Position numbers and translations under genes: made by a program. A stretch of DNA of 40,212 nt, from IMG/VR virus record IMGVR_UViG_2541047498_000018, one strand, 5' to 3'. Shown here piece after piece: positions 1 to 40,212 of this stretch (positions within the stretch are counted from its first letter, which is position 1; each line of letters starts with the position of its first letter). The notes under the pieces were generated by a model. That model did no database searches. It had not been told where the DNA came from and was given only the letters and a program-made list of their open reading frames with translations. This stretch comes from a virus. Its lineage: Duplodnaviria; Heunggongvirae; Uroviricota; Caudoviricetes.

Positions 1-1
1 T

Positions 2-376
2 ATTGAAGGGGCTTACGAGGTGGTGGGCGTTTTTGACCGGATAGAGGAGAAGCGTGATGCCATGCAGTCGCTGGTCCTGCCGCAACCGGCACGCCAGGCG
101 CTGGCACAGGCGGCACTGACTTACCGTTATGGTGACGAACATCAGCCCGTCACCACCGCCGACATTCTGACGCCGCGACGCCGGGAGGATTACGGTAAGG
201 ACCTGTGGAGCGCATATCAGACCATCCAGGAGAATATGCTGAAAGGCGGGATTTCCGGTCGCAGTGCAAAAGGAAAACGTATCCATACCCGGGCCATTCA
301 CAGCATTGATACCGACATTAAGCTCAATCGCGCATTGTGGGTGATGGCAGAAACGATGCTGGAGAGCCTGCGCTGA
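2..376 (+). CDS. Partial CDS (3' end) of a flanking genomic-island gene; hypothetical protein, possibly DUF932-like
   Basis: Reading frame is open from the window start to the stop at 374-376 (track ORF 20..376 is its in-window part). It sits outside the prophage end, on the same strand as the antirestriction gene on the other flank. Confidence 0.5.
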   Translation: MEGAYEVVGVFDRIEEKRDAMQSLVLPQPARQALAQAALTYRYGDEHQPVTTADILTPRRREDYGKDLWSAYQTIQENMLKGGISGRSAKGKRIHTRAIHSIDTDIKLNRALWVMAETMLESLR

Positions 377-490
377 TGCCGTTTCCCTGAGTGAGGGAAT
401 CATTCAGCTTTCGTTCCCGAAAAACACACATTTATTTGTTATTTAAGGAGTTATCTCATGAAAACCGTTTCTCAGAATATATAGCGCGGC

Positions 491-562
491 GATTTTTTTG
501 ATACCGATTTGCATTTCATTTGATACCGCTGAAAAACGCCGATACGCAACTTATTTGATACT
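491..562. repeat. Right-end (attR-side) transposase-binding repeat array, three closely spaced TTTGATAC(C/T) sites
   Basis: TTGATACC at 498-505, TCATTTGATACC at 516-527, TTATTTGATACT at 551-562. The same motif occurs inverted at the other prophage end. Tight clustering resembles Mu R1-R3. Confidence 0.6.
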
Positions 563-607
563 AAATCGGCGCTTTTCTTTTGAGTTTTAGAATGAGTTTT
601 TAAGCGC

Positions 608-1345
608 TCATTCACTCTCTTTCAAACCAGTTTTAACTGTTTGTGGTTTTGGGTAAGGCTGGACTTTGAATAGCTTTGTGTTGAGGCGTTTTCTGGCCCT
701 CTTGTTCAGAAACCGGATGTAACGAAACTGTCGGAACTTATGAACACTGGCTCTGTCAATATTAGCCCTCAGATGTTCACCTCGTTGTCCGCCTCGTTTA
801 ATGGCATTCCTGCAAATCTCGTGATACCACTCGCCATCAAGTTCATAGAATATTGATTCATGGCTGCCTACATAATCAAAATTGCTTGCCTGATACACGA
901 CACCAAGACAGCCACAACGCTCATCTGCAAACGACTGAACCCACTGTACCTGCGGATAAAGCTGCCTGATTAGCTTGAGCGCGTAACTGATTGCCCTTGA
1001 TTCGGAGTTTCTCGGCATACAGTCATGCAGCCATAGCCGGTTAAGCTCCATATATTCTCGGTTCTGCGTACCCGTTACGACGCGTGCACCACTGTTTGGG
1101 TTAAGGGCGTAACCCCATTGCATTACGCCAACAAGTTCCCGTTCTGAAAATATGCCCAGATGAAGGTAGGAGTTATTTACGAAACGGTGGCTGTAATGTT
1201 TATTGACGATGACCAGTCTGGCCAGCCAGCAACTTATTGTCTCAACCCGCAACTCACGGGAGCCATAACCAACGATATTGTCGTTATAGCGAATAAGTTC
1301 AGGCGTGCTGATGATTCGGGATGTGACTTGCTTTCTGTTCCCCAC
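608..1345 (-). CDS. mom: DNA modification protein Mom (adenine modification, antirestriction)
   Basis: 245-aa ORF as the last gene before the prophage end. Its 5' end overlaps the 3' end of the upstream Com-like zinc-finger gene, as in Mu. True start may be an internal codon. Confidence 0.8.
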
Positions 1346-1499
1346 GACAGGATTTCCTTGTGTATGTGGGGTGCTCTGTGGCGCTCGGAGATGTGATTTG
1401 ATTGAGGGTTTTACAGCGCGGACATTTTACTTCCAGATAACTGAAACTGGCCCGTGCCAGTAGCTTATTGCAGTGTCGGCACCGTATGTTTCGATACAT
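1299..1499 (-). CDS. com: Com, zinc-finger translational activator of mom
   Basis: Translation [14 protein letters not shown]...EVKCPRCK has the C4 zinc-finger pattern of Mu Com. ATG at 1499 is preceded by AGGAGG 9 nt upstream on the minus strand. The track ORF starts further upstream at a TTG at 1544. Confidence 0.85.
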
Positions 1500-1546
1500 G
1501 ACCGCATAACCTCCTGCTTTGTTGTTGATGCCTTTCTCATGCAATC

Positions 1547-1685
1547 GATCGACAAAAACGATCGATTCGATTTGTTTAATTGATACAACAAATAGATTGA
1601 AAAGTCATCAACAATGATTCAGGGAGGTGATTATTTACTTAAAGAAAACGAAGAGTTAGGTGGTGAAAACGATCATAAAATGATC
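1547..1685 (-). promoter_or_regulatory. Upstream regulatory region of com-mom with a cluster of four GATC (Dam) sites
   Basis: GATC at 1547-1550, 1560-1563, 1671-1674 and 1682-1685, within about 190 bp upstream of com. Mu Pmom is known to be controlled by Dam methylation of upstream GATC sites (OxyR binding) and by C protein. Confidence 0.5.
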
Positions 1686-1771
1686 ATTTTATTGACTTTT
1701 TATACAGTGAAGGTAGGATCACGCGTATATGTAGTATGTTTCAAATCAACAGGATACTACATAAAAGTGAA

Positions 1772-1799
1772 ACCCAGCATAGCTGGAACTATGCTGGGT
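1772..1799 (-). terminator. Candidate rho-independent terminator for minus-strand transcription leaving the cargo module
   Basis: Perfect 11-bp inverted repeat ACCCAGCATAG / CTATGCTGGGT with a 6-nt loop. On the minus strand it is followed by TTCACTTTTAT. Confidence 0.4.
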
Positions 1800-2116
1800 C
1801 AATCTGTAAAAACTTGCATCAATGCTTTACTTCGAGCTCGTGGCGTATCCTATGATATTCCCCGGTCTCCTGTAAAGCAGAGATGCATAAAAAGGAGATC
1901 TTTATCATGGATGAAAGAGCCTGTTTGCCCTGCCTGTAAGACTCCCTTACAGCTCATCTATCGCCGTTCTCGATCTCAAAATGGCAAGACATACAAACCC
2001 AAAAATGCTTCCTGTTTCAGGATGCTGATATGTCCTGCCTGTTCTCCCAGGAGGGAAAATACACAAAACGTGCATTAACAAACTCACCCGGCAGGGAAAC
2101 CTGCCGGTCGGTATTG

Positions 2117-2362
2117 TTACATCATAGTACCGTCAGTTCCGGGCTGAACCGGCTCTGGTTGCTCTACGGGTTGAGGATCATTTTCCGTGCTGTTTTCAGC
2201 CGGAGAACGGCCAACCATTCGGGCCAGCACTTCATCAACATATGCGTCGATTTGTGCCTCAAAATCCTTGCGAACCTGCGCCTTCAGCACGCGGTTCACT
2301 TCTTCAGAATAAAGTGCCTGTTTGACAAGCTCTTCAGTAACCGTGCCTTTAATCTCTGGCAT
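2117..2362 (-). CDS. Hypothetical protein (81 aa, acidic, Pro/Glu-rich C-terminus), cargo module
   Basis: ORF co-oriented with and downstream of the esterase gene. No family recognised. Confidence 0.4.
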   Translation of the reverse strand: MPEIKGTVTEELVKQALYSEEVNRVLKAQVRKDFEAQIDAYVDEVLARMVGRSPAENSTENDPQPVEQPEPVQPGTDGTMM

Positions 2363-2397
2363 GAATATTCTCCTTTTGCAGGTATATTGCCCCGTTA

Positions 2398-2580
2398 TCA
2401 GAGCGGGGTCGGGTCGTTTGGGGATGACGGTGCCTGTGCTGTTTTACTGAGTTTTTCAGCTGCCGCATCATCAATTTTACGGCGAATATAATTTCTGATG
2501 ACCTTATAACCACCGCTCACCAGATATAACGCACTGACCACAGCGCAGAAATAAAGCAGCATTGTATGAACGAATGTCAT
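2398..2580 (-). CDS. Hypothetical small membrane protein (60 aa), cargo module
   Basis: N-terminal hydrophobic segment LLYFCAVVSALYLVSGGY followed by a basic stretch. Co-oriented within the cargo module. Confidence 0.4.
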   Translation of the reverse strand: MTFVHTMLLYFCAVVSALYLVSGGYKVIRNYIRRKIDDAAAEKLSKTAQAPSSPNDPTPL

Positions 2581-2726
2581 ATAACCTTACCTTTGATATT
2601 GACTACATAATTCGTTATCGGGTAAAAACATCGAAGCGACTGATAACCACTCCTTCGGGAGTATTTTTATTTTCCTTTATGGGTTAGGTAGCTCCCGCCA
2701 GCCATATCATGACCGGCGGGATTTTT

Positions 2727-4766
2727 TTATTCTGTTACCGCTTTTTTCACTTCCACCACAATGCTGTCAATCAGCACCGGGTAAGTTGCATTTTTTGTGA
2801 TATCCGTTACGCGGAGTTTGTCCACCGGGAAAGTTCCTACTGGTGACTGCGTCAGGGTAAACGCGGCACCATCCTGACCATCAATAACCGGAATAACCTG
2901 AAGGCTGTTATTTCCTGCAAAACGGAAGGCCAGCGTATGCCATTCATTATCAAATGCACCAAAGGTTCCCAGTTTCTGGTTATTTGTTGCCACTTTTGCA
3001 TTGTGGTACATCACATTCAGGTCTTTTGCGTCTGTCTGGATGTAGAACGATGCCAGCAGATTATTCCCTGCATCCCCTGTCAGGGTGACACCCTGCGGCA
3101 GAGAGGAAACCGGCCAGTAAAGCCCCATGACATACTGGTTTGCCACCAGGTCGCCAGGTACTTTAAAACGACAACTGATTAAACCACCATTTTTCAGCAG
3201 TTCAGCACCAGTACCGGCATCATGATCCAGATACCAAGATGATTTACCTGTTTCCTTGGTCAGTTTCATTGCCTTACCACCTGTGCCTCCTGCATCACTG
3301 ATAATTTCAGCTTTACCGCCAGCCGGCTCCCAGCCCTGGGCTTTCAGATTTCCTTCTGACTCACTGACACGATAAGACAGCAGTGTTGTGGTTACTGCTT
3401 CAGTTTCTGAAGGTGACGGCACTGGTGCTTCAGTTTCAGAAGATGGAACATCGGCTTTTACTGTGGTTCGCCCCGCATGAGTCAGAACTGCCGTGGCCAG
3501 ACGGTCGGAAATAATCCCACGACGTGCCCATGAACTGAAATGGCTGGCCCGGTCCGCAGATGTCCAGGTGGCGGCACTGTTACGCCACGTTGAGCCGTAA
3601 TAACCAATGGATTCAATATCCGGGTCTTCTGCCGGATTGTTGGTGGGTACATTCGCGTCATTTTCATCTGTCATTAATGGAACGAAATGAATGTTTTTAT
3701 CTGTTTTGTTTTTGTAGCCGCCATAGATTGCCTGGTATGCCGGTTCATTTTTCTGTTTCCAGAAATACGTGGTATCGCCACAAATCCACGGAACGCCAGC
3801 AGCACTGCCACCGGTACACTGTTCCGCCTGTTCAGCCAGGTCTGCGCGGAATTTTTCCACCATCGCCAGAAACAGCGCGGAATGCTCCGTCGGCTTCGCA
3901 TCAATATCAAACTCGCCCTGCATCCACACCACAGCAAGCAGGCGGTTTTTCGGGTTCTTCGCCAGTGCCGCTTTTGTCCGGCTGATTAAGTCCTTATACA
4001 GCGGCTTATCCACACCCCAGCGGGCTGAGTCCTCTGAAGCACCCGTGCTGTCACTGTACGTGCCGTCAGCACCCGCCGTGAATGCAGAACCACCACGGCA
4101 GCAGGGAACCAGCAGAATCCCCGCATCTGCCGGAATAAACGGCAGCAGTTTTTTGGCAATGTGAAGCCCCTGACCCACGGTGCCATATTGCCCTTTAGCC
4201 ACATCCGCTTTCGGGTGATTTTTTCCACTCATATCCTGCACATCATGCAGACAGTGGTCGGCCAGAATGATGTCGTTATACTGACAGGCTTTACCTCCCG
4301 GCGTGACTGTACTGCGACGGGCTAACTGCATAATACGCGGTTCGGGGCGGTCATATGTCTCCGGCAGTGGCAGACCTTCACCGTAAGCCATACCGTTTGA
4401 CTGACCAGCAAGAACCACCACGTAATACCAGGAAGGGGAGCTGGAAGCAGTTTCATTTCCTGACGGACGGGTATGTGTTTCAGCATTATCCCAGTCTGAC
4501 GGTTCAGCAGTACCGGCAACATCAGCACTTAACGGAATGACCGCACCAATACCCGCTCCGGTAATTTCCACACTCGGATCACCGGATACTGGCCTTACCC
4601 ACAGGCAATCCCGTGTATTAAAACTGATGAGACAGTCAGCAAATGTCATTCCTCCTTTTGTTTCGGCCGGAGGAAAGGGAGCCTCAAGAAATGCCGCTGT
4701 ACCACCGGAAACTTTAACAGTAAAGTTTCCGGGCATTGATGATAGTTGAACCCATTTGGACGTCAT
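2727..4766 (-). CDS. SASA/SGNH-family carbohydrate O-acetylesterase (NanS-p-like sialate O-acetylesterase) with C-terminal lectin-like domain
   Basis: 679-aa ORF with VVVLAGQSNGMAYGEG (the GQSN nucleophile motif of SASA esterases), a Ser/Thr/Pro/Glu-rich linker (SETEAPVPSPSETEA) and a roughly 250-aa C-terminal domain. This three-part layout matches prophage NanS-p esterases as recalled. Confidence 0.75.
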   Translation of the reverse strand: MTSKWVQLSSMPGNFTVKVSGGTAAFLEAPFPPAETKGGMTFADCLISFNTRDCLWVRPVSGDPSVEITGAGIGAVIPLSADVAGTAEPSDWDNAETHTRPSGNETASSSPSWYYVVVLAGQSNGMAYGEGLPLPETYDRPEPRIMQLARRSTVTPGGKACQYNDIILADHCLHDVQDMSGKNHPKADVAKGQYGTVGQGLHIAKKLLPFIPADAGILLVPCCRGGSAFTAGADGTYSDSTGASEDSARWGVDKPLYKDLISRTKAALAKNPKNRLLAVVWMQGEFDIDAKPTEHSALFLAMVEKFRADLAEQAEQCTGGSAAGVPWICGDTTYFWKQKNEPAYQAIYGGYKNKTDKNIHFVPLMTDENDANVPTNNPAEDPDIESIGYYGSTWRNSAATWTSADRASHFSSWARRGIISDRLATAVLTHAGRTTVKADVPSSETEAPVPSPSETEAVTTTLLSYRVSESEGNLKAQGWEPAGGKAEIISDAGGTGGKAMKLTKETGKSSWYLDHDAGTGAELLKNGGLISCRFKVPGDLVANQYVMGLYWPVSSLPQGVTLTGDAGNNLLASFYIQTDAKDLNVMYHNAKVATNNQKLGTFGAFDNEWHTLAFRFAGNNSLQVIPVIDGQDGAAFTLTQSPVGTFPVDKLRVTDITKNATYPVLIDSIVVEVKKAVTE

Positions 4767-4865
4767 AATAATCAGCCTGTTCCTGAATAAACTGAATTAT
4801 CATATCCACAGACCGATAAACGCCATTTTGCGTTAATTCAGTAAAGGCCCAACAAAGGGAGCGTC

Positions 4866-5426
4866 TTATTTTTCCGAAACGCTCGCAGGATAATAACGAT
4901 AAAGGGTTGAAAGGCCGATATCAAAAATAAGTGCCACCTGTCTTCGACTGACACCCCCGGCCAGTAAACGCCCGACCTGCTCGTATTGTTCCTGCGTGAG
5001 ACGACGGGGTCTGCCGCCGGTTCGTCCCCTTTCACGGGCAGCTGCAAGACCAGCCCGTGTCCGTTCGACAATTAATTCACGCTCCATTTCTGCCAGCGCA
5101 CCCATTATGTGAAAAAAGAAGCGCCCCATGGGGGTTGACGTATCAATGTTGTCAGTAAGACTACGAAAATTTATCCCCTGTTGCTGTAATTCATCTGTCA
5201 GCGCAACAAGGTGGCGCATACTGCGCCCCAGCCTGTCCAGTTTCCAGACCATCAGTGTGTCACCGGGTTTTAGTTTCTTCAGTGCCCGCTTCAGTCCCGG
5301 CCGCTGTGTCGTTTTACCACTCATTTTATCTTCAAAAATCTGCTCACATCCTGCACATTCCAGCGCATTTCTTTGTAAACCTGTGTTCTGGTCATTTGTT
5401 GATACGCGTATATAGCCAATCAGCAT
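4866..5426 (-). CDS. gin: Gin serine DNA invertase (Hin/Gin/Cin/Pin resolvase-invertase family)
   Basis: 186 aa starting MLIGYIRVSTNDQ (catalytic Ser) with the conserved DRLGRS and GRFFFH...ALAEMERE motifs and a C-terminal HTH. It lies next to a gix-like site and the invertible segment. Confidence 0.95.
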   Translation of the reverse strand: MLIGYIRVSTNDQNTGLQRNALECAGCEQIFEDKMSGKTTQRPGLKRALKKLKPGDTLMVWKLDRLGRSMRHLVALTDELQQQGINFRSLTDNIDTSTPMGRFFFHIMGALAEMERELIVERTRAGLAAARERGRTGGRPRRLTQEQYEQVGRLLAGGVSRRQVALIFDIGLSTLYRYYPASVSEK

Positions 5427-5480
5427 GTATTTACCTTCCTTAAAAAGAGGTGGAAAGGCCTTTTAAAGCAGATATACGGC

Positions 5481-5506
5481 ATCCCTGAAACCTCGGTTTA
5501 CGGGAT
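5481..5506. other. gix-like recombination site (left border of invertible segment)
   Basis: 26-bp imperfect palindrome ATCCCTGAAACC-TC-GGTTTACGGGAT, 55 bp upstream of the gin start. It resembles the Mu gix/hix family sequence as recalled. Confidence 0.7.
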
Positions 5507-5851
5507 ACTGTAAACAGGGCCGCGAATGCCCTGCCATCGAACGGAGCGGCTGTTGCAGCGAATAAACTCGCCACTCCAAGAAATATTAATGGTGTCCCAT
5601 TTGACGGAACGCAGGATATAAATATTACATCGGGGATGACGCAGTCTGTGGCTGACTCACGTTATGTTCAAAGCATTCGAAGAGGTTCAAGGTCAACGAT
5701 TGGAATGCAATATAATATTTTTGAGGTTCCTGACGGATGCGTACTTACAGGGCTTGATGTCGCTGGTGATGGTAATGCAACGGTAACCGCATATTATCGA
5801 CCTGTTCAGTTTCTGATAGATGGTTCGTGGAAAACAGCTTCCAGCGCATAA
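5501..5851 (+). CDS. Start-less alternative tail-fibre variable C-terminal cassette (S'v-like), expressed only after inversion
   Basis: Open frame directly inside the left gix site on the plus strand. It is homologous to the C-terminal part of S and has no start codon of its own upstream (TGA at 5486 in frame). Confidence 0.7.
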   Translation, partial: RDTVNRAANALPSNGAAVAANKLATPRNINGVPFDGTQDINITSGMTQSVADSRYVQSIRRGSRSTIGMQYNIFEVPDGCVLTGLDVAGDGNATVTAYYRPVQFLIDGSWKTASSA

Positions 5852-5930
5852 AAGTGCAGTAGTTCAAAAAACAGATTATCTGAATAAATATATGATGATT
5901 TTGTCTTTTCAACAAAAACAAGGTGAAATA

Positions 5931-6452
5931 ATGGAGCTTATTAACGTAAAACGATATTACCCGGAACACAAACCCTATGGTGAGGATGTTCAGTATTTCC
6001 AGAGTGAGGACGGAAGGGATTTTTATGAATCTATCCCGCTTTTCACAAAGAAATACAAACTCTGTATTTCGCCTGTAACGGGTATTATCTGCTCTGTTGC
6101 TGAAGATGTCTCTGCTTTATATCCGGCAGGTTTTACTGTTGTTGAAGTGGACGAACTGCCGGAAGGTGTGAATATTGACGGTAACTGGCAGTTTTCTGAT
6201 GGCCTGATATCAAAGGTGCCGGTAAACTGGAAGACGGTTGCTGAAAAGCGCCGCTCATCGCTGCTCCAGGAAGCCAACGAAACTGTGGATGACTGGAAAA
6301 CGGAATTAAAACTGGACATGATTAGCGATGAAAATAAATTACAGCTGACGCGCTGGATGGCGTATATCCGACAGCTTAAAGAAATGCACTTTAATGATAT
6401 TGCCAGTGAGGGGCATTACCAGGCGATTCCCTGGCCGGAAAAACCGGAATAA
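5931..6452 (+). CDS. Tail fibre assembly protein (U'/Tfa family)
   Basis: ATG at 5931 preceded by AAGGTGA. Contains SEDGRDFY near the N-terminus and a W.AY...L...I.WPE.P C-terminus typical of Tfa/U proteins. Co-oriented with the S'v cassette. Confidence 0.8.
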   Translation: MELINVKRYYPEHKPYGEDVQYFQSEDGRDFYESIPLFTKKYKLCISPVTGIICSVAEDVSALYPAGFTVVEVDELPEGVNIDGNWQFSDGLISKVPVNWKTVAEKRRSSLLQEANETVDDWKTELKLDMISDENKLQLTRWMAYIRQLKEMHFNDIASEGHYQAIPWPEKPE

Positions 6453-6486
6453 TTCAGAGGGTGCATTCAGCACCCTTTTCTGTGGT

Positions 6487-7398
6487 TTACACTGAACTTA
6501 CCGTTCTCCAGGCATTATTAATATAAATCTGAACCGGGCGATAATAGACCCCACCGATATTGTCCGCAGACCGGGAGCCGGTTTCCTGCACGTTAATTCC
6601 GGAAAGCATACAACCGGAAGGTGCGCTGTAATTCCATGACATTTCATTGCCTCCGGGTGAATGATAGCTCTGTGCTCCAAGCTGAACATTCTGTACATAC
6701 CGGCCATCTGCGGTTGACTGCGTCATTCCTGACGTGATGTTGATATCCAGCGTTCCGTCAAAAGGAACACCATTAATATTTCTTGGGGTGGCGAGTCTGT
6801 TTGCTGCCACGGCGGTTCCACCCGATGGCAGGGCATCAGCAGCCTTATTTACCGTTTCCCGTAAACCAACGTTATCGATAAAAGCGCCTTTATCCGGAAT
6901 GTCTGCGCCGTTCTGCTCCCTGCGCAGGTAACGGTTATCACCTTCGCTTTTGCTGTAAACATCCAGATTATTACGGGCGGTTCCCGCATTCTCCAGGTCG
7001 GCAAGGTTCTGATCCTTCGCCAGAGCATTAACGTCACCGGGACCAAGACTGTTTTTTGTGGCAAGCGCCCCAAGACCAAGATAACCACGGGCAAGACGCT
7101 GGGCTTCCGCACCGGCATCAGCAATTTCTTTCAGGTTGTTTTTCCGGGAAAAGGCATTCGCAGCGATAATGGCTTTAATGGACAGCGTAAGCTGGTTTAA
7201 CTGCGCCTTATCCGGCTGAATACTGGCTTCAGCCAGAATATTCAGCAGTTCGGCCTGGAGAATATTCAGCCAGTCCTGACCAATCCAGCTGATACCTTTT
7301 TGTCCGTCACCTTCGGTAAACCAGGTGGTGGTATTACTCTGCGCCGGTGCCAGCGCAGGCATATTCGCCACGCCGGAATTATTATCAACATGAAACAT
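6487..7398 (-). CDS. S: Tail fibre protein S (constant N-terminal part plus currently fused variable C-terminal part Sv)
   Basis: Likely start is the ATG at 7398 (MFHVDNN...), which overlaps the stop of the upstream gene as TAATG. The gene crosses the right gix site, and its C-terminal roughly 125 aa lie inside the invertible segment. Confidence 0.8.
   Translation of the reverse strand: MFHVDNNSGVANMPALAPAQSNTTTWFTEGDGQKGISWIGQDWLNILQAELLNILAEASIQPDKAQLNQLTLSIKAIIAANAFSRKNNLKEIADAGAEAQRLARGYLGLGALATKNSLGPGDVNALAKDQNLADLENAGTARNNLDVYSKSEGDNRYLRREQNGADIPDKGAFIDNVGLRETVNKAADALPSGGTAVAANRLATPRNINGVPFDGTLDINITSGMTQSTADGRYVQNVQLGAQSYHSPGGNEMSWNYSAPSGCMLSGINVQETGSRSADNIGGVYYRPVQIYINNAWRTVSSV
6856..6881. 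other. gix-like recombination site (right border of invertible segment, inside S)
   Basis: TTCCCGTAAACCAACGTTATCGATAA, about 21 of 26 positions matching the Mu gix sequence as recalled, in inverted orientation to the left site. It encodes IDNVGLRE within S. Confidence 0.65.
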
Positions 7399-7958
7399 TA
7401 AATAGTCTCCTCTTCGTGACTGTTTGCATATACGTAAATAAACGTCTGCCATGCAGGCTTATAACGGTTCAGAATACATTCCAGCGCACCGCCTTCATAA
7501 ATACGCAGCGGCGTGAGAATATCATCCAGCACATTCATATTCCGGTAGCCGGTTTCACTGTTAATCGTGACAATACTGACCCACTGTGAATCCGGTGATG
7601 GCTGAATATCTATTTCATAACCAAACTCTGCCGCAAACCGGATATAAAATTCACGGTTAAGAGAGGGTTTCATCCGGTATTTATTCCCGGCATAACGCTG
7701 ACGCTCCTGAATGGTTGCGCCGGTCATATCACATTCCGGTAACCCCAGATAACGCTCCCAGTCTTCCAGCAGCAGACGGGATGAATCAGGAAAACGTTCT
7801 GCCAGCATCTGGTTACCGGTCCAGGAAACACGCTCCGTGGAATGACTGAGGCCCAGGCACAAAGCCGCAAGAACGGATGACGGCCGCTTATCCCATGCCA
7901 GCCCGTCAGGCAGCAACTGCAACAGGGCACGCTGATGCGGGGTCAGGGTTACAGCCAT
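7398..7958 (-). CDS. Baseplate/tail protein (Mu gp48-like, DUF2313 family)
   Basis: 186-aa ORF immediately upstream of S and downstream of the baseplate J-like gene, at the Mu gp48 position and size. Confidence 0.6.
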   Translation of the reverse strand: MAVTLTPHQRALLQLLPDGLAWDKRPSSVLAALCLGLSHSTERVSWTGNQMLAERFPDSSRLLLEDWERYLGLPECDMTGATIQERQRYAGNKYRMKPSLNREFYIRFAAEFGYEIDIQPSPDSQWVSIVTINSETGYRNMNVLDDILTPLRIYEGGALECILNRYKPAWQTFIYVYANSHEEETI

Positions 7959-9034
7959 GTGATTTCCCCCACGGTCAGCAACTCTGTATCTCCGGCCATC
8001 ACGGACTTCAGCGGGCTGCGAACTTCAAAATCCTCCAGTCCTTTCACCCCTGCAACAGCCCGCCAGAATGATGAAGGCAATACAAGTCCACCCGGCCGCG
8101 ATTCGTTATAAAGCAGGTCCGTTAATGCCTGTTTTACGGCAGCCTGATTTTCCGGCGTTTTGGGTACAATCCTGATCTCAAACGCCACCGGCTTATTGGT
8201 CAGCTTAAACACGCTGATTGTCGGCCCAAGTGGCTGACCAACGGGCTGGCCCGTCGCCGGATCATCATGACTGCGGATATAATCCGCCACCCGCTTCACA
8301 TCACCTTCTCCGGGGAAAATGTCAGGGTTATTATCCTGAACAAAAGTCACACCAACACTACCCGCCTCAGGCCATTCAGGCTTACACCATGCCCGCGTCA
8401 CGCCCGGTACTTCCCGTGCCCAGCGTTCAAAATCATACTGTGTTCCCCCTGATGGCGGGTTCTGTACCCGGAATACCAGCCTGGACAGCAACTCCGGCAC
8501 CGTTTCCACATCCGCACCACCGGTGAGTCCCGTGCCGGTGACCGTGGCTGTCTGGTTGATGCCCGCCTGTGGCGTGATAAAGGACAGGCGGGTTCCGGTC
8601 GGGGTATTTCCAGCGCGCCCCGCACTTTCCGCCTCCACATTAACATTCAGTGTTCCGGCTTTTCCGGTCGCAGAGCCGGTGATGCGGTACACAACACCAT
8701 CGCTTCGCTGAAGGAGTACGCCTTCCGTGATCCCTGCATCCGTGGTCAGCATCAGTTGTACCGGTCCGTCAGCGCGGGAAGCCGGTTTACGGATGACACC
8801 CCAGAATGCGCAGTGTTTCAGGAGTTCGGCTTCATCAGCTTCTGTCGGAATTATCTGCCGGGAGATCCAGGCCAGATGTTCATGCTCCTGTGCTGACAGA
8901 CCCGCCAGTGCATACGCAATGGCATTCAGGGTGGTTTCATTCACGCCCGGCTGCGAACCGGGCAGGCGCTGGCTGATATCCTGTTGTGTCTGTGTGATCA
9001 GTTGCGCCAGTGGTAAGGGCTGATAAGGCATCAT
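7949..9034 (-). CDS. Baseplate J-like protein (Mu gp47-like)
   Basis: 361-aa ORF in the baseplate block, with the size and position of Mu gp47 / P2 gpJ-family proteins. Confidence 0.7.
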   Translation of the reverse strand: MMPYQPLPLAQLITQTQQDISQRLPGSQPGVNETTLNAIAYALAGLSAQEHEHLAWISRQIIPTEADEAELLKHCAFWGVIRKPASRADGPVQLMLTTDAGITEGVLLQRSDGVVYRITGSATGKAGTLNVNVEAESAGRAGNTPTGTRLSFITPQAGINQTATVTGTGLTGGADVETVPELLSRLVFRVQNPPSGGTQYDFERWAREVPGVTRAWCKPEWPEAGSVGVTFVQDNNPDIFPGEGDVKRVADYIRSHDDPATGQPVGQPLGPTISVFKLTNKPVAFEIRIVPKTPENQAAVKQALTDLLYNESRPGGLVLPSSFWRAVAGVKGLEDFEVRSPLKSVMAGDTELLTVGEITWL

Positions 9035-9468
9035 TCCCCCTTCATATCAGCATAAAAAATCATCGGATGTCTGCTTCCGTCCGGCAGGGTGATTTTCACG
9101 GAAAGCGAAAGGCGAGCATGCCCCACACGCATGGCATGACATACCACGGATGTGGCAGCACCGCTTTTATGCAGCCACGCCAGCGCTTCATCAGCATAGG
9201 CCTGTGCACGGCTGACCACGGAGGACAGCGTCTTTTCACGGCTTAACAGCCAGAGACGGGAGCCAACGGGGCGCTCCCGGAAACTGTCTCCCCACCATCC
9301 CCGACGGTCACGGGTGCCGTCAGGGATTTCATCGGAATCCAGCGCCCGCCTGTCCGTAAACAGTGAAATAATGACCGCAGTCAGCAGGCTGTTATCCGTC
9401 AGAAGATCTGCGCCGTTCAGTTGCAGGGAACCGCAACCCTGATCCCAGACGACAGCAATATCAGCCAT
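9031..9468 (-). CDS. Baseplate protein (Mu gp46-like)
   Basis: Internal ATG at 9468 (MADIAVVWDQ...) chosen because the track ORF start at 9681 would overlap the upstream gene by over 200 nt. About 145 aa. Confidence 0.55.
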   Translation of the reverse strand: MADIAVVWDQGCGSLQLNGADLLTDNSLLTAVIISLFTDRRALDSDEIPDGTRDRRGWWGDSFRERPVGSRLWLLSREKTLSSVVSRAQAYADEALAWLHKSGAATSVVCHAMRVGHARLSLSVKITLPDGSRHPMIFYADMKGE

Positions 9469-10075
9469 TCTCTGGTCCTCCCGTTTTGCTGCCTTCACCG
9501 TTATCGTGATGCACATGACCTGAATAGGTGATCCCGGCAATAACCGCTTCGGACATCGTGAACGTCCCCTGTGATCTTCCGGTGCCGTCAATGGACACAT
9601 TGCCTTTGACATGCAGGTTCTTATCCACTGTGACATTACCGGTAAAGTGAGCCTCCGGTGTATCCACCTGAACACCTTCATCGGCGTAAATCTCCAGCGT
9701 CTTACAGGTCACAATGATCCGGCCGTTCTTTGTCAGACGTATACGGTGCCCCTCATGGTGATACACGCCGGTATCTCCGGCGGTAAGTCCGGTCGGGCGA
9801 CTGCGGCGGTCTTCCACCACAAGCACCACGGCCTGATCCCGTTGTCCGCCAGCACAGGCCAGAAAAACTTCCGCACCAGGCAGGGGGACGCTGATTTGCC
9901 CGTACTGCTGGGGGCGTTCAACGTCATCAAAGGTTTCACCATCCATACCGGTGATTTGCACATTCTGGATTTTCAGCGTGTCCGTTGTGCCGGTCAGTAC
10001 ACCACGCCCGAACAGCAGACGAACACCCCGCATCACGGGGGCCAGAAGGCGGCTGATGACTTCGTCATTCATCAT
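9461..10075 (-). CDS. Baseplate spike/assembly protein (Mu gp45-like)
   Basis: 204-aa ORF between the gp44-like and gp46-like genes, with small overlaps to both neighbours. Confidence 0.6.
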   Translation of the reverse strand: MMNDEVISRLLAPVMRGVRLLFGRGVLTGTTDTLKIQNVQITGMDGETFDDVERPQQYGQISVPLPGAEVFLACAGGQRDQAVVLVVEDRRSRPTGLTAGDTGVYHHEGHRIRLTKNGRIIVTCKTLEIYADEGVQVDTPEAHFTGNVTVDKNLHVKGNVSIDGTGRSQGTFTMSEAVIAGITYSGHVHHDNGEGSKTGGPENG

Positions 10076-11189
10076 TGAATTTAATCCCCTGTTTTTTCAT
10101 CTGTGCCCGCACGAAGGCGTCCACGTCACCCGCATTTCCGCTTCCGCTGTTTCCCGGCTCTGCCGGAACAATAAAGCCGTCACGGGGTGCCAGAATCAGA
10201 CGGGTGGTTTCGCCGTGATTTGCATCCAGCGAAAACTCCACCTGACAGACAAGAAGATCACGCTCTTCCACTCCGGTGCGGGGAGCCGTGACAGCCGTCA
10301 GCAGGTTGATATCCCACAACTGGCCGTTCTCCCGAAACCAGTGCCGCACGGTGGCTGTCAGGCGCACAGAGCGGGCAACCGCCCGGCGCATTTCCCGGAC
10401 AGCCCTCTGGCGTGCACCGTCTGCATCAACAGCATGATCCGCCAGCACAATTTTCGGTCTGTAACGGTGGATGGCACTGTCTGTCACCGTACCAACGGGT
10501 GCGGCCAGCGTTCCGGCTGTCAGTGCATCCCCGGCATGACCACCACCACGCCCGTGCCCCCGTACACGGTATTCACTGTGGCGCAGACGGTGATCCACGT
10601 TGTGATCCAAATCCAGCAGATTTTCGCCCAGCGTCAGCGTGTCGCCACGCTGACTGCCGGCCTGAGTGAAAACCAGTTCACCGGCGGCATTACTGGTTAC
10701 CAGGACGCCTCTGTGTCTCGCGGCCCGTGTCAGCGCATCTGCCACGGTTTCTGAGTTTTCCAGTGTGAAGGTGGAAAAGGGCCGGGCTGCCGTTGCATCA
10801 TTTACCTGCCAGCGCACCGTGACCCCGAACGGAGCACACAAATCTGAAGCAATGTGCTCCAGCGTGCGGTTCCTCCACTGGCTGCCCGGATGAATGGCTG
10901 AACAGTCCACCAGGTCACCGGTTTTATCCCGTCCGCTGAGCGTGATCTGAAAACGCGTGGCGCTGATGCGCTGCCGGACCTGATCCAGCCAGCCAGTGAT
11001 CACAGGCTGACCGTCAATGCGCAATTCCAGAGACTGACCGGCACGGACGGATGACGGAAGGCGTACACCGGGCATCATTACCCCCAGTTCAAAGGAGCCC
11101 GCCAGATGTTCAAGAGAGCGACGAACACTCACCGTCAGCCAGCCGGAAAAAATCTCACCGCCCAGATACAGTTCAACCCTGCTGCTCAC
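10065..11189 (-). CDS. Tail/baseplate hub protein (Mu P/gp44-like, P2 gpD-like)
   Basis: 374-aa ORF following the N-like gene, in the Mu P position. Confidence 0.65.
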   Translation of the reverse strand: MSSRVELYLGGEIFSGWLTVSVRRSLEHLAGSFELGVMMPGVRLPSSVRAGQSLELRIDGQPVITGWLDQVRQRISATRFQITLSGRDKTGDLVDCSAIHPGSQWRNRTLEHIASDLCAPFGVTVRWQVNDATAARPFSTFTLENSETVADALTRAARHRGVLVTSNAAGELVFTQAGSQRGDTLTLGENLLDLDHNVDHRLRHSEYRVRGHGRGGGHAGDALTAGTLAAPVGTVTDSAIHRYRPKIVLADHAVDADGARQRAVREMRRAVARSVRLTATVRHWFRENGQLWDINLLTAVTAPRTGVEERDLLVCQVEFSLDANHGETTRLILAPRDGFIVPAEPGNSGSGNAGDVDAFVRAQMKKQGIKFNDE

Positions 11190-12543
11190 TAATCACCTCC
11201 ACTGAATGGCCTCCGGGAATGAACAGCGGATCAACAATACCGTTACGGCGCACAAAACGTTGCCAGCCGGTACTGTTCCCGGTGGCACGGTACAGGGTCA
11301 CCAGTGCAGGCTCGGTGGTACGTACAGTCACTACTGTTGCACCGGGTAGCTGAACTCCCCGTGTATTCAGATCCTCTGTCAGTGCCAGTCTGGCATCACG
11401 AAGCGTCAGCGCCGTGGCGGTATACCCCTGCCCGGACAGTGTCATCACCTGCCGTTCGAGCGCTTCGCTTAAGTCACGGTTAATGCGCTGAAGATCAACT
11501 GAACTTTCCAGCCAGACAGGCCAGGTACGGTGGGCTGCGTCACTGTCCGGCAGGGTTTCCTGACTGAGAACCTGATCCAGCAGTTTTCCCACGGTCTGTG
11601 CCTGGGCCACCACGGCAGCACTCTGCATTACCGCCCGTATCAGACGAATATTCTTTTGTGCTGCCGGTGTCAGACCGATGAGAGTCTGCGGATTATCCTG
11701 CTCATCCAGCACGTAACGCAGGGAAGATAATGTCCTGTACAGTTGCGGCATTCCCTGAGAGAAGGCGGATGTCGTCCGGCCGATACTGCCACCGGGCCGG
11801 GTATTCAGGCCTCCTGAAGACAGTGACGGCAGCGATGGCAGGGTGATCAGGGCACTGAAAAGCCCCGCAAAAGATGAGGCCATGCGGGAAGGTGCTGTCA
11901 GTAATGCCGTGGCATTCCCTTTCAGCGCCGTGAACGTGGCAGTAAAGGCACTGATATCCTGTACAATCCCCATGCCGGAAACGGCATTTTCCAGGGCGGA
12001 CACCTTATCGCTGATGGTTTCGGTCATTGCCTGGACATCGTGCATTCCGTCAGAAATCACCGTCCAGCCCGCTTCCAGGGTTTCAAAAACCTTCCCGAGC
12101 GCGGTGGTACTCTTCTGCTCCAGAATGGCGGCCGTGTCCTGTGTGACAGCAGGTGCGGTATCATCACTTACCGGCGTGACATTAATGGTGAACTCAACCA
12201 CGCCCTGTTCAGCAGCGTTATAACGACTTTCAAAGCTGTTTATCAGCACATTTAACGTGCCGTAATCCGGGTGAAGCAGCTCCCCGGCACCGGGAGCACG
12301 AAGGGCATCACGCAGACGATTTCGCTGTGTCTGAACATCATCCCCCATCACAAGTACACTGAACGTAAATTCAGCCAGTTTAGGTCCCAGATCGTCTGCA
12401 CCACCGGTTTCCCGTAACGGATATTCCCGACGGACAATGTTTCGCCCGCCACGTTCGCGCTGCTCACGCCAGACGAGGAACGGCACACCACGGAACGCAC
12501 CACGACCGTCACCAGAGGCCATAATTCCCTCCGTTCCAGACAT
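11173..12543 (-). CDS. DNA circularisation protein N-like (Mu gp43-like)
   Basis: 456-aa ORF directly after the tape measure gene. N-terminal FRGVPFLV motif as recalled for the Mu N family. Confidence 0.65.
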   Translation of the reverse strand: MSGTEGIMASGDGRGAFRGVPFLVWREQRERGGRNIVRREYPLRETGGADDLGPKLAEFTFSVLVMGDDVQTQRNRLRDALRAPGAGELLHPDYGTLNVLINSFESRYNAAEQGVVEFTINVTPVSDDTAPAVTQDTAAILEQKSTTALGKVFETLEAGWTVISDGMHDVQAMTETISDKVSALENAVSGMGIVQDISAFTATFTALKGNATALLTAPSRMASSFAGLFSALITLPSLPSLSSGGLNTRPGGSIGRTTSAFSQGMPQLYRTLSSLRYVLDEQDNPQTLIGLTPAAQKNIRLIRAVMQSAAVVAQAQTVGKLLDQVLSQETLPDSDAAHRTWPVWLESSVDLQRINRDLSEALERQVMTLSGQGYTATALTLRDARLALTEDLNTRGVQLPGATVVTVRTTEPALVTLYRATGNSTGWQRFVRRNGIVDPLFIPGGHSVEVISEQQG

Positions 12544-14584
12544 TCACATCCAGTCCGTGACCGGACGTGTCATCAATATCAATACTGCGAGCCTGCCACC
12601 CTTCCGGGGCAACCAGCTCCACACGGGCAGAGGCTTTTTGTACCGCCTGTCCACTGCTTTCATCATCACTGCCCCGTAATTTCTGCCAGGCTTCAGTCAG
12701 CCATCCCCCCAGATAGTTACCGAGATAGCTGCCCACCGTAGAACCAATGGCAATCCCCACAGGTCCGGCTGCCGCCCCCAGCGCACCACCGGCAATACTG
12801 CCTGCAAGAGAGCCGACCGCTTCTCCCTTGTCTGTGGCACTGGCGCTGCCATCCAGCAGAACCGGGGCTGCCATCGCGCCAGCCCACAGGGCACCGCCAC
12901 CCAGCCGGCCGGCCAGTCCACCGGCACTGCGGAAAAAGCCGGAGAAACGCCCCAGCCCCATGCGGCTACCGACAGACGAAAGTAACCCACCGGCGCGCCC
13001 CATCATGCGCCCCCAGAACCCTGCCCCACCAGAAGAGGGAGACGGTGGCACTGGGGACGGTGGCAGGGGAGGCGTGACCGGTCTTCCGCGCCCCGGTCCG
13101 CGTTTCCTGCGGCCCCGCCCCTGACGTCCGCCTGAGGAAGTATCGGTCGCGCCGGTGCCGGACAGTCCTCCTGTGGGCCAGTTTGTTACAAGTACTGGCT
13201 GAACGGCTGCCGGATTTACCCCGGTAAGAAAGTTTATAAAACGTTGCCCTCGTCCCTGAGATGTGCCTGGTGGTGTTCCGGCCGGAGGAGAGCGCCGGAA
13301 AGGTGAAGTCAGGAAGGCCGCCGCTGATAATCCGTATCCCAGCAATGCAGCACCCGGACGTATAATCCCCGTTCCGACAGCCCGCGCCATTTTCAGGGCA
13401 CGGGTGGCGAGATACATGTACAGCAGGTATTTCGCGGCGGTCTGTGCCCCCTGACCAATGCGATCCAGCGCATCACCATAGCCCGCATCCCGCAGAGCCT
13501 GAAGCGTGTCGCGTACCTTTCTGATCGCCTGATAAAACCCTGTCACTGCATCACGGGCATACTCAAAGCCCTGGTTCATGGCTGATGCCGTGCTTTCCGC
13601 CAGGGAATGGTAACTGCCATCAGATTTGGCACTGTCAACCCATGAAAGAAATCCCCTGAGATTACCCTTCAGTTTTTCAAATGGCCCACTGTCCATCACA
13701 TCCCGGGCAAACTGATCCCAGACGTCACCCATCATGGCCGTCAGGCCACTCCAGGAATTCATTGCGTCCTTTTGTGCTCCCCTGGCCTGTTCCGCCAGCG
13801 TCTGAAATAACAGGCGAATACTGTCCGGCCCAAGCAGCCCTTTTTCACCAAGTTTTCTGACCACTTTCTGGTCCACACCCAGACGATCAGCCAGCACGCG
13901 GTAGGCATTAATGCCGTAGGTGGCAAGAATATTTGCATCCGCCGCCTGAATACTGCCTCTTGCATACATCTGTTTCAGTTGCAGGGATGCCCCCTGTGCA
14001 TCGGACAGTGACCAGCCGCCCACGGCACCCTGATCCTGAAGCATGGTGACAAAATTTCGGGCCTCCCTGTCACTCATACCAAAGCCCAGACTGGACGTAT
14101 ATTCCTGCATGACGCCAGCCAGCCCCCAGGTGGTTTCCTTCGCATTCTGTATTGCCCACCTGCGGACATCATCAGTTTTCGCCCGATCCCCTTTGTAAAG
14201 GGAGTTCAGGCGAATCATATAGGTTTCCATCTCCGCTGCCGGGCGAATAAATCCCCGGTTAAAGCCATATACAGCAGCACCACCGGCCAGCATTCCGTAA
14301 AGATTGCTGATCCGCCCGATGGTGCCGGTAATACTGCCCTGAAGACGGTCAAAATCAGAAGTGACATGGCGGATACTGCCCCGCACCCCGGCCAGCGTGC
14401 GCTGCATCCTGCTTCCGAGTACATCTGTTTCCTGCCCGGCACGGCGGGCAGCATTTCCCAGGCCACCCAGCCCCGCCTGGCCGGAGCGTGAGAATGCCCC
14501 CAGCTCCTGTGACCACTGGCGGGATTTGGCTGAGATATTGCCGAGCAAATCAACTATCAGAGATGCTCTGAGATTTCGGGCCAT
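12509..14584 (-). CDS. Tail tape measure protein
   Basis: 691-aa ORF with an ATG at 14584, downstream of the tube and chaperone genes. It has a Gly/Ala-rich, low-complexity C-terminal region typical of tape measure proteins. Confidence 0.85.
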   Translation of the reverse strand: MARNLRASLIVDLLGNISAKSRQWSQELGAFSRSGQAGLGGLGNAARRAGQETDVLGSRMQRTLAGVRGSIRHVTSDFDRLQGSITGTIGRISNLYGMLAGGAAVYGFNRGFIRPAAEMETYMIRLNSLYKGDRAKTDDVRRWAIQNAKETTWGLAGVMQEYTSSLGFGMSDREARNFVTMLQDQGAVGGWSLSDAQGASLQLKQMYARGSIQAADANILATYGINAYRVLADRLGVDQKVVRKLGEKGLLGPDSIRLLFQTLAEQARGAQKDAMNSWSGLTAMMGDVWDQFARDVMDSGPFEKLKGNLRGFLSWVDSAKSDGSYHSLAESTASAMNQGFEYARDAVTGFYQAIRKVRDTLQALRDAGYGDALDRIGQGAQTAAKYLLYMYLATRALKMARAVGTGIIRPGAALLGYGLSAAAFLTSPFRRSPPAGTPPGTSQGRGQRFINFLTGVNPAAVQPVLVTNWPTGGLSGTGATDTSSGGRQGRGRRKRGPGRGRPVTPPLPPSPVPPSPSSGGAGFWGRMMGRAGGLLSSVGSRMGLGRFSGFFRSAGGLAGRLGGGALWAGAMAAPVLLDGSASATDKGEAVGSLAGSIAGGALGAAAGPVGIAIGSTVGSYLGNYLGGWLTEAWQKLRGSDDESSGQAVQKASARVELVAPEGWQARSIDIDDTSGHGLDVNVWNGGNYGLW

Positions 14585-14710
14585 ACTTACTGCTTCGTTC
14601 TGATGATTTTTTCTGTCTGTCGGCAGTGCCGGTAAAGTTGCGACAGGGGGAGGTTAAGCGCCCATTCCGGACCGCTTTTTGTCACCATCCCCAGGATAAT
14701 TGCCGCTTCT

Positions 14711-15205
14711 TCAATCTGATCCCGACACTGCGCCTGATCGCCCCCGGTCAGCTGCCAGCTTTCCGGCAAGCGCGGTATCCAGCAGGCTGACCGCTGCCAT
14801 CAGGCGGGAGAGATCGCGCTCGCTTAACTGTCCAATCTGACGGGGTGACAACGGACCTTCAATGTCTCCCACTGCGGCAATCTGACGGCGCAGCAGTGCA
14901 ACACCGCGTAACGACGGAGACGCTATCAGCATCGGGCCATTGTTTGTCTCCACCACGCGCTCGGCTTCTGCTTCTGCGTCAATACTGTCTTTCGCTGTCA
15001 GTTCCCGGAACGTGACACGATATTCACGGGTCTCACCAAACGGCAGACCATCAAGCAGATCCACATATCCCTTTGCCAGTTGCTCTGTCAGCCCGGCAGT
15101 GCGTGGATCAGCCCCCTCAAGTGCTTCCCGGATTGCCTCCATCACGGCTGCCTCGGAAACTGCCGTTTTTTTCTTACGTGTGGTCATTTTATTTTTCCTG
15201 ATCAC
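14711..15205 (-). CDS. Tail assembly chaperone-like protein (Mu gp41 position)
   Basis: ORF between the tail tube and tape measure genes. A downstream overlapping out-of-frame ORF (14587..14769) is present (see findings). Confidence 0.5.
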   Translation of the reverse strand: MIRKNKMTTRKKKTAVSEAAVMEAIREALEGADPRTAGLTEQLAKGYVDLLDGLPFGETREYRVTFRELTAKDSIDAEAEAERVVETNNGPMLIASPSLRGVALLRRQIAAVGDIEGPLSPRQIGQLSERDLSRLMAAVSLLDTALAGKLAADRGRSGAVSGSD

Positions 15206-15567
15206 TGAACACGGGTACTGGAGGCGCTGGCGAACTTCACGGAGATCTCCCCGCCACCGTCAAGCGAGGCCGGTTCACTGCTCCAGGCCTTCGTCATCAT
15301 GTGGACTTCGCCGGTATCCGCCACAAACTCGATAGTGACCGCAGTCCAGTTGTTGATTTCATCGGCGGCTGGTGAACCTTCTCCGCCTGCCGGAAATTTG
15401 CAGTCCAGCGTCGCTTCACGTGGTTTCTGGCGGTAACCATAGACTTTTGCGCCTTTCACCACTTCACGTTCAAAACCAGACGGAGAAAATGTAGCCCCCT
15501 CAAGCGTCTCGTATTCCTGACCGTTCACACGGATAGTGGCCGTACCCTGATACTGTTTTCCGCTCAT
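15202..15567 (-). CDS. Tail tube protein (Mu M-like)
   Basis: 121-aa ORF immediately downstream of the sheath gene. Confidence 0.7.
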   Translation of the reverse strand: MSGKQYQGTATIRVNGQEYETLEGATFSPSGFEREVVKGAKVYGYRQKPREATLDCKFPAGGEGSPAADEINNWTAVTIEFVADTGEVHMMTKAWSSEPASLDGGGEISVKFASASSTRVQ

Positions 15568-15575
15568 GCCTTACC

Positions 15576-17078
15576 TCACAAAATGAAACGGATCTGTGCT
15601 GCCAGGAAGCGGAACTGGTTAACCAGATCCGGCGTGCATAACACGTCAAGACGGTTTCGATCTGACGCATTACGCTCCACAAGCAGATTCTTTTTAAAGG
15701 TGTCCAGATTTTCGACCAGCCCGAGTTCCACCCACTCTTCACCCAGCGAAATTAACTGAAGCTTCATGATCTCCGGCGTCACGATATTCTGACCGGCACG
15801 AACGGGCGTCCCGTCATCAGCCAGTTTATGGCGCGGAAAACGTTGTGTGATAAAAGTACGCAGGGAATAACGCAGCCAGGAGAGGGTGTAGATGGTTTCC
15901 ACATCCAGATAGCTGGGATCACTTTCGCCGTACACGTTCTGGCGATACATGGTCACCTGACGTTCGATCTGAACCACATCACCGGCAGCCACACTGACCG
16001 TGGCAATCCCTCCCCACAGCAGACTGTTACGCTCTTCACGCGTCAGACGATCGGCCGGAGCCGGGGCCATGCGTGACGGAAGCGCCAGCGTCTGAAGCGG
16101 ACGCGCAGGATCTGCTCCCAGAGAGGGTGCACAGGTGGCACAGACCGCCGCTGCCCAGAGGTAATCCGGTTCAGGGGCTTTGGGAATGGATGTGCAGGTC
16201 GCCAGAAAATCATTGCGTTTTGCCCCGAATGCCTGCACCTCACCAAACGTGCCGGTATGTGCCAGCCACAGCACGCCGTCAGACATTTTGGCCGGTCCCC
16301 AGCGTTTCAGAAGCTCATCACTGATGATTTTCAGGTTTGCATCATCCTTATAGGGCATGACGACATAGTTGTACTGGCGATCGCCCATACCCGCCACGCT
16401 TCGGGTGATATCCGGGTTAGCCGCTTTTTGTTTCGGATAGGCTATAGCGACCTGTATTCCTTCCGGGGTTGCTTCCCCGTCGTGATAGTTCAGGCGCACA
16501 TCATGAACGGAGCATTCACCGGTAAAGCGGGCGGTGATCCCCAGAGACCCTTTCAGACCTGCGCCATTATCACCACTTCCTGCACCAGAGGAGGCCGTGA
16601 AGGGCGCGTCAGGATCGGCATTGATCAGCGCGGCCAGCTCGTCGGTCAGTTCTTTGCCTTTCTTACCTTTTGGTGCCGGGAGTGTATAACGCCGCCCCCC
16701 CACGCAGGCATAAACAATCCCGTCACGGGTGACCGTTCCGGTCAGATTCATGGCCGCAGCCGTTGCCTGTCCGGTGCCGTTCCCCTGAGCAATGGCATAC
16801 AGTTCAGCATCAGGATTGATGGCGATAAATTCCGCCACCATCAGGGCAATCATGGAGCCGCGCCCCCAGAGTTCTGTTGCCTGAGACGCACGGGTGATCC
16901 TGACCGGAACATCCAGAACACCGGCACCGTCCACGGCATTCTCTTTCATTCTCGCCTGACCAAACAGCAGCACACACTGACGCTGTGCCGGAGTGCCGGT
17001 GACAGCCATGGAGTTATTAAACTCAACCTCAATCAGCGGTATACGGCGGTCATTACCGATCCCGTCAAAATTAATCAT
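15576..17078 (-). CDS. Contractile tail sheath protein (Mu L-like)
   Basis: 500-aa ORF upstream of the tube gene, with the size and position of the Mu sheath protein. Confidence 0.8.
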   Translation of the reverse strand: MINFDGIGNDRRIPLIEVEFNNSMAVTGTPAQRQCVLLFGQARMKENAVDGAGVLDVPVRITRASQATELWGRGSMIALMVAEFIAINPDAELYAIAQGNGTGQATAAAMNLTGTVTRDGIVYACVGGRRYTLPAPKGKKGKELTDELAALINADPDAPFTASSGAGSGDNGAGLKGSLGITARFTGECSVHDVRLNYHDGEATPEGIQVAIAYPKQKAANPDITRSVAGMGDRQYNYVVMPYKDDANLKIISDELLKRWGPAKMSDGVLWLAHTGTFGEVQAFGAKRNDFLATCTSIPKAPEPDYLWAAAVCATCAPSLGADPARPLQTLALPSRMAPAPADRLTREERNSLLWGGIATVSVAAGDVVQIERQVTMYRQNVYGESDPSYLDVETIYTLSWLRYSLRTFITQRFPRHKLADDGTPVRAGQNIVTPEIMKLQLISLGEEWVELGLVENLDTFKKNLLVERNASDRNRLDVLCTPDLVNQFRFLAAQIRFIL

Positions 17079-17320
17079 TGCGGTTTCTCCTTATCGGATG
17101 CCGGTTGGGCGACCGGTTTTTCTGTCGCAGTCGTTGCATCCGCAGATACAGCCGGAGCCTCTTCAGCGGCTTTTTCAGCCTGAATGACATCGCCGTCATC
17201 AAGACGCCGACACCAGAACGGCGTAAAGGGCTTTTCCTCCCCCTCCTGTGCCAGCGGGCGCATTGTGTCGGGATCACGAATCAGGCGTCCCGGCGCGGGT
17301 TTGATAAAGATGGTTTTCAT
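17075..17320 (-). CDS. Hypothetical protein (Mu gp38-like)
   Basis: 81-aa ORF with small overlaps to both neighbours, between the head and tail blocks. Confidence 0.5.
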   Translation of the reverse strand: MKTIFIKPAPGRLIRDPDTMRPLAQEGEEKPFTPFWCRRLDDGDVIQAEKAAEEAPAVSADATTATEKPVAQPASDKEKPQ

Positions 17321-17881
17321 TTACAGTTCCTCCGGCGGTTCGACCGCCGTTGTCGTGTTCCCCGGCAAATCAATATGTGCCTCAAACGGCGGCGTACCGG
17401 GCGGCTCCACAAAGGTTTCGTAATGACGCAGGAAGTCGTCCAGCGAGCTGGTATCGGTCAGCGGTGCGATCATTTCCTCGCAGGAGAAATAAAGCGCATA
17501 CATCACCGCACCACTGTCCGCCTGGGTTTCGGTGTAACCGTTGACCGCCTTTTCAAAGTAAAGCGGTGAGGTTTTTTCTGTTCTGAAGCCGTTAAGCACG
17601 GCAATCAGCCGGGCCACAATCTGATACAGTCCGGGACGGCTGGCCTCACGCCCGTTGAGCATGTCGCCGATGACGTAGAACACCCAGTGACTGACCAGGC
17701 GACCACGGGTACGGCCTTCACCGGCACCCAGCCAGGCAACGTAGATCGCCGGGGCGTTAATCAGCATGGTGCGCAGTACGCTGTCGCTCCAGTCGCCGGG
17801 ATGCGTGTCAACAGACACCAGTTCATTCCCGAAATACTCACGGATACGGGCGATGTATGCCTGTTCGGTTTCCGTAATCAT
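17321..17881 (-). CDS. Head-tail joining/neck protein (Mu gp37-like)
   Basis: 186-aa ORF in a contiguous operon at the Mu gp37 position. Confidence 0.55.
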   Translation of the reverse strand: MITETEQAYIARIREYFGNELVSVDTHPGDWSDSVLRTMLINAPAIYVAWLGAGEGRTRGRLVSHWVFYVIGDMLNGREASRPGLYQIVARLIAVLNGFRTEKTSPLYFEKAVNGYTETQADSGAVMYALYFSCEEMIAPLTDTSSLDDFLRHYETFVEPPGTPPFEAHIDLPGNTTTAVEPPEEL

Positions 17882-18297
17882 ATGAAGCCCTTCTGGTTGC
17901 GCCCGAATACCGCTGCATCAGACTGAACCTGTGGTAAATCCCCGGATTCAGGGGCCGCACCGTTCGTATCCACACCGACCGGCACATTGCCGTTCATGAC
18001 ATCTTTCAGCCAGGCCAGCGCTTCACGGTAACGGTCACGCGCCTGATCGGAGGCTCGCTGATCGCACAGGTAATAAAAGGCAATCGCGCAACAGTGCTGA
18101 ACAAGAACGGCCGGAATAACCTCCAGCGGCAACGTGTAACGGGCGGACAGATAGCTGTCGATAAGGGCTGACGCATCTGTCAGCGCCCGGTTCAGCTTGC
18201 GCGTGTCCGGCTCATCCGAACGGGGCACAGCCAGTAACGGCCTGAGCAAATCCTCGCGGTAACGCGCCCGCATATCGGTTTCAGTGGCGTAATTCAT
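17878..18297 (-). CDS. Head-tail connector/neck protein (Mu gp36-like, DUF1320-like)
   Basis: 139-aa ORF in the conserved position between the major head gene region and the tail genes. Confidence 0.55.
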   Translation of the reverse strand: MNYATETDMRARYREDLLRPLLAVPRSDEPDTRKLNRALTDASALIDSYLSARYTLPLEVIPAVLVQHCCAIAFYYLCDQRASDQARDRYREALAWLKDVMNGNVPVGVDTNGAAPESGDLPQVQSDAAVFGRNQKGFI

Positions 18298-18668
18298 GCA
18301 CGGGCCTGTTCCGCTTTGTTACCGGTCTTTTTCCGGGGAGCATCCTGTCCGGCTTCGGCTTCGGCTTCGGCTTCGGCTTCGGCTTCGGCTAAATCTGTAC
18401 CGGCCACTGCATGAACCACACCCGCCACGCTCCCCGCATCATCAGCAGACGTCTGTAGTATTCGCACAGTGAGGCATGGCTCCTCCTCCAGTCGGGCAAG
18501 CTGCTCCGGGGTGACCTCAACCTGCTGACGTCCACGCGTGAACAGGAACCCCGCACGACGAAACGCCGAACGACTGCAACGCACTTCTGCCAGCACCGTG
18601 ACAGAATTGTCACCACTGACCTGAAGACCTGAATCATCTGTTGCTGCCACAGTGTGATGTTCATTCAT
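18294..18668 (-). CDS. Hypothetical head-region protein (Mu gp35 position) containing an (Ala-Glu)n tract
   Basis: 124-aa ORF directly downstream of the major head gene. Its C-terminal AEAEAEAEAEAEA is encoded by a hexanucleotide repeat. Confidence 0.55.
   Translation of the reverse strand: MNEHHTVAATDDSGLQVSGDNSVTVLAEVRCSRSAFRRAGFLFTRGRQQVEVTPEQLARLEEEPCLTVRILQTSADDAGSVAGVVHAVAGTDLAEAEAEAEAEAEAGQDAPRKKTGNKAEQARA
18351..18390. repeat. Perfect hexanucleotide tandem repeat (GGCTTC)x6 plus a partial copy
   Basis: Directly visible on the plus strand at 18351-18390. On the minus strand it reads (GAAGCC)n in frame inside the 18294..18668 gene. Confidence 0.95.
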
Positions 18669-18711
18669 ATTTGCCCTCCGCAGGGGCCGGGCCGTAAGCC
18701 CGGCTCACCGT

Positions 18712-19659
18712 TTACAGATAATCCGCGACAACCAGCTCCAGCTTACCCTTCATCTCGTTAGAGACGGTTGCGTTTCCGTCTGCGAACAGTTCACGCTCCA
18801 GCAGCTGCACCGCCTGTTTTTCCAGCGAGGTGGGGACAACAATATGGGTGGGTTTAATGCCGAGTTTGCGGCCACCGTCAGCGGTAAATTCGCGCATGGC
18901 TGACCAGCCGTGCCACAGTGCATCCAGCGTCAGCGGTGACTGCATCATGTAGGCCATCTGCCAGAAGCCGTAGCCCACATTGCGACGGGCGGATGCACCA
19001 AACACAAATTCGTTATCGGTGAATGCGCGACCTTCATCGACTTTGGTCTGGGCAACCAGTTCAGCCTTACGGCGATCCTGATAAATCAGCGGTTTTACCG
19101 CGCGGGAGCAGTCAAGCAGATACCAGGCCGGACCGCTGTAATCAGCCTGTGCGCCGACAGAGCCGGTTTTTGCCACAAACATATTGCTGACCATCTGCGC
19201 ATCCCCGGAGCCATCCACTTTGGGGTAAACCGGATGTTCGGTATCAAAGAAGTTCTGACCGTCATAGCAGGCCGCACTGATCCCGTCACGCAGGGCAGCA
19301 AAGACCAGCTCATCCGGTTGTACCGCCGCAGCGCGCCCCATCTCCTGGAACAACGGGGAATAAATACCGAGGTTGTCGTCTTCGAAGTCATCGCGGCTAA
19401 TGGCGACAGTGCCTTCAAAAGTTTTGTTCACGATGGCATAGCCATAGGCTTTCATCTTCTCGATGACGCGGGAGCCGATCCACTCACGGAACTGCGGGAA
19501 CTGCCCCAGCCAGCCGTAGGTGTTGGATTTCGATGTGGAGGGCACGGTCATCGCAATTTTTTTATACTGCGACGGGGCCATGGACATCCCGGCCTGAAAA
19601 TCAGAACGGTAGCCCGTCATCAGGGCTGTGATCATCGCCGGTGTAATCGGGGTAGGCAT
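18712..19659 (-). CDS. Major head (capsid) protein (Mu T-like)
   Basis: 315-aa ORF immediately downstream of the protease/scaffold gene, at the Mu T position and size. Confidence 0.8.
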   Translation of the reverse strand: MPTPITPAMITALMTGYRSDFQAGMSMAPSQYKKIAMTVPSTSKSNTYGWLGQFPQFREWIGSRVIEKMKAYGYAIVNKTFEGTVAISRDDFEDDNLGIYSPLFQEMGRAAAVQPDELVFAALRDGISAACYDGQNFFDTEHPVYPKVDGSGDAQMVSNMFVAKTGSVGAQADYSGPAWYLLDCSRAVKPLIYQDRRKAELVAQTKVDEGRAFTDNEFVFGASARRNVGYGFWQMAYMMQSPLTLDALWHGWSAMREFTADGGRKLGIKPTHIVVPTSLEKQAVQLLERELFADGNATVSNEMKGKLELVVADYL

Positions 19660-20783
19660 TATTGCATTTCCTCTTTCATTTTCAGGAACTCGGCTTCGGT
19701 TTTACCCAGCAGTTTGGCGGCCGCGATATCTTCAGCCGACAGCGCAGCGGTGGCAGTCTTTTTATCCGGCACGGTCACGGTGTCGGTCTGAAGAGAGGTC
19801 AGGGCCGCAACCGGCTGGCGGGCGTCAAGCTGTGCAGAAAGTGCCGCAACGCCAATCTGCCCGCCCAGTTGTTCCAGATAGCCGCGTTCGCTTTTGAAGA
19901 TGCGCCCTTCGGATTCAGCCTTGTCCAGCACCTGCTCCAGCGTGGTGCTGCCGTGCTGCGCCGACAGCGCAACGTATTCGGTACGCAGGGCGTTATACGT
20001 TTCAACGGGCACGTATTTCGTCAGATCAATAATGCCGCCAGCCGGTGTGCCTTTTGCGGTTTCCAGCTCTGCCGACAGACTGGCGACCTGTGTTTTCAGG
20101 TTGTCGTGTGCATCCGCACGGGTTTTGATCCCGGTGAGGGCAGACAGCGCCGCCGTGCCCAGCTCCGGCGTAAATTCGTCACCGTCAGCCACGGTCAGAC
20201 CGAGCGCCGTCAGCAACTGGCGTAATTGCTCATTCATGGAGGTATCCTTTAAAGGAGGGTTTAAGGCGTTATAAAGGTCATCCGCCGACAGCGCGGCGAC
20301 AGGATTCATGCCGGTCAGACCGGGGTCACCGGTAATAGCCAGCATCCGAAGTTCGACAGGTTCGCCGGTGTTCTCGTCATAGCCAATCACCGGTGAAAAC
20401 CAGGGGAATTCGTTATTACGCAGATGTTCAAGGGCCGGAGGGTTCCACTTCGGGCGCACCTCGAAGCCACGCTCTTCACTGAAGCGAAAATTCTCCGGTG
20501 AGGCCATCACAAAACCGGCAGCCGGTGCCTGATGCCCCTTAATCAGGGTCTGGTGGTTGTAGTCAATTTTCACCGGCTGATTGAGCGCCACAACCCGGGA
20601 TACCATGCGCTCAACGGTCGCACGGTTAATCAGCCAGCCCTCGGCCGGTTTTTCCGGGCGACCGTCACGGGCCTTTACCCGACCGGCTGGCATGATCTGA
20701 CACCAGTCACCGTCCCCGTCTGCGGACAGGCTGATGGCATTCAGAATGGCATAAGCAAGTTTGGGCGTGTTTTTCGTCTTCAT
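19659..20783 (-). CDS. Head maturation protease / scaffold protein (Mu I-like, with nested Z-like C-terminal scaffold region)
   Basis: 374-aa ORF between the G-like gene and the major head gene. Ala/Leu-rich, coiled-coil-like C-terminal half. Confidence 0.7.
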   Translation of the reverse strand: MKTKNTPKLAYAILNAISLSADGDGDWCQIMPAGRVKARDGRPEKPAEGWLINRATVERMVSRVVALNQPVKIDYNHQTLIKGHQAPAAGFVMASPENFRFSEERGFEVRPKWNPPALEHLRNNEFPWFSPVIGYDENTGEPVELRMLAITGDPGLTGMNPVAALSADDLYNALNPPLKDTSMNEQLRQLLTALGLTVADGDEFTPELGTAALSALTGIKTRADAHDNLKTQVASLSAELETAKGTPAGGIIDLTKYVPVETYNALRTEYVALSAQHGSTTLEQVLDKAESEGRIFKSERGYLEQLGGQIGVAALSAQLDARQPVAALTSLQTDTVTVPDKKTATAALSAEDIAAAKLLGKTEAEFLKMKEEMQ

Positions 20784-20959
20784 TCCGGCAGCATAAGCCG
20801 GGAATTTTCAGGGCGGGTTTTGCGGGATTTCAGGAAGTGCTTCCAGGGGAAAAATACAAAGGCGCTTCACGCAGATTTTAAAGCCCGTTAAATACAGGTT
20901 AGAAAATCACGACACGCGCCTGAAGGGGGTAAGGTAATGCATTTGCATACCTTAAACAA

Positions 20960-21433
20960 TTAAGGCGTTTCTGTGGCCTTTTTAAAGCGTTTTCTGATTT
21001 CGTCCATGATCTCCTGCTCTGCCACCTGATCAAAGCCCATATACGGGCGTGCGCCAATGGCCGCCGGTCCCGGTGGCATACCAGGCAGGCCACCCCACTG
21101 ATGAATGGCCGCATAAGGCTCATTTGATCCAATCAGCGCCCAGGTATCGCCATAATCCGTGGTCAGGCGTCGGGCCAGATCGCCGTTCAGCGTCAGGATT
21201 TTGCCGGGCATGTATCCCTTACGGGTACGCCACTTGCGGTAAGGATCTGACCAGTCATGCCAGCGTTCGCCGTCCGGCTCTTTTTCCTGTTCAAACGCCA
21301 TTTCTGACGATGACAGAAGACTCGCCGCCACACTGCGGGCCAGGTCTTTCCCTCCACCCACAAACTGAAGCCGGGCAAAGACCCGCTGGAGACGCGTAAC
21401 GTCAACAACGACAGCGGCATCAATGGATGACAT
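20960..21433 (-). CDS. Virion morphogenesis protein (Mu G-like)
   Basis: 157-aa ORF downstream of the Mu-F-like gene, followed by a 176-bp non-coding gap before the protease gene. Confidence 0.6.
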   Translation of the reverse strand: MSSIDAAVVVDVTRLQRVFARLQFVGGGKDLARSVAASLLSSSEMAFEQEKEPDGERWHDWSDPYRKWRTRKGYMPGKILTLNGDLARRLTTDYGDTWALIGSNEPYAAIHQWGGLPGMPPGPAAIGARPYMGFDQVAEQEIMDEIRKRFKKATETP

Positions 21434-21554
21434 ATTGCCTCCGCATAAAGGATGAATATAAAATAAACAGGCGGTCAGTGTACGCTTAACTGGTAAAGTC
21501 GGTGCCTGCCTCCGGGTGGATCATGTATGCGGGTTCAACCCCCGCCACTGACCG

Positions 21555-22886
21555 TTAATCAATATCTCCTTCCAGTACCTCAAGCATTCCACCCCGGATA
21601 TCCGATTTCAGCTTATCCATATTGATAACCCGGTAAGCATTCACAATCACATCCAGTTTATCCGGCTGACGCTTCAGGCTGTACGGCGCATTAACGGCAA
21701 TCTGCACACTGCTATCCTTACTTTCCACGATATACATCAGATTGTTGTGGCGTTTGTCCCACAGCACCGCTTTTGGCTTTGCCAGCATTGCCGGTAATCG
21801 ACCGAAATCCTCCGGCGTCAGGGCGATACCGTCATTCTGATGTTTCATGCTGTCCGCATGGAGCACATTTTTACCGCTCATCGCCAGCAGGCGGGCCGGT
21901 GGCGTTCCCGTCCGGCTTTCCACCGCCTGCGCAATGCTTTCGGTCATAAAGCCCAGCGTGCGGATATCGTTACCGCCTCGCCGGGTTTTCATGATGTTTT
22001 TTGCCCAGATGCGGAACGCCAGCTGCCGCTCCGGGCTGTTGTTCATCTCCTGCACTACCATTTCCCGCAGCGCCGGGCTTTTCACCTCGATCAGTTTACG
22101 GATCAACGCCTGGTCTGTGCCGAACGCCGCCGAGCCGGGGTTATATGACCAGCCCACATCCGGTGTCATGGTTCTGGTGCCATCTGAATATGTGGTCACC
22201 GGCATTTCTCTGACTTCTCCGGTCTGCTTATCCACGCCAGCCTCAACATTGCGGGTGGAAAGATGATCCTGACCGGATGAAACGGATAACCCCATTGCAT
22301 CCAGACGGGTCTGAGACAATGGCCGGACACGGCAGCGGCAGTTCCAGCCATTGGGTGGGTAGTGTGTATTCCAGAACGGATCGTCATAGCGGAATACCTG
22401 CCCGTTAAGGGCGGAATGCGCCGGGCGGGTGCGGCTGTCCATCACCGCCACATACTGCCAGAACGGATGCGTGTCCGTGTTGTTCATCATCTGCGTGTAA
22501 CGCCCGGCATTGTAAGCCACGCGGGTGTTCACGTTGTAAATCAGCGCCAGACGGCGGGGACTGCCCAGTTGCACTTCTTCTGCGTTACCGGCGCTGTCCA
22601 CCACAATCTGCTTTCCCCACCATCCCAGCTTTTGCAGGCGGGGTGTCAGTGTGCGGATAAATGCTTTCTGTGAAATCCCCTCATCAACAGCACGCTGCAC
22701 TTCCGCCTGTAGTGTGGTCAGTACGTCCAGGCGTGCCACTTTTGCCGCCGTGAATGAACGGGCATGAACATCCGCGTCTGTTTCGAACCAGTTCCAGCTG
22801 ATATGCGCCCCTTTGGCGCGGAAGTATGCCACCGCCTCTTTTGAGGGAAGCGTGGCGGCATAACCTAAATCAATCCCCTGTGCCAT
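21555..22886 (-). CDS. Phage Mu F-like head morphogenesis protein
   Basis: 443-aa ORF downstream of the portal gene, with a GWNCRCRV motif characteristic of the Mu F-like family. Confidence 0.8.
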   Translation of the reverse strand: MAQGIDLGYAATLPSKEAVAYFRAKGAHISWNWFETDADVHARSFTAAKVARLDVLTTLQAEVQRAVDEGISQKAFIRTLTPRLQKLGWWGKQIVVDSAGNAEEVQLGSPRRLALIYNVNTRVAYNAGRYTQMMNNTDTHPFWQYVAVMDSRTRPAHSALNGQVFRYDDPFWNTHYPPNGWNCRCRVRPLSQTRLDAMGLSVSSGQDHLSTRNVEAGVDKQTGEVREMPVTTYSDGTRTMTPDVGWSYNPGSAAFGTDQALIRKLIEVKSPALREMVVQEMNNSPERQLAFRIWAKNIMKTRRGGNDIRTLGFMTESIAQAVESRTGTPPARLLAMSGKNVLHADSMKHQNDGIALTPEDFGRLPAMLAKPKAVLWDKRHNNLMYIVESKDSSVQIAVNAPYSLKRQPDKLDVIVNAYRVINMDKLKSDIRGGMLEVLEGDID

Positions 22887-24468
22887 CCAGCATCCCCTTC
22901 ATTTCCGCAGCAAACATGGCATCACTGAGCAGCGTCATCAGGCGGGAATCATCCATTTCACGGTAAAGGGCAGGCAGGTCTGCCAGTGCCTCCGCCAGCC
23001 CCCGCGTTCTGATGGCTTCAATGACCGGCTCCAGTACCGGGTCGATGGCCTCCTGTAACCGGCGGGCAGGCACCGCATCCCCCATGTCGTCCAGTTCATC
23101 TCGGGGGCTGCTCTTCGCTTCCGGCAGTCTGGCAGCCAGCGCTGTCTGCTCTGTCTTCTCCTGTTTTTCCGGTGGCATCTCTTTGTCTGTCTGAGCAGGT
23201 TCATTGCCACTCTGACGGACACGGAAGATGGCTTCACCGGGGGCAGGCTGTGGAATACCGGTCTGCTCCCGCACCCAGGGATCAGGAATATCCATCCCCG
23301 TACTGAGCTGCATCACCGCACTGGTGATTTTGGTGATATCCCCCGGCTCTTTTGTCTGGAAACAGATACGCGGCAGGCGACGGATATCAATGGCGTGGGC
23401 GGTGTTCAGGGCATACAGCGGATACACCAGATCGCGGTTCAGCGTGGCGGCCAGCTGACGTAAATCAGAATCCCTGATTTCCCGGCGCACCTCGTTATGC
23501 ACTTCACCCAGCGAACGTGCGCCCTTGTCTCCGGCTTCCGTGGTCAGCGTGCCGCCGAGGATAGCTTTGGAGATGGAACGCTCCCCCCACGAAATCATGG
23601 TTTCAAACGGATCGGCCTGACCGTTCGCTGCCGCCTGAAACTCCAGCGACATCCCGGCCGGGATGATCCCGCCTGTACGTCGCCCGATATCCATCACCGC
23701 CCGCATCAGGGCGCTTTTCTGCTCCGGTGTTGCCCCGGACGGGTATTTACCGACCTTCATCGGCAGGCCGTACACCTCCAGAAATTCAGCCAGATCGCGC
23801 ACGGAATAGTTTTTGAAAATGAACGGCCAGATAAGCGTTCTGACAAGCCCCGTCGCACCACCGTAGCCAGTGCGTGAACGCGACTGATGCACTATCCAGC
23901 CAAAGGGCTGAAACGCCACCCCGGCATGGCTGCCGTCACGCAGCCGCAGTTCGCTCAAATCATCCGGGTTAAGGCAGAAATGCCCGCTGTCACGCCAGCG
24001 GATGGCGCGGATGATGTGCATTTTACCGAGCATCCCGTGCTCAATCTCCATGCAGGAATAGCCTTTCAGGATGGCATCGGTGGCATCAAACAGCATGGCA
24101 TCAAACCAGTCGGCGGAATGCAGGTATTCGTCGAGCATTTCCGCGTCCTTTTTCTCATTCGCGCTGGCGTTCGGGGGCGGCTCAATACTCCAGGGCACCC
24201 CCTGAATGGCAAGACGTCGCTTGCCCAGCTCTGCAAAAAGATGGGTATCCTTTTCTTCAATGTCAGCGGCCAGATCGGACTGGGCAATCAGATCGCCACG
24301 TTCAGCCCCGCGAAGGCACTGTGCCGCCCGGTTCGGGGTGATACCCGAGGCCGGATGTTCAATATAACGGCTGGCAATCTGCGGAATATCCAGCACGGCA
24401 CTCTGCATCTCCGGGTCAAAGGAGAAAGGTTTTCCGTCAAGATCAATTATGCGTCCCACTACCAGCAC
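22870..24468 (-). CDS. Portal protein (Mu H/gp29-like)
   Basis: 532-aa ORF immediately downstream of and overlapping the large terminase gene. Confidence 0.8.
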   Translation of the reverse strand: MLVVGRIIDLDGKPFSFDPEMQSAVLDIPQIASRYIEHPASGITPNRAAQCLRGAERGDLIAQSDLAADIEEKDTHLFAELGKRRLAIQGVPWSIEPPPNASANEKKDAEMLDEYLHSADWFDAMLFDATDAILKGYSCMEIEHGMLGKMHIIRAIRWRDSGHFCLNPDDLSELRLRDGSHAGVAFQPFGWIVHQSRSRTGYGGATGLVRTLIWPFIFKNYSVRDLAEFLEVYGLPMKVGKYPSGATPEQKSALMRAVMDIGRRTGGIIPAGMSLEFQAAANGQADPFETMISWGERSISKAILGGTLTTEAGDKGARSLGEVHNEVRREIRDSDLRQLAATLNRDLVYPLYALNTAHAIDIRRLPRICFQTKEPGDITKITSAVMQLSTGMDIPDPWVREQTGIPQPAPGEAIFRVRQSGNEPAQTDKEMPPEKQEKTEQTALAARLPEAKSSPRDELDDMGDAVPARRLQEAIDPVLEPVIEAIRTRGLAEALADLPALYREMDDSRLMTLLSDAMFAAEMKGMLDGTGD

Positions 24469-26123
24469 CCCCGATCAAATTCATGATATGCCTCATCGTC
24501 ATCACGATAACCGCCCTCCATGGCCCGCGACCGCTCCGGCAGCGCCTGGCAGGCTGATTCATCCAGGATAAAGCCCTCCATGTATGACGCCCGGTTTGCC
24601 ATACAGAGCGCCACGGCAAAATCACCATGGCGGCGGGCGTTCACAGCTGTTGCGTTCTGGTCCTTCGTACGCCCCTTGTCGATTTGCGGGATACCGTTCA
24701 CCACCTTCACATGGCGCAAATCATCAAGCGTGGTCTGATGGCGGGCGACGAGGATATTCTGATCCTCAAACTCGGCCTTCAGTTTTGGCATCCACTCGCC
24801 GTACCACTTCGGCGATAACATCACGCAGTCGATGATGTCCGGGCCAAAGGCCAGCAGCGCGGCTTCGGCCAGATAGCCGCCGTTACCGGTGGCGTCGAAC
24901 GCCGCACCGACCAGCGCCGGAACGCGGGTCAGGATGTACATCATCACCTGCTCCTGCTGGGCATACGGCAGGTTGCGCAGCTCCACGCGAAACACCTCGC
25001 GTTTTGCCAGGGATTCAGTGATTTCCAGCAGCACAAAGCAGGAGAGGTCACCGGTGCGGGCAAAGTCTTCCCCGAAGCTGAAGCGGGAACGGGGATTTAA
25101 CGCCTCTAAAAGCGGTTTTAAATGTTCTTCACACCAGGTTAAAACCTCCGATTCACGCAGCCATGCGGCACGGCTGATGAAGTCGTCCGGGGCTTCAAAC
25201 GTCAGAATCGGGATGTCGCGGATCATCGCCATTTCAATAAGCGCGTGAGGAATATAGGCACCGCCGGATTTTTTCGGGATACAGCCGTATTCCTCGTCGG
25301 CATCCTCACGGGTCGGGGCGTTTTTGTAGAGATCATCACGCCACTTCTGCTCGCTTTCCGGTGACCATTCGCGGCCGGTGACATAACAGATACGACGGTA
25401 CAGCCCGTCCGCAATGGCATCATCCAGGGTTATGCGGTGGACACTGTAATCCTTGCGTCCCTCGCGGGCTTCCTGAATGTACTGATTAAACAGATTATCG
25501 ACGCCGTTATGCGTGGAGATAATACGCACGCGCGCGCCCCACATGGTGAGCGCCATTGCCGCCTTGAGAAGCTCATCCAGTGACTCGTGGAACGCGGCTT
25601 CATCAATCACCACATCCCCCTGAAGGCCGCGCAGGTTTGACGGACGGGAAGACAGTGCCTGAATTTTGAATCCACTGTTCGGAAAGCGGATCATGTAGGT
25701 CAGAATTTCTTCTTTTTTATCCCGATCCCAGAAGGTCTGCTCATACACATCAGCATCGGCCAGCTGGTTAAAGGCACGGGAGAACAGTGCGCAGGCAGAA
25801 ATATATTCCAGCGCCATCTCCTGCTTTGACCCCACATAAAACACATTACGGCCACCACGACGCTTAGGCTTTGCGGCGGTAATGACGTTACGCCCGGCTT
25901 CCGCCCAGGTAAGCCCGGTGCGGCGGGATTTTTCCGCGATGCAGACCTCACTTTCATCCTCAAACCAGCGGGCCTGATAATCCAGAAACACCGGCATATC
26001 ACCGGGCAAATCAAGGCTGTCCGGCACATCCACGCCCAGCAGGGCTTTTTCACCGGCCAGATCAATTTTGCGGGTGGAGACGGTATTCGTCAGTAAGGGG
26101 GAGAGTTCTTCGGCGTTATTCAT
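24459..26123 (-). CDS. Terminase large subunit (Mu gp28-like)
   Basis: 554-aa ORF between the small terminase candidate and the portal gene, at the Mu gp28 size and position. Confidence 0.8.
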   Translation of the reverse strand: MNNAEELSPLLTNTVSTRKIDLAGEKALLGVDVPDSLDLPGDMPVFLDYQARWFEDESEVCIAEKSRRTGLTWAEAGRNVITAAKPKRRGGRNVFYVGSKQEMALEYISACALFSRAFNQLADADVYEQTFWDRDKKEEILTYMIRFPNSGFKIQALSSRPSNLRGLQGDVVIDEAAFHESLDELLKAAMALTMWGARVRIISTHNGVDNLFNQYIQEAREGRKDYSVHRITLDDAIADGLYRRICYVTGREWSPESEQKWRDDLYKNAPTREDADEEYGCIPKKSGGAYIPHALIEMAMIRDIPILTFEAPDDFISRAAWLRESEVLTWCEEHLKPLLEALNPRSRFSFGEDFARTGDLSCFVLLEITESLAKREVFRVELRNLPYAQQEQVMMYILTRVPALVGAAFDATGNGGYLAEAALLAFGPDIIDCVMLSPKWYGEWMPKLKAEFEDQNILVARHQTTLDDLRHVKVVNGIPQIDKGRTKDQNATAVNARRHGDFAVALCMANRASYMEGFILDESACQALPERSRAMEGGYRDDDEAYHEFDRGCW

Positions 26124-26704
26124 CAGGCTTTACCCAACAGAATTCCCTTAATACGGGACTCAAGCTGTTCACTCATCCCGTCCACGCCGCGCAGCTCGTC
26201 GGTAACCGCGTTTGCCATCTCTTCAGCAAATGCAGCCCGGATTTCTTTTTCACGTTTAATGCTGCGCTCGGCGGCACTTTCCGCACGCTGTGCTGACAGG
26301 AGGATGTCCTTAATAAGACGCATATCCACGTCGCTGTCACTGTTCAGGGATTCGGTCGCGGCACGCAGACGGCGGTACATCAGGGCGCGGGACATCTCCA
26401 GAATCAGTGCCGTGGTTTCACCGGTCGGCTTGTCCCCCAGTTCGGCCATCATGGCTTTTGTCTGCTCGCGTAAATCACGCAGGTTACGGGCAATCAGCTC
26501 ATTACGGGAGGCTTCCCGGCTGATGGCCGCCGGTGAAAGCTGCTGCTCTTCCGGCAGGCCTGCCTCGCGGATCAGACGGTTGATTTCCTCGCGGATCTGG
26601 ACCTGCGTCAGACGTTTTTCACGCAGCATTTCCAGCAGTGGCTTACGGATGCTGTCGGGGAGCAAATCCACCTTGCGCACGCGGCCACGCGTCGGCTTGT
26701 CCAT
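26123..26704 (-). CDS. Candidate terminase small subunit / DNA-binding packaging protein (Mu gp27-like)
   Basis: 193-aa ORF immediately upstream of the large terminase gene. Charged, helical sequence. Confidence 0.5.
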   Translation of the reverse strand: MDKPTRGRVRKVDLLPDSIRKPLLEMLREKRLTQVQIREEINRLIREAGLPEEQQLSPAAISREASRNELIARNLRDLREQTKAMMAELGDKPTGETTALILEMSRALMYRRLRAATESLNSDSDVDMRLIKDILLSAQRAESAAERSIKREKEIRAAFAEEMANAVTDELRGVDGMSEQLESRIKGILLGKA

Positions 26705-26706
26705 CG

Positions 26707-26997
26707 CTACCCCCTTGCGCGTGGTTTCTTCACACCCGGAACGGTGGCGCGGCCTTCCGCCACATCCTGACCCCGGCCGGTCAGTTCAGCGATGAAATAA
26801 CCATTAACGAGCGTGCGCTTACGCACCAGCCCCTGCTCGGCAAGCCAGGCAATATGAGTATGAACGGTGTCGCGGGACACGCGGTGACCGTAATCATCCA
26901 GACAGTCCTGGAGCACGGATTCACCCAGTTCGCCGTTGTAATCCGCCAGCGACCGCAGAATGACAAGACGCTGATCTTCAGTAATGAAATCACTCAT
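26707..26997 (-). CDS. Hypothetical protein, possible winged-helix DNA-binding fold
   Basis: 96-aa ORF tightly packed upstream of the small terminase candidate. Fold guess only. Confidence 0.4.
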   Translation of the reverse strand: MSDFITEDQRLVILRSLADYNGELGESVLQDCLDDYGHRVSRDTVHTHIAWLAEQGLVRKRTLVNGYFIAELTGRGQDVAEGRATVPGVKKPRARG

Positions 26998-27302
26998 TGT
27001 GTTTTTTTCCTTACCGCCTGCTCCAGCAGCAGTTCGTTCTGATAGGAGACAGAGCGGAGCGTGGCGTTCGTGGTTTTCAGTTCACCCCGCAGGGTCACGA
27101 TTTCCACATTCAGACGGTTGACCTCGGCTTCTGTCGGCAGTGACGACAGGCGGGTTTCCACCTTCTCAACGCGGTCGGAGAGTTTTTCAAAGGCCTCGCG
27201 GGGGACAAACGTTTTGCGCATCAGCGCCATGAATATCCCGCCAGCGGTTGCCGTCGCCGAAAGGATCGGCACAACATAATCTTTAACGATGCTGACCCAC
27301 AT
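26994..27302 (-). CDS. Hypothetical membrane protein with N-terminal transmembrane helix and coiled coil
   Basis: 102-aa ORF with hydrophobic segment VVPILSATATAGGIFMALM and a charged helical C-terminus, next to the lysis cassette. Confidence 0.45.
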   Translation of the reverse strand: MWVSIVKDYVVPILSATATAGGIFMALMRKTFVPREAFEKLSDRVEKVETRLSSLPTEAEVNRLNVEIVTLRGELKTTNATLRSVSYQNELLLEQAVRKKTQ

Positions 27303-27510
27303 GACGGGCCTCCATGATGTTCTGGCAGTTCACACAACGGATGGCATCCGGCACAGCAACAAGACGTGCGGCGGGGATCTCTCCGCCACAGTCCGCGCAG
27401 ACACGTCTGCCCGGAGCATCCATTGCCCGGCGCTTACGTGTCAGCCGGTTACAAAGGGCGCGTTCTGATCCCCGCTCCATCACAGCCTGAGCACGATCTG
27501 AATCATCCAT
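27283..27510 (-). CDS. TraR/DksA-family C4 zinc-finger protein
   Basis: CADCGGEI...(17 aa)...CVNCQ pattern at the C-terminus. Start assigned to the ATG giving MDDSDRAQA...; the track ORF extends upstream to 27576. Confidence 0.65.
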   Translation of the reverse strand: MDDSDRAQAVMERGSERALCNRLTRKRRAMDAPGRRVCADCGGEIPAARLVAVPDAIRCVNCQNIMEARHVGQHR

Positions 27511-27520
27511 ACCTTTTTCC

Positions 27521-27892
27521 TTACTTCGTCTTTCCTGCCGGAACAGCAGGCGTTCCGGCCATATCAGTAAATTCATGTTGTCGCCGCGCCTCCAGACGAC
27601 GAATACTGGCCTTGTCCACGTTGCAGTTCTTGATCACCGCCAGCAGTTGCAGGTTGTAAGTGACCGATGCCCCAAACGTGAACGGCTCCGGCGCAGGAGG
27701 GACCAGGCAGTCAGCCAGCCATTCAGCGGGGATCGGCACCGGCTTCACAGGCACGTATTTCACAGACGGCCCGGCGCACCCGATCAGCCACATCATCAGG
27801 AACAGGGGCAGAGGCCGCAGGCACTGCCTCCAGCGACCGGCGGACAACGCTCTGCTGCCCCTCGCTGTGCTGAATGTTCTGTTGTTTTTCAT
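27521..27892 (-). CDS. Candidate o-spanin (outer-membrane lipoprotein) overlapping the i-spanin frame
   Basis: Alternate frame within and past the i-spanin candidate encodes LFLMMWLIGCAGPS (a lipobox-like LIGC) followed by a Pro-rich sequence. Start uncertain. Confidence 0.3.
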   Translation of the reverse strand: MKNNRTFSTARGSRALSAGRWRQCLRPLPLFLMMWLIGCAGPSVKYVPVKPVPIPAEWLADCLVPPAPEPFTFGASVTYNLQLLAVIKNCNVDKASIRRLEARRQHEFTDMAGTPAVPAGKTK

Positions 27893-28223
27893 TCGTGGCC
27901 GCCTCACTGATTTGTGAAATGAGTTGCAGGGTGTGCTGCTGATTTGCCAGCACCTGACGCGCCTCATCCCGCTCACGCACAAGCACCTGATTATTGTCTT
28001 CAAGGCGCTGCGTCTTCTGGTGCATTCCCCATATAGCGGCAACCAGTACAGCGATAATCCCCAGCGCCGCCATGCACGCCCCGGCAATCAGGGCCGGTAA
28101 GGCATTATTCACCGCAGCCACAGGACACCCCGTAACAGCAGTACCGCACACAGCAGCGCTATCATGAGCGGTCGCCAGAAGCGGTTCAGACTTTCGGCAA
28201 GTCGTAGCGACATAACCATTCAT
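27723..28223 (-). CDS. Candidate i-spanin (Rz-like): transmembrane helix plus periplasmic coiled coil
   Basis: ORF immediately downstream of the endolysin gene with hydrophobic segment ALPALIAGACMAALGIIAVLVAAIW and a Gln/Glu/Arg-rich helical region. Start uncertain. Confidence 0.4.
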   Translation of the reverse strand: MNGYVATTCRKSEPLLATAHDSAAVCGTAVTGCPVAAVNNALPALIAGACMAALGIIAVLVAAIWGMHQKTQRLEDNNQVLVRERDEARQVLANQQHTLQLISQISEAATNEKQQNIQHSEGQQSVVRRSLEAVPAASAPVPDDVADRVRRAVCEIRACEAGADPR

Positions 28224-28686
28224 CCGCCGAACGGCGGGCCTCAAGGCCGGGGAGTTTCACCCCCTTTGAATAAATCCAGCGGATATACTGCTTACAGGAC
28301 GCGGGCATCTGCCCGGCATTGATCAGGCGCAGAAGCGTGGAGTTGCGAAAGTTCGTTTCACCGGCCCAGAAGATCCACGAAGCCAGCGCCACCGTCTGAC
28401 CACGGGTAAGCGGCACCTGAACACGCCGATCAATGGCCGCAAAGGCCCATTTCATGTCCTTTTCCAGTAGTTCCAGGCATTCTTCATCTGTCAGGGTCAT
28501 ACCCGGTTTCACATCCGGGCCGGTATGGCCGTAACAGATGGTGGGTGTACCGGTGGGATCGATATACGTGGAGTTTTCTTTCCCTTCCCAGTAACCGGTG
28601 TAATGCGTGGCAATCGTGAACGTCCCGGCACCGGCCAGAACAAGGGCAATCAGCTTTTTACGCAGTGGTGCGGGGAGTTTTGGCAT
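28186..28686 (-). CDS. lys: SAR endolysin (T4-lysozyme-like muramidase with N-terminal signal-anchor-release domain)
   Basis: N-terminal Gly/Ala-rich weakly hydrophobic segment LIALVLAGAGTFTIA, then E...D...T spacing in EGKENSTYIDPTGTPTICYGHTG typical of the lysozyme catalytic triad. Confidence 0.8.
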   Translation of the reverse strand: MPKLPAPLRKKLIALVLAGAGTFTIATHYTGYWEGKENSTYIDPTGTPTICYGHTGPDVKPGMTLTDEECLELLEKDMKWAFAAIDRRVQVPLTRGQTVALASWIFWAGETNFRNSTLLRLINAGQMPASCKQYIRWIYSKGVKLPGLEARRSADEWLCRYDLPKV

Positions 28687-28757
28687 TGTTACGCTGTCTC
28701 ATGATGTTCTCTGAGTCAGCGTAACGGTGAAGGAGAGGCGGCAGGCTTTGCGGAATA

Positions 28758-29183
28758 TCAGAAAAGTGGCGGTTGCGTTCTTACCAGATGCAGACGGCGC
28801 TGTTCGCGTATGACGGTATAAATCTGGGTTTCTGACATCCGGTAATGGCGGCGAAGGGATTCAATTTTCTCGCCCCGGTCCCAGCGCGAAAATATCTCAT
28901 TGTTTCGCAGCTCGGCAAAGAGAGATTCCCCGACCGGCAGGTAATAACCCCGTCCGCCCATATAGGCGGCCTGAGCCGCAGCCACCTTGCGTGCCAGTTT
29001 ACCGGCCAGTACCGGCTCAATCCCCTGACGCTGAAGTTCTGCGCCGGTGACTTCAACCAGTTCTGACAGGGTCCGCGGCCAGTTCTTTTTGAGAACATCA
29101 TCAGGGATGTCATCAAGGCGGTCGATAAGGGCGTGCAGTTGCTCACTGTCACCACCAAACATGCTCATCTGAGTTTCTGCCAT
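28758..29183 (-). CDS. mor: Mor/C-family transcription activator (middle/late gene activator)
   Basis: 141 aa with YMGGRGYYLPVG and a C-terminal HTH (MSETQIYTVIREQRR), matching the Mor/C family as recalled. Located between the GemA-like gene and the lysis genes. Confidence 0.7.
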   Translation of the reverse strand: MAETQMSMFGGDSEQLHALIDRLDDIPDDVLKKNWPRTLSELVEVTGAELQRQGIEPVLAGKLARKVAAAQAAYMGGRGYYLPVGESLFAELRNNEIFSRWDRGEKIESLRRHYRMSETQIYTVIREQRRLHLVRTQPPLF

Positions 29184-29252
29184 ATCAGCCTCCGGTTCTC
29201 GCGTTCCCGGTAAGTTTAAAATAAAAATCCCGCGTTGTGGCGGGATTTGGAG

Positions 29253-29762
29253 TTAACGGGGAAGTGATTTTTCATACTGCCTGCAAACGGCGTCATACCC
29301 CATCAGCGTGCGTTCGGGCATTCCCATCGCGGCCAGCATTTTGCGGCGGTGCCATCGCTTGAGACGCTCCAGCACATCTGAGGCCAGGGCGGGGTGTTGC
29401 TCCAGCCACTGCCAGTTTGCCACACCTTCGCCGCCGTTCTGCGCGGCCGTCTGCGATTTCACCCAGCGGTTAAGGGCGGTTTCCGCACCATCGGTGATAA
29501 AGCCCTGCCGGTGCATCACCTTCCAGATGGCGCGAATTTTGGCGGTCACCGTACCCGGTTTTAAGGCCCGGTTAACCGGGTTCTGACGCACTTTAAAACC
29601 GCGTTTTTTGAAAACATCCAGCACGCGGGATAACTCATCCGGTGACATATCCCGGCAGCTGGTTTTGCCGGTAGCTGCCAGCAGCGCGGATGTATAAGTC
29701 TCATCATCCAGGGCAAGCTCGCGCTTTGCCACATGAATGGCGGATATCAGTTTTCCTCTCAT
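29253..29762 (-). CDS. GemA-like regulatory protein (Mu gp16-like, DUF1018-like)
   Basis: 169-aa ORF directly upstream of the Mor/C-family gene, the position of gemA in Mu. Confidence 0.5.
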   Translation of the reverse strand: MRGKLISAIHVAKRELALDDETYTSALLAATGKTSCRDMSPDELSRVLDVFKKRGFKVRQNPVNRALKPGTVTAKIRAIWKVMHRQGFITDGAETALNRWVKSQTAAQNGGEGVANWQWLEQHPALASDVLERLKRWHRRKMLAAMGMPERTLMGYDAVCRQYEKSLPR

Positions 29763-30055
29763 ACCGTATTTACCTTTTTACGGACATGGAAAGCCTTTTC
29801 TGCCTCATCCCACCGGGCATGGTGTGTTGGCGGAATAATCATTATGTGCCAGCCATCTCTGCTTGTTATTCGGCAGAAAAATTCACCGTTATATAACACA
29901 ATGGCCTGCTGAATGAGCGCATCAGCCGCCCGTTCAACCGGATGTCTTTTATCAAAAAAGCAGATGATTTTTCGACATAACCACCGGGTAATAACAAATG
30001 CGCCGAAAAAGGATGTGATATATAAGCACCAGAACAACAGAGAACTATTGTCCAT
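29759..30055 (-). CDS. Hypothetical protein with N-terminal hydrophobic segment
   Basis: 98-aa ORF in the tightly packed early operon (LLFWCLYITSFFGAFVI). Confidence 0.4.
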   Translation of the reverse strand: MDNSSLLFWCLYITSFFGAFVITRWLCRKIICFFDKRHPVERAADALIQQAIVLYNGEFFCRITSRDGWHIMIIPPTHHARWDEAEKAFHVRKKVNTV

Positions 30056-30242
30056 TATCTTTCTCCTTATTCACTCTTCTGCGGCATTCGGCACAGTCAT
30101 CAGGGCTTTCAAATGTATCCGGCTCGCGATTATGAGCCAGATATAACCACCGTCCACATATACTGATATTTTCGCCTGTTTTAAAAAAATGATGCTTCCT
30201 GGCCATTAGTGGCCGCGCCCATCCAGCGGGTAGACTATTCAT
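30045..30242 (-). CDS. Hypothetical small Cys-containing protein
   Basis: 65-aa ORF overlapping its neighbours by a few nt. Contains C...CAEC. Confidence 0.35.
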   Translation of the reverse strand: MNSLPAGWARPLMARKHHFFKTGENISICGRWLYLAHNREPDTFESPDDCAECRRRVNKEKDNGQ

Positions 30243-30570
30243 TTGCTTTATCCTCCATGCTGGACAGAATCATATGTATTAATGTCGGGCGTGGAGATAT
30301 ACGCATTTCATTAAGCGTCTGAAGGGCAGCAACAGCTGCCTGTTTATCGGTGCCTTTGGCAATTTCAGCAAGAGAATGCACAATCCATAACGGGCTTAAC
30401 GCTACGGCTGAATGCAGAATCATGTCATCCATAATAATTTCTGGCATATCCCGTTTGTCACATTCTTTATCCATAAAAGAAACGATTTTTTCTGCATCTT
30501 CCGGTTTCATGCCTCCGGCGATGAGAATTTTACGATATTCATAAGACGATCTTAATTCAATACTCATCAT
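30235..30570 (-). CDS. Hypothetical early protein
   Basis: 111-aa ORF in the early operon. No family recognised. Confidence 0.4.
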   Translation of the reverse strand: MMSIELRSSYEYRKILIAGGMKPEDAEKIVSFMDKECDKRDMPEIIMDDMILHSAVALSPLWIVHSLAEIAKGTDKQAAVAALQTLNEMRISPRPTLIHMILSSMEDKANE

Positions 30571-30582
30571 TCACCTGCCTGT

Positions 30583-30975
30583 TTAATCAGTTTCCAGTGC
30601 TTTGCTACGGGCAACAGCCTCACACTCAAAAAATACCGACTCCGGCACACGCTCCTTTAATTCACGAACAAGAAAATCATTAACGAGTTCATGACGTCTT
30701 ATATTTCTTTCCTTTTCCTCCTGGCGCAATACAGCAAGGCGGTATTCAACAGTCCGGCGTTGTTTCTGAAAGACAGCCAGTGCTTTTCTGGCAGAGTTAC
30801 GCCATGTATCATCGCCACAGGGTTCGTATTCAAGCTGAAATTTAATCTCTTCAATGGTTTCTTTTATTTTTGCCAGCAAGCTAAGACAGTCGCTGATTGT
30901 CTTCAGTTTTTCATTATCAATATAACTTCTCACGCATTCACCTCCCGTCATTCCGGTAAAGCTGAAATATGGCAC
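30583..30975 (-). CDS. Hypothetical early protein
   Basis: 130-aa ORF. True start may be the internal Met near 30954. Confidence 0.4.
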   Translation of the reverse strand: MPYFSFTGMTGGECVRSYIDNEKLKTISDCLSLLAKIKETIEEIKFQLEYEPCGDDTWRNSARKALAVFQKQRRTVEYRLAVLRQEEKERNIRRHELVNDFLVRELKERVPESVFFECEAVARSKALETD

Positions 30976-31259
30976 CAGTGCGTCACCTGTCCGTCCTCAT
31001 CTTCAAGGCAGGCTCCGGTTTCTTCATCAATAAAAAAGCCTTCATACCCCATATGGCCGATGCGCAGTTCCTGTTGGTCACCATACTGAACAATCAGCAC
31101 GACAGCCTCCATATCAGGCGGGAAAGCATCATTCAGTGAATGCCAGGGATAACCGCGCAAATCCCCGAAATAAACACCGGTCAGCGTTCCGCCACAGACC
31201 GGCATTCCGACGGCACACACAAGGGGTTCATCTGATTCAACAAATAATGTCGTTATCAT
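30948..31259 (-). CDS. Hypothetical early protein
   Basis: 103-aa acidic ORF in the early operon. Confidence 0.4.
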   Translation of the reverse strand: MITTLFVESDEPLVCAVGMPVCGGTLTGVYFGDLRGYPWHSLNDAFPPDMEAVVLIVQYGDQQELRIGHMGYEGFFIDEETGACLEDEDGQVTHWCHISALPE

Positions 31260-31807
31260 GGCATTAATTCCCGTAATACAACATCTTCGGCAGTCCGACG
31301 ACGGTGATAAATAAAACTCACCGTGCCCTCGGATAATTCAAATTTCTCGCCGATTTCCCTAAAGGTAAGACGCCGTGGTGATTCAGCATCCCGTAATTCA
31401 CGAATAAGACGAACATCATCGTCAGGTATGCGGGTGAAGGGCAGCAACTCTCCGTATTTTTTCATGCTTACGCCAATATATCGCGCCCGATTGTGGACAG
31501 AATCCCGGTCTCGCCCCAGATATTCTCCTATTTGCTTACCGGTCATTGTTCTGGCATTTTTTCGGATAAATTTATCTTCATCAGGTTTAAATCTGAGGCG
31601 TTTGCATTTGAGCAACTCCGGGTAAGTACCGCGTAATAAAACAATCCGGTTATGTACACCCCAGAAACTTCTTTTTATCCTGACAGCAATATCCTTAACC
31701 GGGGTGGATGGATAAAGCGCAATCAGCAGCGCATCTTCTTCAGGTGTCCATGCGCGAACATGAGCGGGTGCACGGCCTTTTCTCCCCATGGGTTGTAATA
31801 TCATCAT
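31256..31807 (-). CDS. Hypothetical DNA-binding protein with three HTH-like repeats
   Basis: 183 aa with three repeated segments that look like helix-turn-helix units (WTPEEDALLIAL..., FKPDEDKFIRKNARTMTGKQIGEYLG..., RLTFREIGEKFELSEGTVSFIYHRRR). Confidence 0.45.
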   Translation of the reverse strand: MMILQPMGRKGRAPAHVRAWTPEEDALLIALYPSTPVKDIAVRIKRSFWGVHNRIVLLRGTYPELLKCKRLRFKPDEDKFIRKNARTMTGKQIGEYLGRDRDSVHNRARYIGVSMKKYGELLPFTRIPDDDVRLIRELRDAESPRRLTFREIGEKFELSEGTVSFIYHRRRTAEDVVLRELMP

Positions 31808-31810
31808 GCA

Positions 31811-32326
31811 TCACCCCCTGACTCGCTTTTCAGCAGCATAAAACTCATCAGACAGAATTTCGGTCATTTTCTGATTTGCGGGTTTTACGCCGCACTCAAG
31901 GTAAATCACATCGTCAACGCAGAACCACTTCACAGGGCCAAACATGATTGCCGAGAAATCAATACCCAGCCAGAACAACAGTGCATCGGTTCTGGCATAC
32001 GTGACGGGCGAATATTCACGCCACAGACTGTTAAGTTCGTCAGAGGCAACGCGCAGGGCTTTGGGAATACGTGATGTGCGCGGTGTGCAGCTCCAGCCAT
32101 TCGACGCAGTCGGTTTTCGCCATAAGTCGCGATGAAAAGGATATTTGTCATCCATAAAGCGCAGCCCTTTAAAACAAAAGCCACTGATACCGGATACAAA
32201 TACCGACCGGCACGCAACATTCAGCACGGCCTCAAGGCGTTTTGCCTCATCCTTAACTTTCTGGCAGTCCTGCTGATATTTTTGCCACGCGGCCAGCGCG
32301 GAAGGGTTTGATGTTTTAAAGAACAT
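31811..32326 (-). CDS. Hypothetical early protein
   Basis: 171-aa ORF. No family recognised. Confidence 0.4.
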   Translation of the reverse strand: MFFKTSNPSALAAWQKYQQDCQKVKDEAKRLEAVLNVACRSVFVSGISGFCFKGLRFMDDKYPFHRDLWRKPTASNGWSCTPRTSRIPKALRVASDELNSLWREYSPVTYARTDALLFWLGIDFSAIMFGPVKWFCVDDVIYLECGVKPANQKMTEILSDEFYAAEKRVRG

Positions 32327-32859
32327 TACGCCACCTCCGCAGATATCCCGGCAGGCGCGGCCGTCCGGTCAACAATCAGGTAACGCAGAACGCGCGAGGT
32401 GATATTCCAGCCGCTTAAACCGCAGATAATGACACCCAGGCGTATGTCGATATACGCCATCACAAACTGGGGCACGCCTTCTTTCATGGCCTGCTCATCA
32501 ACTTCAGCCACCACATAAACGGTTTCACAGGTCAGAACGCCCTGAGCAAATTCCCACGCCATTGACGGAATATCATGCCCCTCAATCCACGGCAGGGATT
32601 TTCTGAAGCTGCACCACTGAACATCATCAGCCGCACCTTCCTGGCTGCATTTGCGACGAACCGGCTGCACCGGGCGGGGACGCGGAATATCATAAAAACC
32701 GTTACATTCCGTCAGCACCCCGGCATCGACCGCATCACGCAGAAAATAAACCATCGAGGATGGCGGCATATTCATTTTTTCAGCCAGAATGCCGCAGGTC
32801 AGACGCCCGTAAATACTCAGCCAGTTTTTAACCCCTTCAAGCACTTTTGCACCAATCAT
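32326..32859 (-). CDS. Hypothetical early protein
   Basis: 177-aa ORF. No family recognised. Confidence 0.4.
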   Translation of the reverse strand: MIGAKVLEGVKNWLSIYGRLTCGILAEKMNMPPSSMVYFLRDAVDAGVLTECNGFYDIPRPRPVQPVRRKCSQEGAADDVQWCSFRKSLPWIEGHDIPSMAWEFAQGVLTCETVYVVAEVDEQAMKEGVPQFVMAYIDIRLGVIICGLSGWNITSRVLRYLIVDRTAAPAGISAEVA

Positions 32860-32862
32860 GAA

Positions 32863-33405
32863 TTATTCCTCCGTCAGCGCCACATATTCAGAATGTTTAA
32901 TCTCCTGGCATTCTTCAGGAATACCCCCTTTTATTTCCCTGCCATAAGCGCCTACTTTAAACACCACGCACAGGGCATCACGGGAGAGCGACGGGGTCCA
33001 CCAGGAGTCCATGTTAAACATGGAGGGGATTCTCATTACCCCCAGCTTTTCACAGAGCCAGACAAGGAAATCAGGACGCTTTCTTAACTCGCGTTCAGCG
33101 GCTTCAATCATTGCGGCAATCGCCGGTCCTTCAGGGCATGACTCATCAGGTCTGGCAATAAAGCACGGTCCGTCCCCGATAAAAGCCACATCATCGCGCT
33201 TACGCCAGCCCGCAGGCAGAGCACCAGAAAAATAAAACTCACTGATTACGTCCATGGCAAACGGCTTTAAGCGCAATCCGGCAGCGCCTGTATTTTTCAG
33301 TAATGCCCGAAGAATACTGTTGCGTAGCGGTAAAACAGTCTGTTGATATTTGGTGAAATATTTATTTGTCTGCACACGGTCTAATTTGAAATAAAAATAT
33401 GCCAT
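32863..33405 (-). CDS. Hypothetical early protein
   Basis: 180-aa ORF downstream of gam. No family recognised. Confidence 0.4.
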   Translation of the reverse strand: MAYFYFKLDRVQTNKYFTKYQQTVLPLRNSILRALLKNTGAAGLRLKPFAMDVISEFYFSGALPAGWRKRDDVAFIGDGPCFIARPDESCPEGPAIAAMIEAAERELRKRPDFLVWLCEKLGVMRIPSMFNMDSWWTPSLSRDALCVVFKVGAYGREIKGGIPEECQEIKHSEYVALTEE

Positions 33406-33502
33406 ATATCCTGTTCCTTATTTTCAGTTTACAGGCGCAGGCAGTCCCCTGACGCGAGCGCCATACTTAAAACGATGTGATATTTAAAGATTTAATGCGG
33501 TG

Positions 33503-34033
33503 TTATTTATTCAGTCCGGCGTCCTGTTCAAAAGGCTCGACATAAAAACTTTCAGCGCCTTTATTCACCTTAATACCGGCAATGCCTTTCACTGCATCCG
33601 GCTCCGCCAGGACCGCTTCCTTGTTCACTTCCTCTTTCGTGCGGATGAATCGCTCAAGCCCCATACGGCGCAGCATTTCAATCACACCTTCCACATCACG
33701 GCTGACGCTGCATGATGGATTTCCCAGCCGCCATGACACTGTTCCGGTGGTCAGATTGGCTGTTTTGGTTTTGCCGCCGTTCGTCAGCTCATCGCGGTTG
33801 GTTTTGCACCAGTCCTGAATCCCCTTAAAAAGCACTTTGATTTCTTTTTTAAGGTTTTCAATCTGCGGCGTATAACGGGCGGTGATTTCTGCCACTTCAT
33901 CATTCATCGCCGTTTCCAGCCGTAGCGCCTCTCGCTGAATATCGCCCAGGGTACGGATATCGCGGCTGACTTCTTCGCGGGTCTGCGGTGCAGCCTCGGC
34001 TGCGGCCTTTAATTTTGTAACACGTTTAGCCAT
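33503..34033 (-). CDS. gam: Host-nuclease inhibitor protein Gam (Ku-like DNA end-binding protein)
   Basis: 176 aa. Blocks such as GDIQREALRLETAMNDEVAEI, RDELTNGGKTKTANLTTGTVSWR and ERFIRTKEEVNKEA match Mu Gam as recalled. Confidence 0.9.
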   Translation of the reverse strand: MAKRVTKLKAAAEAAPQTREEVSRDIRTLGDIQREALRLETAMNDEVAEITARYTPQIENLKKEIKVLFKGIQDWCKTNRDELTNGGKTKTANLTTGTVSWRLGNPSCSVSRDVEGVIEMLRRMGLERFIRTKEEVNKEAVLAEPDAVKGIAGIKVNKGAESFYVEPFEQDAGLNK

Positions 34034-34044
34034 TTTGTTTTTCC

Positions 34045-34338
34045 TTATTGCAGTGTGCCTGATGCTTTATGCACGCGGTGGTGTTTAATGATGGCATCCG
34101 CCCCAAAAGCCTGTACAGATGCCTGAAATTCCGCTGAGAGAAACTGAATAATTTCAGGACTGTGATACTGGAGAATACTTGCATAAACGCCACAGAGTGA
34201 CGTCGGCCTGTTATTCGTATCACGTTCTGTTTTTACATCCACACCAATCTTTTCATGCACTTCAACACAGTCATTGCCTGCCGGTTTTTCGTCATGCGAA
34301 ACATGCTTAAATTCAAAAATAACGCGTACTTTGCTCAT
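34045..34338 (-). CDS. Hypothetical early protein, paralogue of the adjacent upstream gene
   Basis: Starts MSKVRVIFEFKH..., similar to the upstream MSKVVRIIFEYKEH.... The track ORF starts 27 nt further upstream. Confidence 0.45.
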   Translation of the reverse strand: MSKVRVIFEFKHVSHDEKPAGNDCVEVHEKIGVDVKTERDTNNRPTSLCGVYASILQYHSPEIIQFLSAEFQASVQAFGADAIIKHHRVHKASGTLQ

Positions 34339-34342
34339 GGAA

Positions 34343-34615
34343 TTACCCCTGCTGATTAAATTCATTACCTTTAATAACCCCGGAACGCATGCTCATATCT
34401 TTCATGAGCGCACTGGCTTTCATTGCCACAAGTTCAGCAAAGTCTCTGCTTTCCGCGAGCATAACCACCCCAAAAATCATGGCGGGTCCATCACCTTTCT
34501 GCTTTATCCCGGTTGAACGTATGTCCAGACTTACCCCCATGCGCACTGTTCCATCAGCGTTTTTATGGATAACGTGCTCCTTGTATTCGAAAATAATGCG
34601 TACGACTTTACTCAT
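34343..34615 (-). CDS. Hypothetical early protein, paralogue of the adjacent downstream gene
   Basis: 90-aa ORF, N-terminus MSKVVRIIFEYKEH. Confidence 0.45.
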   Translation of the reverse strand: MSKVVRIIFEYKEHVIHKNADGTVRMGVSLDIRSTGIKQKGDGPAMIFGVVMLAESRDFAELVAMKASALMKDMSMRSGVIKGNEFNQQG

Positions 34616-34893
34616 CCTCTGGTCCTCGTTCTGTTTGGATAACTGACCCGGCGTCTGACCTCACGGCAGAACCGAATCATGGCATTAAAGGCTTCTTCCT
34701 CCGTCACCGCTTCCGGTATCCCCGGAACCAGTAACTGCTCCTGTTCATCACGTCCATGACGCGCCATAACCTCAATCACATGCCGTACCGTGGCAGGCTT
34801 TCCGGCAACTATCGGCAATGCACCTTCCGGCAGGACGTAACCAAACTCAATAAGACCACTCGACCACGCCCATGCAATGAGATTTTTTTTCAC
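34612..34893 (-). CDS. Hypothetical early protein
   Basis: 93-aa ORF in the early operon. No family recognised. Confidence 0.4.
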   Translation of the reverse strand: MKKNLIAWAWSSGLIEFGYVLPEGALPIVAGKPATVRHVIEVMARHGRDEQEQLLVPGIPEAVTEEEAFNAMIRFCREVRRRVSYPNRTRTRG

Positions 34894-34894
34894 C

Positions 34895-35161
34895 TCACAC
34901 CTCCCAGTAAACCGTGCAGCCGCTGATGCGGGTGGCCTTCACACGGCGGCGCAGGCCGTTGGTCTGTATGGTGATTTCAATTTCACCGGTTCCCTGCACG
35001 TTGCCTACCGGCGGCGTGGTTTTCAGTGCAAAACGTTGCGGATAGCGCTTACTGCGTTCCAGTACCGCACCGGCAAGTTCGGTCAGACGGCGCGCGCTGT
35101 TCAGGGAGTCGAATAAATTCATTTTGTTACCGCAGGATTGCATATTCATATAACACCTCAT
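34895..35161 (-). CDS. Hypothetical early protein
   Basis: 88-aa ORF in the early operon. Confidence 0.35.
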   Translation of the reverse strand: MRCYMNMQSCGNKMNLFDSLNSARRLTELAGAVLERSKRYPQRFALKTTPPVGNVQGTGEIEITIQTNGLRRRVKATRISGCTVYWEV

Positions 35162-35389
35162 TTAGCTGACTTGTTTCGCACCAACAGAACGGCATATTCC
35201 GCTGTAAACGTCTGTCGCACCTTCGCGATCAAGTCCGGCAGATATCACCATTCGTGTGCGGTCATTAAATTCAAAAAGTAAATCGCCACATTCTTTATTT
35301 TCGGCCAGTGAAATCACCTTCACGTTATCGAAATTAACCAGGTAAAAGCGTCCGTAAATATCAGGAATATTAAATACCGCCATAATCAC
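35162..35389 (-). CDS. Small early protein immediately after B (position of Mu kil)
   Basis: 75-aa ORF whose start overlaps the B stop. Assigned by position and size only. Confidence 0.35.
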   Translation of the reverse strand: MIMAVFNIPDIYGRFYLVNFDNVKVISLAENKECGDLLFEFNDRTRMVISAGLDREGATDVYSGICRSVGAKQVS

Positions 35390-36318
35390 ACCTGTGAGAG
35401 TAATTCAGGGTTGGTATAAACCTCTTTAAAGGCCGCATTAATATGTTTTTCTGTCAGCGCCGCGCCTTCACCGCTGGCGGTGAGCCACGCCTGGTTAAGC
35501 GTATGTGTCAGAACGCGTAACGCTCCCGGCTTTTCAGCGATAGCCTGCATGACGGCCAGCTCGGCCTCACCACTGATCCCCCACGCCCTGGCAATGGCCA
35601 GCACATCCGCCTTTTTGGCCTTGCGAAGTTGTTTTGTACGGGCAAGACGGCTGAACAGGCGCGATAAATCATCAAAGGCGCGGCGTCCACCTTTAAACAA
35701 TCCGCGCGGGTTACCAATAAGCACCATCCCGATCCCCGTGGCGTCCTGAATTGCCCGGAGTTGCTCCAGACCGTCAATACCCAGATGATCCGCCTCATCC
35801 ACAATCACCAGTCCACGCGTTCCCATCAGGCGACGGCGGATGGCGCGGGATAATGCCCCTTTGTTCGCGCGGGTGTAATCAATCCCCAGCGCATCGGCCA
35901 GCTCCAGCAGACACTCCGTGACGCTGGAGTGCGCGGGTGACAGGGTGATCATCCAGGTGTTTGGTTGCTCCTGGCAGTAATTACGGGCAGTGGCCGTTTT
36001 ACCCACACCCGGTACGCCCACAATAACGTTAATACAGCCCATCAGACGAACCGCCTGAAACAGTGCGCGCAGCTCCTGGACTGTCTGCGTTTCCACAAAC
36101 TGCGGCGGTTCCGGCAGTGCGCTTTGTTTATTCCAGTTTTCATACCAGGAACGCAGGGAAGCAGCCACAGCGGCGTTATCGCCTTTATATTTCCCCTTGC
36201 GGAAAGCCGATAATGTGCCGTCGGAAATTCCCGCCTCTCTGGCGATGGCATACTGCGTCAGTACGCCGCCATCAATAAGTTCATCAATGGTCTTGATTAC
36301 ATCGTTAATATCAGTCAT
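35386..36318 (-). CDS. B: MuB-like AAA+ ATPase (target DNA activator of transposition)
   Basis: 310 aa with an N-terminal HTH region and Walker A motif GVPGVGKT. Immediately downstream of the transposase gene. Confidence 0.9.
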   Translation of the reverse strand: MTDINDVIKTIDELIDGGVLTQYAIAREAGISDGTLSAFRKGKYKGDNAAVAASLRSWYENWNKQSALPEPPQFVETQTVQELRALFQAVRLMGCINVIVGVPGVGKTATARNYCQEQPNTWMITLSPAHSSVTECLLELADALGIDYTRANKGALSRAIRRRLMGTRGLVIVDEADHLGIDGLEQLRAIQDATGIGMVLIGNPRGLFKGGRRAFDDLSRLFSRLARTKQLRKAKKADVLAIARAWGISGEAELAVMQAIAEKPGALRVLTHTLNQAWLTASGEGAALTEKHINAAFKEVYTNPELLSQV

Positions 36319-36389
36319 ATTATTAACCTCTCATTTGATACCTTGTTTAATCAAATAACCTGAGTCGCCGCTCGGGTTATTTTTTTATT

Positions 36390-38480
36390 TCAGGCCAGCG
36401 GGTCATTTTCTTTTAATTTCGCTTCCAGCAACTGCAATCCCCGCTGGAAATTACGCTCGTATTCTTCATCAGGTTCATCGTCAGCGACCGGTTGCTGAAC
36501 GGTCACCGTATTACCCACAGGGCGGTATATGTTTTCCAGCCAGGGCTCCTGCGGCTTGTGCTCCAGCACGTTGACAACCTCATCCTCGGCATCACGGATT
36601 TTTTCCTCTGCGCGTTTACGCATGCCTTTAAGGCGTTGCTGCTGTTTGTAGTATTCCGCGCTGACCGGGAAGGCTTCGCGTTTATTGCCGTCCCATACCG
36701 CCTCGCAAATCACGCTGCCATCCAGGCGACGTACGGTAATTCGTTCGGCATCATGAATGTCATAGCTGATAAGCACCTTACGGCCATGCTCGTCACGCAG
36801 CTCGGGCGCGTAGTAAATATTATTCAGCCAGCGTATTTCACAGCGTCTTACAGGGCGTTCCACCATCGGCCGGAACATATCCCGCAGCTCAACATCGGAC
36901 AGCCATTCAATTTCCGTGTCCTCTTCCGCCAGGCGTTTTTTTCTGAACTCCGCCGGGCTGTAATGCTTGCCGTTCGGCTTCACCGGTAATTCATCGTGCG
37001 GCCGGTTGTTGTACCACTCAACACCGTCACGAATGGCATCAATCAGTTCAGACCAGGACGGTAAATCACGCATCGCTGACTGCTGCCGGGCGTTCAGCCG
37101 TTTGCCCTGTTGCAGGGCAGTAAATGCCGAGCGTAAATCGCGGTTGGTTTTGCGTAACGTCTCGCGATCTGCACCTTTCCCGAAATAGGTGCGGTATTTA
37201 CGGGCTATGCGCATCGGTAATGTGCGGTTAAGCCGTTCGATAATGCCTCGTCCCTGCGGATTACCGGCAATCCCGGTCGGGTGATTAATCCCCAGTCGCG
37301 GCAGTATCCCCACAACCTCCTTATCCAGGATGTCGGCGGTTTCCCCGGAGCCGTTATCCGAGTAATACAGAAACGGTTTGCCGTGATGGCGAATGCCGTG
37401 CTGTATGGCACCGGCTACGGCGAAAACATTTTCAGCCAGGTCAAGGCTCCAGCCCACCACAAAGCGCGTGCCACCGTCGATAACAAAGGTCACTTCCGGT
37501 GCAAATGGCCGACCGTGAACCGGGTGTGCGCATTTCAGCTTCATGCCGTGACCGTCACCAATCCAGACATAATTCACCGGCATTCTGGACCAGTCGCGGC
37601 GCGTGAATCCCTCAAGCTGGCGGTATTCACTGCCGGTCACCCGGCCTTTTTGTTTCACCACTTCCGGCAGTTTCTTCATTGCGCGGCGAATGGTGTCATA
37701 AGACGGCATGATATCGAGCATATAAGGCTCATCAGCGTGCCGGTGCTGCCATTCAGCGACAAAATCCTCGTAAGCCTCGGTCATTGGTCGGCCGTTTGAC
37801 TGGCGATACTGCGCCAGAAATTCGGGCAGCCAGTTAATATCTTCGGCTTTTATTTCCTGGCGCTTACCCGGTGCCAGTAAAAGCAGGCGTTCAGCGGCGT
37901 TCTGCGCCTTGTTAAAGGCCGCAATCCAGCGTTTCAGCGTGATTTCACTTAACGCGCGGCTGTTTCCCTTTTTGGCGTTCGCCGTCTCAACCATTGCCAC
38001 AATGCGCTCGTCCAGCTGCGAACGTGCCAGGTTGTCAACGATAAACCGGATAGCCTTCGCACAGCTGAAACCAGGTTGTTGCGCGACTTTCAGAACTTCG
38101 CTGACGATCGCGATTCGTGCATCAGCCACCTGGCGCTGGTTTTCAGTCAGGGCATTAAGGCGTTCGACCATCAGTTGTGGTGATCCGCGATATGCCTCCA
38201 CCGCATCAACCACGGCAGGCGAGCGTCTGGCCTTTGTCACCACTGGAGCCGGTGATTCATCGACTTTTTGAGTCATCAGTTGCAGGGCGTAGCGTTCACG
38301 TAATGCCTGCTGCGTCACTTCAGGTAAACAGTCGATGCTGTATTCAGTTGCTTTAGAGCCTGAGCGACGACGGGAACAACAGCTTTTCCCTTGTACGTAA
38401 CGTTGTAATGCCTGGCGAATACCTTTTGTTGTAGCAGGCATTCCGGGCGCGCCAATCAGTTCTTTTGCAATGACATACAT
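36390..38480 (-). CDS. A: MuA-like DDE transposase
   Basis: 696-aa ORF immediately after ner, at the Mu A position and size (Mu A is 663 aa). Contains a DGHG motif consistent with a DDE catalytic core. Confidence 0.93.
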   Translation of the reverse strand: MYVIAKELIGAPGMPATTKGIRQALQRYVQGKSCCSRRRSGSKATEYSIDCLPEVTQQALRERYALQLMTQKVDESPAPVVTKARRSPAVVDAVEAYRGSPQLMVERLNALTENQRQVADARIAIVSEVLKVAQQPGFSCAKAIRFIVDNLARSQLDERIVAMVETANAKKGNSRALSEITLKRWIAAFNKAQNAAERLLLLAPGKRQEIKAEDINWLPEFLAQYRQSNGRPMTEAYEDFVAEWQHRHADEPYMLDIMPSYDTIRRAMKKLPEVVKQKGRVTGSEYRQLEGFTRRDWSRMPVNYVWIGDGHGMKLKCAHPVHGRPFAPEVTFVIDGGTRFVVGWSLDLAENVFAVAGAIQHGIRHHGKPFLYYSDNGSGETADILDKEVVGILPRLGINHPTGIAGNPQGRGIIERLNRTLPMRIARKYRTYFGKGADRETLRKTNRDLRSAFTALQQGKRLNARQQSAMRDLPSWSELIDAIRDGVEWYNNRPHDELPVKPNGKHYSPAEFRKKRLAEEDTEIEWLSDVELRDMFRPMVERPVRRCEIRWLNNIYYAPELRDEHGRKVLISYDIHDAERITVRRLDGSVICEAVWDGNKREAFPVSAEYYKQQQRLKGMRKRAEEKIRDAEDEVVNVLEHKPQEPWLENIYRPVGNTVTVQQPVADDEPDEEYERNFQRGLQLLEAKLKENDPLA

Positions 38481-38481
38481 A

Positions 38482-38730
38482 TCATGACGCCTTTCTCATA
38501 TAGCTCTTAACCTGGTATCGACTGGGCCAGATTTCTTCAGGCGATACCCCAAGAGCATCAGCAATTATTTGCTGATACGGTCGGCAAGGAGTACGTAATA
38601 CGCTTTTCAGCGAATCCCTGCTGTAACCAGCCTTTAAAGATAAAGAGCGCAGTGATAAGCCAGCCATGTGTAAGCGCGCCTTGATGATTTCAGGCGGCCA
38701 ATCGTGATCTGAAACTTCTCTTCTACTCAT
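38482..38730 (-). CDS. ner: Ner-like DNA-binding regulator (Ner/Nlp family)
   Basis: 82 aa with QIIADALGVSPEEIWPSRY, resembling the Mu Ner C-terminal region as recalled. Divergent from the repressor gene. Confidence 0.8.
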   Translation of the reverse strand: MSRREVSDHDWPPEIIKARLHMAGLSLRSLSLKAGYSRDSLKSVLRTPCRPYQQIIADALGVSPEEIWPSRYQVKSYMRKAS

Positions 38731-38897
38731 ACTTCCTCTATTCTAAAAAGTTACCCGCGCGGATATTCGTGCGGATATCTGTACGGGTAAATAATAGAAC
38801 AAACAAAAGAACCAAATCAAGGTATTTTGTTCTTTTTATTCTTTGCGGTGTTTTTGTTATTAATATCAATAAGATAAATACAAAGGAACCTGAGAGC
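38731..38897. promoter_or_regulatory. Divergent c / ner-A-B operator-promoter region (likely also the transpositional enhancer)
   Basis: 167-bp AT-rich intergenic region between divergent genes. Direct repeat GCGGATAT at 38777-38784 and 38790-38797; inverted repeat AAAAGAAC / GTTCTTTT at 38815-38822 and 38829-38836. Confidence 0.55.
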
Positions 38898-39482
38898 ATG
38901 AACATGAAAAACAGTTCTTTTCTCGACGAAGGAAAAGAACCAGTGATCGAACGGATTTTTCGTCTTGCAGAGCGTTACAAATCGAGAAGTGAGGCGGCTA
39001 GAGCATGGGGAATAAACGTTCAGACATTGCAGAACTACTACAAAAGGAGAAACAATCAGCCGCCACCACAACCAAGAAAGCACCATCTCCAGAACATTGC
39101 AGAAAGAGAACATGTATCTATGGAGTGGCTAGTCAATGGTTATGGTGATGAGCCAGGCATGAAAAAAGAACCAATTGAACAAACAAAAAGAACAAAAAAA
39201 CAAAGAATTGATGATAGTGATTCCATCATCATGAGGGCGTGGGACTCGCTAACTTCATCTGAACAAGAGATTTTGTCCAACTTATTGATCAGAAAAGGGG
39301 CCGAACTACTAACCGTTTTGCTTGATACAGATATTCAAAAACTGCACTCATTGAGCGGAGTCAAAAGAGCACTAGCATTGAGTCTACAAGAGTTACCCGA
39401 TGATACTGTAAGAGAGATTTATGAAGAATGTGAAGCTAAGGTTAATCATTTAAATGTAACCCAGAAAAAGGCTGGTGCGTAA
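38898..39482 (+). CDS. c: Lysogeny repressor (c-like), HTH DNA-binding protein
   Basis: ATG at 38898 (MNMKNSS...). The track ORF starts 129 nt upstream and would run through the operator region. Divergent from ner-A-B at the prophage left end. HTH-like segment RSEAARAWGINVQTLQNYY. Confidence 0.7.
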   Translation: MNMKNSSFLDEGKEPVIERIFRLAERYKSRSEAARAWGINVQTLQNYYKRRNNQPPPQPRKHHLQNIAEREHVSMEWLVNGYGDEPGMKKEPIEQTKRTKKQRIDDSDSIIMRAWDSLTSSEQEILSNLLIRKGAELLTVLLDTDIQKLHSLSGVKRALALSLQELPDDTVREIYEECEAKVNHLNVTQKKAGA

Positions 39483-39572
39483 GGGAGTGGTGCAATTTTT
39501 GTGCTGTAGTACACTCCTTTAAAGACAATCTGGAGAAAAACGTTTTAAGCCTTTTTAAAGCCATTTTAAGCG

Positions 39573-39747
39573 TCAATCCGTAGTATCAAAAGTTTTGCCG
39601 ATTTTAGAATAAACGATTAATTATTGCACAATCGGTATCAAATAGACTTTAAGCGCTCATCCAGACATCACCTGTTTTATTTCAGTATCTTACAGGTGAT
39701 TTCACCTCCTTTCACTAAAACCCTCGTTGGTATCAAATGATTCACCT
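39573..39747. repeat. Left-end (attL-side) transposase-binding repeat array, three spaced GTATCAAA sites inverted relative to the other end
   Basis: AGTATCA at 39582-39588, GGTATCA at 39634-39640 and 39729-39735 (reverse complement of TTGATACC). Wide spacing resembles Mu L1-L3. The terminal site GGTATCAAATGATTCA resembles the Mu L1 core in reverse complement. Confidence 0.6.
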
Positions 39748-40212
39748 GGTTACAAATACCCCCACAATTTATTCAGCTACAACACCAGAGAATAATCCGC
39801 CTCAGTTGGTTGCCAGCCTCGTCCCTGATGAACAGCGCATCAGCTTCTGGCCGCAGCATTTTGGCCTCATTCCACAGTGGGTCACCCTGGAGCCCCGTGT
39901 CTTCGGCTGGATGGACCGTCTGTGCGAAGACTACTGCGGTGGTATCTGGAATCTGTACACCCTGAACAACGGCGGGGCATTTATGGCCCCCGAACCGGAT
40001 GATGATGATGACGAAACATGGGTACTGTTCAATGCCATGAACGGTAACCGCGCTGAAATGAGCCCGGAAGCCGCCGGTATTGCCGCCTGTCTGATGACGT
40101 ACAGCCATCATGCCTGTCGTACGGAGAATTATGCCATGACGGTCCATTATTACCGGTTGCGGGATTACGCCCTGCAGCATCCGGAAGGCAGCGCCATTAT
40201 GCGCATCATTGA
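39737..40212 (+). CDS. Partial CDS: antirestriction protein (KlcA/ArdB family, YfjX/YafX-like); 3' end beyond the window
   Basis: Plus-strand frame is open from the ATG at 39737 to the window end. Translation ...WPQHFGLIPQWVTLEPRVFGWMDRLCEDYCGGIWNLYTLNNGGAFMAPEPDDDDDETWVLFNAMNGNRAEMSPEAAGIAACLMTYSHHACRTENYAMTVHYYRLRDYALQHPEGSAIMRII matches CP4-type island antirestriction proteins as recalled. The in-frame ATG lies inside the terminal repeat, so the native start is uncertain. Confidence 0.7.
   Translation, partial: MIHLVTNTPTIYSATTPENNPPQLVASLVPDEQRISFWPQHFGLIPQWVTLEPRVFGWMDRLCEDYCGGIWNLYTLNNGGAFMAPEPDDDDDETWVLFNAMNGNRAEMSPEAAGIAACLMTYSHHACRTENYAMTVHYYRLRDYALQHPEGSAIMRII

Follow-up and report, generated by a model that had tools for sequence, protein, structure and literature searches.

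A Mu-like prophage of the Sp18 type occupies positions 480..39754 of the stretch of viral DNA analysed here (the window, 40,212 nucleotides). Very probably, this prophage entered a gene of the KlcA/ArdB type in an island probably of the CP4-44 type by DDE transposition, duplicating AATA and splitting the gene, which was probably inactivated. Such transposition into the antirestriction gene would have involved a target cut staggered by 4 nt, leaving AATA on both sides of the element.

The empty site and the exact ends of the prophage

An uninterrupted version of the site is present in E. coli CDC#03-98 (L003), which matches the joined flanks of the window (479 bp on the left, 458 bp on the right) at 99.8% over 933 bp. 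There, the sequence reads ...ATGAAAACCGTTTCTCAG-AATA-CCCCC..., with only one copy of AATA, whereas alignment shows that the window has AATA, then 39,275 bp, then AATA again. The prophage is therefore the 39,275 bp that are absent from the empty site, i.e., window 480..39754. The left flank is base-for-base equal to the empty site from 32 to 479, with mismatches only at window positions 4 and 31, and the right flank (39755-40212) is identical to it. The same ends emerge from comparison with other insertions: homology to eight of them begins exactly at 480 and stops exactly at 39754, and the terminal sequences TATAGCGCGGCG... and ...CACCTGGTTACA are invariant across nine independent insertions, each of which has a different 4-bp duplication.

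The features that define the insertion are:

1..376, plus strand: DUF932 island gene, 3′ part only, closed by a TGA stop at 374-376 (Pfam PF06067; its counterpart in the empty site, L003:5555-6376, carries the label 'DUF932 domain-containing protein')
377..457, plus strand: native island DNA between the DUF932 and antirestriction genes, matching the uninterrupted site throughout; mistaken in the earlier note for the phage end
476..479, no strand: left copy of the target-site duplication AATA (single in the empty site)
480..39754, minus strand: Sp18-type Mu-like prophage, genes running from right to left, with the c (left) end at 39754 and the S/mom (right) end at 480 (from the empty site, the shared termini and the PGAP gene content of a sister copy, L006)
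39755..39758, no strand: right copy of the target-site duplication AATA (empty-site alignment)

A different placing had been proposed in the earlier note, in which the prophage ran from about 380 or 386 to 39744, the antirestriction gene began at an ATG at 39737 within a terminal repeat, the insertion lay upstream of the gene or at its start, and the target-site duplication was an imperfect one of 5 bp (CCTGA at 386-390, CCTGG at 39745-39749). Two observations favour this model: the open frame has ATG 39737 as its first in-frame ATG, and the 8-mer GAATCATT occurs in inverted orientation at 397 (plus strand) and 39736 (minus strand). However, bases 380-479, including the native start codon, are present in the uninterrupted site, and the homology with the other insertions is bounded elsewhere, so that the proposed left and right ends were off by 100 bp and 10 bp, respectively. 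Of the two proposed copies, CCTGA belongs to the native intergenic island DNA and CCTGG to the phage; what was really duplicated is AATA, of 4 bp. As a terminal inverted repeat, the 8-mer is also to be discarded: because a third copy lies at 1613 (minus strand), it is a chance match, and it was probably this match that set the left end in the note. Alignment to an empty site, which was the check that the note itself had suggested, places the termini elsewhere and the start of the gene outside the element, the very outcome that it had named as contrary to its reading. The model is almost certainly wrong. Searching for a 5-bp duplication was bound to fail because the Sp18-type phage family makes one of 4 bp; when element starts at 480 or 481 and ends at 39753 or 39754 were tried in combination across all nine insertions, none gave 5 bp.

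The island

The DUF932 gene does end at 376, as was noted earlier, and is followed by a terminator-like hairpin at 387-407 within the native intergenic region. In the best-matching uninterrupted locus, the gene order is of the CP4-44 type: DUF932, antirestriction, yeeS (RadC/JAB), yeeT, cbeA, cbtA and yeeW, beside yeeA/sbmC/dacD. Of this gene order, the window shows the DUF932 and antirestriction genes alone. Per genome, the median number of places with a similar island is three, and the maximum is 15. This multiplicity would suit an indirect arrival, in which the prophage first entered another, paralogous island and its junctions later reached this copy through gene conversion or homologous recombination; the left flank does differ from the best empty site at the two positions given above. 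Against this, the insertion is clean and flanked by a duplication, and both flanks match one locus at 99.8%, so that a second event is unneeded. Indirect arrival is thus highly unlikely, and the identity of the structure would be unchanged either way.

Gene content of the prophage

The prophage is apparently complete. A DDE transposase with Mu-type domains adjoins a MuB-type AAA+ ATPase, which is a mark of Mu-like phages (saltoviruses), and a Mu-type late and morphogenesis module is present (Mor, Mu portal, gpT head, contractile tail, invertible fibre segment and Com/Mom, from Pfam, PHROG and PGAP). A full Mu-like gene set is also found in the PGAP annotation of L006, a 99.5%-identical copy. 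The recognition of a Mu-like prophage, made earlier from the sequence, is borne out by the transposase, MuB, Ner-like, repressor, Mu-type portal, Mom and invertase genes, and its placing in a CP4-type island is likewise supported. The main genes are:

608..1345, minus strand: Mom-family DNA modification gene (Pfam PF25680, E=4e-77)
about 1299-1499: Com-like gene, just upstream of the Mom gene (Com and Mom both annotated in L006)
4866..5426, minus strand: Gin-like DNA invertase (phrog_125, E=6e-95)
5820-7452: tail-fibre and tail-fibre-assembly genes (tail-fibre PHROGs), adjoining the invertase and forming an invertible host-range segment
35386..36318, minus strand: MuB-like AAA+ transposition ATPase (Pfam Phage-MuB_C, E=2.5e-25; AAA_22)
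36390..38480, minus strand: transposase of 696 aa, remotely MuA-like (Pfam Mu-transpos_C, 1.5e-17; HTH_Tnp_Mu_1, 6.9e-6; phrog_310, E=1e-212)
38482..38730, minus strand: Ner-like early regulator (Pfam HTH_35, E=2.5e-19)
38898..39482, plus strand: prophage repressor (phrog_3037, transcriptional repressor, E=4e-59; a 585-bp CDS lies at the equivalent place in L006)

The genome plan is shared with that of Mu: a repressor facing the left end, ner-A-B, Gam, Mor, lysis, head, contractile tail, an invertible fibre segment with its invertase, and com-mom at the right. The repressor has the same orientation as the c gene of Mu. However, pairwise sequence comparison hardly reveals the transposase as a homologue of MuA: none of the solved MuA structures matched it at E<=0.001, and matches appeared only at E=0.03-0.12 (the lowest being 4FCY, E=0.03). 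No high-identity (megablast) match to Mu DNA was found in either end region. With a similarity to MuA as remote as this, the biochemistry of Mu can be carried over to the prophage only by analogy.

Putative transposase sites at the ends

The asymmetric, Mu-like repeats that had been seen at the two ends hold up. The motif TTTGATAC has eight matches, where 0.85 would be expected (0/100 shuffles reach eight), and six of the eight are in the ends, three at 497-561 (plus strand) and three at 39583-39737 (minus strand). From either terminus, the motif begins 18 nt in. The two ends are:

480..561, plus strand: S (right, mom-proximal) end with terminus TATAGCGCGGCG; clustered putative sites TTTGATAC at 497-504, 519-526 and 554-561, and a degenerate GCCGATAC at 538-545 (motif scan)
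39583..39754, minus strand: c (left) end with terminus ...CACCTGGTTACA (read inward, TGTAACCAGG); spaced putative sites TTTGATAC at 39730-39737, 39635-39642 and 39583-39590 (motif scan)

At the motif level, the sites lie 19, 114 and 166 nt from the c end (22, 127 and 167 for the L end of Mu), and 19, 41 and 76 nt from the S end (22, 44 and 57 for the R end of Mu). These distances run closely parallel to those of Mu. Multiple putative transposase sites are spaced on the left and clustered on the right, as in Mu-like phages. There are three such motifs per end in both Mu and this prophage, and both have a left end that starts with TGTA; the differences are that the site core is CGAAA in Mu and TTTGATAC here, and that the third site of the S end is not inverted here.

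The termini of Mu are 5′-TG...CA-3′. In the present prophage, the c end starts with TG (TGTAACC), whereas the S end finishes ...GCGCTATA-3′, i.e., with TA rather than CA. This TA is invariant in nine of nine copies, in which the neighbouring host base varies. The length of the duplication is likewise constant, exactly 4 bp in all nine independent insertions (including that of Sp18 itself), compared with 5 bp for Mu. In the literature, Mu-like phages are recognized by a scar, the target-site duplication, with a length of 5 bp for Mu and 6 bp for B3 (PMC8705779). No statement of a 4-bp duplication, whether for Sp18-type phages or for other Mu-like ones, came up in a literature search; such a duplication is recorded only in the depositors' repeat_region annotations of LC727881 and LC727895.

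The split antirestriction gene

The protein encoded by the right flank belongs to the Antirestrict (ArdB-KlcA) family (Pfam PF03230, E=3.3e-35, 120.6 bits against a cut-off of 25), in agreement with its earlier description, and the gene of the uninterrupted site carries the RefSeq label 'antirestriction protein' (the activity itself is putative). In the uninterrupted strain, the coding sequence is L003:6458-6937, and its start corresponds to window position 458. The native start codon (458-460) and a ribosome-binding site read from the sequence (AAGGAG, 445-450, 7 nt upstream) both lie to the left of the prophage; hence the prophage is inside the coding sequence and not upstream of it. The insertion point is in the eighth codon, directly after nucleotide 22 of the coding sequence. 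Thus, the gene is split: the promoter region, the ribosome-binding site and the first seven codons are on the left, and codon 7 onward is 39.3 kb away on the right. The two parts are:

458..484, plus strand: antirestriction stump, with the native ATG at 458-460, seven native codons, and then across the junction to a phage TAG at 482-484, giving MKTVSQNI (the CDS L003:6458-6937 maps to 458; translation)
39737..40212, plus strand: chimeric open reading frame, ATG ATT CAC CTG GTT ACA (MIHLVT, 39737-39754), in frame with antirestriction codons 7 onward (from 39755) and extending 4 nt beyond the end of the window (translation; Pfam Antirestrict)

In the chimeric frame, MIHLVT replaces MKTVSQ, and the total length equals that of the native protein. 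As had been reported, the first in-frame ATG, at 39737-39739, lies within GGTATCAAATGATTCA; it follows a TAA at 39716-39718. The codon is phage DNA within the outermost transposase-site motif; it is in frame by accident and is not, as had been taken, the native start of the gene. The earlier proposal of a landing in the 5′ region of the gene stands, and the option of a landing directly upstream of it falls, since the native ATG is to the left of the prophage.

Expression of the right-hand fragment

From its sequence, the antirestriction gene would appear to have lost its function or to retain weak expression at most. The right-hand part could be expressed only via transcription that exits the c end of the phage, e.g., from the repressor gene, and ribosomes would need to use the in-frame ATG 39737 as the start. 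The repressor gene is transcribed towards the c end and therefore towards the downstream gene remnant, in the same orientation as the remnant and ending 272 bp upstream of it. On the plus strand of 38400-40212, no promoter-like or terminator-like sites were predicted, and the RNA of 39483-39760 folds no better than shuffled sequences (z=-1.15). In the antirestriction family, the first ~23 residues are variable and those from about residue 24 onward are nearly invariant, so the six swapped residues are in the least conserved part. Some expression of the chimeric frame is thus possible, because there is no predicted terminator from the repressor to the junction, the frame is of full length and the swapped residues are those least conserved.

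These observations could be read as a re-wiring of the gene, in which read-through from the repressor across the c end, with a start at ATG 39737, would yield a 159-aa antirestriction protein during lysogeny. However, no Shine-Dalgarno sequence precedes this ATG (the sequence upstream is CCCTCGTTGGTATCAA), in contrast to the AAGGAG 7 nt upstream of the native start, and an in-frame ATG arises by chance in one of three frames. In addition, an exact-sequence lookup, in which the C-terminal residue and the stop beyond the window were taken as in the uninterrupted site, found the chimeric protein absent from ~15 billion public proteins; thus, there is no sign that the arrangement has been kept or has spread. 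Re-wiring is accordingly unlikely. A wider form of the idea would make the Sp18-type c end a portable expression signal: a repressor transcript would exit through the terminator-free 272-bp end, and the ATG in the outermost transposase site would restart translation, so that production of a near-native antirestriction protein would be coupled to lysogeny. This, too, is quite improbable.

Mu insertions in coding sequences part a gene from its expression signals, and an open frame over the phage end can give a hybrid protein, as in Mud-type fusions. In comparison with these, the frame here reads outward from the c end and includes only six phage codons, by accident, and its expression is hypothetical. 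The interpretation adopted here is that of a split and probably inactive gene.

The Sp18 family and its insertion sites

A sister copy is L006, an Sp18-type prophage in creC of strain 2013C-3252, with 99.5-99.7% identity over 39,098 bp. Sp18 of E. coli O157:H7 Sakai has identical termini, the same gene order and the same length of duplication (4 bp), and further relatives of the Sp18 group in EHEC/STEC are Phi804-3 of FRIK804, Mu_JNE082796 and Mu_JNE122137. The sole difference from Sp18 and its relatives is the insertion site, apart from mosaic stretches relative to two CC119 copies, in which the tail/head region is partly mosaic (78-91% identity over window 1332-20243). Sp18 has been described as an intact Mu-like phage, the DNA of which is packaged and not circularized, with an invertible host-specificity region (PMC2669165). 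Related prophages occupy strain-specific sites at seemingly random loci (PMC2669165, PMC7430833, PMC10132054). The same c end was found at creC, lsrC, agaF, cah, DNA adjacent to recQ, sorM, Stx phages and other places, i.e., at many unrelated sites.

A search of 5,426 complete E. coli genomes did not find the exact junction. One candidate for the same junction, the single match with at least 80% coverage (H45), proved to be a different insertion, ~500 bp upstream in a related island. Since other Sp18-type prophages, at many loci, share 99.5-99.7% identity with the element, the finding is an ordinary one: the disruption of a gene by a prophage of an already known type.

Significance

In itself the finding matters little; it adds a single random insertion to those of a well-described family of EHEC prophages. 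The insertion has probably knocked out one copy of an antirestriction gene, of which most such genomes carry several paralogous copies. This prophage and similar ones can be annotated with exact coordinates from the native start codon, the duplication of 4 bp and the ends at 480 and 39754, and the case of ATG 39737 shows that an in-frame ATG beside the end of a mobile element should not be called as a gene start before comparison with an empty site. The consistent 4-bp duplications and the TA-3′ terminus could matter for studies of transposition mechanism and for prophage finders that seek a 5- or 6-bp scar.

Gene content and setting

According to the ORF listing and profile searches, the minus strand of the window encodes a Mu-type gene set that is complete. 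The proposal of the earlier note, that a Mu-like prophage has a CP4-type island as its site and an antirestriction gene as its neighbour, was borne out by this gene set and by the DUF932 and PF03230 flanks.

Features of the prophage and its flanks
374-376, stop codon of the DUF932 gene, whose 3' end forms the left flank
608-1345, minus, Mom (PF25680)
2727-4766, minus, 679-aa protein with a sialate O-acetylesterase (SASA) domain and DUF6645, between invertase and com/mom
4866-5426, minus, Gin-like invertase adjoining the tail-fibre genes (phrog_125)
22870-24468, minus, Mu-type portal (Portal_Mu)
35386-36318, minus, MuB-like ATPase (Phage-MuB_C)
36390-38480, minus, transposase, 696 aa (Mu-transpos_C, HTH_Tnp_Mu_1; phrog_310, 1e-212)
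38482-38730, minus, Ner-like regulator (HTH_35)
38898-39482, plus, repressor (phrog_3037, 4e-59)
right flank, ArdB/KlcA-family antirestriction gene (PF03230, 3.3e-35)

The transposase is a remote relative of MuA: in pairwise sequence comparison the solved MuA structures matched only at E=0.033 (4FCY), 0.063 (1TNS) and 0.12 (1BCM), and the Mu-specific N- and C-terminal domains were still found by Pfam. Locally (residues 363-426), retroviral integrase catalytic cores outscore the MuA structures (pairwise E about 1e-4). A 263-bp segment of the gene for the SASA protein (2738-3000) shares about 84% identity with genes of many Stx-converting phages, a likeness that suggests module exchange with lambdoid prophages.

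Insertion site and ends of the element

The two flanks were joined and searched against 5,426 complete E. coli genomes, which returned thousands of uninterrupted sites; the best of them, from O157-type strains, match at 99.8% over 933 bp. The gene order at the locus in strain CDC#03-98 is DUF932 - antirestriction - yeeS - yeeT - cbeA - cbtA - yeeW, with yeeA/sbmC/dacD adjoining; this is the CP4-44 position. Base by base, window 32-479 and 39755-40212 are identical to the uninterrupted site, and the only two substitutions across 1-479 are at 4 and 31. The uninterrupted site has a single AATA (...ATGAAAACCGTTTCTCAG AATA CCCCCACAATT...), whereas the window has AATA (476-479), 39,275 bp, and a second AATA (39755-39758). 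By this comparison the element is 480..39754, running from TATAGCGCGGCG... to ...CACCTGGTTACA. In LC727881 and LC727895, Mu-like phages inside Stx phages, homology begins and ends precisely at 480 and 39754, and their depositors annotate identical ends. The junction was seen in 0 of the 5,426 genomes, and the insertion is a rare and probably recent event.

The left end had previously been placed at about 380; however, 380-479 is native island DNA matching the uninterrupted site. That boundary probably came from the 8-mer GAATCATT, at 397 (+) and 39736 (-), which was rejected as a terminal inverted repeat and regarded as a chance match because a further copy lies at 1613. A terminator-like hairpin at 387-407 (CTGAGTGAGGGAATCATTCAG, then a T-rich tail), in the native DUF932-antirestriction intergenic region, includes this 8-mer; it is the 8-mer that resembles an inverted repeat of the c end (the left end of the prophage, at 39754). 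The duplication tentatively read from CCTGA (386-390) and CCTGG (39745-39749) does not hold either, since the former is island DNA and the latter phage DNA.

Target duplication, termini and end repeats

Nine independent insertions were compared: the window, two Stx-phage-borne copies (L004, L005), creC (L006), lsrC, a dprA/recQ-adjacent site and agaF (L007/L008, L009/L010, L011/L012), the DUF932 gene of strain 12089 (L013/L016) and sorM of Sakai (L017/L018). The duplication is exactly 4 bp in all nine (AATA, GATG, CTCT, CATA, GACA, AACA, ATCG, TTCG, TTTA), with the fifth base unmatched on either side in each. The target duplication is 5 bp in Mu and 6 bp in B3, and a 5/6-bp scar is treated as diagnostic of transposable prophages (PMC8705779). 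In the literature searched, no paper stating 4 bp for the Sp18-type lineage was found; it is recorded only in GenBank repeat_region annotations.

The c terminus (39743-39754) begins TGTAACC, and the S terminus (the right, mom-proximal end; 480-491) finishes ...GCGCTATA-3', that is, with TA. Canonical termini are TG...CA, whereas the Sp18-type S end is TA, constant in 9/9 copies while the neighbouring host base varies.

The motif TTTGATAC occurs eight times in the window (0.85 expected; 0/100 shuffles reach 8), six of the copies being in the ends. One of the remaining exact copies, at 36334-36341 (+), falls within the 71 bp that separate the transposase gene from the MuB-like gene; the other is at 19241-19248 (-).

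Distances (nt) from the corrected terminus to the base at which the core motif starts
Left / c end: Mu (core CGAAA) 22, 127, 167; Sp18-type element (core TTGATAC) 19, 114, 166
Right / S end: Mu 22, 44, inverted 57; Sp18-type element 19, 41, 76, plus a degenerate copy at about 60

The likeness to Mu L1-L3/R1-R3 noted earlier is well supported by spacing. The core motif is not that of Mu, and inversion of the third copy at the S end is absent. The outermost motif is equidistant from both termini, which gives independent support for the corrected ends.

The split antirestriction gene

The uninterrupted gene (RefSeq L003:6458-6937 in CDC#03-98; 159 aa) has its ATG at window 458-460, preceded by AAGGAG at 445-450, which puts the phage within the coding sequence, after nucleotide 22. 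The left stump reads ATG AAA ACC GTT TCT CAG AAT ATA TAG (MKTVSQNI-stop), and the right part retains codon 7 onward. The frame entering the right part from the phage end is open after TAA 39716-39718 and holds ATG 39737, so that a chimeric product, MIHLVT + NTPTIYS..., would equal in length the native MKTVSQ + NTPTIYS.... The in-frame ATG that the earlier note saw within GGTATCAAATGATTCA is present, but it is phage DNA overlapping the outermost putative transposase-site motif and not the start of the gene; the headline of a start codon inside the terminal repeat was wrong. Overall, the observation was confirmed in part and its interpretation supported in part.

No Shine-Dalgarno sequence precedes ATG 39737 (upstream: CCCTCGTTGGTATCAA), and no plus-strand promoter-like sites were predicted in 38400-40212. 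The repressor gene is directed outward and ends 272 bp upstream; between it and the right part, prediction gave no terminator-like site and no unusual RNA structure. The six swapped residues fall within the variable N-terminal region of about 23 residues, the rest of the protein being nearly invariant. The chimeric protein was not found among about 15 billion public proteins, a collection in which the native protein is present on at least 1000 contigs. From the sequence, inactivation of the antirestriction gene appears the likeliest outcome; weak read-through may instead express a functional chimera.

Relatives and significance

Over 39,098 of its 39,275 bp, the prophage shares 99.5-99.7% identity with the copy in creC of strain 2013C-3252, and its termini are those of Sp18 from O157 Sakai, the prototype. 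Compared with the Stx-phage-borne CC119 copies (L004/L005), the early region is 96-98% identical, whereas the structural-gene half is mosaic (1332-20243 at 78-91% identity) and the mom-proximal 480-1331 gave no alignment >300 bp.

The Sakai record (NC_002695.2) annotates Sp18 at 5040971..5079729. The common termini put it at 5040970..5079724, flanked on either side by a copy of the duplicated TAAA; the annotated feature is thus off by 1 nt at one end and takes in 5 host bases at the other.

Strain 12089 (L013:1676, L016; NZ_CP159875.1, about 659.6-698.3 kb) carries a second independent insertion of this phage type in an island of this kind, oriented as in the window, about 500 bp upstream, in the DUF932 gene, with the duplication TTCG. 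A mild preference for the target may account for this, or simply chance, as each genome has several copies of the island.

Sp18 has been described as a Mu-like phage that is intact, does not circularise, is packaged efficiently and has an invertible segment for host range (PMC2669165), and its relatives occupy strain-specific loci, also within other mobile elements (PMC7430833, PMC10132054). The structure described here is ordinary and of an already known kind: a known phage at a new insertion site, the splitting of a gene being an ordinary consequence.

Follow-up and report, generated by a model that had tools for sequence, protein, structure and literature searches.

The feature at positions 608-1685 of the window, the window being the entire 40,212-nt stretch of viral DNA that was analysed (IMGVR_UViG_2541047498_000018), is a Mu-type com-mom anti-restriction module in which, as far as can be read from the DNA, the genes and their translational control match those of Mu, while the promoter region is a variant. 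Compared with the textbook wiring of Mu, two instead of three Dam sites are present, there is no C-box, the late promoter appears to have been relocated, and a hypervariable patch has taken up the place of the presumed core promoter. The Mu paradigm of a C-activated Pmom is not transferable to this lineage. The gene pair itself is nothing new, the com-mom module being an already known and RefSeq-annotated system, and adenine hypermodification of the Mom type is one of the classic ways in which phages counter host defences; with mom present, this widespread STEC/EHEC-associated Mu-like prophage could shield its DNA from many restriction systems while spreading.

The mom gene (608-1345, minus strand) was delimited from the open reading frame and from profile matches; it begins with GTG and encodes a Mom-family adenine N6 hypermodification enzyme of 245 aa. 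A profile search for the acyltransferase-like core found it present, the protein matching the Pfam family Mom (PF25680) with an E-value of 4e-77 over profile positions 1-202 of 202. Further matches are to crystallised Mu Mom (PDB 8bv8; E 4.5e-124) and to phrog_1384, and the alignment with Mu Mom, at 79% identity, has no internal gaps beyond two N-terminal residues. Through this alignment the residue numbering of PMC13219725, which is that of the 231-aa Mu sequence plus 10, was mapped onto the window protein: the residues equivalent to W48, H58, Y59, R111, S124, D149, R151, Y159 and W181 are all identical, including the four described as essential or catalytic (R111, S124, D149 and R151; PMC13219725), and the HTH-like insertion around residues 175-209 is free of gaps. 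Mom is a GNAT-fold enzyme that moves glycine from Gly-tRNA(Gly) to the N6 of adenine in double-stranded DNA (Silva et al., 2026, PMC13219725), the product rearranging on the base to N6-carbamoylmethyl-dA (PMC13219725), and it is therefore a Gly-tRNA(Gly)-dependent adenine aminoacyltransferase, not an acetyl-CoA acyltransferase. By its full-length profile and structure-sequence matches the Mom of this module is assigned to this family of tRNA(Gly)-dependent adenine aminoacyltransferases. Going by homology, it would transfer glycine from Gly-tRNA(Gly) to the N6 of adenine in the double-stranded phage DNA, and the product would rearrange to N6-carbamoylmethyl-adenine, blocking many restriction enzymes.

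The com gene (1299-1499, minus strand) starts with ATG, preceded by 10 nt by a ribosome-binding site AGGAGG (1510-1515, minus strand; read from the sequence), and encodes a Com zinc-ribbon translational activator of 66 aa. Com matches PF10122 (Zn_ribbon_Com; E 1.9e-12) and phrog_13819 and is 47% identical to Mu Com, with an N-terminal CCCC zinc ribbon in which Cys7, Cys10, Cys26 and Cys29 align with Cys6, 9, 26 and 29 of the Mu protein. The reading as a Mu-type com-mom anti-restriction module, which had been proposed from the sequence alone in the original prediction, is borne out by this match together with those of Mom to PF25680, 8bv8 and Mu Mom. The predicted overlap of the zinc-finger gene with the 5' end of mom by about 47 nt was likewise found, on the minus strand, to be 47 nt (1299-1345), compared with 50 nt in Mu.

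Within and just upstream of this overlap lie the elements through which mom would be controlled by Com. The mom GTG (1345-1343) forms the first three bases of GUGGGG (1345-1340), the 3' arm of a translation-inhibition hairpin (1340-1371, minus strand) that pairs in the MFE fold with CCCCAC (1371-1366), and the loop, itself partly paired, contains the Shine-Dalgarno sequence of mom, AAGGA (1359-1355). Four sequences from three lineages, including Mu (where the GTG start is likewise held in a CCCAC/GUGGG hairpin), a P2-like cassette and a cargo-swapped copy, preserve the stem with one compensatory change from C-G to U-A, and the hairpin persists even where the cargo gene has been exchanged. A further small hairpin 5' of the inhibitory one is weakly predicted by the MFE fold, with 2 bp. 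A motif match places a predicted Com-binding RNA element, GAGCGCCACAGAGCACC, at 1370-1386 of the minus strand, with the core CC-ACA-GAG at 1381-1374. The Com target defined by SELEX is 5'-CC(N)2-3GAG-3', with the bipartite form NGAGNNCC(N)2-3GAGNNCC (PMC6483171), and GAGCGCCACAGAGCACC fits the full bipartite motif. The core recurs at the equivalent place as CC-UGC-GAG in Mu and as CC-AUC-GAG in the P2-like cassette, and the arrangement CC-N3-GAG-CA-(C/U)CCCAC is common to all three. The anatomy for a Com-dependent opening of the inhibitory hairpin is complete, and from it we infer the function: the GUG start and the Shine-Dalgarno sequence of mom would be locked in the hairpin, Com would be translated first from the same mRNA, and its predicted role, like that of Mu Com, is to attach to the neighbouring CC-N3-GAG element and so unfold the hairpin. 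The proposal of a Mu-like arrangement for translational activation is upheld in that both the hairpin sequestering the GTG and the Com-binding motif are conserved.

Upstream of com, the four GATC sites of the original prediction (1547-1550, 1560-1563, 1671-1674 and 1682-1685) are confirmed, with the first two 13 bp apart; a fifth lies at 1717-1720, and positions 1-1546 contain none. Five sites in 175 bp make up the densest cluster of the window, and an equal cluster arises in about 20% of uniform random re-placements of the window's 126 GATC sites (P about 0.2), so that density was discarded as evidence. The argument for Dam control rests instead on homology, and it holds for 1547/1560, which correspond to Mu sites, but not for 1671/1682, which are situated in unrelated DNA.

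The proximal pair, unique in the window in its exact 13-bp spacing, is contained in a perfect palindrome, AATCGATCG-N7-CGATCGATT (1543-1567, minus strand), which has 9-bp arms and was recognised by homology and motif as a Dam/OxyR-type element. Pair and flanks are homologous to GATC sites II and III of Mu in an alignment with Mu and D108, and they share with these the 13-bp spacing and the pattern CGATCG-N8-GATCGATT. This pattern has 137 matches in IMG/VR, 42 of which are followed by a Com ORF, and the Com ORFs belong to three diverged lineages, beginning with MKSIRC (Mu type), MYRNIRC (the window) and MTQNVRC (P2-like prophages). The element is also nearly the same as that of agn43 (flu), where the OxyR/Dam switch of E. 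coli K-12 is identical to the core ATCGATCGTTTnTnTCGATCGAT at 21 of 23 positions and likewise holds two GATC sites 13 bp apart. In the gtr operons of Salmonella and P22, GATC pairs with 13-bp spacing each occupy one OxyR dimer half-site; one of the pairs overlaps the promoter some 33 bp ahead of the start, and OxyR no longer binds once the sites are methylated (PMC2909390). Homology thus gives good support to the prediction that OxyR binds at 1567-1543 in a Dam-sensitive manner: the GATC-GATC palindrome would serve as an OxyR half-site that is occupied in the unmethylated state alone, and Dam methylation would be permissive for com-mom, as at Mu Pmom and agn43. Scoring of half-sites against ATAGnTnnnAnCTAT was uninformative alone, matches of 7/10 being common in the AT-rich DNA of this region (ten in 280 bp), and the agn43 and Mu homology was used in its place.

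The element nevertheless lacks a part that its relatives have. Mu, agn43 and the P2-like cassette all own an upstream ATAG...GATC-I half-site, whereas in the window lineage GATC site I and the ATAG half-site of Mu are absent and unrelated sequence is found there. Just one OxyR half-site is intact in the window, half of the usual tetramer site, and OxyR binding may be weak. The agn43 switch differs further by a third GATC and by belonging to a host gene whose transcript starts at the site or before it, and gtr has two pairs in three half-sites and undergoes ON/OFF phase variation, in contrast to the single pair of the window, whose sequence gives no indication of phase variation of com-mom.

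The distance from this element to com does not accommodate the promoter of Mu. From the G of GATC III to the com ATG there are 51 nt here versus 78 nt in Mu, which is 27 nt shorter. In Mu the interval accommodates the box to which C binds (GATTATGCCCCAATAACC; C binds at about -28 to -57), a poor -35 with a 19-bp spacer, a T-run, the -10 sequence TAAGAT and a 21-nt leader; with 51 nt, a Mu-type layout would therefore place the transcription start inside com. The T-run and TAAGAT are absent from the com upstream region of the window, and a consensus sigma-70 promoter was not found on the com strand between 1770 and 1500. In the P2-like cassette, which has the same 65-nt geometry from the motif to the ATG, an extended -10, TGTTATCAT, follows directly after GATCGATT. 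At this very position the window carries a hypervariable patch (1528-1542, minus strand), which, from the comparison of alleles and the P2-like -10 position, is presumed to be a weak core promoter. Among 33 copies the patch occurs in seven alleles, for example GCATGAGAAAGGC, GAGTGATAAAGAT, TGGTGAGAAAGAT and TGATGAAGCAAAC (with 6 extra nt), and the flanks are invariant. Several alleles read AAAGAT, near TAAGAT of Mu, where the window allele, the commonest (14/33 copies), has AAAGGC, lacking the T at -7; a consensus -10 is absent from this allele. A dyad or RNA hairpin in the patch (TTGATG...CATCAA) fits alleles a, d and e and misfits b and c. Co-variation of the patch with the C protein was considered and rejected, the C-box being identical in a lineage with a different patch.

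The most likely origin of com-mom transcripts is a weak promoter around 1540-1530, just downstream of the palindrome, from which synthesis would begin near 1523-1528; the OxyR half-site would then overlap its -35 and spacer. A promoter between 1770 and 1500 is argued for because a strong terminator-like hairpin lies at 1800-1771. This predicted fold (1761-1800 with its tail, minus strand) has 13 bp, -21.5 kcal/mol and a z-score of -6.2, is followed by the U-rich UUUCACUUUUAU, and, being terminator-like, would insulate com-mom from upstream transcription.

The late promoters elsewhere in the prophage bear on two other accounts. The single Mor/C-family activator gene of the prophage, compared with two in Mu, is directly upstream of the lysozyme gene (28758-29183, minus strand; PF08765, E 1.2e-31), and its C-like product shows 39% identity to the C protein of Mu and 27% to Mor. 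The target of this activator is likely the 21-nt box TGAWATYCCGCAAARCCYGCC, with TAYGCT 16 nt later, which is homologous to Mu Plys and has two exact copies in the window, one ahead of lys (Plys) and one ahead of the I-protease gene (PI), the next best match having 6 mismatches; it is conserved at Plys of a phage of the L007 sister lineage, whose C is 83% identical. By box homology, a late promoter candidate of the C-box type, TGAATTAACGCAAAA-N21-TATGAT (4796-4840, minus strand), follows directly after gin, and the L007 lineage keeps this box as TGAATTTCCGCAAAA. The candidate promoter has the position of Mu Pmom and would drive DUF6645-DUF1378-DUF826, of which DUF6645 is a SASA-esterase-domain protein; com lies 3.3 kb further downstream, behind two hairpins. 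The second of these (2077-2107, minus strand), just past the DUF826 stop, is GC-rich with a predicted 8-bp stem and -18 kcal/mol, and is terminator-like on both strands. In Mu, gin is adjacent to com and ends in ...ATCAATTAA; the real gin of the window (4866-5426) ends differently, and what remains next to com is a 9-nt remnant of a Mu-type gin comprising its final codons and stop, ATCAATTAA (1576-1584, minus strand; alignment with Mu), separated from gin by the 3.3 kb of extra genes and the two hairpins.

From this layout com-mom could be promoterless, forming the attenuated tail of a late operon whose start is the post-gin C-box promoter (4840-4796). All the genes from DUF6645 to mom are on one strand, the promoter is conserved in two lineages at the place of Mu Pmom, the scan near com returned no good promoter, and read-through would supply late timing. 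We nevertheless regard this as unlikely: two terminator-like hairpins intervene, one of them very stable and with a U-rich tail, a conserved Dam/OxyR element would make little sense 3.3 kb into an operon, and the P2-like cassette of the same geometry has its own extended -10.

Quite improbable is the promoter that the original prediction implied, in which, as at Pmom, the stretch from the GATC sites to com would hold a poor promoter with a Mor/C-family activator bound immediately upstream of it. The prophage does encode a C-like activator, and by eye GGCATCAACAAC retains in the alignment a residual likeness to the Mu box CCAATAACCAC. Against this, the box that is exact at Plys and PI and kept in the sister lineage is missing upstream of com, where nothing rises above background in 1500-1800 (5 of 13 mismatches at best), the shortened interval would put the start inside com, and the patch varies independently of C, the sister lineage having the same C-box. 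The C-box of Pmom is unconserved in the window, its spacing is incompatible, and the implied Mu-style promoter directly upstream of com is not supported. Two candidates for its parts were also set aside: AATAATCAC (1635-1627), which matches the Mu C-box CATAAYCCC and resembles AATAACCAC of Mu Pmom, is attributed to chance, being unconserved in L007 and wrongly spaced, and TATGCG (1508-1503), read as a late-type -10 (cf. TAYGCT), would start transcription inside com and is missing a C-box 30 nt upstream.

A promoter further upstream, near the distal GATC sites, is less probable still. The sites at 1671, 1682 and 1717 (1671-1720) stand beside weak -10-like hexamers on both strands, and the best such hexamers on the com strand, TAAAAT (1691-1686) and TATGAT (1677-1672), abut or overlap GATC 1682 and 1671. 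If transcription began there, the GATC palindrome might act as an OxyR roadblock in the leader, as at agn43, where the homologous OxyR site is downstream of the annotated transcript start. However, a usable -35 is missing for both hexamers, and the distal sites, which have no homology to the Mu control region, are inside a plus-strand ORF (1614-2078) that matches phrog_26524 and is frameshifted in another copy. In the L007 lineage, where the com-mom cassette is the same, their DNA has been exchanged or has diverged strongly, and by this comparison the distal sites are outside the conserved control element. Just as improbable is a decayed allele, in which leaky, toxic expression of mom in lysogens would have selected for an inactive core promoter. 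The hypervariable patch at the expected -10, the C of the window against T elsewhere at the presumptive -7 and the cytotoxicity of Mom (PMC3378877) might suggest it, but virtually every copy has com and mom intact, the allele of the window is the most frequent and the prophage is apparently complete and mobile.

The weak promoter at about 1540-1530 leaves the timing of expression to be explained by other means. No recognisable C-box lies by com and the third GATC of Mu is missing, and therefore late timing must come from something else, for which an unrecognised activator site, or leakage through the terminators from the post-gin C-box promoter, would be candidates.

The module lies in a window that is almost entirely a single Mu-like transposable prophage on the minus strand, very probably one of the Sp18 type from E. 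coli, with com-mom 130 bp inside its right end. Mu-like phages including Sp18 encode, in the equivalent place, proteins homologous to Mom and to its regulators (PMC3299994), and the window shows the gene order of Mu with mom at the right end, as in Mu and D108, its copies standing at varied host sites. A comparison of junctions from three independent insertions sets the right end at window position 478; the terminal stretch (478-607, minus strand) holds repeated TTTGATAC(C) motifs resembling transposase sites, and the DNA of positions 1-478 belongs to a host island and contains a DUF932 gene. In an identical copy of the prophage in E. coli 2313 (L001), the annotation comprises a Mu-type head, tail and baseplate, an invertible tail-fibre segment, a Gin-type recombinase and the terminal genes "Com family" and "protein mom". 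PGAP calls the same two CDS in this copy, and its names in identical copies are "Com family" and either "protein mom" or "tRNA(Gly)-dependent adenine aminoacyltransferase Mom".

At least 80% of positions 400-2200 recurs, at 99% identity or more, in about 200 complete E. coli genomes, in which the module is already annotated, and 395 E. coli records match 1290-1810. Some 2000 partial E. coli matches probably stem from the host-island flank (window 400-478), outside the com-mom module, because Mu-like inserts are all that 1600-2720 finds in the phage collection and just those 395 records match 1290-1810. Copies are inserted at many unrelated host positions, among them torS, dcuC, ydcF, dacD and Stx phages, the copies inside Stx-converting phages being annotated as "inserted Bacteriophage Mu-like phage"; from these many different sites it follows that the element was recently active, and the prophage looks complete and mobile. 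Rfam gave no family match, ARAGORN reported zero tRNAs, and a scan of genome contigs with a lineage-specific pattern found no match.

Across these copies and their relatives, the cargo behind com is not constant. In some Sp18-type copies a C5-cytosine methyltransferase of 350 aa (PF00145) replaces mom behind the same com, hairpin and GATC element, with the point of exchange right behind codon 5, where the hairpin ends. P2-like prophages of E. coli have the order Hok-Com-N6/N4 methyltransferase. Com-led DNA methyltransferases have been described before in FluMu (Hin1523), Pnm1 (Nme1821) and B3 (ORF47/48; PMC3299994). As in the window, the Com zinc ribbon in such cassettes overlaps the 5' end of a DNA-modification gene, which in contrast to mom is a methyltransferase, and the E. 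coli examples have the same hairpin and GATC element as the window, so that the exchange of cargo extends a known theme. Tentatively, and with a good deal of doubt, com, the hairpin and the GATC palindrome may together form, in the Sp18-type Mu-like and the P2-like prophages of E. coli, a portable, C-box-free "short-form" control cassette with Mom, C5-cytosine and N6/N4 methyltransferases as its interchangeable cargos. If so, control would be exerted via the Dam/OxyR half-site and a patch of core promoter that diversifies quickly (7 alleles), and the C-dependent Pmom of Mu would be derived, an elaboration and not the general case. That one com cassette carries alternative modification enzymes is in itself a detail of regulation and modularity of modest interest.

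Com-led cassettes carry different DNA-modification genes. In five copies of the window's prophage type (L008, with the cassette at 4302-5508, as well as L002, L050, L071 and L142) mom is replaced by a gene for a 350-aa C5-cytosine DNA methyltransferase (PF00145). These copies keep the same com gene, the inhibitory hairpin and the GATC palindrome, and their divergence from the mom copies begins directly past codon 5 of the cargo gene. A further cassette, encoding Hok/Gef, Com and an N6/N4 DNA methyltransferase, lies in a P2-like prophage of E. coli 2014C-3075 (L009, 2598-3921), and was also found in many IMG/VR contigs. The P2-like cassette carries the complete GATC triad, including the same 13-bp pair, and has an extended -10 (TGTTATCAT) immediately 3' of GATCGATT.

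At the presumptive com-mom -10 lies a hypervariable patch of ~13-15 nt (1528-1542, minus strand), for which seven alleles were found among 33 copies with invariant flanks, one of them bearing a 6-nt CAACAA expansion. No co-variation was seen between the patch alleles and the C activator. The variability may reflect selection acting on leakage from a toxic gene, or the presence of a dyad or hairpin (TTGATG...CATCAA).

Divergent from com, a putative plus-strand ORF of 154 aa (1614-2078) matches phrog_26524 over residues 1-104 and has a zinc-ribbon-like CPAC...CPAC within its C-terminal 55 aa. A sigma-70-like TTGACT-16-TAGGAT is located on the same strand at 1692-1719, with a GATC overlapping the -10. 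The ORF lacks an SD, carries a frameshift in L008 and may not be a real gene. Between gin and com, a minus-strand stretch (2117-4766) carries three genes that Mu lacks, for a 679-aa protein with SASA (sialate O-acetylesterase) and DUF6645 domains, a DUF1378 protein and a DUF826 protein. In lambdoid Stx phages, these families are typical of the stretch that follows stx. At the DNA level, the only matches of 2117-4766 in the phage collection are Mu-like inserts.

The sole Mor/C-family activator of the prophage is encoded directly between GemA and lysozyme (region 28758-29762, minus strand), with a terminator-like hairpin just upstream of its gene; compared with Mu, a separate Mor gene and the middle operon appear to be missing. 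Candidate C-activator boxes of the pattern TGAWATYCCGCAAARCCYGCC-N16-TAYGCT, at 28740-28760, 20812-20832 and 4796-4840 on the minus strand, mark late promoters that precede lysozyme and the I protease and follow gin, respectively. A weaker candidate, GATAATCCGCAGA (11685-11697, minus strand), possibly lies inside the N-like gene, where PP is located in Mu. In the identical prophage copy L001, PGAP annotates a 'tRNA-OTHER' (41022-41102, corresponding to ~21496-21576 of the window) flanked by the genes for the F-like and G-like head proteins; ARAGORN found no tRNA or tmRNA in the entire window.

The prophage is flanked at 1-478 by DNA of another mobile island, in which a DUF932-family gene has its 3' end next to the insertion. 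A comparison of three insertions (the window, L001 and the sister lineage L007) showed different DNA just beyond the prophage end every time.

Follow-up and report, generated by a model that had tools for sequence, protein, structure and literature searches.

The segment at 2117–4865 of the window (the whole stretch of viral DNA analysed, 40,212 nt) is read here, with a probability of about 0.8, as an accessory module (a 'moron') in an intact Mu-like prophage of the Sp18 type, encoding a NanS-p-family sialate O-acetylesterase together with two partners, DUF1378 (a membrane helix) and DUF826. The esterase, released at lysis or carried on virions, would deacetylate mucin sialic acids. [quoted passage not shown] A literature search found no paper linking nanS-p with Mu-like phages or naming ECs4993-4996.

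The window contains a complete Mu-like prophage of ~39.3 kb, compared with 36.7 kb for Mu. Its right end is at ~480 (matches in other genomes begin at 470–480) and the flanks differ among genomes, the prophage being inserted at varied chromosomal sites. Mom, Com and Resolvase are identified by Pfam, and relatives carry Mu Gp45/46/48 and baseplate genes. The host prophage is of an already known kind, the Sp18 type of O157 Sakai, found in pathogenic E. coli, and is intact. On the minus strand (to which gene coordinates refer unless stated), gin, encoding the G-segment DNA invertase (4866–5426; Pfam Resolvase, E 1.4e-51, and HTH_7; PHROG DNA invertase), borders the module on its upstream side and precedes a 99-bp spacer (4767–4865), the 679-aa esterase orf (2727–4766), a 60-aa orf (DUF1378), an 81-aa orf (DUF826) and a hairpin. 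Past the hairpin lie a plus-strand orf, ECs_4996, and then the downstream neighbour com-mom (608–1544), consisting of com (1299–1499/1544; Pfam Zn_ribbon_Com) and mom (608–1345; Pfam Mom). gin and com are separated by 3,366 bp holding four orfs, versus 94 bp in Mu, 82 bp in SfMu and D108 and 58 bp in vB_YpM_3; the Muvirus arrangement, in which gin is immediately followed by com-mom, is therefore not found here. The right end is otherwise like that of Mu, D108 and SfMu (tail fibre/G segment, gin, com, mom, right end; Mom 79.5% identical), but in those phages, as in vB_YpM_3, nothing of the module lies between gin and com. The original prediction, made from the sequence alone, had proposed ~3.3 kb of intervening cargo relative to classical Mu; this is borne out, and all the features that it described are present where it had placed them. 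It had listed the esterase and two small orfs correctly, but had missed the fourth, opposite-strand orf, ECs_4996, which lies beyond the coordinates given.

By sequence, the 679-aa protein belongs to the NanS-p family of SGNH/SASA O-acetylesterases, as had been proposed. The Pfam SASA profile (PF03629; E 6.5e-12, above the gathering score) matches aa 116–312, the motif VVVLAGQSNGMAYGEG lies at aa 116–131, and E. coli NanS (PDB 3PT5) matches aa 104–428 (E 1.9e-118). The catalytic domain is accordingly placed at aa 113–433 (3468–4430), with S123 in the block I motif GQSN and H409 in DRASHF. In a residue-by-residue comparison with 3PT5 these two residues align with the Ser and His of NanS, and both are invariant in an alignment of the window protein and two lambdoid alleles; the GQSN block is invariant in 14/14 sequences of a larger alignment. 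Their partners in NanS are presumably Ser19 and His301, residues reportedly described by Rangarajan et al. 2011. Because the full-length AF2 model is poor (mean pLDDT 54, catalytic domain not resolved), catalytic geometry is taken only from the alignment to 3PT5. A Ser/Thr/Pro-rich interdomain linker, VKADVPSSETEAPVPSPSETEAVTTT (aa 434–460; 3387–3467), where a common variant of 669 aa has a 10-aa indel (this indel separates P0044 from the window protein), leads to a lectin-like jelly-roll C-terminal domain (aa 461–679 plus the stop codon; 2727–3386), matched by DUF6645 (PF20350; E 2.4e-69, aa 524–642) and by the NanS-p C-terminal domain structure 6YP6 (E 1e-111, aa 459–674), in agreement with the linker and lectin-like domain first described. 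Like other NanS-p proteins, the product is prophage-encoded, longer than NanS and without a signal peptide, the N-terminus MTSKWVQLSSMPGNFTVKV having no hydrophobic core as read from the sequence. None of the four orfs between gin and com matched PADLOC defence-system models or NCBIfam.

The lambdoid NanS-p domain layout suggested for this protein holds for the catalytic and C-terminal domains, but at the N-terminus DUF1737 is replaced by an unrelated domain. DUF1737 (PF08410), named at the outset as a profile to look for, gave no Pfam match at E ≤ 0.1 in the window protein, while a lambdoid allele used as a positive control matched at E 1.6e-11. Predicted fold, profile and identity comparison place in its stead a lineage-specific domain (aa 1–80; 4527–4766), which is only 12–14% identical to lambdoid alleles and is predicted to be all-beta, whereas DUF1737 folds as a helix plus three strands (bioRxiv 10.64898/2026.04.10.717836). 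It is under purifying selection, with dN/dS of 0.09–0.2 across all three esterase domains, and is seen only in Mu-like prophage copies from E. coli, Shigella and Salmonella (9/9 Mu-like contexts). It is followed by a Ser/Thr/Pro/Asp-rich linker, predicted to be disordered (aa 81–112; 4431–4526; pLDDT below 50). This linker ends at a recurrent recombination breakpoint.

Relatives of the N-terminal domain outside this setting were not found by any of several routes. A word-indexed protein search and an exhaustive HMMER search of 1.84 billion representatives together yielded nothing beyond same-architecture fragments and P0035, a low-complexity repeat protein regarded as spurious. The HMMER search gave no stand-alone homologues, which does not prove rarity because clustering at 50% probably hides full-length Mu-type proteins behind lambdoid representatives. 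Scans of viral contigs gave only near-identical Sp18-type copies, and none for the Salmonella variant; a scan of species-representative genomes with two N-terminal patterns gave no relatives; tblastn of the Salmonella domain against 50,697 phage records gave only two Mu-like inserts in Stx phages; and no paralogue was found elsewhere in the prophage. A fold search with the N-terminal model retrieved only generic cupin-like barrels and unnamed ~90-aa phage proteins, and is not diagnostic.

From aa 113 through DUF1378, the module is swapped between otherwise identical prophages and is common to P2-like and lambdoid prophages. A sliding-window comparison with strain 03_3503, blastn segments and domain-wise identities delimit an exchangeable cassette (esterase aa 113 to end plus DUF1378; 2377–4428), which diverges between Sp18-type prophages that are otherwise 97–100% identical. 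[quoted passage not shown] Homology to lambdoid and P2-like alleles begins at 4428 (aa 113), from where the closest known relative of the esterase core is a P2-like prophage allele (93% nucleotide and aa identity). Across aa 113–679, aa identity to lambdoid NanS-p alleles is 74–82%; for the catalytic domain it is 82% to lambdoid alleles and about 95% to the P2-like allele. Taken as a unit, the cassette downstream of the N-terminal domain is 77–81% identical to lambdoid alleles. The earlier label 'lambdoid-type' is thus too narrow: lambdoid relatives do exist, but the closest core relative is P2-like. The horizontal acquisition proposed with it fares better: lambdoid Stx phages have nanS-p, DUF1378 and DUF826 in the same order, immediately upstream of holin S, which gives good support to sharing with other kinds of phage through horizontal exchange. 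We infer that phage-type specificity resides in the N-terminal domain and that the esterase-lectin unit is an interchangeable payload.

The module is not peculiar to one prophage but is fixed throughout the Sp18-type lineage. A comparison of Mu-like prophages finds it in every Sp18-type variant examined and not in Mu, D108 or SfMu; Shigella sonnei and a distantly related Salmonella Mu-like prophage also have it, and the arrangement occurs in no fewer than 165 of the 5,426 complete E. coli genomes. Some variants lack gin, the esterase gene there lying directly after the tail-fibre/G-segment cluster. In one public contig, L028, the 5′ half of a lambdoid nanS-p is fused to the 3′ half of the Sp18 gene, and paralogous copies therefore do recombine or mis-assemble. 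This chimera is the one point in favour of regarding the module as a functionless recent one-off insertion, decaying remnant or assembly artefact. That reading is hardly credible, and is effectively refuted by conservation under purifying selection in all three domains: many complete genomes carry the esterase orf uninterrupted and 100% conserved, at insertion sites that differ, the catalytic residues are preserved, and the module is found in diverged alleles and in other genera.

Homology strongly favours sialate as the substrate, and de-O-acetylation of Neu5,9Ac2 and mucin sialic acids would be expected from the 82–95% identity of the catalytic domain to family members. Published NanS-p enzymes have esterase activity on Neu5,9Ac2 and mucin and confer a growth advantage (PMC8065619, PMC10462455). 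On the preferred reading, the esterase would be made in the cytoplasm and, having no signal peptide, would presumably depend on cell lysis after prophage induction, or on attachment to the virion, to reach its substrate. The C-terminal domain may dock the enzyme on mucin glycans, with the SGNH domain removing 7/8/9-O-acetyl groups from sialic acids; the deacetylated sugars could then be used by sialidases and the Nan pathway, to the benefit of the surviving lysogen population. Sp18 is reported as not mitomycin-inducible (PMC2669165), and the amount of esterase released may therefore be small. An unlikely alternative target is O-acetylated bacterial surface polysaccharide (O-antigen, capsule, colanic acid), with the enzyme aiding adsorption or altering the lysogen surface. 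SGNH esterases are known in phage tail proteins, the esterase has a weak PHROG 'tail protein' match (E 4.4e-5), tail-fibre genes adjoin its gene and the idea has been raised for NanS-p in the literature (PMC8065619). However, the catalytic domain is close to those of NanS and lambdoid NanS-p, both with demonstrated sialate specificity, the same core is carried by phages with quite different receptors, and without a signal peptide the esterase cannot modify the lysogen's own surface from within.

More plausible, though still tentative, is that the esterase is a structural, virion-displayed enzyme, with the N-terminal beta domain anchoring it to the Mu-type capsid or tail-fibre/baseplate and flexible linkers letting the esterase-lectin unit work on mucus around the particle. 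In phi24B, the NanS-p protein gp84 decorates capsid hexons via DUF1737 (bioRxiv 10.64898/2026.04.10.717836), and the window protein has the same build: a small N-terminal domain, a ~30-aa disordered linker, then the enzyme. The type of N-terminal domain follows the type of phage, beta in all Mu-like contexts and DUF1737 in lambdoid and P2-like prophages, with the payload freely exchanged at the linker, and the esterase gene adjoins the tail-fibre/G-segment cluster. Against this, the N-terminal domain, unlike DUF1737, has no stand-alone homologues in the HMMER search, and the same pattern could arise if its coding region were simply flanking homology kept during cassette exchange. DUF1737 also occurs with two capsid types (lambdoid and P2-like), and domain type is thus not strictly tied to one capsid. 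NanS-p proteins may, on a generalisation of this analysis that we hold as possible but not probable, be modular virion-display enzymes combining a swappable esterase-lectin payload, a flexible linker and a phage-type-specific N-terminal anchor, the ~80-aa beta domain being an unrecognised Mu-type anchor (capsid or tail-fibre/baseplate) and the counterpart of DUF1737. The sharp N-terminal swap at the linker, taken with the capsid anchoring by DUF1737 described in the phi24B preprint, makes a Mu-type virion anchor a testable prediction for the new domain; if correct, Sp18-type Mu phages would be mucus-interacting particles.

The esterase shares with lambdoid NanS-p (933W L0105/z1466; phi24B vb_24B_21 = gp84) the SASA/SGNH domain (82% aa identity), a Ser/Thr/Pro linker, the DUF6645 domain (79–82%), the lack of a signal peptide and the downstream DUF1378 and DUF826 genes, but has the ~80-aa all-beta N-terminal domain and a longer linker instead of DUF1737. 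Gene position also differs: lambdoid nanS-p is a late-operon gene that comes after Q/stx and before the lysis genes, upstream of holin S, while here, near the right end of a transposable prophage of Mu type, the gene follows gin and precedes com-mom, and regulation must therefore differ. The P2-like prophage esterase (E. coli JNEC-KY174; contig ACAQQI010000074) is likewise similar in its core (93% nt/aa from aa 113) and is followed by a DUF1378 gene; it differs in having a divergent DUF1737 N-terminus and no DUF826 gene, and is located between the lysis cassette (lysozyme/LysC) and tail genes. Chromosomal NanS (YjhS; 3PT5) has a homologous catalytic domain in which the GQSN serine and C-terminal His are kept, but is a single-domain protein of ~326 aa belonging to the nan regulon, without the N-terminal or lectin-like extension. 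NanS carries an export signal.

NanS-p presumably allows Shiga-toxin-producing E. coli to use the O-acetylated sialic acids of mucin as food and has so far been discussed as a trait of lambdoid (Stx) phages, yet the same payload circulates in lambdoid, P2-like and Mu-like prophages. Its presence in three prophage types indicates a broadly selected, mobile trait, and means that some nanS-p copies escape per-genome counts that rely on DUF1737 or on a lambdoid context. DUF1378, a tiny membrane protein, is constantly paired with the esterase in these three types, which points to a functional partner not yet studied.

The two small orfs after the esterase, noted from the outset, are both identified by Pfam. 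DUF1378 (60 aa; 2398–2580; E 1.2e-38), with one hydrophobic N-terminal helix, is 54% identical (aa) to its homologue in phage 1720a-02 and is found with the esterase in prophages of all three kinds (lambdoid, P2-like, Mu-like); DUF826 (81 aa; 2117–2362; E 2.8e-15) is 47% identical to the homologue in the same phage. The hairpin predicted after DUF826 is confirmed (2076–2119; inner stem 2088–2107; region dG −25.5 kcal/mol, z −4.1) and, lying between the convergent DUF826 gene and the plus-strand ECs_4996, is probably a bidirectional terminator. ECs_4996 (its name in Sakai; here orf154; 1614–2078, plus strand; low G+C, 0.39) encodes a protein with a CxxC...CxxC C-terminus that matches PHROG 26524 (unknown function). 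Variable or frameshifted in relatives, it is part of the intervening DNA and not of the esterase module. No Rfam matches were found in window positions 1–8000. In the gin-esterase spacer no terminator-like site and no convincing sigma-70 promoter was found, sites in a promoter consensus scan being no more frequent than expected by chance; the module may be transcribed by read-through from gin or from a late promoter. Within it, TTTACTGAATTAACGCAAAATG (4824–4845), unique in the window, is largely conserved among E. coli and Shigella Mu-type alleles in an alignment of the upstream region. Directly after the esterase stop codon there is a 13-bp GC-rich hairpin (2693–2721; dG −23.2, z −5.4), with a T7 run on the plus strand and no U-run on the minus strand, and a third hairpin is located at 1771–1800.

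A complete Mu-like prophage, carried on the minus strand, spans ~480-39,789 of the window. Alignments to other genomes begin at 470-480 independently of the flanking gene, and GAATA or AGAAT is the candidate 5-bp target duplication. The hexamer AGAATA is found on both flanks (474-479 and 39,789-39,794), which fits such a duplication, and repeated TTTGATACC-like motifs at the prophage ends (470-480; 39,758-39,794) are probably transposase binding sites. At ~39.3 kb the element is longer than Mu (36.7 kb), so a Mu-sized headful can hold less host DNA. A 154-aa ORF (orf154; 1614..2078, plus strand) shares its name, ECs_4996, with an ORF of E. coli O157:H7 Sakai, which identifies the prophage as of the type of Sp18, described as an intact Mu-like phage (PMC2669165).

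On the minus strand, gin (5426..4866), next to the tail-fibre/G-segment region, is followed by a 99-bp spacer, the 679-aa esterase ORF (4766..2727), a 60-aa DUF1378 ORF (2580..2398) and an 81-aa DUF826 ORF (2362..2117), with a stable hairpin after it (region dG -25.5 kcal/mol, z -4.1), then, beyond orf154, com (1499/1544..1299) and mom (1345..608). All elements of the original prediction (679-aa ORF, SASA motif, linker, C-terminal domain, small ORFs, hairpin) are present. Gin and com are 3,366 bp apart here versus 94 bp in Mu, 82 bp in SfMu and D108 and 58 bp in Yersinia phage vB_YpM_3, bearing out the claim that the module (esterase, DUF1378 and DUF826 genes) is an insertion relative to Mu. 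Another strong hairpin lies directly 3′ of the esterase stop codon (2693-2721, minus strand; dG -23.2). Upstream of com, two GATCG sites lie within a palindrome (AATCGATCGACAAAAACGATCGATT; 1543-1567) reminiscent of the Dam-methylation/OxyR region in the mom promoter of Mu, although its spacing to com differs.

The module was present in every Sp18-type variant examined: O121 WL1277, mouse strain M1, O91:H21 FWSEC0008, 03_3503, JKHS016, a Shigella sonnei contig and the Mu-like phage found within two Stx phages. In Salmonella enterica, a Mu-like prophage carries a highly diverged copy in the same place after gin (N-terminal domain 29% identity). This com-mom is present in 226 of 5,426 complete E. 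coli genomes, and ≥80% of window 1-8000 in at least 165. The module is therefore an old acquisition that has become fixed in the lineage, and it is not private to this prophage.

The SASA/SGNH assignment was confirmed by matches to Pfam SASA (aa 116-312, E 6.5e-12) and to the solved structure of E. coli NanS (3PT5; aa 104-428, E 1.9e-118). S123 (GQSN) and H409 (DRASHF) align with the corresponding NanS residues, which we take to be the catalytic residues Ser19 and His301, in agreement with the tag offset of the 3PT5 chain numbering. A Ser/Thr/Pro-rich linker (aa 434-460) leads to a C-terminal domain that is NanS-p-like, as predicted, matching DUF6645 (aa 524-642, E 2.4e-69) and the NanS-p C-terminal domain 6YP6 (aa 459-674, E 1e-111). 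The lambdoid NanS-p layout that had been proposed holds for these three parts and fails at the N-terminus, where DUF1737 is replaced: aa 1-112 have no DUF1737 match, while a lambdoid control allele in the same scan matches at 1.6e-11, and identity to lambdoid N-termini is 12-14%. A domain-only AlphaFold model predicts a six-stranded all-beta domain (aa 6-78, pLDDT ~80-88) followed by a disordered linker, in contrast to the helix plus three strands of DUF1737 (2026 preprint, bioRxiv 10.64898/2026.04.10.717836); the same strand pattern reappears in the full-length model, which is otherwise poor. The domain is genuinely coding: dN/dS is 0.10 versus a close allele and dN is 0.28-0.30 with saturated dS versus the M1-type allele. 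Among 1.84 billion representatives, where 50% clustering may hide full-length members behind lambdoid ones, exhaustive HMMER searching returned only same-architecture fragments from E. coli, Shigella and Salmonella. All recovered contexts of this domain are Mu-like.

In lambdoid Stx phages the same three genes occur in identical order just upstream of holin S, and phage 1720a-02 encodes DUF1378 and DUF826 proteins of the same sizes as in the window (60 and 81 aa). Both kinds of ORF have been noted previously between nanS-p and S (PMC10462455). DNA homology to lambdoid nanS-p is limited to window 2738-4428 (77-81%), i.e. aa 113 to the protein end, and identity to the lambdoid proteins is only 54% for the DUF1378 product and 47% for the DUF826 product. 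Compared with FWSEC0008 and 03_3503, prophage flanks are 97-100% and the N-terminal domain 98-99% identical, but the catalytic domain only 67% and the C-terminal domain 37-38%; sliding-window comparison places the breakpoints at ~2376 (DUF1378/DUF826 junction) and ~4400-4430 (around aa 113, the start of the catalytic domain). The part behind the N-terminal domain is an exchangeable cassette. The closest relative of the window core is in a P2-like E. coli prophage rather than a lambdoid one (93% identity, nucleotide and protein). Homology begins exactly at 4428, and this copy, located between lysis genes (lysozyme, LysC) and tail genes (L029 8001-9660; L032 6302-8506), starts with a divergent DUF1737 and is again followed by a 50-aa DUF1378 gene. 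A second P2-like allele has a catalytic domain ~95% identical to that of the window with a different linker and C-terminal domain, making the second linker a junction too. In contig AASMET010000054 (L028 1-4700), a hybrid nanS-p has a lambdoid 5′ part (DUF1737, stx-downstream flank) and an Sp18-type 3′ part and downstream region (DUF1378, DUF826, orf154, com, mom, then host flagellar genes), and is either an assembly chimera or the product of inter-prophage recombination via the shared gene.

The NanS-p protein gp84 of phi24B is reported to decorate the capsid via a DUF1737 hexamer (bioRxiv 10.64898/2026.04.10.717836), and the esterase shares its plan with a different N-terminal domain. By analogy, the N-terminal beta domain may be a phage-specific anchor bearing an interchangeable enzyme, a tentative reading to which we give a probability of roughly 0.3. 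That N-terminal domain type follows phage type while the payload shuffles at the linker is what such an anchor would be expected to show; the occurrence of DUF1737 with two different capsid types argues against it. Simple cassette replacement by recombination inside conserved coding sequence is expected to leave an equal pattern, with the N-terminal domain constant and the payload exchanged.

NanS-p enzymes show O-acetylesterase activity on Neu5,9Ac2 and mucin and enable lysogen growth on O-acetylated sialic acid; carbohydrate binding is presumed for their C-terminal jelly-roll domain, and lambdoid nanS-p is expressed together with late genes (PMC8065619, PMC10462455). The esterase would share this chemistry, because its catalytic domain is 82-95% identical to other NanS-p alleles with catalytic residues conserved, and would reach its substrate through lysis or on particles, since the sequence has no signal peptide. 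Neither a terminator-like site nor a convincing sigma-70 promoter was found in the gin-esterase interval. This spacer is largely conserved among E. coli and Shigella alleles, including gin-less variants with a gin 3′ remnant, only a few positions being common to the Salmonella copy also; no second copy of a conserved 22-nt spacer stretch was found in the prophage.

The enzyme family is known (the esterase is already named ‘sialate O-acetylesterase’ in databases), as are the prophage and each of the Pfam domains. In the accessible literature we did not find the Mu-like and P2-like contexts, the substitution of a distinct conserved domain for DUF1737, precise cassette boundaries or the constant DUF1378 partnership.

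DUF1378 proteins (50-60 aa, one N-terminal hydrophobic helix; homologues in L004, L032 and L030) are encoded 3′ of the esterase gene in lambdoid, P2-like and Mu-like prophages, within the swapped cassette, and the P2-like case lacks DUF826, which points to the esterase and DUF1378 as the minimal conserved pair. Orf154 has low G+C (0.39) and a CxxC...CxxC C-terminus. It matches no Pfam or PADLOC family, its sole hit being PHROG 26524 (unknown function). It is frameshifted in FWSEC0008 and 03_3503, and M1-type prophages have an 86-97-aa ORF at this position. A perfect 13-bp inverted repeat within orf154 (1771-1800), corresponding to a third hairpin on the minus strand (dG -21.5, followed by a U-run) in its antisense, casts some doubt on the annotated reading frame.

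Among other alleles, the 669-aa P0044, very common (~1000 contigs), lacks 10 aa of the second linker (window 3387-3467), with SSETEAVTTT versus SSETEAPVPSPSETEAVTTT in the window protein, as slippage between SETEA repeats would produce; P0110 (730 aa) has an internal duplication within the catalytic domain. No gin is annotated in the Sp18-type relatives of E. coli M1 (L021 11446-11749) or Shigella sonnei (L030 6748-7000), where, judging from alignment, only a remnant of its 3′ end is left and the esterase gene lies directly 3′ of the tail-fibre assembly gene. A 95%-identical Mu-like phage with the module is annotated inside Stx2c- and Stx1a-converting prophages (LC727881, LC727895), and these composite elements may hold lambdoid nanS-p and the Mu-type copy together.

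Follow-up and report, generated by a model that had tools for sequence, protein, structure and literature searches.

A DUF1378–DUF826 gene pair in an esterase cargo cassette of Mu-like and lambdoid prophages

What do two small genes do that lie directly downstream of a sialate O-acetylesterase gene in a prophage? With NanS-p esterases, pathogenic E. coli use the O-acetylated sialic acids of gut mucus, and the genes for these enzymes adjoin Shiga toxin genes. That a signal-less NanS-p reaches its substrate is usually ascribed to the lysis of a few cells. In this medically relevant cargo region, the small gene pair is a candidate for a helper, timing or exclusion role.

The DNA analyzed here, referred to as the window, is the whole 40,212-nt stretch of the viral record IMGVR_UViG_2541047498_000018. 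Pfam searches, RefSeq annotation and the prophage map show that it is a Mu-like prophage, carrying MuA, MuB, gam, Mor, lysozyme, spanins, head and tail genes, invertible tail fibres, gin and com/mom. The esterase gene and the two small genes have gin (4866-5426) on one side and com/mom (608-1544) on the other; the lysozyme and spanin genes of the same prophage lie about 26 kb away. The genes of this region are as follows.

4866..5426, minus strand: gin-type DNA invertase (Pfam Resolvase 1.4e-51, RefSeq), the upstream border of the cassette
2727..4766, minus strand: NanS-p-type sialate O-acetylesterase, 679 aa (SASA 6.5e-12, C-terminal DUF6645 2.4e-69, phrog_143), the first cassette gene
2398..2580, minus strand: DUF1378 gene, 60 aa (PF07125, phrog_494, RefSeq WP_000144787.1)
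2363..2397, minus strand: 35-nt spacer between the small genes, with the AAGGAG of the DUF826 gene at 2370-2375 (read from the sequence)
2117..2362, minus strand: DUF826 gene, 81 aa (PF05696, phrog_311, RefSeq WP_001114104.1)
1299-1544, minus strand: com (Pfam Zn_ribbon_Com 3.2e-12), at the downstream border of the cassette
608-1345, minus strand: mom (Pfam Mom 4e-77), at the downstream border of the cassette

Beyond mom, at about 500-580 of the window and near the presumed right prophage end, three copies of TTGATAC(C/T) are found, which may be transposase-binding repeats of a Mu-type end, judging from their sequence. The same Mu-like element, with 98.9% identity over the query, is also present in LC727881.1 and LC727895.1, where it is annotated inside the Stx2c- and Stx1a-converting prophages of two strains.

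The two small genes and their products

An earlier, sequence-only reading of the window had proposed two small ORFs co-oriented with the esterase, and the ORF list agrees exactly: a 60-aa ORF at 2398..2580 and an 81-aa ORF at 2117..2362, on the same strand as the 679-aa esterase. Both start with ATG and are preceded by a Shine-Dalgarno sequence, AAGG 4 nt upstream of the start codon in the first and AAGGAG 7 nt upstream in the second. An identical 651-bp sequence is present in 214 of 5426 complete E. coli genomes, in which PGAP annotates the products as 'DUF1378 family protein' and 'DUF826 domain-containing protein'.

The homology searches that the sequence-only reading had called for assigned each protein to a family. 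The 60-aa protein matches PF07125 (DUF1378) with an E-value of 1.2e-38 (131.5 bits against a cut-off of 25), its residues 1-59 covering 59 of the 59 profile positions, as well as PHROG 494 (3.5e-34); at E ≤ 0.1, Pfam returned PF07125 alone and no holin family. The 81-aa protein matches PF05696 (DUF826) over residues 1-52 (2.8e-15, 56.7 bits against a cut-off of 25) and phrog_311 over residues 1-80 (6.6e-30). Among NCBIfam and PADLOC families there were no matches to either protein, and holin, toxin and defence families in Pfam, NCBIfam and PADLOC matched neither of them; profile searches of the PDB gave nothing under E = 0.09. In line with the unknown function stated by the sequence-only reading, PHROG 494 and 311 are both labelled 'unknown function' and the Pfam families are DUFs. 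The ORFs between nanS-p and S are mentioned in the literature without a function, and a search of the papers covered for experiments on DUF1378 and DUF826 or for their expression yielded bare listings of the families. DUF1378, DUF826 and the two proteins themselves are already catalogued, and the original sighting is correct and ordinary: it concerns two DUFs on record rather than a novel type of system. What our analysis adds is the completeness of the pair in intact copies, a cassette common to lambdoid and Mu-like phages, the dispensability of the pair, its constraint and a Pas-like neighbour.

Across related loci we collected 53 distinct coding sequences of DUF1378 and 55 of DUF826, which encode 40 and 48 different proteins. 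Their pairwise dN/dS amounts to 0.19 and 0.33, respectively, and conservation in related elements, whose absence the sequence-only reading had named as refuting, extends to about 150 loci. Within the Mu-like loci alone the values are 0.24 and 0.14 (dS 0.5-0.9). Thus, both small genes are under purifying selection, and the constraint within the Mu-like loci indicates that the pair is kept there without an adjacent holin.

The features that the sequence-only reading ascribed to the two proteins, a single hydrophobic helix with a basic tail and an acidic, Pro/Glu-rich composition, were both recovered. Hydropathy analysis of DUF1378 gives one hydrophobic stretch, with the best 19-residue Kyte-Doolittle window (2.02) at residues 3-21, followed by a basic segment at residues 25-44 (net charge +3; pI of the whole protein 9.3). 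AlphaFold2 models a single helix over residues 2-48 with a mean pLDDT of 70 and a disordered tail, and dN/dS for residues 1-44 is 0.13. DUF1378 is therefore predicted to be a bitopic inner-membrane protein composed of a TM helix (residues ~4-24), a basic amphipathic helix (25-44) and a disordered tail. According to the positive-inside rule, its N-terminus would be out and its C-terminus in, and the basic amphipathic helix would lie on the cytoplasmic face. The protein shares its length, the N-terminal hydrophobic helix, the motif LYL[VL]SGGY[KR] and the place after a prophage esterase with the other members of PF07125 and PHROG 494. No trait distinguishes it from the family, except that the window copy is carried by a Mu-like rather than a lambdoid phage; its protein identity to the Stx-phage version is about 52%.

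DUF826 has a pI of 4.34, with 16 D+E and 7 P, and its final 29 residues consist to 83% of P/E/D/Q/S/T/G/N. AlphaFold2 places helices at residues 10-17 and 20-50, with a core pLDDT above 90, and leaves the acidic tail disordered; dN/dS amounts to 0.22 over the N-terminal 52 residues, compared with 0.42 over the tail. The protein is thus modelled as a conserved N-terminal helical hairpin (1-52) with a variable, acidic, Pro/Glu-rich disordered tail, as in the other members of PF05696 and PHROG 311, in which the tail likewise varies in length. DUF826 alleles range from 79 to 142 aa, and the tail stays acidic and Pro-rich although its length and sequence vary widely. The window tail is shorter than that of many lambdoid members (81 vs 89-142 aa for the protein), and identity to the Stx-phage version is about 41% at the protein level. 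The family is narrow: a profile search gave 41 matches among 1.84 billion protein cluster representatives, nearly all of them short proteins of the same family and two of them repeat-protein false positives. Foldseek searches with the DUF826 model gave no match in the PDB or BFVD. In most alleles the last residues of the tail (window 2117-2200) are hydrophobic (MM, MMM, ML or LP), and this C-terminus may be a terminal recognition motif.

Two candidate relatives were set aside. YdfR of K-12 (Qin prophage, between essQ and rrrQ), considered as a DUF826 protein, is assigned to DUF1327 by Pfam. An apparent natural DUF1378–DUF826 fusion (P0128), which would argue for a physical complex, comes from a frameshift-ridden assembly whose contig is full of fragmented genes, indicating that the fusion is an assembly artefact.

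The cassette in Mu-like and lambdoid phages

For the analysis of synteny, 153 loci were classified by tblastn, comprising 149 viral contigs retrieved with either small protein and four annotated records. Wherever the contig permits, the order esterase, DUF1378, DUF826 on one strand is found in all 153 loci, and the short gap between the two small genes is kept together with the gene order in all of them. The pair lies directly 3′ of one clade of prophage NanS-p-type esterase genes in every locus sampled, and every intact copy carries DUF1378 and DUF826 together; the sole locus that appeared to have DUF826 only contains a truncated DUF1378. Citrobacter prophages keep the order of the cassette. 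So do the most divergent DUF826 members, which lie beside two different holin families: the S genes neighbouring the pair in relatives match PF04971 or PF16080. We are therefore confident that the two ORFs are real genes that form a gene pair and, with the esterase, a three-gene cargo ('moron') cassette. The identical three-gene order in Mu-like and lambdoid phages also bears out the suggestion of the sequence-only reading that the ORFs are prophage cargo co-transferred with the esterase.

What follows the cassette depends on the phage. In lambdoid/Stx phages, e.g., VT2-Sakai, it is located in the late operon directly upstream of the holin and continues into S-R-Rz, and in Mu-like phages it is flanked by gin before it and com-mom after it. 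From nanS-p to S, the Stx phages 933W and VT2-Sakai match the window in the identity, order and direction of the three genes; their spacers are similar, and DUF826 is likewise followed by a hairpin. In contrast to this region, the window has no holin, endolysin or spanin gene after the cassette and no Q or stx before it, so that its cassette does not occupy the late-operon position between Q (or stx) and the holin and endolysin genes.

The esterase DNA of the Mu-type and lambdoid versions is about 70-80% identical, and the window esterase is 70% identical to that of VT2-Sakai. Judged by this divergence, the two versions are old relatives and not the result of a recent transfer. The DNA similarity between the window and the lambdoid esterases begins only at about position 4430; residues 1 to ~105 of the Mu-type esterase (window 4430-4766, minus strand) are unrelated to the aligned lambdoid N-termini, and Pfam finds no domain on them. 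Citrobacter versions of the esterase have a DUF1737 domain on record.

Several loci carry altered forms of the cassette. In L133 (IMGVR_UViG_2617270951_000022), a gin-type invertase lies directly upstream of the cassette, which is followed by holin, endolysin and Rz; this hybrid suggests that Mu-like and lambdoid phages have recombined via the cassette they share. Rearranged cassettes are found in L041, L060, L049 and L038, in which the esterase has an internal deletion and DUF826 is cut to 63 aa and joined to a C-terminal fragment of another esterase. Recombination has also exchanged alleles without the loss of either small gene, for example in L088.

A search of genome contigs with an esterase profile returned five loci and brought to light a sister esterase clade, which is 53% identical and has the C-terminal region, and in which the esterase is followed by ~170 nt and then the holin. 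Among 80 viral contigs of this clade, six stop at the esterase; none of the 74 that extend past it carries either small gene, and 73 of these 74 have a close relative of the same P21-type holin. The same esterase-holin arrangement without the pair is found in E. albertii. Because the esterase cassettes of the sister clade have neither gene, the pair is accessory and dispensable, and the esterase does not need it.

We also compared allele distances between the genes of the cassette. DUF1378 and DUF826 are coupled, with a Mantel-type Spearman r of 0.56 that was reached by none of 300 permutations. Within the lambdoid loci, the small-gene alleles show a correlation of r = 0.47 and 0.38 with the holin and the weakest one with the esterase (r = 0.21 and 0.13). 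Since the coupling to the holin exceeds that to the esterase, there is no sign of co-adaptation with the esterase, and what ties the pair to the esterase is its presence and location rather than co-adapted alleles. The short distances alone (gaps of ~150 and 35 nt) could hold the cassette together.

The esterase–DUF1378 spacer and possible roles of the pair

The spacer between the esterase and DUF1378 genes folds with z = -2.8 and contains three elements, two of which are oriented against the genes.

2599..2628, plus strand: promoter-like TTGACT-N18-TAAAAA, about 20 nt upstream of the DUF1378 ATG, pointing away from DUF1378 and toward the esterase stop
2649..2673, plus strand: hairpin with a UUCG tetraloop, ACTCC TTCG GGAGT, and a T-run, from the promoter/terminator scan; inside the candidate RNA
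2694..2728, no strand assigned: hairpin CCCGCC...GGCGGG, preceded by A7 on the gene strand and followed by T7 on the plus strand, overlapping the esterase stop

A TTGAC(A/T)-N18-TAAAAA motif occurs in 44 of 50 distinct esterase–DUF1378 spacers, with unrelated intervening sequences; the -10 element of the window is weak, the usual final T being missing. On the plus strand, the hairpin at 2694-2728 takes the form of a putative intrinsic terminator, and alignments show that it is conserved across loci with compensatory changes in the stem. Folding energies by strand (mean -21.4 kcal/mol on the gene strand vs -20.3 on the opposite strand) did not decide on which strand the hairpin acts. At 2694-2720 and in L002, L003, L034, L156 and L157, the stem states A-U, G·U and G-C are observed on the gene strand. 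The G·U pairs of the window allele on the gene strand correspond to A·C mismatches on the opposite strand, and the hairpin may thus also serve the esterase mRNA, e.g., by protecting its 3′ end. The UUCG-tetraloop hairpin is found in Mu-type alleles only and could be an early terminator.

The elements on the plus strand delimit a unit of ~2599-2728 with a candidate RNA of ~95 nt (roughly 2635-2728), which resembles PasA and PasC. PasA and PasC are Hfq-dependent sRNAs of EPEC E2348/69 that were validated by Northern blots (PMC8550237 Table S6; bioRxiv 10.64898/2026.05.13.724894) and are encoded just 3′ of prophage esterase genes, converging on them (PMC8550237 Table S6). The window unit shares with PasA and PasC (EcOnc51/52 in EHEC) the location on the opposite strand immediately 3′ of the esterase and the convergent orientation. 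The Pas promoter reads TTGACA-N18-(T/C/G)A(A/G)AAA and the terminator stem contains GCCAGC; in PasC and in the unit nearest to the esterase, as in the window, the esterase stop directly adjoins the U7 run. In contrast to the Pas loci, the window unit has a weak -10 element and is followed by DUF1378 and DUF826 rather than by a holin. Promoter and terminator align with the Pas loci, and the RNA body is not confidently alignable. Based on this layout and position, the window unit is probably a Pas-type sRNA gene. An Rfam scan of 1400-5000 gave one match at chance level only, and Pas RNAs may be outside Rfam; in the supplementary lists of Tree et al. 2014, the interval from ECs1207 to ECs1208 contains no Hfq-bound feature. 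In prophage PP2 of E. coli E2348/69 (L251, 2267-2713), two tandem promoter-terminator units lie on the opposite strand between esterase and holin; one of them is PasA, and the other borders on the esterase stop, at which the 236-nt minor form reported for PasA ends. The PasA and PasC units (loci L251 and L252) adjoin esterases without DUF1378, indicating that such a unit is not a dedicated antitoxin for DUF1378.

Retention of the pair under selection in two unrelated phage types makes the two genes obvious candidates for a helper, timing or exclusion function. The suggestion of the sequence-only reading that they encode a toxin, a holin-like protein or a superinfection-exclusion factor gained no positive support, given the lack of family matches, the distance to the lysis genes and the sister clade without the pair. 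As accessories of lysis, the two proteins would tune lysis timing together with the pinholin and SAR-endolysin, with DUF1378 as a holin- or antiholin-like protein and DUF826 as a cytoplasmic regulator. In line with this, the lambdoid phages, which account for most copies, carry the pair in the late operon of the holin, as its direct upstream neighbour, and the pair alleles co-vary with the holin (r = 0.47 and 0.38). One TMD followed by a charged C-terminal part is also the general build of some small holins, e.g., T7 gp17.5. We nevertheless consider a role in lysis unlikely: neither protein matches a Pfam holin family, the pair is under purifying selection in Mu-like phages at ~26 kb from the lysis genes, it lies beside two different holin families, and 73 of 74 sister-clade contigs have a close relative of the same P21-type holin and none has the pair. 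Moreover, no endolysin gene adjoins the pair in the window, and in lambdoid relatives a separate holin gene lies between the pair and the endolysin. A superinfection exclusion or defence moron, in which an inner-membrane protein and a cytoplasmic partner would block DNA entry or other phages, appears similarly improbable. The location is a classical moron site, the architecture is like that of small membrane exclusion proteins such as HK97 gp15, and in Mu-like phages gin, a gene that lysogens of phage Mu express, lies upstream of the cassette. However, PADLOC gave no matches, a promoter scan of the gene strand found no more sites than in shuffled sequence, and an independent moron would be expected beside other neighbours as well, whereas the pair was never seen away from the esterase. 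With both T7 gp17.5-like holins and HK97 gp15-like exclusion proteins, DUF1378 shares the general build only (~60 aa, an N-terminal TM helix, a charged C-terminus and an accessory region); there is no sequence-family match, and DUF1378 is always accompanied by the gene for a soluble partner.

The opposite-strand unit in the spacer is also the basis of a type I toxin-antitoxin-like reading, in which DUF1378 would be a membrane toxin whose 5′ leader is covered by a divergent antisense RNA from the spacer. This would fit a 60-aa hydrophobic protein with a single TMD, the conserved TTGAC-N18-TAAAA and terminator on the opposite strand ~20 nt upstream of the DUF1378 ATG, and a layout like that of tisB/istR-1 or zorO/orzO. 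We give it very little weight: the same kind of unit (PasA, PasC) adjoins esterases without DUF1378, the predicted RNA would not cover the ribosome-binding site, DUF1378 is an internal gene of an operon for which no separate promoter is obvious, and its product has a soluble helix that is conserved and a protein partner that is always the same. It is just as hard to view the two genes as conserved passengers without a present function that are wedged between selected elements. Although the families are very narrow (41 representatives of DUF826) and the cassette of the sister clade works without the pair, dN/dS is well below 1 at dS 0.5-1.0 in both phage types, dozens of intact alleles have conserved motifs and ribosome-binding sites, and recombination swaps alleles without losing either gene.

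The reading that we prefer, in which the three-gene cassette includes a membrane-tethered accessory of the esterase cargo, has as a whole an about even chance of being right. In this model, the cytoplasmic, acidic helical hairpin of DUF826 would be tethered at the membrane by DUF1378, the two proteins being of opposite charge (pI 9.3 vs 4.3), and the complex would act for the esterase cargo and not for the lysis machinery, e.g., by bringing the signal-less enzyme to the membrane or by conditioning its release. A physical, membrane-tethered DUF1378–DUF826 complex is a tentative proposal, somewhat short of an even chance. That the role of the pair is tied to the esterase is more doubtful still. 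Such a tie is favoured by the observations that the pair is never found away from the esterase and that Mu-like phages retain it with the esterase and without the lysis genes; it is disfavoured by the sister clade, which lacks the pair, and by the weakness of the allele coupling between pair and esterase. In its most specific form, DUF1378 and DUF826 would be dedicated to docking the signal-less NanS-p-type esterase at the membrane or to helping its export, which we consider improbable. If true, lysogens could deliver or position the esterase without full phage lysis, and the joint move of the three genes into a Mu-like phage, as well as their staying together, would be explained.

The 3′ end of the cassette

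The sequence-only reading had placed the two ORFs before a terminator hairpin, and a hairpin is indeed found downstream of DUF826.

2088..2107, minus strand: 8-bp GC-rich hairpin, CCGGCAGG/CCTGCCGG, 9 nt after the DUF826 stop

It is located between DUF826 and a convergent ORF at 1614-2078 (plus strand), and alignment shows a hairpin at the matching position in other Mu-like and lambdoid loci. The surrounding 76 nt fold at -27 kcal/mol, with z = -4.1 against shuffled sequences. Thus, the hairpin itself is real, but its description as a terminator holds less well: no clean, canonical U-tract follows 2088-2107, and it is absent from the list of a simple terminator scan. It likely marks the 3′ end of the cassette.

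The convergent ORF encodes 154 aa with CxxC...CxxC motifs (phrog_26524, annotated as hypothetical) and varies among Mu-like loci. Inside it lies the strongest terminator-like hairpin of the region on the minus strand (1771-1800), with 13 pairs followed by TCACTTTTAT, which either casts doubt on the extent of the ORF at 1614-2078 or marks the true end of the cassette transcript.

Follow-up and report, generated by a model that had tools for sequence, protein, structure and literature searches.

Invertible fibre cassettes are textbook examples of programmed host-range switching, and the textbook cases have one assembly chaperone per tip. Phage Mu carries Sv-U and U'-S'v within the 3 kb of its G segment, the contrast to a single assembly gene that an earlier note on this DNA had drawn. 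The e14 P segment of E. coli K-12, with its invertase PinE, resembles the locus described here in being a compact, 1.9-kb invertible fibre segment that follows a YmfQ (gp48-like) gene, has short fibre genes and lies next to pin, but it carries two convergent tfa genes (tfaP and tfaE), one per tip, whereas the Sp18-type segment has one. For prophage Sp18 of E. coli O157:H7 strain Sakai, an invertible host-specificity region was noted in 2009 and scored as 'atypical' (PMC2669165). The window, by which we mean the whole stretch of viral DNA analysed (40,212 nt; IMG/VR record IMGVR_UViG_2541047498_000018), contains two fibre tips, one assembly gene and an adjoining Gin-like serine invertase, with recombination sites within the tail-fibre gene. 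Taken as a whole, the region is probably best explained as a switch of host range belonging to a Mu-like prophage of the Sp18 type, found in Shiga-toxin E. coli. The element is, thus, less novel than the earlier note implied, the Sp18 region having already been published, while its combination of a single tfa with two tips is borne out; neither the single tfa nor the core polymorphism is discussed in the papers that could be searched.

Two inverted 26-bp sites (5481..5506 and 6856..6881), whose centres are 1375 bp apart, delimit the G-like invertible segment of about 1.4 kb that had been proposed from the gix-like appearance of its ends. The left site reads ATCCCTGAAACC TC GGTTTACGGGAT, its core at 5493-5494 being TC (GA in the canonical TTCC.. 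orientation). The right site, which lies inside S at codons …IDNVGLRE…, reads TTCCCGTAAACC AA CGTTATCGATAA, or TTATCGATAACG TT GGTTTACGGGAA as the reverse complement, its core at 6868-6869 being AA (TT on the other strand). They match the gix site taken from the Mu genome (TTATCCAAAACC TC GGTTTACAGGAA) at 19/26 and 21/26 positions, agree with the dix consensus, and fit the 12-2-12 table of Din-family sites (PMC3241671) when compared with its hix, gix, cix, pix and bix sites. The crossover sites form the outer ends of an inverted repeat with two 182-nt arms (5489..5670 and 6692..6873) that are 78% complementary, the only inverted repeat longer than 22 nt within 4000-8500.

Between the sites lie a silent tip (5507-5851), an assembly gene of the Caudo_TAP family (5931-6452) and an expressed tip (6487-6855). 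In the captured orientation, here called A (S-Sv on), S is joined to the 6487-6855 tip and is convergent with tfa; B denotes the inverted orientation (S-S'v on). We refer to S'v, which is co-oriented with tfa, as the 'cis' tip (type c1) and to Sv as the 'trans' or orphan tip (type t1). The tail-fibre gene S (6487-7398, minus strand) encodes 303 aa, and its start overlaps the stop of a gp48/YmfQ homologue. Its constant N-terminal part, Sc (6882..7398, minus strand), is 46% identical to Mu S aa 1-191, with matches to PDB 5yvq_A and 8ju3_A. A constant 5' fibre part lies outside the segment and alternative 3' parts lie inside it. The expressed tip Sv (6487..6855, minus strand) is 48% identical to the C-termini of P2-type gpH, and S aa 229-302, within it, match Mu S aa 435-503 (5yvq_A). 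The alternative tip S'v (5507..5851, plus strand) is silent and promoterless, is in frame across the site (…GLRDTV…) and matches Mu S aa 436-504 through its aa 49-114 (PDB 5yvq_A, E=1.4e-6). Both tips are homologous to the Tfa-bound C-terminal domain of Mu S. As had been described, the two arms encode the same peptide block, ...LATPRNINGVPFDGT(Q/L)DINITSGMTQS..., on opposite strands before the tips diverge; 69/122 residues are identical overall, the last ~60 aa being of low similarity. A terminator-like hairpin (6456..6478, plus strand), with a good T-run on the plus strand only, separates the convergent stops of tfa and Sv and is present in relatives with an altered stem (GGGTGC/GCACCC versus AGAAGGCC/GGCCTTCT).

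The invertase gene (4866..5426, minus strand) points away from the segment and shares the transcription direction of the tail operon. It encodes a small serine recombinase of the Gin/Pin family (186 aa) with an N-terminal resolvase domain (Pfam Resolvase PF00239, E=1.4e-51) and a C-terminal helix-turn-helix (HTH_7 PF02796, E=1.7e-14). The protein is identical to Mu Gin at 136/181 positions (75%), and its N-terminus, MLIGYIRVSTNDQ, includes the conserved serine. The same invertase, WP_000904930.1, is encoded in annotated genomes of both orientations, and the window differs from four A copies at a single position, 7405, outside the invertase gene. In a scan for the Fis enhancer, the first 120 nt of the gene were 78-82% identical to gin and shared with it one Fis-consensus match (nt 71-85); a second site at the right spacing could not be pinned down. 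Judged from its sequence, this Gin homologue is functional-looking. It would recombine the two inverted 26-bp sites, one of them inside S, flipping the 1375-bp cassette and joining the constant 177-aa N-terminal part of S to either of two ~120-aa tips, while the gene for the single Tfa forms an operon with the cis tip.

The assembly gene tfa (5931..6452, plus strand; 173 aa) belongs to Caudo_TAP (PF02413, E=1.9e-18, 67 bits against a cut-off of 22), matches Mu U in PDB 5yvq_B (E=2.3e-15) and lies beside a fibre gene with a 5yvq_A-type C-terminal domain; binding of the fibre is predicted. It is the lone assembly gene and is co-oriented with the silent tip, as the earlier note had stated: no second tfa turned up when the six-frame translation of the whole 40 kb was searched by tblastn with Mu U, Mu U' and the Tfa encoded here. 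Nor had an assembly gene on the minus strand been overlooked, since the minus-strand open reading frames across 5745-6473 comprise 41-98 aa and overlap tfa in antisense over nearly their whole extent. An AT-rich spacer of 79 nt (5852..5930, plus strand) separates the S'v stop from the tfa start, compared with 14-17 nt in non-invertible relatives and 2 nt in Mu. A sigma-70 scan of 5300-7500 at the tool's threshold placed no promoter in this spacer or in S'v, the number of sites in the region being at chance level. In L015, a deletion variant, one 9/12 sigma-70 match lies 140 nt upstream of tfa, which is also a chance frequency, and alignment of Mu Pmom with the region upstream of the window com yielded no usable motif for a Mu-type late promoter. 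While cassettes of this type have a co-oriented assembly gene after each tip (U/U'; tfaP/tfaE), there is one Caudo_TAP gene here, and the element is therefore a variant of the Mu G / P1 C / e14 P cassette type. The same single-tfa layout occurs in divergent relatives (L007/L008, L016, L023 and L024, as well as L013 and L014, which are in opposite orientations, A and B respectively), which indicates that it is a conserved design of the family and no accident of the window copy.

The invertibility for which the earlier note had sought evidence is visible at the population level. Among near-identical prophages in complete E. coli genomes, 182 are in the window orientation and 23 are inverted, counts that are phylogenetically non-independent, many of the genomes being clonal O157:H7 strains; the best inverted match has 99.9% identity. 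In annotated inverted loci, S'v is joined to Sc to give the 295-aa S-S'v protein WP_032213164.1, followed by a co-oriented tfa, and the junctions change partner within the 26-bp site. Two genomes carry one copy in each orientation (H36/H55 and H46/H282). Contigs that encode exactly the S-Sv protein number at least 1000, against 153 for S-S'v.

The cores of the two window sites, left TC and right TT in the same reading (GA versus AA), are not identical, a mismatch that went unnoticed in the first reading of the sequence. Every published Din site pair has identical cores (PMC3241671). Matched cores occur in relatives, TC/TC in L001, L002, L018-L024 and others and TT/TT in Sakai and L025; the membership of the element in the family therefore stands, and the window copy is predicted to be inversion-defective. 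At the right site, the TT core was found in 87 A and 2 B genomes and TC in 81 A genomes and, among near-exact matches, in B genomes that were not tallied apart; at the left site, TT was found in 24 A and 2 B genomes and TC in at least 89 genomes, and a TTC insertion allele also occurs. The mismatched pair of the window is present in 27 genomes (H1-H27; 9/60 evenly spaced rows), and approximately 27 further genomes, estimated from 8/60 evenly spaced rows, have a match longer by 1 nt, the two inspected being TTC/TT. F1273 and strain 113 are among the strains with the window genotype, FORC_044 and 2-6-2 have TC/TC cores, and E2865 and 6535WT have the insertion allele. Because of this insertion allele, a count of 63 obtained by subtracting the 24 left-TT from the 87 right-TT genomes was rejected as a count of pure TC/TT pairs. 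All of the inverted loci inspected (13/13) had matched cores, TC/TC or TT/TT, and sampling could be part of the reason why none of the 23 inverted genomes shows a mismatch. In Hin, a core mismatch of such kind blocks ligation in the inverted configuration (PMC4817059, PMC1904230). With GA and AA cores, the 2-nt overhangs would be unable to pair after a 180-degree exchange; the window copy should, by analogy with Hin and Gin biochemistry, be locked, or very slow, in the captured orientation. Of the suggestion that the prophage is frozen, the freezing itself is thus supported for the window copy by the mismatched crossover dinucleotides, but no gin defect stands behind it. The 2-bp core polymorphism is new here.

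Both the origin of the two orientations and the productivity of the captured one admit other explanations. General homologous recombination across the 182-nt inverted repeat, without invertase action at the 26-bp sites, could in principle generate A and B, and the repeat required for it exists. Its arms are, however, merely 78% identical, in all inverted loci the partner changes within at most 13 nt, core included, bounded by the outer half-site and by position 12 of the inner one, an intact Gin homologue adjoins the segment, and the mutations cluster exactly on the crossover dinucleotide; we consider this origin extremely improbable. Site-specific inversion being the preferred reading, the captured orientation might still be a dead end, if S-Sv fibres fail for want of a co-oriented Tfa and Sv is what decay has left of an earlier Sv-U cassette, since the S-Sv transcription unit has no tfa and the window copy appears unable to flip back. 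A decaying Sv is hard to reconcile with the distal part of the orphan tip, for which the dN/dS pairs (0.09/0.83, 0.05/0.75 and 0.04/0.43; ratio 0.07-0.11 at dS 0.4-0.8) indicate strong purifying selection, and the 34 bp between the stop codons of tfa and Sv hold no remnant of a second tfa. Moreover, Sv is the tip switched on in ~89% of the complete genomes (182/205), and copies within 0-2 SNPs of the window genotype in 13 kb occupy five distinct insertion sites, among O157:H7, O121 and other strains; this locked genotype has recently lysogenised several lineages. Sp18 DNA is packaged efficiently (PMC2669165). Purifying selection on the orphan tip, its place in the commonest lysogen state and the spread of the genotype together suggest that orientation A is productive and that the phage carrying it would be infectious. 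The dead-end explanation is accordingly very unlikely, and the 'non-productive' reading in the earlier note is contradicted by this selection, by the share of complete genomes and by a locked genotype at no fewer than five insertion sites in different serotypes.

If orientation A is productive, the question is how one Tfa is divided between two tips. That it serves both is a reading we hold tentatively, at about, though not quite, an even chance, because the family conserves both the N-domain with which Tfa binds the fibre and a motif at the C-terminus of the tips. The non-invertible prophages L009/L010 have a t1-like tip followed directly by a tfa whose N-domain is 74% identical to that of the window, and the resemblance of P2-type gpH tips to the orphan tip (48% identity) points the same way; in Mu, according to the part of PMC9608196 that summarises North 2019, the Tfa N-domain binds the distal fibre and remains on the virion. 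A shared Tfa would have to be made independently of orientation. The scan placed no promoter-like site upstream of tfa, and in A late transcription would run antisense through the gene, which speaks against efficient production of Tfa and in favour of an orphan tip that does without it. Sv might, then, fold and trimerise without any Tfa, with Tfa serving S'v alone, in which case the switch would alternate a chaperone-free fibre with a Tfa-dependent one, possibly left capped by Tfa. We regard this as a serious possibility, though one held with less than even confidence. It is favoured by the conservation of the layout in divergent relatives, with A as the commonest, transmissible state, and by the Tfa N-domain, which co-varies with the cis tip and not with the orphan tip, t1 occurring with Tfa N-domains of both 100% and 78% identity. 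It is weakened by the C-terminal domain that the orphan tip shares with Mu S, which was crystallised bound to its Tfa, by the tfa genes that follow close tips in non-invertible relatives and P2-type phages, and by L015, which has lost the invertase and the cis tip, yet retains tfa intact and convergent with S. Other prophages of the same host might instead supply the orphan tip with Tfa in trans. STEC genomes contain many lambdoid and P2-like prophages with tfa genes, and phages Rac-SA53 and 186 encode, by tblastn, Tfa relatives of 39-53% identity. Such a supply would tie the fitness of the phage to the other prophages of its host, the family extends to strains outside O157 whose genomes are smaller (that of OkiPb01685, for example, has 4.9 Mb), and the foreign Tfa N-domains are far more divergent than the resident one, which makes this source unlikely.

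A conserved family with two tips and one chaperone constitutes a natural test of whether one Tfa can serve two different tips, and of whether a tip of the Mu S / P2 H type folds without Tfa; both questions bear on the engineering of phage host range. It is conceivable, though doubtful, that phages of the Sp18 type give up a switchable host range for a fixed one by way of 2-bp core mutations (GA to AA, or a 1-nt insertion), perhaps by-products of cleavage and religation by the invertase, the locked form that spreads being the one with a tip that lacks a co-transcribed chaperone. If so, these phages would have either a Tfa-independent tip of the Mu S / P2 H family or one Tfa for two tips that is expressed regardless of orientation; no description of either in invertible fibre cassettes was found in the literature searched, and searches on single-tfa invertible cassettes and the pinB B segment returned nothing relevant. 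Thanks to the segregating core alleles, sequenced STEC strains already contain prophages that are alike except in being locked or switchable, so that the core-matching rule in vivo and the fitness of switching versus locking can be tested without construction. The element itself, a Mu-like prophage, is mobile and common in Shiga-toxin E. coli; it inserts at random and can disrupt host genes.

Compared with the Mu G segment, the window has the same gene order (baseplate J - gp48 - S[site / invertible segment / site] - invertase - … com/mom), an invertase 75% identical to Gin and sites that match gix at 19-21/26 positions. Its crossover lies at the homologous S codons (NLGLQETV in Mu and NVGLRETV in the window), and its tips have their homologue in Mu S (aa 435-504), its Tfa in U. 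The two differ in segment length (3.0 kb in Mu versus 1.4 kb), in the size of the tips (~330 aa in Mu versus ~120 aa), in the U and U' of Mu as against one tfa preceded by a 79-nt spacer, in the gene following the invertase (com in Mu; a SASA/DUF6645 protein gene in the window) and in the cores (GA in both sites of Mu; GA and AA in the window). In the phage database, the cassette was found only in two Mu-like insertions in Stx phages, 94% identical, and in none of the characterised phages. Sakai Sp18 belongs to the same family and has the same order (ECs_4989 fibre, ECs_4990 tfa, ECs_4991 fragment and ECs_4992 invertase), but with matched TT/TT cores and an insertion in sorM, whereas the window has TC/TT and is inserted elsewhere. 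Non-invertible Mu-like prophages of E. coli and Salmonella (L009, L010 and L017) share the baseplate module and the terminal Com/Mom, and the fibre tip of L009 and L010 is like the orphan tip of the window, that of L017 ending differently. Unlike the window, they have no invertase and no second tip, their tfa follows the fibre gene after a gap of 14-17 nt, and a second long fibre with a DUF4376 chaperone occupies the place of the invertase and the SASA/DUF6645 gene. The predicted lock has its counterparts in Hin/hix, Cin/cix and SfMu, where inversion is blocked or reduced once one of the two sites differs by a single base within its 2-bp core or beside it: the Hin core-site mutants in pRJ862 and pKNOT show blocked or reduced inversion (PMC4817059, PMC1904230), and in SfMu a 1-bp change beside the central bases is associated with no host-range switching (PMC4406740). 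Unlike those mutants, the variants of the window type are natural alleles segregating in prophages, with TC, TT and TTC at one site and TC and TT at the other.

The window is almost an entire Mu-like prophage of the Sp18 type, with a gene order identical to that of Sp18 in O157:H7 Sakai. Complete E. coli genomes, most of them from Shiga-toxin producers, hold prophages that match its switch region (4800-7500) at up to 100%; in 27 complete genomes, this region differs from the window's at a single base, 7405, just upstream of the S start and inside the end of the gp48/YmfQ-like gene. On the minus strand, the order in the tail operon is baseplate J (7949-9034), the Mu gp48/YmfQ homologue (7398-7958) and tail fibre S (6487-7398), followed by the invertase (4866-5426) and, just downstream, a gene for a 679-aa protein (2727-4766), annotated as SASA/DUF6645 in near-identical copies. 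This protein, with its sialate O-acetylesterase-like (SASA) domain, may give the phage another receptor-binding protein, one with enzymatic activity; in the non-invertible relatives L009, L010 and L017, a second long tail fibre and a DUF4376 chaperone occupy its place. Com- and Mom-like genes (608-1544, -), annotated so in near-identical copies, mark the end of the prophage, as they do in Mu, and are separated from the SASA gene by a 154-aa ORF (1614-2078, +) and small DUF826/DUF1378 genes. The prophage ends near position 480, and its right end begins TATAGCGCGGCG….

The anatomy described in the earlier note was borne out. Two inverted gix-like 26-bp sites (5481-5506 and 6856-6881) of the Din-family 12-2-12 layout agree with Mu gix, as it stands in the Mu genome, in 19 and 21 of their 26 positions, and a 182-nt inverted repeat (78%) ends in them; the region has no other long inverted repeat. 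The right site lies inside S at codons homologous to Mu gixL (…NVGLRETV… here, …NLGLQETV… in Mu), and the constant part of S shares 46% identity with aa 1-191 of Mu S. Both arms encode the same peptide block (…LATPRNINGVPFDGT.DINITSGMTQS…) on opposite strands, continuing the S frame, after which the tips diverge. Both the fused tip Sv (6487-6855, -) and the silent tip S'v (5507-5851, +) align with aa 435-504 of Mu S (PDB 5yvq_A), the C-terminal domain that was crystallized together with the assembly protein U. The single assembly gene claimed there, tfa (5931-6452, +), encodes a Caudo_TAP protein homologous to U, and no further Caudo_TAP gene was detected anywhere in the 40-kb window. In the captured orientation (A), S is indeed fused to the 6487-6855 tip and convergent with tfa, their stop codons lying 34 bp apart. 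The intact invertase shares 75% identity with Gin, and a putative Fis enhancer in the 5' part of its gene has one consensus match (nt 71-85), also present in gin.

The region is a working kind of switch. When the inverted segment was built in silico and searched against 5,426 complete E. coli genomes, orientation A was found in 182 and the inverted orientation (B) in 23, counts that, like those of the core alleles, are inflated by clonal sampling; the best B matches were 99.9% identical. In the annotation of the B loci, tfa lies downstream of a 295-aa S-S'v fibre gene in the same orientation, and Sv is left as a promoterless fragment. In the inverted loci, the exchange point falls inside the 26-bp sites, within a stretch of ≤13 nt including the core, which favours site-specific over homologous recombination as the source of the inversion. 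Two genomes each hold two copies in opposite orientations, and, in a wider protein collection, exact S-Sv occurs on at least 1000 contigs and exact S-S'v on 153. The silent Sv copy of one inverted locus (L025, strain 2014C-3050, cores TT/TT) is annotated as frameshifted, which could reflect decay of an unexpressed tip or an assembly error.

The central 2 bp of the sites differ in this copy: read in the TTATC… orientation, the left core (5493-5494) is TC and the right (6868-6869) TT (GA and AA in the canonical orientation), unlike Mu, with TC at both sites, and every published Din pair, in which cores are identical. Searches with junction-specific 50-mers against E. coli genomes found right-site TT in 87 A and 2 B genomes, and right-site TC in 81 A genomes and, within the near-exact matches, in B genomes not tallied separately; left-site TT was found in 24 A and 2 B genomes and left-site TC in at least 89 genomes. 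A third left allele, TTC, is a 1-nt insertion (strains E2865 and 6535WT); about 27 genomes, judged from 8 of 60 evenly spaced rows, have the 1-nt longer match of these two inspected genomes. Sakai carries TT/TT and 13E0780 TT (left)/TC (right). Cores were matched in all 13 B loci inspected (12 TC/TC, one TT/TT), and B genomes with TT at one site all have TT at the other. The window's mismatched pair is common to 27 genomes, and all genomes seen with a mismatched pair or the TTC insertion are in orientation A. By analogy with the effect of mismatch in a related enzyme, we infer that inversion of this copy out of A is blocked or, at the least, much slowed; a comparable suspicion of a core-related inversion block was raised for SfMu (PMC4406740). 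The core is a polymorphism hot spot among otherwise near-identical prophages (the window and loci L001-L004, L006, L018-L025 and L031-L033), the sequence surrounding the variants being ≥99%, mostly ≥99.9%, identical; invertase-mediated 'localized conversion' may have left this pattern as its footprint.

Orientation A does not amount to a dead end: of the suggested freezing in a non-productive orientation, the 'non-productive' part was not upheld. Sv is the expressed tip in ~89% of complete genomes, and its distal part shows a dN/dS of ~0.11, 0.07 and 0.09 against three relatives (dS 0.83, 0.75 and 0.43). The window genotype recurs, with 1-2 differences over 13 kb, in O121 WL1277, OkiPb01685, strain 113 and O157:H7 F1273. 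These four and the window occupy five distinct chromosomal insertion sites (beside ynaI, beside a fimbrial operon, within an ABC-transporter gene, within gsiA, and the window's own site), with Sakai (sorM) a sixth. Several insertion sites of one transposing-phage genotype imply recent independent lysogenizations by phage in A, whose fibres would have been in A as well. A published study (PMC2669165) reported that Sp18 DNA is packaged efficiently, with the prophage predicted intact.

A single tfa is typical of the family. Relatives whose Tfa is just 60-72% identical keep this arrangement (invertase, silent tip, one tfa, convergent S), and one divergent single-tfa variant occurs in either orientation (L013 and L014). 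Across the family, cis tips fall into four types (ending …TASSA, …TVSQL in two versions, and …SAASI) and trans tips into two or more. In the non-invertible L009, L010 and L017, fibre and tfa lie in tandem; the L009/L010 fibre tip resembles Sv, and the Tfa N-domains of L009 and the window share 74% identity. Compared with the window, the Tfa of L007/L008 is a mosaic, identical over the N-terminal 72 aa and 52% identical over the C-terminal ~100 aa, while both tips are almost unchanged; for the same genome pair, dS is 0.43 for Sv and 0.04 for the cis tip. These sequence comparisons indicate that modules are exchanged independently. L015 (GCA_043620225.1, 3190-4935), encountered on a single contig, is orientation A fixed by nature: the invertase and cis tip are lost, and an intact tfa, preceded by ~300 nt of unrelated sequence, is convergent with S.

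How the orphan tip Sv folds may be explained, with a probability just short of even, by one Tfa serving both tips. Both carry the Tfa-binding tip domain of Mu S, tips like Sv are followed by tfa in fixed relatives and P2-type phages (48% identity), and the Tfa N-domain, fibre-binding in Mu, is 74-100% conserved over all tip types. Moreover, L015 retained its convergent tfa, and an AT-rich spacer of 51-79 nt precedes tfa in invertible members, versus 2-17 nt in fixed relatives and Mu. However, tfa is antisense to the expected late transcription, its N-domain co-varies with the cis tip rather than the orphan tip, and, counting further against sharing, scans of the window switch region and of L015 detected no tfa promoter. 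That the orphan tip folds independently of Tfa is a less probable but serious alternative, whereas supply of Tfa in trans by other prophages appears improbable; the remaining probability was assigned to other explanations.

A terminator-like hairpin (6456-6478) lies between the tfa and Sv stops, and relatives keep it with a different stem sequence. Since its T-run is on the plus strand only, late transcripts should end after tfa in B, and in A could read through to the invertase and the SASA/DUF6645 gene. Expression of the genes downstream of the switch may, therefore, depend on orientation.

The invertible region of Sp18 had been pointed out in 2009 and given the score 'atypical' (PMC2669165); the core polymorphism and mismatch are new here, and no discussion of the single tfa or the core alleles was found in the searchable literature. 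Among Sp18-type prophages, switchable and presumably locked alleles occur side by side in nature, a useful resource. By mechanism and membership, the element is a Gin/Pin-type fibre switch: the defining features tested are present at the family level except one tfa per tip, which the family lacks, and identical cores are absent from this copy. Mu carries two assembly genes, U and U', and two, tfaP and tfaE, are found even in the compact P segment of e14, so the single tfa is a real architectural difference.

What the first reader, a model, noticed from the sequence alone, without database searches (positions are those of the whole stretch)
14587..14769. Possible recoding between the tail-chaperone ORF and the tape measure gene
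A 60-codon ORF in a different frame overlaps the last 59 nt of the chaperone-like gene (14711..15205) and ends 3 nt before the tape measure start. The overlap contains a G5 run (GACCGGGGGCG on the coding strand). Tail assembly chaperones upstream of tape measure genes are commonly made in two forms by programmed frameshifting. Here the alternative frame is +1 (equivalently -2) relative to the chaperone, which is atypical.
Basis: inference. Interest (0 to 1): 0.4.

Follow-up and report, generated by a model that had tools for sequence, protein, structure and literature searches.

The report
Mu-type -2 frameshift in tail chaperone
The small overlapping ORF is the C-terminal extension of the tail assembly chaperone of a Mu-like E. 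coli prophage, reached by the same -2 ribosomal frameshift site (CGG GGG CGA) that was shown experimentally in phage Mu; it is real and conserved, but already known.

Summary
On the minus strand, a gp41-like tail assembly chaperone (14711-15187) is followed by an ORF in the +1/-2 frame (14587-14769). This ORF fills the otherwise unannotated gap up to the tape measure gene (12509-14584). The G run is part of CGG GGG CGA (14746-14738), in phase with the chaperone. This 9-mer, in the same phase, is the site in phage Mu gp41, whose GenBank record is annotated 'verified -2 translational frameshift'.

The 50-residue extension is 50% identical to Mu's extension and matches PHROG 12783 (E 1.3e-36). 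In 14 fetched loci (Escherichia to Vibrio) and 64 IMG/VR loci:
- The in-phase GGG CGA is present in all but one locus, which has a 1-nt deletion in the G run.
- In the 14 loci examined in detail, the -2 frame stays open for 47-51 codons and ends within 17 nt of the tape measure start. The -1 frame closes within about 20 codons, and no start codon is conserved.
- Substitutions concentrate at third codon positions of the extension frame.

No conserved downstream RNA structure was found. The predicted product is a 200-aa fusion, made alongside the 158-aa chaperone. The 'atypical' direction is the documented Mu case. Low interest; RefSeq leaves the extension unannotated.

The parts
14711..15187 (-). 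Tail assembly chaperone gene (Mu gp41 homologue, analogue of lambda G / P2 E). Zero-frame product is 158 aa from the ATG at 15187; the mechanical ORF extends to a GTG at 15205.
   Evidence: Pfam PF23746 Gp41_Mu E 7.6e-32 and PF10109 Phage_TAC_7 E 1.2e-5. PHROG 508 'tail assembly chaperone' E 1.2e-46. tblastn 49% identity to Mu gp41. PGAP calls the 158-aa form in identical genomes.
14738..14746 (-). Slip site CGG GGG CGA in the chaperone's zero frame, 9 codons before its stop codon. Proposed tandem -2 slippage with tRNA-Gly on GGG (P site) and tRNA-Arg on the rare CGA (A site).
   Evidence: Position and phase. It is the only GGGGGCGA in the window. The same 9-mer in the same phase occurs in Mu. 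The Mu site is quoted as GG GGG CGA in PMC3458567. It is conserved in 12 of 14 fetched loci and 55 of 64 IMG/VR loci, with AAG GGG CGA in most of the rest. CGA is only 4.3% of Arg codons in this prophage.
14587..14739 (-). The -2 frame extension (analogue of lambda T / Mu 'gp41.5'): 50 codons plus a TAA stop, beginning with GAT, which re-reads the last two bases of CGA. Peptide: DQAQCRDQIEEAAIILGMVTKSGPEWALNLPLSQLYRHCRQTEKIIRTKQ.
   Evidence: Translation. 50% identity to the Mu extension. PHROG 12783 E 1.3e-36. Third-position-biased substitutions. It is 47-51 codons long in the 14 loci examined.
14711..14739 (-). Dual-coding overlap, read in the zero frame (end of the chaperone, ...SGAVSGSD*) and in the -2 frame (start of the extension).
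   Evidence: The overlap after the slip site is 27 nt here and 6-27 nt in relatives.
14587..15187 (-). Predicted frameshift fusion product: complement(join(14738..15187, 14587..14739)), 200 aa (150 aa of chaperone plus 50 aa of extension).
   Evidence: Constructed. The join follows the Mu_56 annotation. AlphaFold2 model has mean pLDDT 73, with a helical extension.
12509..14584 (-). Tape measure protein gene (691 aa), starting 2 nt after the extension's stop codon.
   Evidence: Pfam PF20155 TMP_3 E 1.9e-18; ORF.
15202..15567 (-). Tail tube protein gene (121 aa), immediately upstream of the chaperone. It is the inferred binding partner of the extension.
   Evidence: Pfam PF10618 Tail_tube E 3.3e-31.
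15576..17078 (-). Tail sheath gene (500 aa). Completes the sheath-tube-chaperone-tape measure order typical of Mu.
   Evidence: Pfam Phage_sheath_1 / 1C / domII. Same gene order in Mu.

Best explanation
This is the orthologue, in a Mu-like (Sp18-type) E. coli prophage, of the phage Mu gp41 programmed -2 ribosomal frameshift.

Most ribosomes translate the chaperone gene to its stop at 14711 and make the 158-aa tail assembly chaperone. A minority pause with tRNA-Gly on GGG in the P site and tRNA-Arg(ICG) on the rare codon CGA in the A site. Both tRNAs slip two bases back, onto GGG and GGC. Translation then continues with GAU in the -2 frame for 50 more codons and stops 2 nt before the tape measure start. 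The result is a 200-aa fusion protein.

By analogy with lambda gpG/gpGT, the shared N-terminal part coats the tape measure protein, and the extension recruits the tail tube protein. A fixed low ratio of fusion to chaperone would thus be built into translation.

Shown here: the homology, the slip site, the open frame and selection on its protein sequence. Inferred: that slippage occurs in this prophage, its -2 direction, its efficiency, and what the extension binds.
For: 1. Gene identity and context. Gp41_Mu E 7.6e-32, between the tail tube and tape measure genes, within a complete Mu-like prophage with MuA transposase, Mom and a Gin-like invertase.
2. Slip site. CGG GGG CGA in phase, the same as Mu. 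Reviews state that -2 frameshifting is used in Mu, on GG GGG CGA.
3. Extension homology. 50% identical to Mu's and matches PHROG 12783 at E 1.3e-36.
4. Conservation across Escherichia, Salmonella, Serratia, an Erwinia-type prophage, Citrobacter, Klebsiella, Pasteurella, Shewanella, Vibrio and an alteromonad phage. In all 14 loci the +1/-2 frame is open for 47-51 codons from the slip site and ends between -17 and +14 nt of the tape measure start. After the slip site the -1 frame stays open for only 8-19 codons in the IMG/VR loci and closes soon after the slip site in the 14 loci.
5. Slip-site tally in 64 IMG/VR loci: 54 CGGGGGCGA, 1 AGGGGGCGA, 8 AAGGGGCGA, 1 indel.
6. The slip site is an island of identity in otherwise diverged DNA. 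The Arg codon is CGA at every intact site, although CGA is only 4.3% of Arg codons here.
7. Coding signature in the extension frame. Differences by codon position are 4/1/10 against an 89%-identical relative, with 9 synonymous versus 3 non-synonymous codon changes. Amino-acid identity is highest and stops are absent only in that frame.
8. No conserved start codon in the extension frame. D108 has none, and Mu's first is at codon 27, downstream of conserved residues.
Against: - No experiment on this prophage: neither the fusion protein nor its junction has been observed here.
- No stimulatory RNA structure was found downstream. Fold z-scores are +0.47 (window) and -0.19 (Mu). There is no consensus structure across 11 sequences, and only a weak one (-5.3 kcal/mol) in six enterobacterial sequences. 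Efficiency therefore cannot be argued from sequence.
- The closest sister clade has AAG GGG CGA. This would leave a first-position mismatch after a -2 shift of the P-site tRNA, so perfect re-pairing is not universally kept.
- The role of the extension in a contractile-tail phage is inferred from lambda. It has no Pfam family and no solved relative.
Confidence: 0.9

Rival explanations
1. Same fusion, different event: a +1 ribosomal frameshift. The P-site tRNA-Gly slips from GGG to GGC while the A site waits on the slowly decoded CGA. The junction would be ...AADRG-DQAQ..., one residue shorter than the -2 product.
For: - The +1 and -2 shifts reach the same frame.
- The rare A-site codon CGA is present at every intact site.
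- The Salmonella/Serratia clade has AAG GGG CGA. This weakens -2 re-pairing but leaves a +1 slip on GGG-C unaffected.
Against: - For the identical 9-mer in Mu, the annotation and reviews state a verified -2 shift.
- The run of five G's upstream is conserved in 55 of 64 IMG/VR loci. This matters for a backward slip and is irrelevant to a +1 slip.
Confidence: 0.05
2. The 60-codon ORF is an independent small gene with its own initiation (as annotated for D108 gene 41.5), not a frameshift extension.
For: - ORF listing finds a TTG at 14769.
- D108 carries a separate CDS '41.5'.
- PHROG 12783 is a family of such separately called ORFs.
Against: - There is no conserved start codon. In D108 the frame has no ATG/GTG/TTG at all. 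In Mu the first is at codon 27, after the conserved CR..IE.AA block.
- In Mu the frame opens only 4 codons before the slip site, so the residues upstream of it in the window are not conserved.
- The in-phase slip site with its invariant rare CGA would be unexplained.
- No promoter-like site lies nearby.
Confidence: 0.03
3. The frame change arises at the nucleic-acid level. RNA polymerase slippage, or length heterogeneity of the G5 run (G5 to G4), produces a fraction of mRNAs or genomes that encode the fusion directly.
For: Database entries with a G4 run encode a continuous fusion: P0099-P0101, L049 and L083, whose neighbouring genes are intact.
Against: - Five G's is shorter than the homopolymers known to give productive transcriptional slippage (established knowledge, summarised in PMC5009743).
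- L009 and L049 carry many other indels, so they are error-prone assemblies or decayed copies.
- Conservation of the CGA codon after the run is explained by a ribosomal A-site effect, not by polymerase slippage.
Confidence: 0.015
4. Chance open reading frame in a G+C-rich intergenic region, with no function.
For: Within the window alone, 50 open codons in a +1 frame have P about 0.13, and the 8-mer is not enriched.
Against: - The protein is conserved to 50% identity with Mu and recognisably out to Vibrio and Shewanella phages.
- Substitutions are biased to third codon positions.
- The length is constant at 47-51 codons, and the frame ends at the tape measure start in all 14 loci examined.
Confidence: 0.005

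Closest known systems
Phage Mu gp41 / gp41-extension (Mu_41 / Mu_56), programmed -2 ribosomal frameshift (Xu, Hendrix and Duda 2004, PMID 15469818, as cited in GenBank AF083977 and in PMC5009743 and PMC3458567)
   Same: - Homologous chaperone (49% identity).
[quoted passage not shown]
- A 50-codon extension in the same frame with 50% identity.
- The same gene order: sheath, tube, chaperone, tape measure.
   Different: - The overlap after the slip site is 27 nt, against 21 nt in Mu.
- The extension's stop lies 2 nt, against 14 nt, before the tape measure ATG.
- The chaperone has a longer, basic N-terminus (158 against 144 aa).
- The DNA is too diverged for blastn to align.
- There is no experimental verification here, and RefSeq does not annotate the fusion.
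Lambda gpG / gpGT tail assembly chaperones (-1 frameshift; Levin et al. 1993; Xu et al. 2013, 2014, as summarised in PMC5009743)
   Same: - Two products share an N-terminus and are made from the gene just upstream of the tape measure gene.
[quoted passage not shown]
- Neither product is in the virion.
- This is the presumed functional model: the shared part binds the tape measure protein and the extension binds the tube protein.
   Different: - Lambda shifts by -1 on a heptamer; here the -1 frame closes within about 20 codons.
- Lambda has a non-contractile tail.
P2 gpE / gpE+E' (Pfam PF10109 Phage_TAC_7, 'E, or 41 or 14')
   Same: A myophage tail chaperone pair upstream of the tape measure gene. 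The chaperone part of the window protein just reaches the family threshold (25.7 bits against a cut-off of 25, E 1.2e-5).
   Different: P2 uses a -1 shift (from established knowledge; not tested here). The window's extension matches no Pfam family.
Other -2 frameshift sites: arterivirus nsp2TF and Trichomonas vaginalis virus 1 (PMC5009743)
   Same: Net -2 slippage of the ribosome, giving access to the +1 frame.
   Different: These are eukaryotic RNA viruses with unrelated slip sequences and unrelated proteins. The similarity is in direction only.

Membership tests
Mu-type gp41 -2 programmed frameshift (tail assembly chaperone pair of Mu-like myophages) | The upstream gene is a homologue of Mu gp41. 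| tested here: met
   Pfam PF23746 Gp41_Mu E 7.6e-32, covering the whole profile. tblastn to Mu: 49% identity, E 4e-26.
Mu-type gp41 -2 programmed frameshift (tail assembly chaperone pair of Mu-like myophages) | The gene lies between the tail tube gene and the tape measure gene. | tested here: met
   Tail_tube at 15202-15567 and TMP_3 at 12509-14584. Same order in Mu.
Mu-type gp41 -2 programmed frameshift (tail assembly chaperone pair of Mu-like myophages) | [quoted passage not shown] | tested here: met
   CGG GGG CGA at 14746-14738, phase 0, 27 nt before the end of the stop codon. Same 9-mer as Mu L002 1858-1866. Site as quoted in PMC3458567.
Mu-type gp41 -2 programmed frameshift (tail assembly chaperone pair of Mu-like myophages) | The -2/+1 frame is open from the slip site to the tape measure start and encodes a homologue of the Mu extension. 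| tested here: met
   50 codons, with the stop 2 nt before the tape measure ATG. 50% identity to Mu. PHROG 12783 E 1.3e-36.
Mu-type gp41 -2 programmed frameshift (tail assembly chaperone pair of Mu-like myophages) | The extension frame is under purifying selection as protein and lacks its own conserved initiation signal. | tested here: met
   Third-position bias and an excess of synonymous changes. Start codons are not conserved.
Mu-type gp41 -2 programmed frameshift (tail assembly chaperone pair of Mu-like myophages) | A fusion protein with a -2 junction is actually produced. | not testable with these tools
   Known only for Mu itself (annotation note). It needs expression and mass spectrometry for this prophage.
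Lambda-type G/GT -1 frameshift | A -1 slippery heptamer (X XXY YYZ), with the extension ORF in the -1 frame. | tested here: not met
   The extension lies in the +1/-2 frame. After the slip site the -1 frame is open for only 18 codons, and the whole -1 open stretch is 21 codons. G GGG CGA is not of the form X XXY YYZ (read directly from the sequence).
Frameshift sites with a 3' stimulatory RNA structure | A stable, conserved hairpin or pseudoknot a few nucleotides downstream of the slip site. | tested here: not met
   Fold z-scores +0.47 and -0.19. No consensus structure in 11 sequences. Only -5.3 kcal/mol with almost no covariation in 6 sequences. No Rfam match.
Tail assembly chaperone fold (HK97 gp10 / YqbN type) | The structure of the N-terminal part resembles solved tail assembly chaperones. 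| tested here: inconclusive

The most novel reading that the evidence does not exclude
The shift into the extension frame in this family may not depend on perfect -2 re-pairing of the P-site tRNA. The nearest sister clade (Salmonella, Serratia) keeps the extension intact with AAG GGG CGA. The invariant elements are therefore GGG plus the rare CGA codon. If so, the event could be driven mainly by slow decoding of CGA. It could then be +1 in some members, or a mixture of +1 and -2 (possibly also in the window's prophage), with an efficiency tuned by the first base of the run.
Probability: 0.1. Interest if true: 0.35.

Novelty: already known. Interest (0 to 1): 0.12.

Why it matters
As biology it adds little, because it is another copy of the textbook exception among phage tail chaperone frameshifts (-2 instead of -1). 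Two things have practical value.

- Annotation. RefSeq/PGAP leaves the extension unannotated in the genome checked. The region matches in about 230 complete E. coli genomes, including O157:H7, O26, O103 and O111 STEC, and gene calls in related enterobacterial contigs show the same gap. A 200-aa tail assembly protein is thus missing from these proteomes, and the gap looks like non-coding DNA.
- Comparative data. The comparison gives a clean natural mutagenesis series for the only well-documented bacterial -2 site. GGG CGA is kept at every intact site, and the base before the run tolerates C, A or (as AAG) loss of one G.

Tried and rejected
- A scan of genome contigs with the single fusion sequence found no relatives. 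An alignment-based scan of viral contigs was used instead.
- The primary paper (PMID 15469818) is not in the held library. Full-text searches for the slip-site strings, Mup41 and gp41.5 gave nothing relevant. The experimental status of Mu therefore rests on the GenBank note and two secondary papers.
- A downstream stimulatory structure was not found: single-sequence folds, alignment folds and Rfam.
- No conserved Shine-Dalgarno-like element upstream was seen when inspecting the 30 nt before the site in 14 loci.
- The extension has no Pfam family even at E up to 10. The fusion has no NCBIfam family and no solved relative by sequence.
- The structural search gave only weak chaperone-fold hits for the N-terminal part and nothing specific for the helical extension.
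- The 'fused' database proteins P0099-P0101 were first considered as evidence for annotated frameshift products. They turned out to come from G4 variants of the run. P0099 comes from an assembly full of indels, and P0100 from a locus that otherwise looks intact.
- Rejected rivals: an independent small gene, transcriptional slippage and a chance ORF. A +1 shift cannot be excluded from sequence alone.

Full report
**What is there.**
On the minus strand the window carries the tail module of a Mu-like prophage:
- tail sheath (15576-17078);
- tail tube (15202-15567);
- a 158/164-codon gene (14711-15187, or 15205 from the upstream GTG);
- after a 126-nt gap, a 691-codon tape measure gene (12509-14584).

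The small gene is a clear homologue of Mu gp41. It matches Pfam Gp41_Mu at E 7.6e-32, just reaches the P2 E / Mu 41 chaperone family PF10109, and matches PHROG 508 'tail assembly chaperone'.

The rest of the window confirms a complete Mu-type element. It has a MuA-type transposase, a Mom protein, a Gin-like invertase next to a tail-fibre assembly gene on the other strand, and Mu gp48. A 901-nt stretch around the finding is 99-100% identical in 195 complete E. coli chromosomes, many of them O157:H7, O26, O103 and O111 strains. This fits the Mu-like prophage Sp18 of O157 Sakai, which was judged intact (PMC2669165). The equation with Sp18 is my inference.

**Check of the observation.**
The 60-codon ORF at 14587-14769, its 59-nt overlap with the chaperone, its +1/-2 frame and the G5 run are all as described. 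Two details need adjusting. Two nucleotides, not three, separate its stop from the tape measure ATG. The TTG 'start' is only the first start codon in a frame that is open for 70 codons.

In isolation none of this is beyond chance. Fifty open codons in a +1 frame of this prophage have P about 0.13. GGGGGCGA occurs once, against 2.3 expected.

**The slip site.**
The G run is part of CGG GGG CGA (14746-14738), exactly in phase with the chaperone codons (…Ala-Asp-Arg-Gly-Arg…) and nine codons before the stop. Phage Mu has the same nine bases in the same phase near the end of gp41 (…Gln-Glu-Arg-Gly-Arg…).

The curated Mu record AF083977 carries a joined CDS, Mu_56. [quoted passage not shown] Lin et al. 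describe it as tandem -2 slippage on GG GGG CGA, in which the A-site tRNA-Arg (anticodon ICG) re-pairs better in the -2 frame than in the -1 frame (PMC3458567).

Applying the same event here gives …LAADRGR followed by DQAQCRDQIEEAAIILGMVTKSGPEWALNLPLSQLYRHCRQTEKIIRTKQ. This is a 200-aa fusion of 150 chaperone residues and 50 extension residues.

**Is the extension real?**
- It is 50% identical to the Mu extension (EWLRCRNDIEKAATAIGVILKSGPEWALSLPLSRFFRHCQQAKTLSQYHR), although the DNA is too diverged for blastn.
- It matches PHROG 12783, a family of such small ORFs, at E 1.3e-36.
- I compared 14 loci: the window, Mu, D108, an 84%-identical E. coli prophage, prophages from Salmonella, Serratia, Citrobacter, Klebsiella variicola and an Erwinia-type one, and phages of an alteromonad, Pasteurella, Shewanella and two Vibrio. 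In every one the +1/-2 frame is open for 47-51 codons from the slip site and ends between 17 nt inside and 14 nt before the tape measure start. The -1 frame closes soon after the slip site.
- Substitutions between relatives fall mainly on third positions of the extension frame. Against the 89%-identical relative the counts by codon position are 4/1/10, with nine synonymous and three non-synonymous codon changes. The pattern is similar in eight other pairs. Only this frame is free of stops and has the highest amino-acid identity.
- No start codon is conserved in this frame. D108 has none, and Mu's first lies at codon 27, after the conserved Cys-Arg…Ile-Glu…Ala-Ala block. This argues against a separately initiated gene, despite the D108 annotation '41.5'.

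**Conservation of the site.**
In the aligned flanks of the 14 loci, the slip site is the only shared string. Among 64 further loci from IMG/VR:
- 54 have CGG GGG CGA;
- 1 has AGG GGG CGA;
- 8 (the Salmonella/Serratia clade) have AAG GGG CGA;
- 1 has a shortened run, in a copy with other indels.

The Arg codon is CGA at every intact site, although CGA makes up only 4.3% of Arg codons in this prophage. Conservation of a rare synonymous codon in the A-site position is what a ribosomal mechanism predicts. A polymerase-slippage mechanism does not predict it.

**What was not found.**
- There is no Rfam match.
- The 98 nt downstream have no fold energy beyond shuffled controls, in the window or in Mu.
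- There is no consensus structure across the family, and only a weak one without meaningful covariation in enterobacterial members.
- I saw no conserved Shine-Dalgarno-like element upstream.
- The site therefore seems to rely on the slippery run plus the slow codon. Its efficiency cannot be estimated from sequence.

**Function.**
This part is inferred. In lambda the shared G part of gpG and gpGT binds the tape measure protein and the T part binds the major tail protein. The ratio set by frameshifting is needed for tail assembly (summary in PMC5009743). The same division of labour is the most likely one here, with the tail tube protein (15202-15567) as partner of the extension.

**Rivals.**
- A +1 shift on GGG-C with a slow CGA reaches the same frame and cannot be excluded from sequence. 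The AAG variant of the sister clade gives it some plausibility. However, the shift at the identical site in Mu is reported as -2, and the G5 run is widely conserved.
- Independent initiation, transcriptional slippage and a chance ORF are each contradicted by the comparative data above.

**Verdict.**
The 'atypical' direction is the known hallmark of Mu and its relatives, so the finding is already known in kind and in mechanism.

The locus has modest practical interest because PGAP leaves the extension unannotated in the E. coli genome checked. Gene calls in the other contigs examined show the same unannotated gap.

Noticed in passing
L004 3591-3716 (= window 14585-14710); also L005, L006, L007, L010, L011, L012: RefSeq/PGAP and other gene calls leave a gap of 126-146 nt between the chaperone and the tape measure gene. 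Neither the frameshift fusion nor the extension ORF is annotated in the genomes and contigs examined, and the region matches in about 230 complete E. coli genomes.
   Followed up: partly
L005 2956-2964, L006 2959-2967, L040-L043, L045-L047, L051: The closest sister clade (Salmonella, Serratia; chaperone 67-82% identical) has AAG GGG CGA instead of CGG GGG CGA, yet keeps an intact, conserved 51-codon extension. After a -2 slip the P-site tRNA-Gly would face AGG, a first-position mismatch. Either efficiency is lower or the event differs (+1?).
   Followed up: partly
L083 3405-3412 (Logan ERR1010218); also P0099/L009, P0101, L049: Some database copies have a G4 run (GAA CGG GGC GAG), which fuses chaperone and extension into one continuous 187-aa ORF. 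In L083 the neighbouring sheath, tube and tape measure genes are intact, so it may be a real fusion-only mutant or a homopolymer error. L009 and L049 carry many other indels.
   Followed up: partly
window 2727-4766 (-): A 679-aa ORF with a SASA sialate O-acetylesterase domain and DUF6645 (E 2.4e-69) lies between the invertase and mom, in a region of lower G+C content. It looks like a NanS-p-type esterase cargo gene, known from STEC lambdoid prophages (from memory), here carried by a Mu-like prophage.
   Followed up: no
window 4866-5426 (-) and 5820-6452 (+): A Gin-like serine invertase (Resolvase + HTH_7, E 1.4e-51) sits next to a tail-fibre assembly gene on the opposite strand. This is presumably the invertible host-range segment reported for Sp18. 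The inverted repeats were not searched for.
   Followed up: no
window 14584-14590 (-): The extension's stop (TAA) lies 2 nt before the tape measure ATG, and there is no strong Shine-Dalgarno sequence upstream. In several distant relatives the extension ORF overlaps the tape measure start by 8-17 nt. This may mean translational coupling of the tape measure gene to frameshifted ribosomes, or it may just be tight packing.
   Followed up: no
L004 1224-2725: In E. coli E2865 the tail sheath gene of the otherwise identical prophage is flagged as a frameshifted pseudogene. The window's copy (15576-17078) is an intact 500-codon ORF.
   Followed up: no
window 608-1345 (-) and 36390-38480 (-): The Mom protein (E 4e-77) and the MuA-type transposase mark the two ends of a complete Mu-like prophage of about 38 kb, contained within the window.
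   Followed up: partly

Follow-up and report, generated by a model that had tools for sequence, protein, structure and literature searches.

The contingency loci of Haemophilus and Neisseria are hypermutable arrays of perfect short units in coding sequence, with unit lengths that are not multiples of three and that lead to on/off expression. The Ser-Asp repeats of the staphylococcal Clf/Sdr proteins are in-frame dipeptides encoded by short DNA repeats, whose length varies between strains and is used for typing; they are much longer than the tract described below, and a spacer role in the cell wall has been demonstrated for them. In Escherichia coli O157, hexanucleotide VNTRs used for typing include O157-3, O157-9, O157-17, O157-19, O157-25, and O157-37 (PMC10062581). 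The same source uses EHC-5, a locus in the 17-locus MLVA scheme of Japanese public-health institutes for EHEC O157, O26, and O111, and cites Izumiya et al. 2010 (Microbiol Immunol 54:569) as the origin of the scheme.

According to PMC10062581, EHC-5 is absent from the majority of O157 isolates in clades 7 and 8. The repeat numbers given there are 3, 7, 13, and 14 for clade 2; 2, 6, 7, 10, 11, 12, and 14 for clade 3; and, in part 1 of the table, 2 and 5 for clade 12. Within the O157 clades of that study, PCR fragment typing thus scored the locus as absent or as variable at 2 to 14 repeats, a pattern expected of a repeat on a mobile prophage. Where it lists EHC-5, PMC10062581 handles the locus as a marker without protein context; here we provide its coding context.

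We analyzed a stretch of 40,212 nucleotides from a tailed-phage record of IMG/VR (IMGVR_UViG_2541047498_000018), referred to as the window. Tandem Repeats Finder identified an array of period 6 with 6.8 copies, 100% matches, and 0 indels (Table 1), which was the only case in the 40 kb window of more than three copies at 100% identity. On the plus strand, the array reads C(GGCTTC)x6GGCT, with head-to-tail exact units at 18351..18386 preceded by C and followed by GGCT; read on the coding strand, it is (GCC GAA)n. A three-unit GGCTTC probe gave four overlapping matches in the window and none in 100 dinucleotide-preserving shuffles.

We then compared the array with EHC-5, using the primer sequences of S5 Table of PMC10062581. 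Both EHC-5 primers match the window exactly, face each other, and enclose the array in an amplicon of 151 bp with 6 units (18311..18461), and the remaining primers of S5 Table gave no match in the window. Because the two primers match exactly and bracket the array, it is, as judged from the sequence, the already published MLVA marker EHC-5, with nothing different at the DNA level.

Table 1. Positions of the repeat array, its host gene, and surrounding features in the window
Feature	Position	Strand	Basis
Perfect hexanucleotide array, repeat of EHC-5	18350..18390	-	Tandem Repeats Finder, sequence, shuffle control, translation
EHC-5 reverse primer CCGCTTTGTTACCGGTCTTTTTC, exact match	18311..18333	+	S5 Table of PMC10062581
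EHC-5 forward primer ATACTACAGACGTCTGCTGATGA, exact match	18439..18461	-	S5 Table of PMC10062581
Mu gp35 / HI1506-related gene, 124 aa	18294..18668	-	ORF, Pfam, phrog, PDB, RefSeq name
Folded N-domain (FluMu_N), residues 25-75, beta-beta-alpha-beta	18444..18596	-	AlphaFold2, Pfam
Predicted disordered C-terminal tail, residues 77-124	18297..18440	-	pLDDT <50, alignment
Shine-Dalgarno GGAGGG	18674..18679	-	5 nt 5' of ATG 18668..18666, read from sequence
gp36 (head-tail adaptor), downstream	17878..18297	-	Pfam Phage_Mu_Gp36, E 3.5e-35
gpT (major head subunit), upstream	18712..19659	-	Pfam Mu-like_gpT, E 6.6e-119
Mu I protease/scaffold	19659..20783	-	
gp37	17321..17881	-	
DUF2635 protein gene		-	
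Tail sheath	15576..17078	-	

EHC-5 resembles the O157 VNTRs in its short unit, high polymorphism, stepwise gain and loss, and use in outbreak typing (PMC10062581). It differs from them in lying on a transposable Mu-like prophage, which accounts for its absence from many strains; in its own case the host gene belongs to the structural module and the array is translated as a dipeptide repeat. Like the Clf/Sdr Ser-Asp repeats, the (Ala-Glu)n tract is an in-frame, length-variable dipeptide repeat that serves for typing, whereas a spacer role has been demonstrated for Clf/Sdr only. With the contingency loci it shares a hypermutable, perfect, short-unit coding array and, probably, the mutational mechanism, but its 6-nt unit keeps the frame through 16 alleles. 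The array is thus a known and ordinary hypervariable coding VNTR with little new biology. What our analysis adds is that EHC-5 rides a transposable Mu-like prophage, so that the locus may be gained or lost by phage movement, and that it is translated as (Ala-Glu)n within the predicted disordered tail of gp35.

The gene that contains the array encodes a 124-aa protein reading ...GTDL-AEAEAEAEAEAEA-GQDAPRKK..., in which AEAEAEAEAEAEA is followed by GQDAPRKKTGNKAEQARA. The (Ala-Glu)6-Ala tract occupies residues 94-106 in frame. The Pfam family FluMu_N (PF17891) scored 35.3 bits over residues 36-72, above its gathering cutoff of 25.8. A match to phrog_3622, whose function is unassigned, covered the entire protein (E 1.9e-80), and there was another to HI1506 / FluMu gp35 of Haemophilus, an NMR structure (PDB 2OUT, E 1.5e-4). 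RefSeq names the fetched E. coli homologues "HI1506-related protein", and the homologue in E. coli O157:H7 Sakai is ECs_4975 of prophage Sp18. Both the FluMu_N domain, scoring above the gathering threshold, and the gene position between gpT and gp36 in a Mu-like late operon are common to the HI1506 / FluMu gp35 family and the E. coli protein. An earlier note, made from the letters alone, had described an exact in-frame (GGCTTC)x6 repeat in a head-region gene, and both the repeat and the location hold, with the gene now placed between those of the major head subunit and the head-tail adaptor. The gp35 stop overlaps the gp36 start in ATGA, an arrangement that suggests translational coupling of the two genes. 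Together with this overlap, the Shine-Dalgarno sequence and the phrog and Pfam matches mark the gp35 ORF as a genuine gene. In the cryo-EM of the Mu virion, gp35 is absent from the resolved parts (PMC11915804).

Apart from the array, about 39.3 kb of the window (~475..39758) is ~100% identical to Mu-like prophages of cattle E. coli. The outer segments, 1..474 and 39759..40212, are unlike the sequences flanking near-identical prophages in complete genomes. The window holds a complete Sp18-type Mu-like prophage of ~39.3 kb, placed by its differing flanks at another insertion site, and the combination of an identical prophage with different flanks fits Mu-type transposition. The gp35 gene also occurs in two Stx-converting phage records, LC727881.1 (53827..54197) and LC727895.1 (26891..27279), in stretches annotated as "region of the inserted Bacteriophage Mu-like phage", indicating that the Mu-like phage inserts into Stx prophages. 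In the locus from E. coli O157:H7 PA20 (L013, 1..1285), the tail sheath gene is annotated as frameshifted in an otherwise near-identical prophage, indicating that some prophage copies are decaying. A further observation concerns the marker EHC-6, whose absence frequency in O157 clade 2 equals that of EHC-5 (0.76 for both in S3 Table of PMC10062581). The EHC-6 primers gave no match in the window, and EHC-6 may be carried by another mobile element that travels together with this phage or by a variant form of the Mu-like prophage itself.

To place the tract within the protein, we examined an AlphaFold2 model of gp35. Mean pLDDT by block was 82-90 for residues 21-70, the segments scoring below 50 were residues 14-18 and 77-124, and the model is confident for about residues 25-75. 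The predicted disordered tail is composed of a short linker, the (Ala-Glu)n tract, and the basic end GQDAPRKKTGNKAEQARA, and only 18 residues remain after the tract. HI1506 itself, in work attributed to Sari et al. 2007, reportedly carries a three-helix C-domain after a flexible linker; E. coli gp35 lacks most of such a domain.

Distant relatives from Edwardsiella and metagenomes share the N-domain, followed by a variable linker and a helical C-domain of ~45 residues with the motif RIRDAVAxL..DNPxHFTxxGKPKVAAV..LG..VT..QIDAAL. In the alignment that bears on the missing C-domain (18294..18440, minus strand; P0084, P0087, P0090-P0094, and P0097), the (Ala-Glu)n tract falls at the place of the first C-domain helix of the relatives, and the E. 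coli protein ends 18 residues further on. Thus, while HI1506 and the relatives outside E. coli carry a three-helix C-domain, Sp18-type gp35 of E. coli mostly lacks it and has (Ala-Glu)n and an 18-residue basic tail. In two protein searches, one covering 5.8 billion and the other 1.84 billion entries, the (Ala-Glu)n form was limited to E. coli and Shigella. The full HMMER search of the 1.84 billion representatives yielded 14 hits and a handful of distant relatives, which sufficed to reveal the missing C-domain, and a GTDB scan with one genome per species found no relative. In some representative proteins the tract contained impure units (AG, VE, AK, and SE), and the basic end occurred in two variants.

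We next investigated how the copy number varies among related prophages. A megablast search with the gp35 gene found matches in 228 of 5,426 complete E. coli genomes. The allele count rests on 53 listed complete-genome records with an alignment across the array, evenly spaced down the similarity ranking and hence a non-random sample; these contained 16 alleles with 1 to 18 units, and all span differences were exact multiples of 6. The 20 loci that we fetched and read carried 1, 2, 4, 4, 5, 6, 7, 8 (Sakai), 9, 10, 11, 12, 13 (three loci), 14 (two loci), 15, 16, and 18 units. The only impure unit among them, GGTTTC, was in L020, the most diverged locus, whose allele has 2 units. The anchors on either side of the array were identical in all 20, and the genes beside gp35 were annotated as intact across the fetched alleles. 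An independent scan of IMG/VR added 17 further loci with 11 alleles (1, 3-9, 11, 14, and 17 units).

The length of the array changes on backgrounds that are otherwise invariant. Loci with 5, 13, 14, 15, and 16 units, against 6 in the window, showed 0 differences from it across 4.8 kb of flanks. Five clonal cattle isolates with 13 or 14 units had 0 differences over 20.3 kb, and another isolate from the same cattle-strain record series carried 15 units. These results show that the rate at which perfect GGCTTC units are added and removed far exceeds that of point substitution, with polymorphism from 1 to 18 units and differing lengths between zero-SNP flanks. The earlier note had suggested that slipped-strand mispairing could make the copy number vary between related prophages without breaking the frame, and had proposed a comparison across relatives in which a constant number would count against it; the number varies, and every difference keeps the frame. 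It had also suggested that the array may change the length of a charged linker. The charged segment does change in length, with a net charge of gp35 of about -3 at 1 unit and about -20 at 18 units, but in this E. coli lineage the segment lies within a predicted disordered tail and does not join two folded domains.

We consider it highly probable that the array is a hypermutable coding VNTR, namely EHC-5, that is driven by slippage and nearly neutral, in the Sp18-type Mu-like prophage of Shiga-toxigenic E. coli. The perfect short-unit repeat, the many alleles on identical backbones, and the single-unit differences in the cattle series point to replication slippage (slipped-strand mispairing), which would generate length changes mostly in single-unit steps. 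As the unit corresponds to two codons (Ala-Glu), each allele would remain in frame. The length changes are probably neutral or close to it, given that the tail is predicted to be disordered where a domain was lost and that 1 to 18 units occur beside genes annotated as intact. In the modelled protein, a C-terminal tail at the site of the lost C-domain would allow gp35 to tolerate 2 to 36 extra acidic residues, and the tolerance of 1 to 18 units suggests that the length of the gp35 tail is not critical. Against neutrality, the spread in net charge could matter for a protein that has been proposed to bind nucleic acid.

One alternative, which we regard as unlikely, is that the length of the acidic tract is adaptively tuned. 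The number of (Ala-Glu) units would then govern some feature of gp35, for example its reach, its charge, or how the tract competes with DNA for the basic N-domain and the basic tail, and selection would have favored hypermutability itself as a contingency mechanism by which the phage diversifies its particles. The alleles indeed span a very wide range with the arrays remaining pure, the net charge differs by 17 charge units across alleles, and the tract is flanked by a basic tail and by a folded domain that is weakly basic and rich in arginine. However, the purity of the arrays is already expected from frequent slippage, the tract is predicted to be disordered and stands in place of a lost domain, and it has no known phenotype. 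Lengths from 1 to 18 units also occur on identical prophage backbones, and neither the 53 listed records nor the fetched loci gave any sign of preferred ones. In addition, the variation arises in lysogens, in which the late structural genes of temperate phages are presumably silent. We give still less credence to the stronger proposal that the hypermutable acidic tail is a selected generator of diversity in a head- or connector-associated phage protein. If this were true, (Ala-Glu)n length would change the interaction of gp35 with the packaged DNA or the connector, and the particles released by a lysogen population would vary in stability or in how they eject DNA.

Another possibility is that the length changes come mainly from unequal homologous recombination, or from gene conversion, among the multiple Mu-like prophage copies of one genome and not from slippage. 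In some genomes the gene matches at 2 to 4 places, and copies within Stx prophages and at varying positions in the chromosome indicate that the phage transposes. The present sequence data fit slippage and unequal recombination between prophage copies alike. Nevertheless, we consider recombination a very improbable main source of the variation, because genomes with a match have a median of one such place and the cattle set shifts by single units (13, 14, and 15). RecA-independent slippage classically acts on arrays of this kind, with 6-nt units and a length below ~120 nt. Where a genome has several prophage copies, recombination between them could contribute.

That the copy-number differences are artefacts of assembly or sequencing at a low-complexity site is hardly credible. 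Many database proteins labelled "partial" break off within the tract or close to it (P0058, P0064, P0065, P0068, and P0070), and the IMG/VR contig of one locus (L021, 11608..11674) stops within the array, indicating that short-read assemblies break at the repeat. Finished complete genomes vary too, however, each length difference is an exact multiple of 6, and no array exceeds 113 nt, which is shorter than a single read. Fragment-length typing by PCR in public-health laboratories independently finds EHC-5 variable, as far as the typing data of PMC10062581 extend, and the agreement of this typing with the finished genomes led us to abandon the artefact reading. Phase variation was rejected, since the unit is a multiple of three inside an ORF, the 53 spans differ as described above, and all fetched alleles keep the ORF, whereas phase-variable loci switch expression through a shift of frame or of promoter spacing; the array is therefore a length-variable tail and not an on/off switch.

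Several minor observations concern the repeat and its surroundings. One E. coli protein of 119 aa (P0073) reads ...VWWFMQPAGTKPKPKPDEGYSRKK..., with the repeat translated in another frame as (Lys-Pro)n and apparent compensating frameshifts on both sides; it represents either genuine variation or an error in sequencing. A 117-aa protein from an ENA metagenome (P0086), with a precomputed EAL-domain Pfam hit (PF00563) and the end AEAEAEAEAEAGQDAPRKKTGSKAKPARKARA, appears to be an assembly chimera at the repeat or to mark a recombination joint there. On the plus strand, an antisense ORF of 58 aa (18296..18472) carries (Arg-Leu)n across the GGCTTC array and is in all likelihood a side effect of the repeat rather than a gene. 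Elsewhere in the window, near the prophage end, an A-rich imperfect repeat of period 21 with 2 copies, for which periods 4 and 9 were also scored, lies at 39163..39204 inside the plus-strand ORF 38769..39482.

Follow-up and report, generated by a model that had tools for sequence, protein, structure and literature searches.

[quoted passage not shown] Earlier work on the same sequence has already established this reading: within its gyrase-site part the gap is base-for-base the sequence found in Escherichia coli O157:H7 Sakai, so that what an earlier note on this DNA had put forward as a candidate is the known Sp18 SGS. The proposal draws support from a match of 175 of 176 positions to Sakai Sp18, the homology of the right arm to that of Mu, the phased T/A tracts, and the central position of the gap in the element. 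According to a 2023 review citing Oram & Pato 2004, the SGS of the Sakai Mu-like prophage was the only foreign site tested that replaced the Mu SGS and promoted Mu replication, and the essential determinant of the Mu SGS is its right arm, not its left arm. Gyrase may be expected to act in the same way at the gap of the window, as read across from this literature on an identical sequence. The Sakai fragment tested as a replacement for the Mu SGS is presumably the G-I spacer described here. Candidate sites including that of Sakai were reportedly cleaved specifically by gyrase both in vitro and in vivo, and the central sites of Haemophilus and Salmonella Mu-like prophages are said not to have worked as an SGS.

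No natural gyrase site stronger than the Mu SGS is known, and it serves as a standard substrate for studies of gyrase mechanics. If the mechanism derived from work on Mu applies, DNA gyrase would bind the gap and cleave no more than ~30 bp past the G stop codon, and the phased T/A tracts of the right arm would be wrapped around a GyrA C-terminal domain, leading to highly processive supercoiling. The prophage would then be extruded by supercoiling into a loop that has the SGS at its apex, and the loop would join the two phage ends for transpososome assembly and replicative transposition. Recognition of the gap as an SGS guards against its mis-annotation as empty sequence or as a hidden gene.

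Genomic context of the G-I gap

The gap occupies positions 20784-20959, exactly where the earlier note had placed it: in the ORF list the G-like gene ends at 20960 and the I-like gene starts at 20783, both on the minus strand, which is the strand of all late genes in the window. The G-like virion morphogenesis gene (20960-21433, minus strand; Pfam PF05069, E 9e-34), after whose stop codon the gap begins, encodes a protein with 55% identity to Mu G, and the I-like protease/scaffold gene (19659-20783, minus strand; ATG at 20781-20783) matches the Mu-like prophage I protein family (PF10123, E 1.5e-76). Read on the same strand, the gap appears to be a composite regulatory and topological element, and it corresponds to positions 5059233-5059408 of the Sakai chromosome, within Sp18. 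No spacer of the late region is longer, but there are others, of 121 bp between F and G and of 71 bp before the lysis gene.

The F-G gap (21434-21554), which has no equivalent in Mu, holds a tRNA-like gene (21474-21553, plus strand) that is antisense to the late operon and scores 30.9 bits against the Rfam tRNA model (gathering threshold 29). Its anticodon region is aberrantly long; ARAGORN made no call for it, and PGAP annotates a 'tRNA-OTHER' at the same spot in related prophages. A sigma-70-like sequence, TTGCCT-18-TAAAAT (21435-21464, plus strand), lies just upstream of this gene.

The statement that no ORF lies in the G-I gap held for credible ORFs: it is touched only by two late-strand ORFs, of 20 aa (GTG start) and 23 aa (TTG start), and by the tail end of an antisense ORF. 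These two tiny ORFs, together with the finding that RNA of the gap folds better than shuffled sequence (z -3.3), would be the case for a small protein-coding or small RNA gene hidden in the gap. Such a gene is extremely improbable, since both ORFs lack an ATG as well as a Shine-Dalgarno sequence, and since the length of the gap varies between 175, 176 and 177 bp in close relatives (24 IMG/VR copies of the Sp18 type) with substitutions that follow no codon pattern. An Rfam search of the gap gave no match, identical O157 prophages carry no RefSeq/PGAP annotation in the equivalent gap, and the palindromic T/A tracts, with the two hairpins described below, account for the folding signal.

The prophage in the window is a Sp18-type Mu-like prophage of the E. 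coli O157 type. The genes are ordered as in a transposable prophage of the Mu type, from the c repressor through ner, A and B to mom, and over 1.2 kb around the gap many chromosomes of O157:H7 and other Shiga-toxin-producing E. coli are 100% identical to the window. The same G-I junction is present in 228 of 5,426 complete E. coli genomes (~4%), and among the rows sampled the carriers of the Sp18 type belong largely to Shiga-toxin-producing lineages. Sp18 itself is the only Mu-like prophage of Sakai, located within sorM (5040971-5079729). Its G-I gap is also 176 bp long, and the first 164 nt, and with them the whole of the gyrase-site part, are identical to those of the window; the sole difference is at window position 20796, which is T here and C in Sakai. 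This position is the first loop nucleotide of the small hairpin preceding gene I, just upstream of the predicted -10 hexamer, and the polymorphism recurs in other copies.

The Sakai SGS and that of the window are the same element in copies transposed to different chromosomal sites. The prophage of the window, ~39.3 kb in length, extends from its c end at 39754 (...GGTTACA) to its mom end at ~480, and its copy adjoins a gene annotated as frvR, whereas the Sakai copy lies in sorM. The phage end ...GGTTACA is common to both copies and the flanks are not, as expected of a transposing phage, and the differing flanks indicate that the same phage type has transposed to different sites. Location of the prophage of the window at the Sakai locus was considered and rejected, Sakai having an intact frvR-frvX region and Sp18 in sorM; a BLAST comparison of the window flanks with the frvR-frvX region of Sakai gave no match. 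A candidate 5-bp target duplication was noted at the prophage ends (AATAC on one side and an AATAT-like sequence on the other), the mom-side end being approximate. Two records of Stx-converting phages (LC727881.1 and LC727895.1) carry the annotation 'inserted Bacteriophage Mu-like phage', and the G-I region of this insert is 93% identical to that of the window, which indicates that Sp18-type phages transpose into other prophages too.

Cleavage core and phased right arm

The gap lies near the centre of the element, as the earlier note had stated: it is 18.8 kb from the c end of the ~39.3-kb prophage (48%), and the SGS is found at 47% of the length of Sakai Sp18 and 48.7% of that of Mu. The G-I gap of Mu, at 196 bp, is 20 bp longer than that of the window and is arranged in the order of gyrase cut site, predicted terminator and late promoter (in Mu coordinates, G end 17859; annotated gyrase cut 17879/17880; terminator 17908-17953; P_I 17977-18043; I start 18056). 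The Mu cut falls 20 nt after the G stop codon, and the zone of the window in which the cleavage core is expected by this measure holds an imperfect palindrome, AAGGTATGCA-AA-TGCATTACCTT (20931-20953); in the Mu register the cut of the top strand is expected near 20940, an approximate position. Similarity to the Mu SGS was borne out for the right arm (a block of 23/27) but not for the cleavage core, which matches Mu at only 6 of 30 positions in register and is unrelated to it in sequence. A change within the Mu core, nuB103, is tolerated. The inner palindrome after the G stop codon was also considered as an RNA hairpin and was dismissed because it varies among Sp18-type copies without compensation.

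The putative right arm of the SGS (20876-20912) consists of phased T-tract/A-tract junctions located 57, 70 and 80 nt after the G stop codon. A 27-nt block within it, CGTGATTTTCTAACCTGTATTTAACGG (20885-20911), is 85% identical (23 of 27) to the right arm of Mu at the same distance from the G stop codon (nt 49-75). In a test of the local alignment between the Mu and window gaps by 1000 dinucleotide shuffles, none reached the score, and the best ungapped register with Mu was that of zero shift over the first 105 nt, with 47% identity compared to a mean of 26% for other shifts. The corresponding junctions of Mu are at 37, 58 and 70 nt, and so the offsets of 57-58 and 70 nt are common to Mu and the window, whereas Mu has a first T/A tract (nt ~31-41) that is missing from the Sp18 type, in which a further distal tract is present at ~80 nt.

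The same organization extends to relatives gathered by means of the G protein, which contributed 59 distinct G-I gaps (G identity 41-100%), all with a spacer of 135-238 bp except for one of 676 bp. The gap is thus more than a product of chance. Nearly all of the 59 gaps possess a set of T-tract/A-tract junctions (TTTTTAAA, TTTTGAAA and similar sequences) at fixed offsets, such as 39/59/70 or 35/56/67/77 nt after the G stop codon in members other than Mu and the Sp18 type, and every spacing within an arm is 9-13 or 20-22 bp, equivalent to one or two helical turns. This phased set is what has been described in Mu as an anisotropically bendable right arm. In a set of 20 distinct copies of the Sp18 type, the lowest nucleotide diversity (pi) of the gap is that of the right arm (0.021); for comparison, pi is 0.071 for G at third codon positions and reaches 0.147 in the spacer after the right arm. 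What these comparisons would add to the known site is that the G-I spacer appears, throughout the family, to be a conserved composite of a variable core, a phased right arm that doubles as a terminator hairpin, a variable linker and a late promoter. With its phased T/A triplet, variable cores and overlapping terminator, the set of 59 gaps shows which features are invariant and may help to define what makes a gyrase site 'strong'.

Motif models did not distinguish the gap. A W/S template made from the printed consensus of the 130-bp E. coli gyrase-binding motif (Sutormin et al. 2019) was crude, placing the Mu site at rank 2-3 and 5 bp off, and it did not rank the gap high. An nhmmer profile of 34 gaps that are not of the Sp18 type matched the gap of the window only at non-significant values (E 0.3-0.7).

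Read on the strand opposite to G, the 3' end of its coding sequence contains further T/A tracts (CTTAAAC, CTTTTTAAAG and GTTTTCTGATTTC, within 20931-20992, plus strand) at roughly helical spacing from the palindrome. The ATCAGAAAACGC part of these tracts is also found in Mu. Because of these tracts, the left arm of the SGS also looks arm-like.

Terminator-like hairpin and late promoter of gene I

The right-arm sequence is predicted to fold, as RNA of the late strand, into a long imperfect hairpin (20860-20921; -23.7 kcal/mol) that is followed by UUUGUAUUUUU (20850-20860), the two together spanning 20850-20921 on the minus strand. This combination is probably the intrinsic terminator of the lys-to-G late transcript, which would end at the U-run after the right-arm hairpin. 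The arrangement is like that of Mu, where TransTermHP calls a terminator over the right arm and the late promoter P_I comes next. A clearer hairpin, closing directly on a T-run, is seen in several relatives; automated detection of the T-run and hairpin was usable only for Mu and lineages of the L085, L096 and L123 types, the T tracts of the right arm being confusing in several lineages. A simple promoter and terminator scan (loops of up to 8 nt; sigma-70) called neither a terminator nor a full promoter in the gap, because the loop of the terminator is long and the promoter has no -35 element; since the scan makes no terminator call, termination is graded as probable.

The last ~70 bp of the gap would constitute a P_I-type late promoter dependent on the C-family activator of the phage. 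A late-activator (C-type) box, CTGAAATCCCGCAAAACCCGCC (20812-20833, minus strand), corresponds to the P_I box of Mu, GCATAACCCC, and is followed by a predicted P_I-like -10 hexamer, TATGCT (20790-20795, minus strand), which ends 6 nt before the ATG of I and has the geometry of Mu P_I if the box is aligned on TAA, the alignment of box and hexamer with Mu being ambiguous by 1-2 nt. The four late promoters of Mu (P_lys, P_I, P_P and P_mom) have CATAA(C/T)CCC 30 nt upstream of the -10 hexamer, and the dyad to which C binds has its centre at -43.5 (Margolin et al. 1989; Jiang & Howe 2008). The box of the window differs from these in sequence (CCGCAAAnCC), but it is related to CATAACCCC of the Mu late promoters, its GCAAAACCCG agrees with the Mu P_I box at 8 of 10 positions, and it is placed as expected for a site centred near -43.5. 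Both the P_I-like promoter and the late promoters of Mu have a -10 element without a -35 element.

An internal comparison is provided by a P_lys-like late promoter (28702-28761, minus strand), with a box, CTGATATTCCGCAAAGCCTGCC, at 28740-28761 and a -10 hexamer, TACGCT, at 28702-28707. This second box is upstream of the lysis gene and downstream of a Mor/C-family gene (28758-29183; PF08765), which is the position of P_lys in Mu. The two boxes, the only matches in the window, have 18 of 22 bases in common, the distance from box to hexamer is equal in the two promoters, and both hexamers fit TAnGCT. For the 100 nt upstream of I, the best non-self match on the minus strand is the region upstream of lys, with a score reached by one of 2000 shuffles. 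Dependence of the P_I-like promoter on C is suggested by these sequence likenesses. A search of the window with the box pattern found no counterparts of P_P and P_mom, which leaves two of the four late promoters that Mu has. The earlier note had proposed the SGS and described the small hairpin in the gap; it had missed the terminator-like hairpin, the P_I-type promoter, the location of the -10 hexamer within the small hairpin, and the lack of similarity of the core to Mu.

The terminator-like hairpin and the promoter box fill most of the gap, which favours an interpretation as an ordinary late-operon boundary made up of a terminator and an activator-dependent promoter, where the T/A tracts would be parts of a terminator stem or UP-like elements and gyrase would have no special role. 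The dissimilarity of the cleavage core to Mu points in the same direction, as do the two gyrase-motif tests (template and profile) that failed to single out the gap and the central sites of Haemophilus and Salmonella prophages that reportedly are not SGSs. This interpretation is nevertheless unlikely, because the identical sequence of Sakai is reported to substitute for the Mu SGS, because the central position is kept in three phages of different length, and because the phasing of the tracts at multiples of the helical repeat is kept in the 59 gaps even where the stems differ, which is more than a terminator alone requires. An SGS overlaid on the operon boundary is the preferred reading.

The small hairpin and the start of the I mRNA

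The small hairpin CCGGC-AGCATAA-GCCGG pointed out in the earlier note is real (20785-20801, minus strand) and ends one base from the start codon of I; its inverted repeat encloses the predicted -10 hexamer. About ten lineages have different stems in the same place, among them GACCGCC/GGCGGTC, TCCCCC/GGGGGA, CCGCCG/TGGTGG, ACCGGCG/TGCCGGT, GCTGCC/GGCGGC, TTGCC/GGCAG and ATTGCC/GGCGAT, each with a p value of 0.003-0.05 in a shuffle test of its own lineage. These per-lineage shuffles took the place of a column-wise count of covariation, which was dropped because the register of the stem slides by 1-2 columns between lineages. When type-B relatives, which have the same arrangement, are aligned on the ATG, the columns of the box, of an nAnnnT hexamer and of the ATG coincide, and the hexamers (TATGCT, TAAGCT, TACGAT, CACACT, GACAAT, CAGAAT and CAAAAT) are always within a GC-rich inverted repeat. 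The arrangement of a hexamer inside the repeat, 6-7 nt before the ATG and with no Shine-Dalgarno sequence, was seen in the window (20781-20801, minus strand) and in loci L075-L093 and L123-L130.

The ATG of I (20781-20783) is not preceded by a Shine-Dalgarno sequence, and the geometry of Mu P_I, with the box aligned on TAA, would place the start of transcription at the A of this codon. The end of the -10 hexamer 6 nt before the ATG argues for a leaderless mRNA of the I protease in these phages, to which about even odds may be given. If the mRNA is leaderless, the small hairpin lies outside it and would act either in DNA or in read-through RNA. In Mu and in a second group of relatives, in contrast to the window, where the promoter abuts the ATG, the -10 hexamer is followed by a hairpin-forming leader of 26-30 nt (26 nt in Mu); other differences of the window from the late promoters of Mu are the inverted repeat around the -10 hexamer and a transcript predicted to begin with the A of the ATG. 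The mRNA of lambda cI transcribed from P_RM is a leaderless phage mRNA, and the window resembles it in having its predicted start at the A of the AUG and no Shine-Dalgarno sequence. Unlike that of lambda cI, the start in the window is a predicted one, and the promoter would be activator-dependent, would serve a late structural gene, and has its -10 hexamer flanked by an inverted repeat.

Within gene I, an internal start for a Z-like scaffold protein (20235-20237, minus strand; residue 183 of I, MNEQLRQ...) has an AAGGA Shine-Dalgarno sequence 7 nt upstream. This conserved internal start is the equivalent of the start of the Mu scaffold protein Z, where a Shine-Dalgarno sequence is likewise present. 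The combination of a -10 hexamer in a repeat and a leaderless protease mRNA beside a scaffold start driven by a Shine-Dalgarno sequence raises a hypothesis of how the ratio of protease to scaffold might be set. In a more far-reaching and unlikely scheme, the I mRNA of Sp18-type and many other Mu-like phages would be leaderless and made from an activator-dependent promoter whose -10 hexamer is enclosed in a conserved, co-varying GC-rich repeat; the repeat would be sensitive to supercoiling (as a cruciform or a discriminator that is hard to melt) and would couple expression of the head genes to the negative supercoiling produced by the SGS located ~130 bp upstream. If this scheme were true, the SGS would serve transcription as well as transposition.

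The accessory-gene position at the G-I junction

The position regarded in the earlier note as an empty hotspot for accessory genes is indeed empty here: the junction is uninterrupted in the 33 sampled E. coli rows with full coverage (drawn from 229 records) and in the 24 Sp18-type IMG/VR copies. The analogy drawn with the anti-CRISPR junction of Pseudomonas phages is sound with respect to position, since the accessory-gene region RGP G of Pseudomonas Mu-like phages (the D3112/JBD30 group) reportedly lies between the homologues of G and I and would thus occupy the same syntenic junction, G-like followed by protease/scaffold. That anti-CRISPR genes are found in RGP G is documented in a paper on Pseudomonas Mu-like phages. 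Unlike RGP G, the junction contains no gene in the window or in any Sp18-type copy examined.

Gene insertions at this junction were looked for in related prophages, and one was found in an Edwardsiella relative that carries an ORF of 117 aa between the SGS/terminator and promoter parts. This insert and the anti-CRISPR genes of RGP G, given its reported placement between G and I, would be compatible with the gap being a landing pad for accessory (moron or anti-defence) genes, or the scar of such genes, emptied by loss. That origin is very unlikely because the length of the gap is tightly held in enterobacterial relatives (175-177 bp in the Sp18 type and 135-238 bp in others), no remnant of a coding sequence is present, the sequence is accounted for by functional elements, and the junction is unbroken in every fully covered E. 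coli row sampled. A central SGS at a late operon boundary is again the preferred reading of the gap.

The Edwardsiella ORF is located at 3159-3512 (minus strand) of the Edwardsiella anguillarum locus L010 (equivalent to L043 and L083), on the opposite strand and in AT-rich DNA, and brings the gap to 676 bp. Neither a Pfam nor a PADLOC match was obtained for its product. The product has a hydrophobic N-terminus, and the point of insertion falls exactly where the gyrase-site/terminator part gives way to the promoter part; lying at a junction where Pseudomonas phages carry their anti-CRISPRs, the ORF may be a moron or a gene of anti-defence function.
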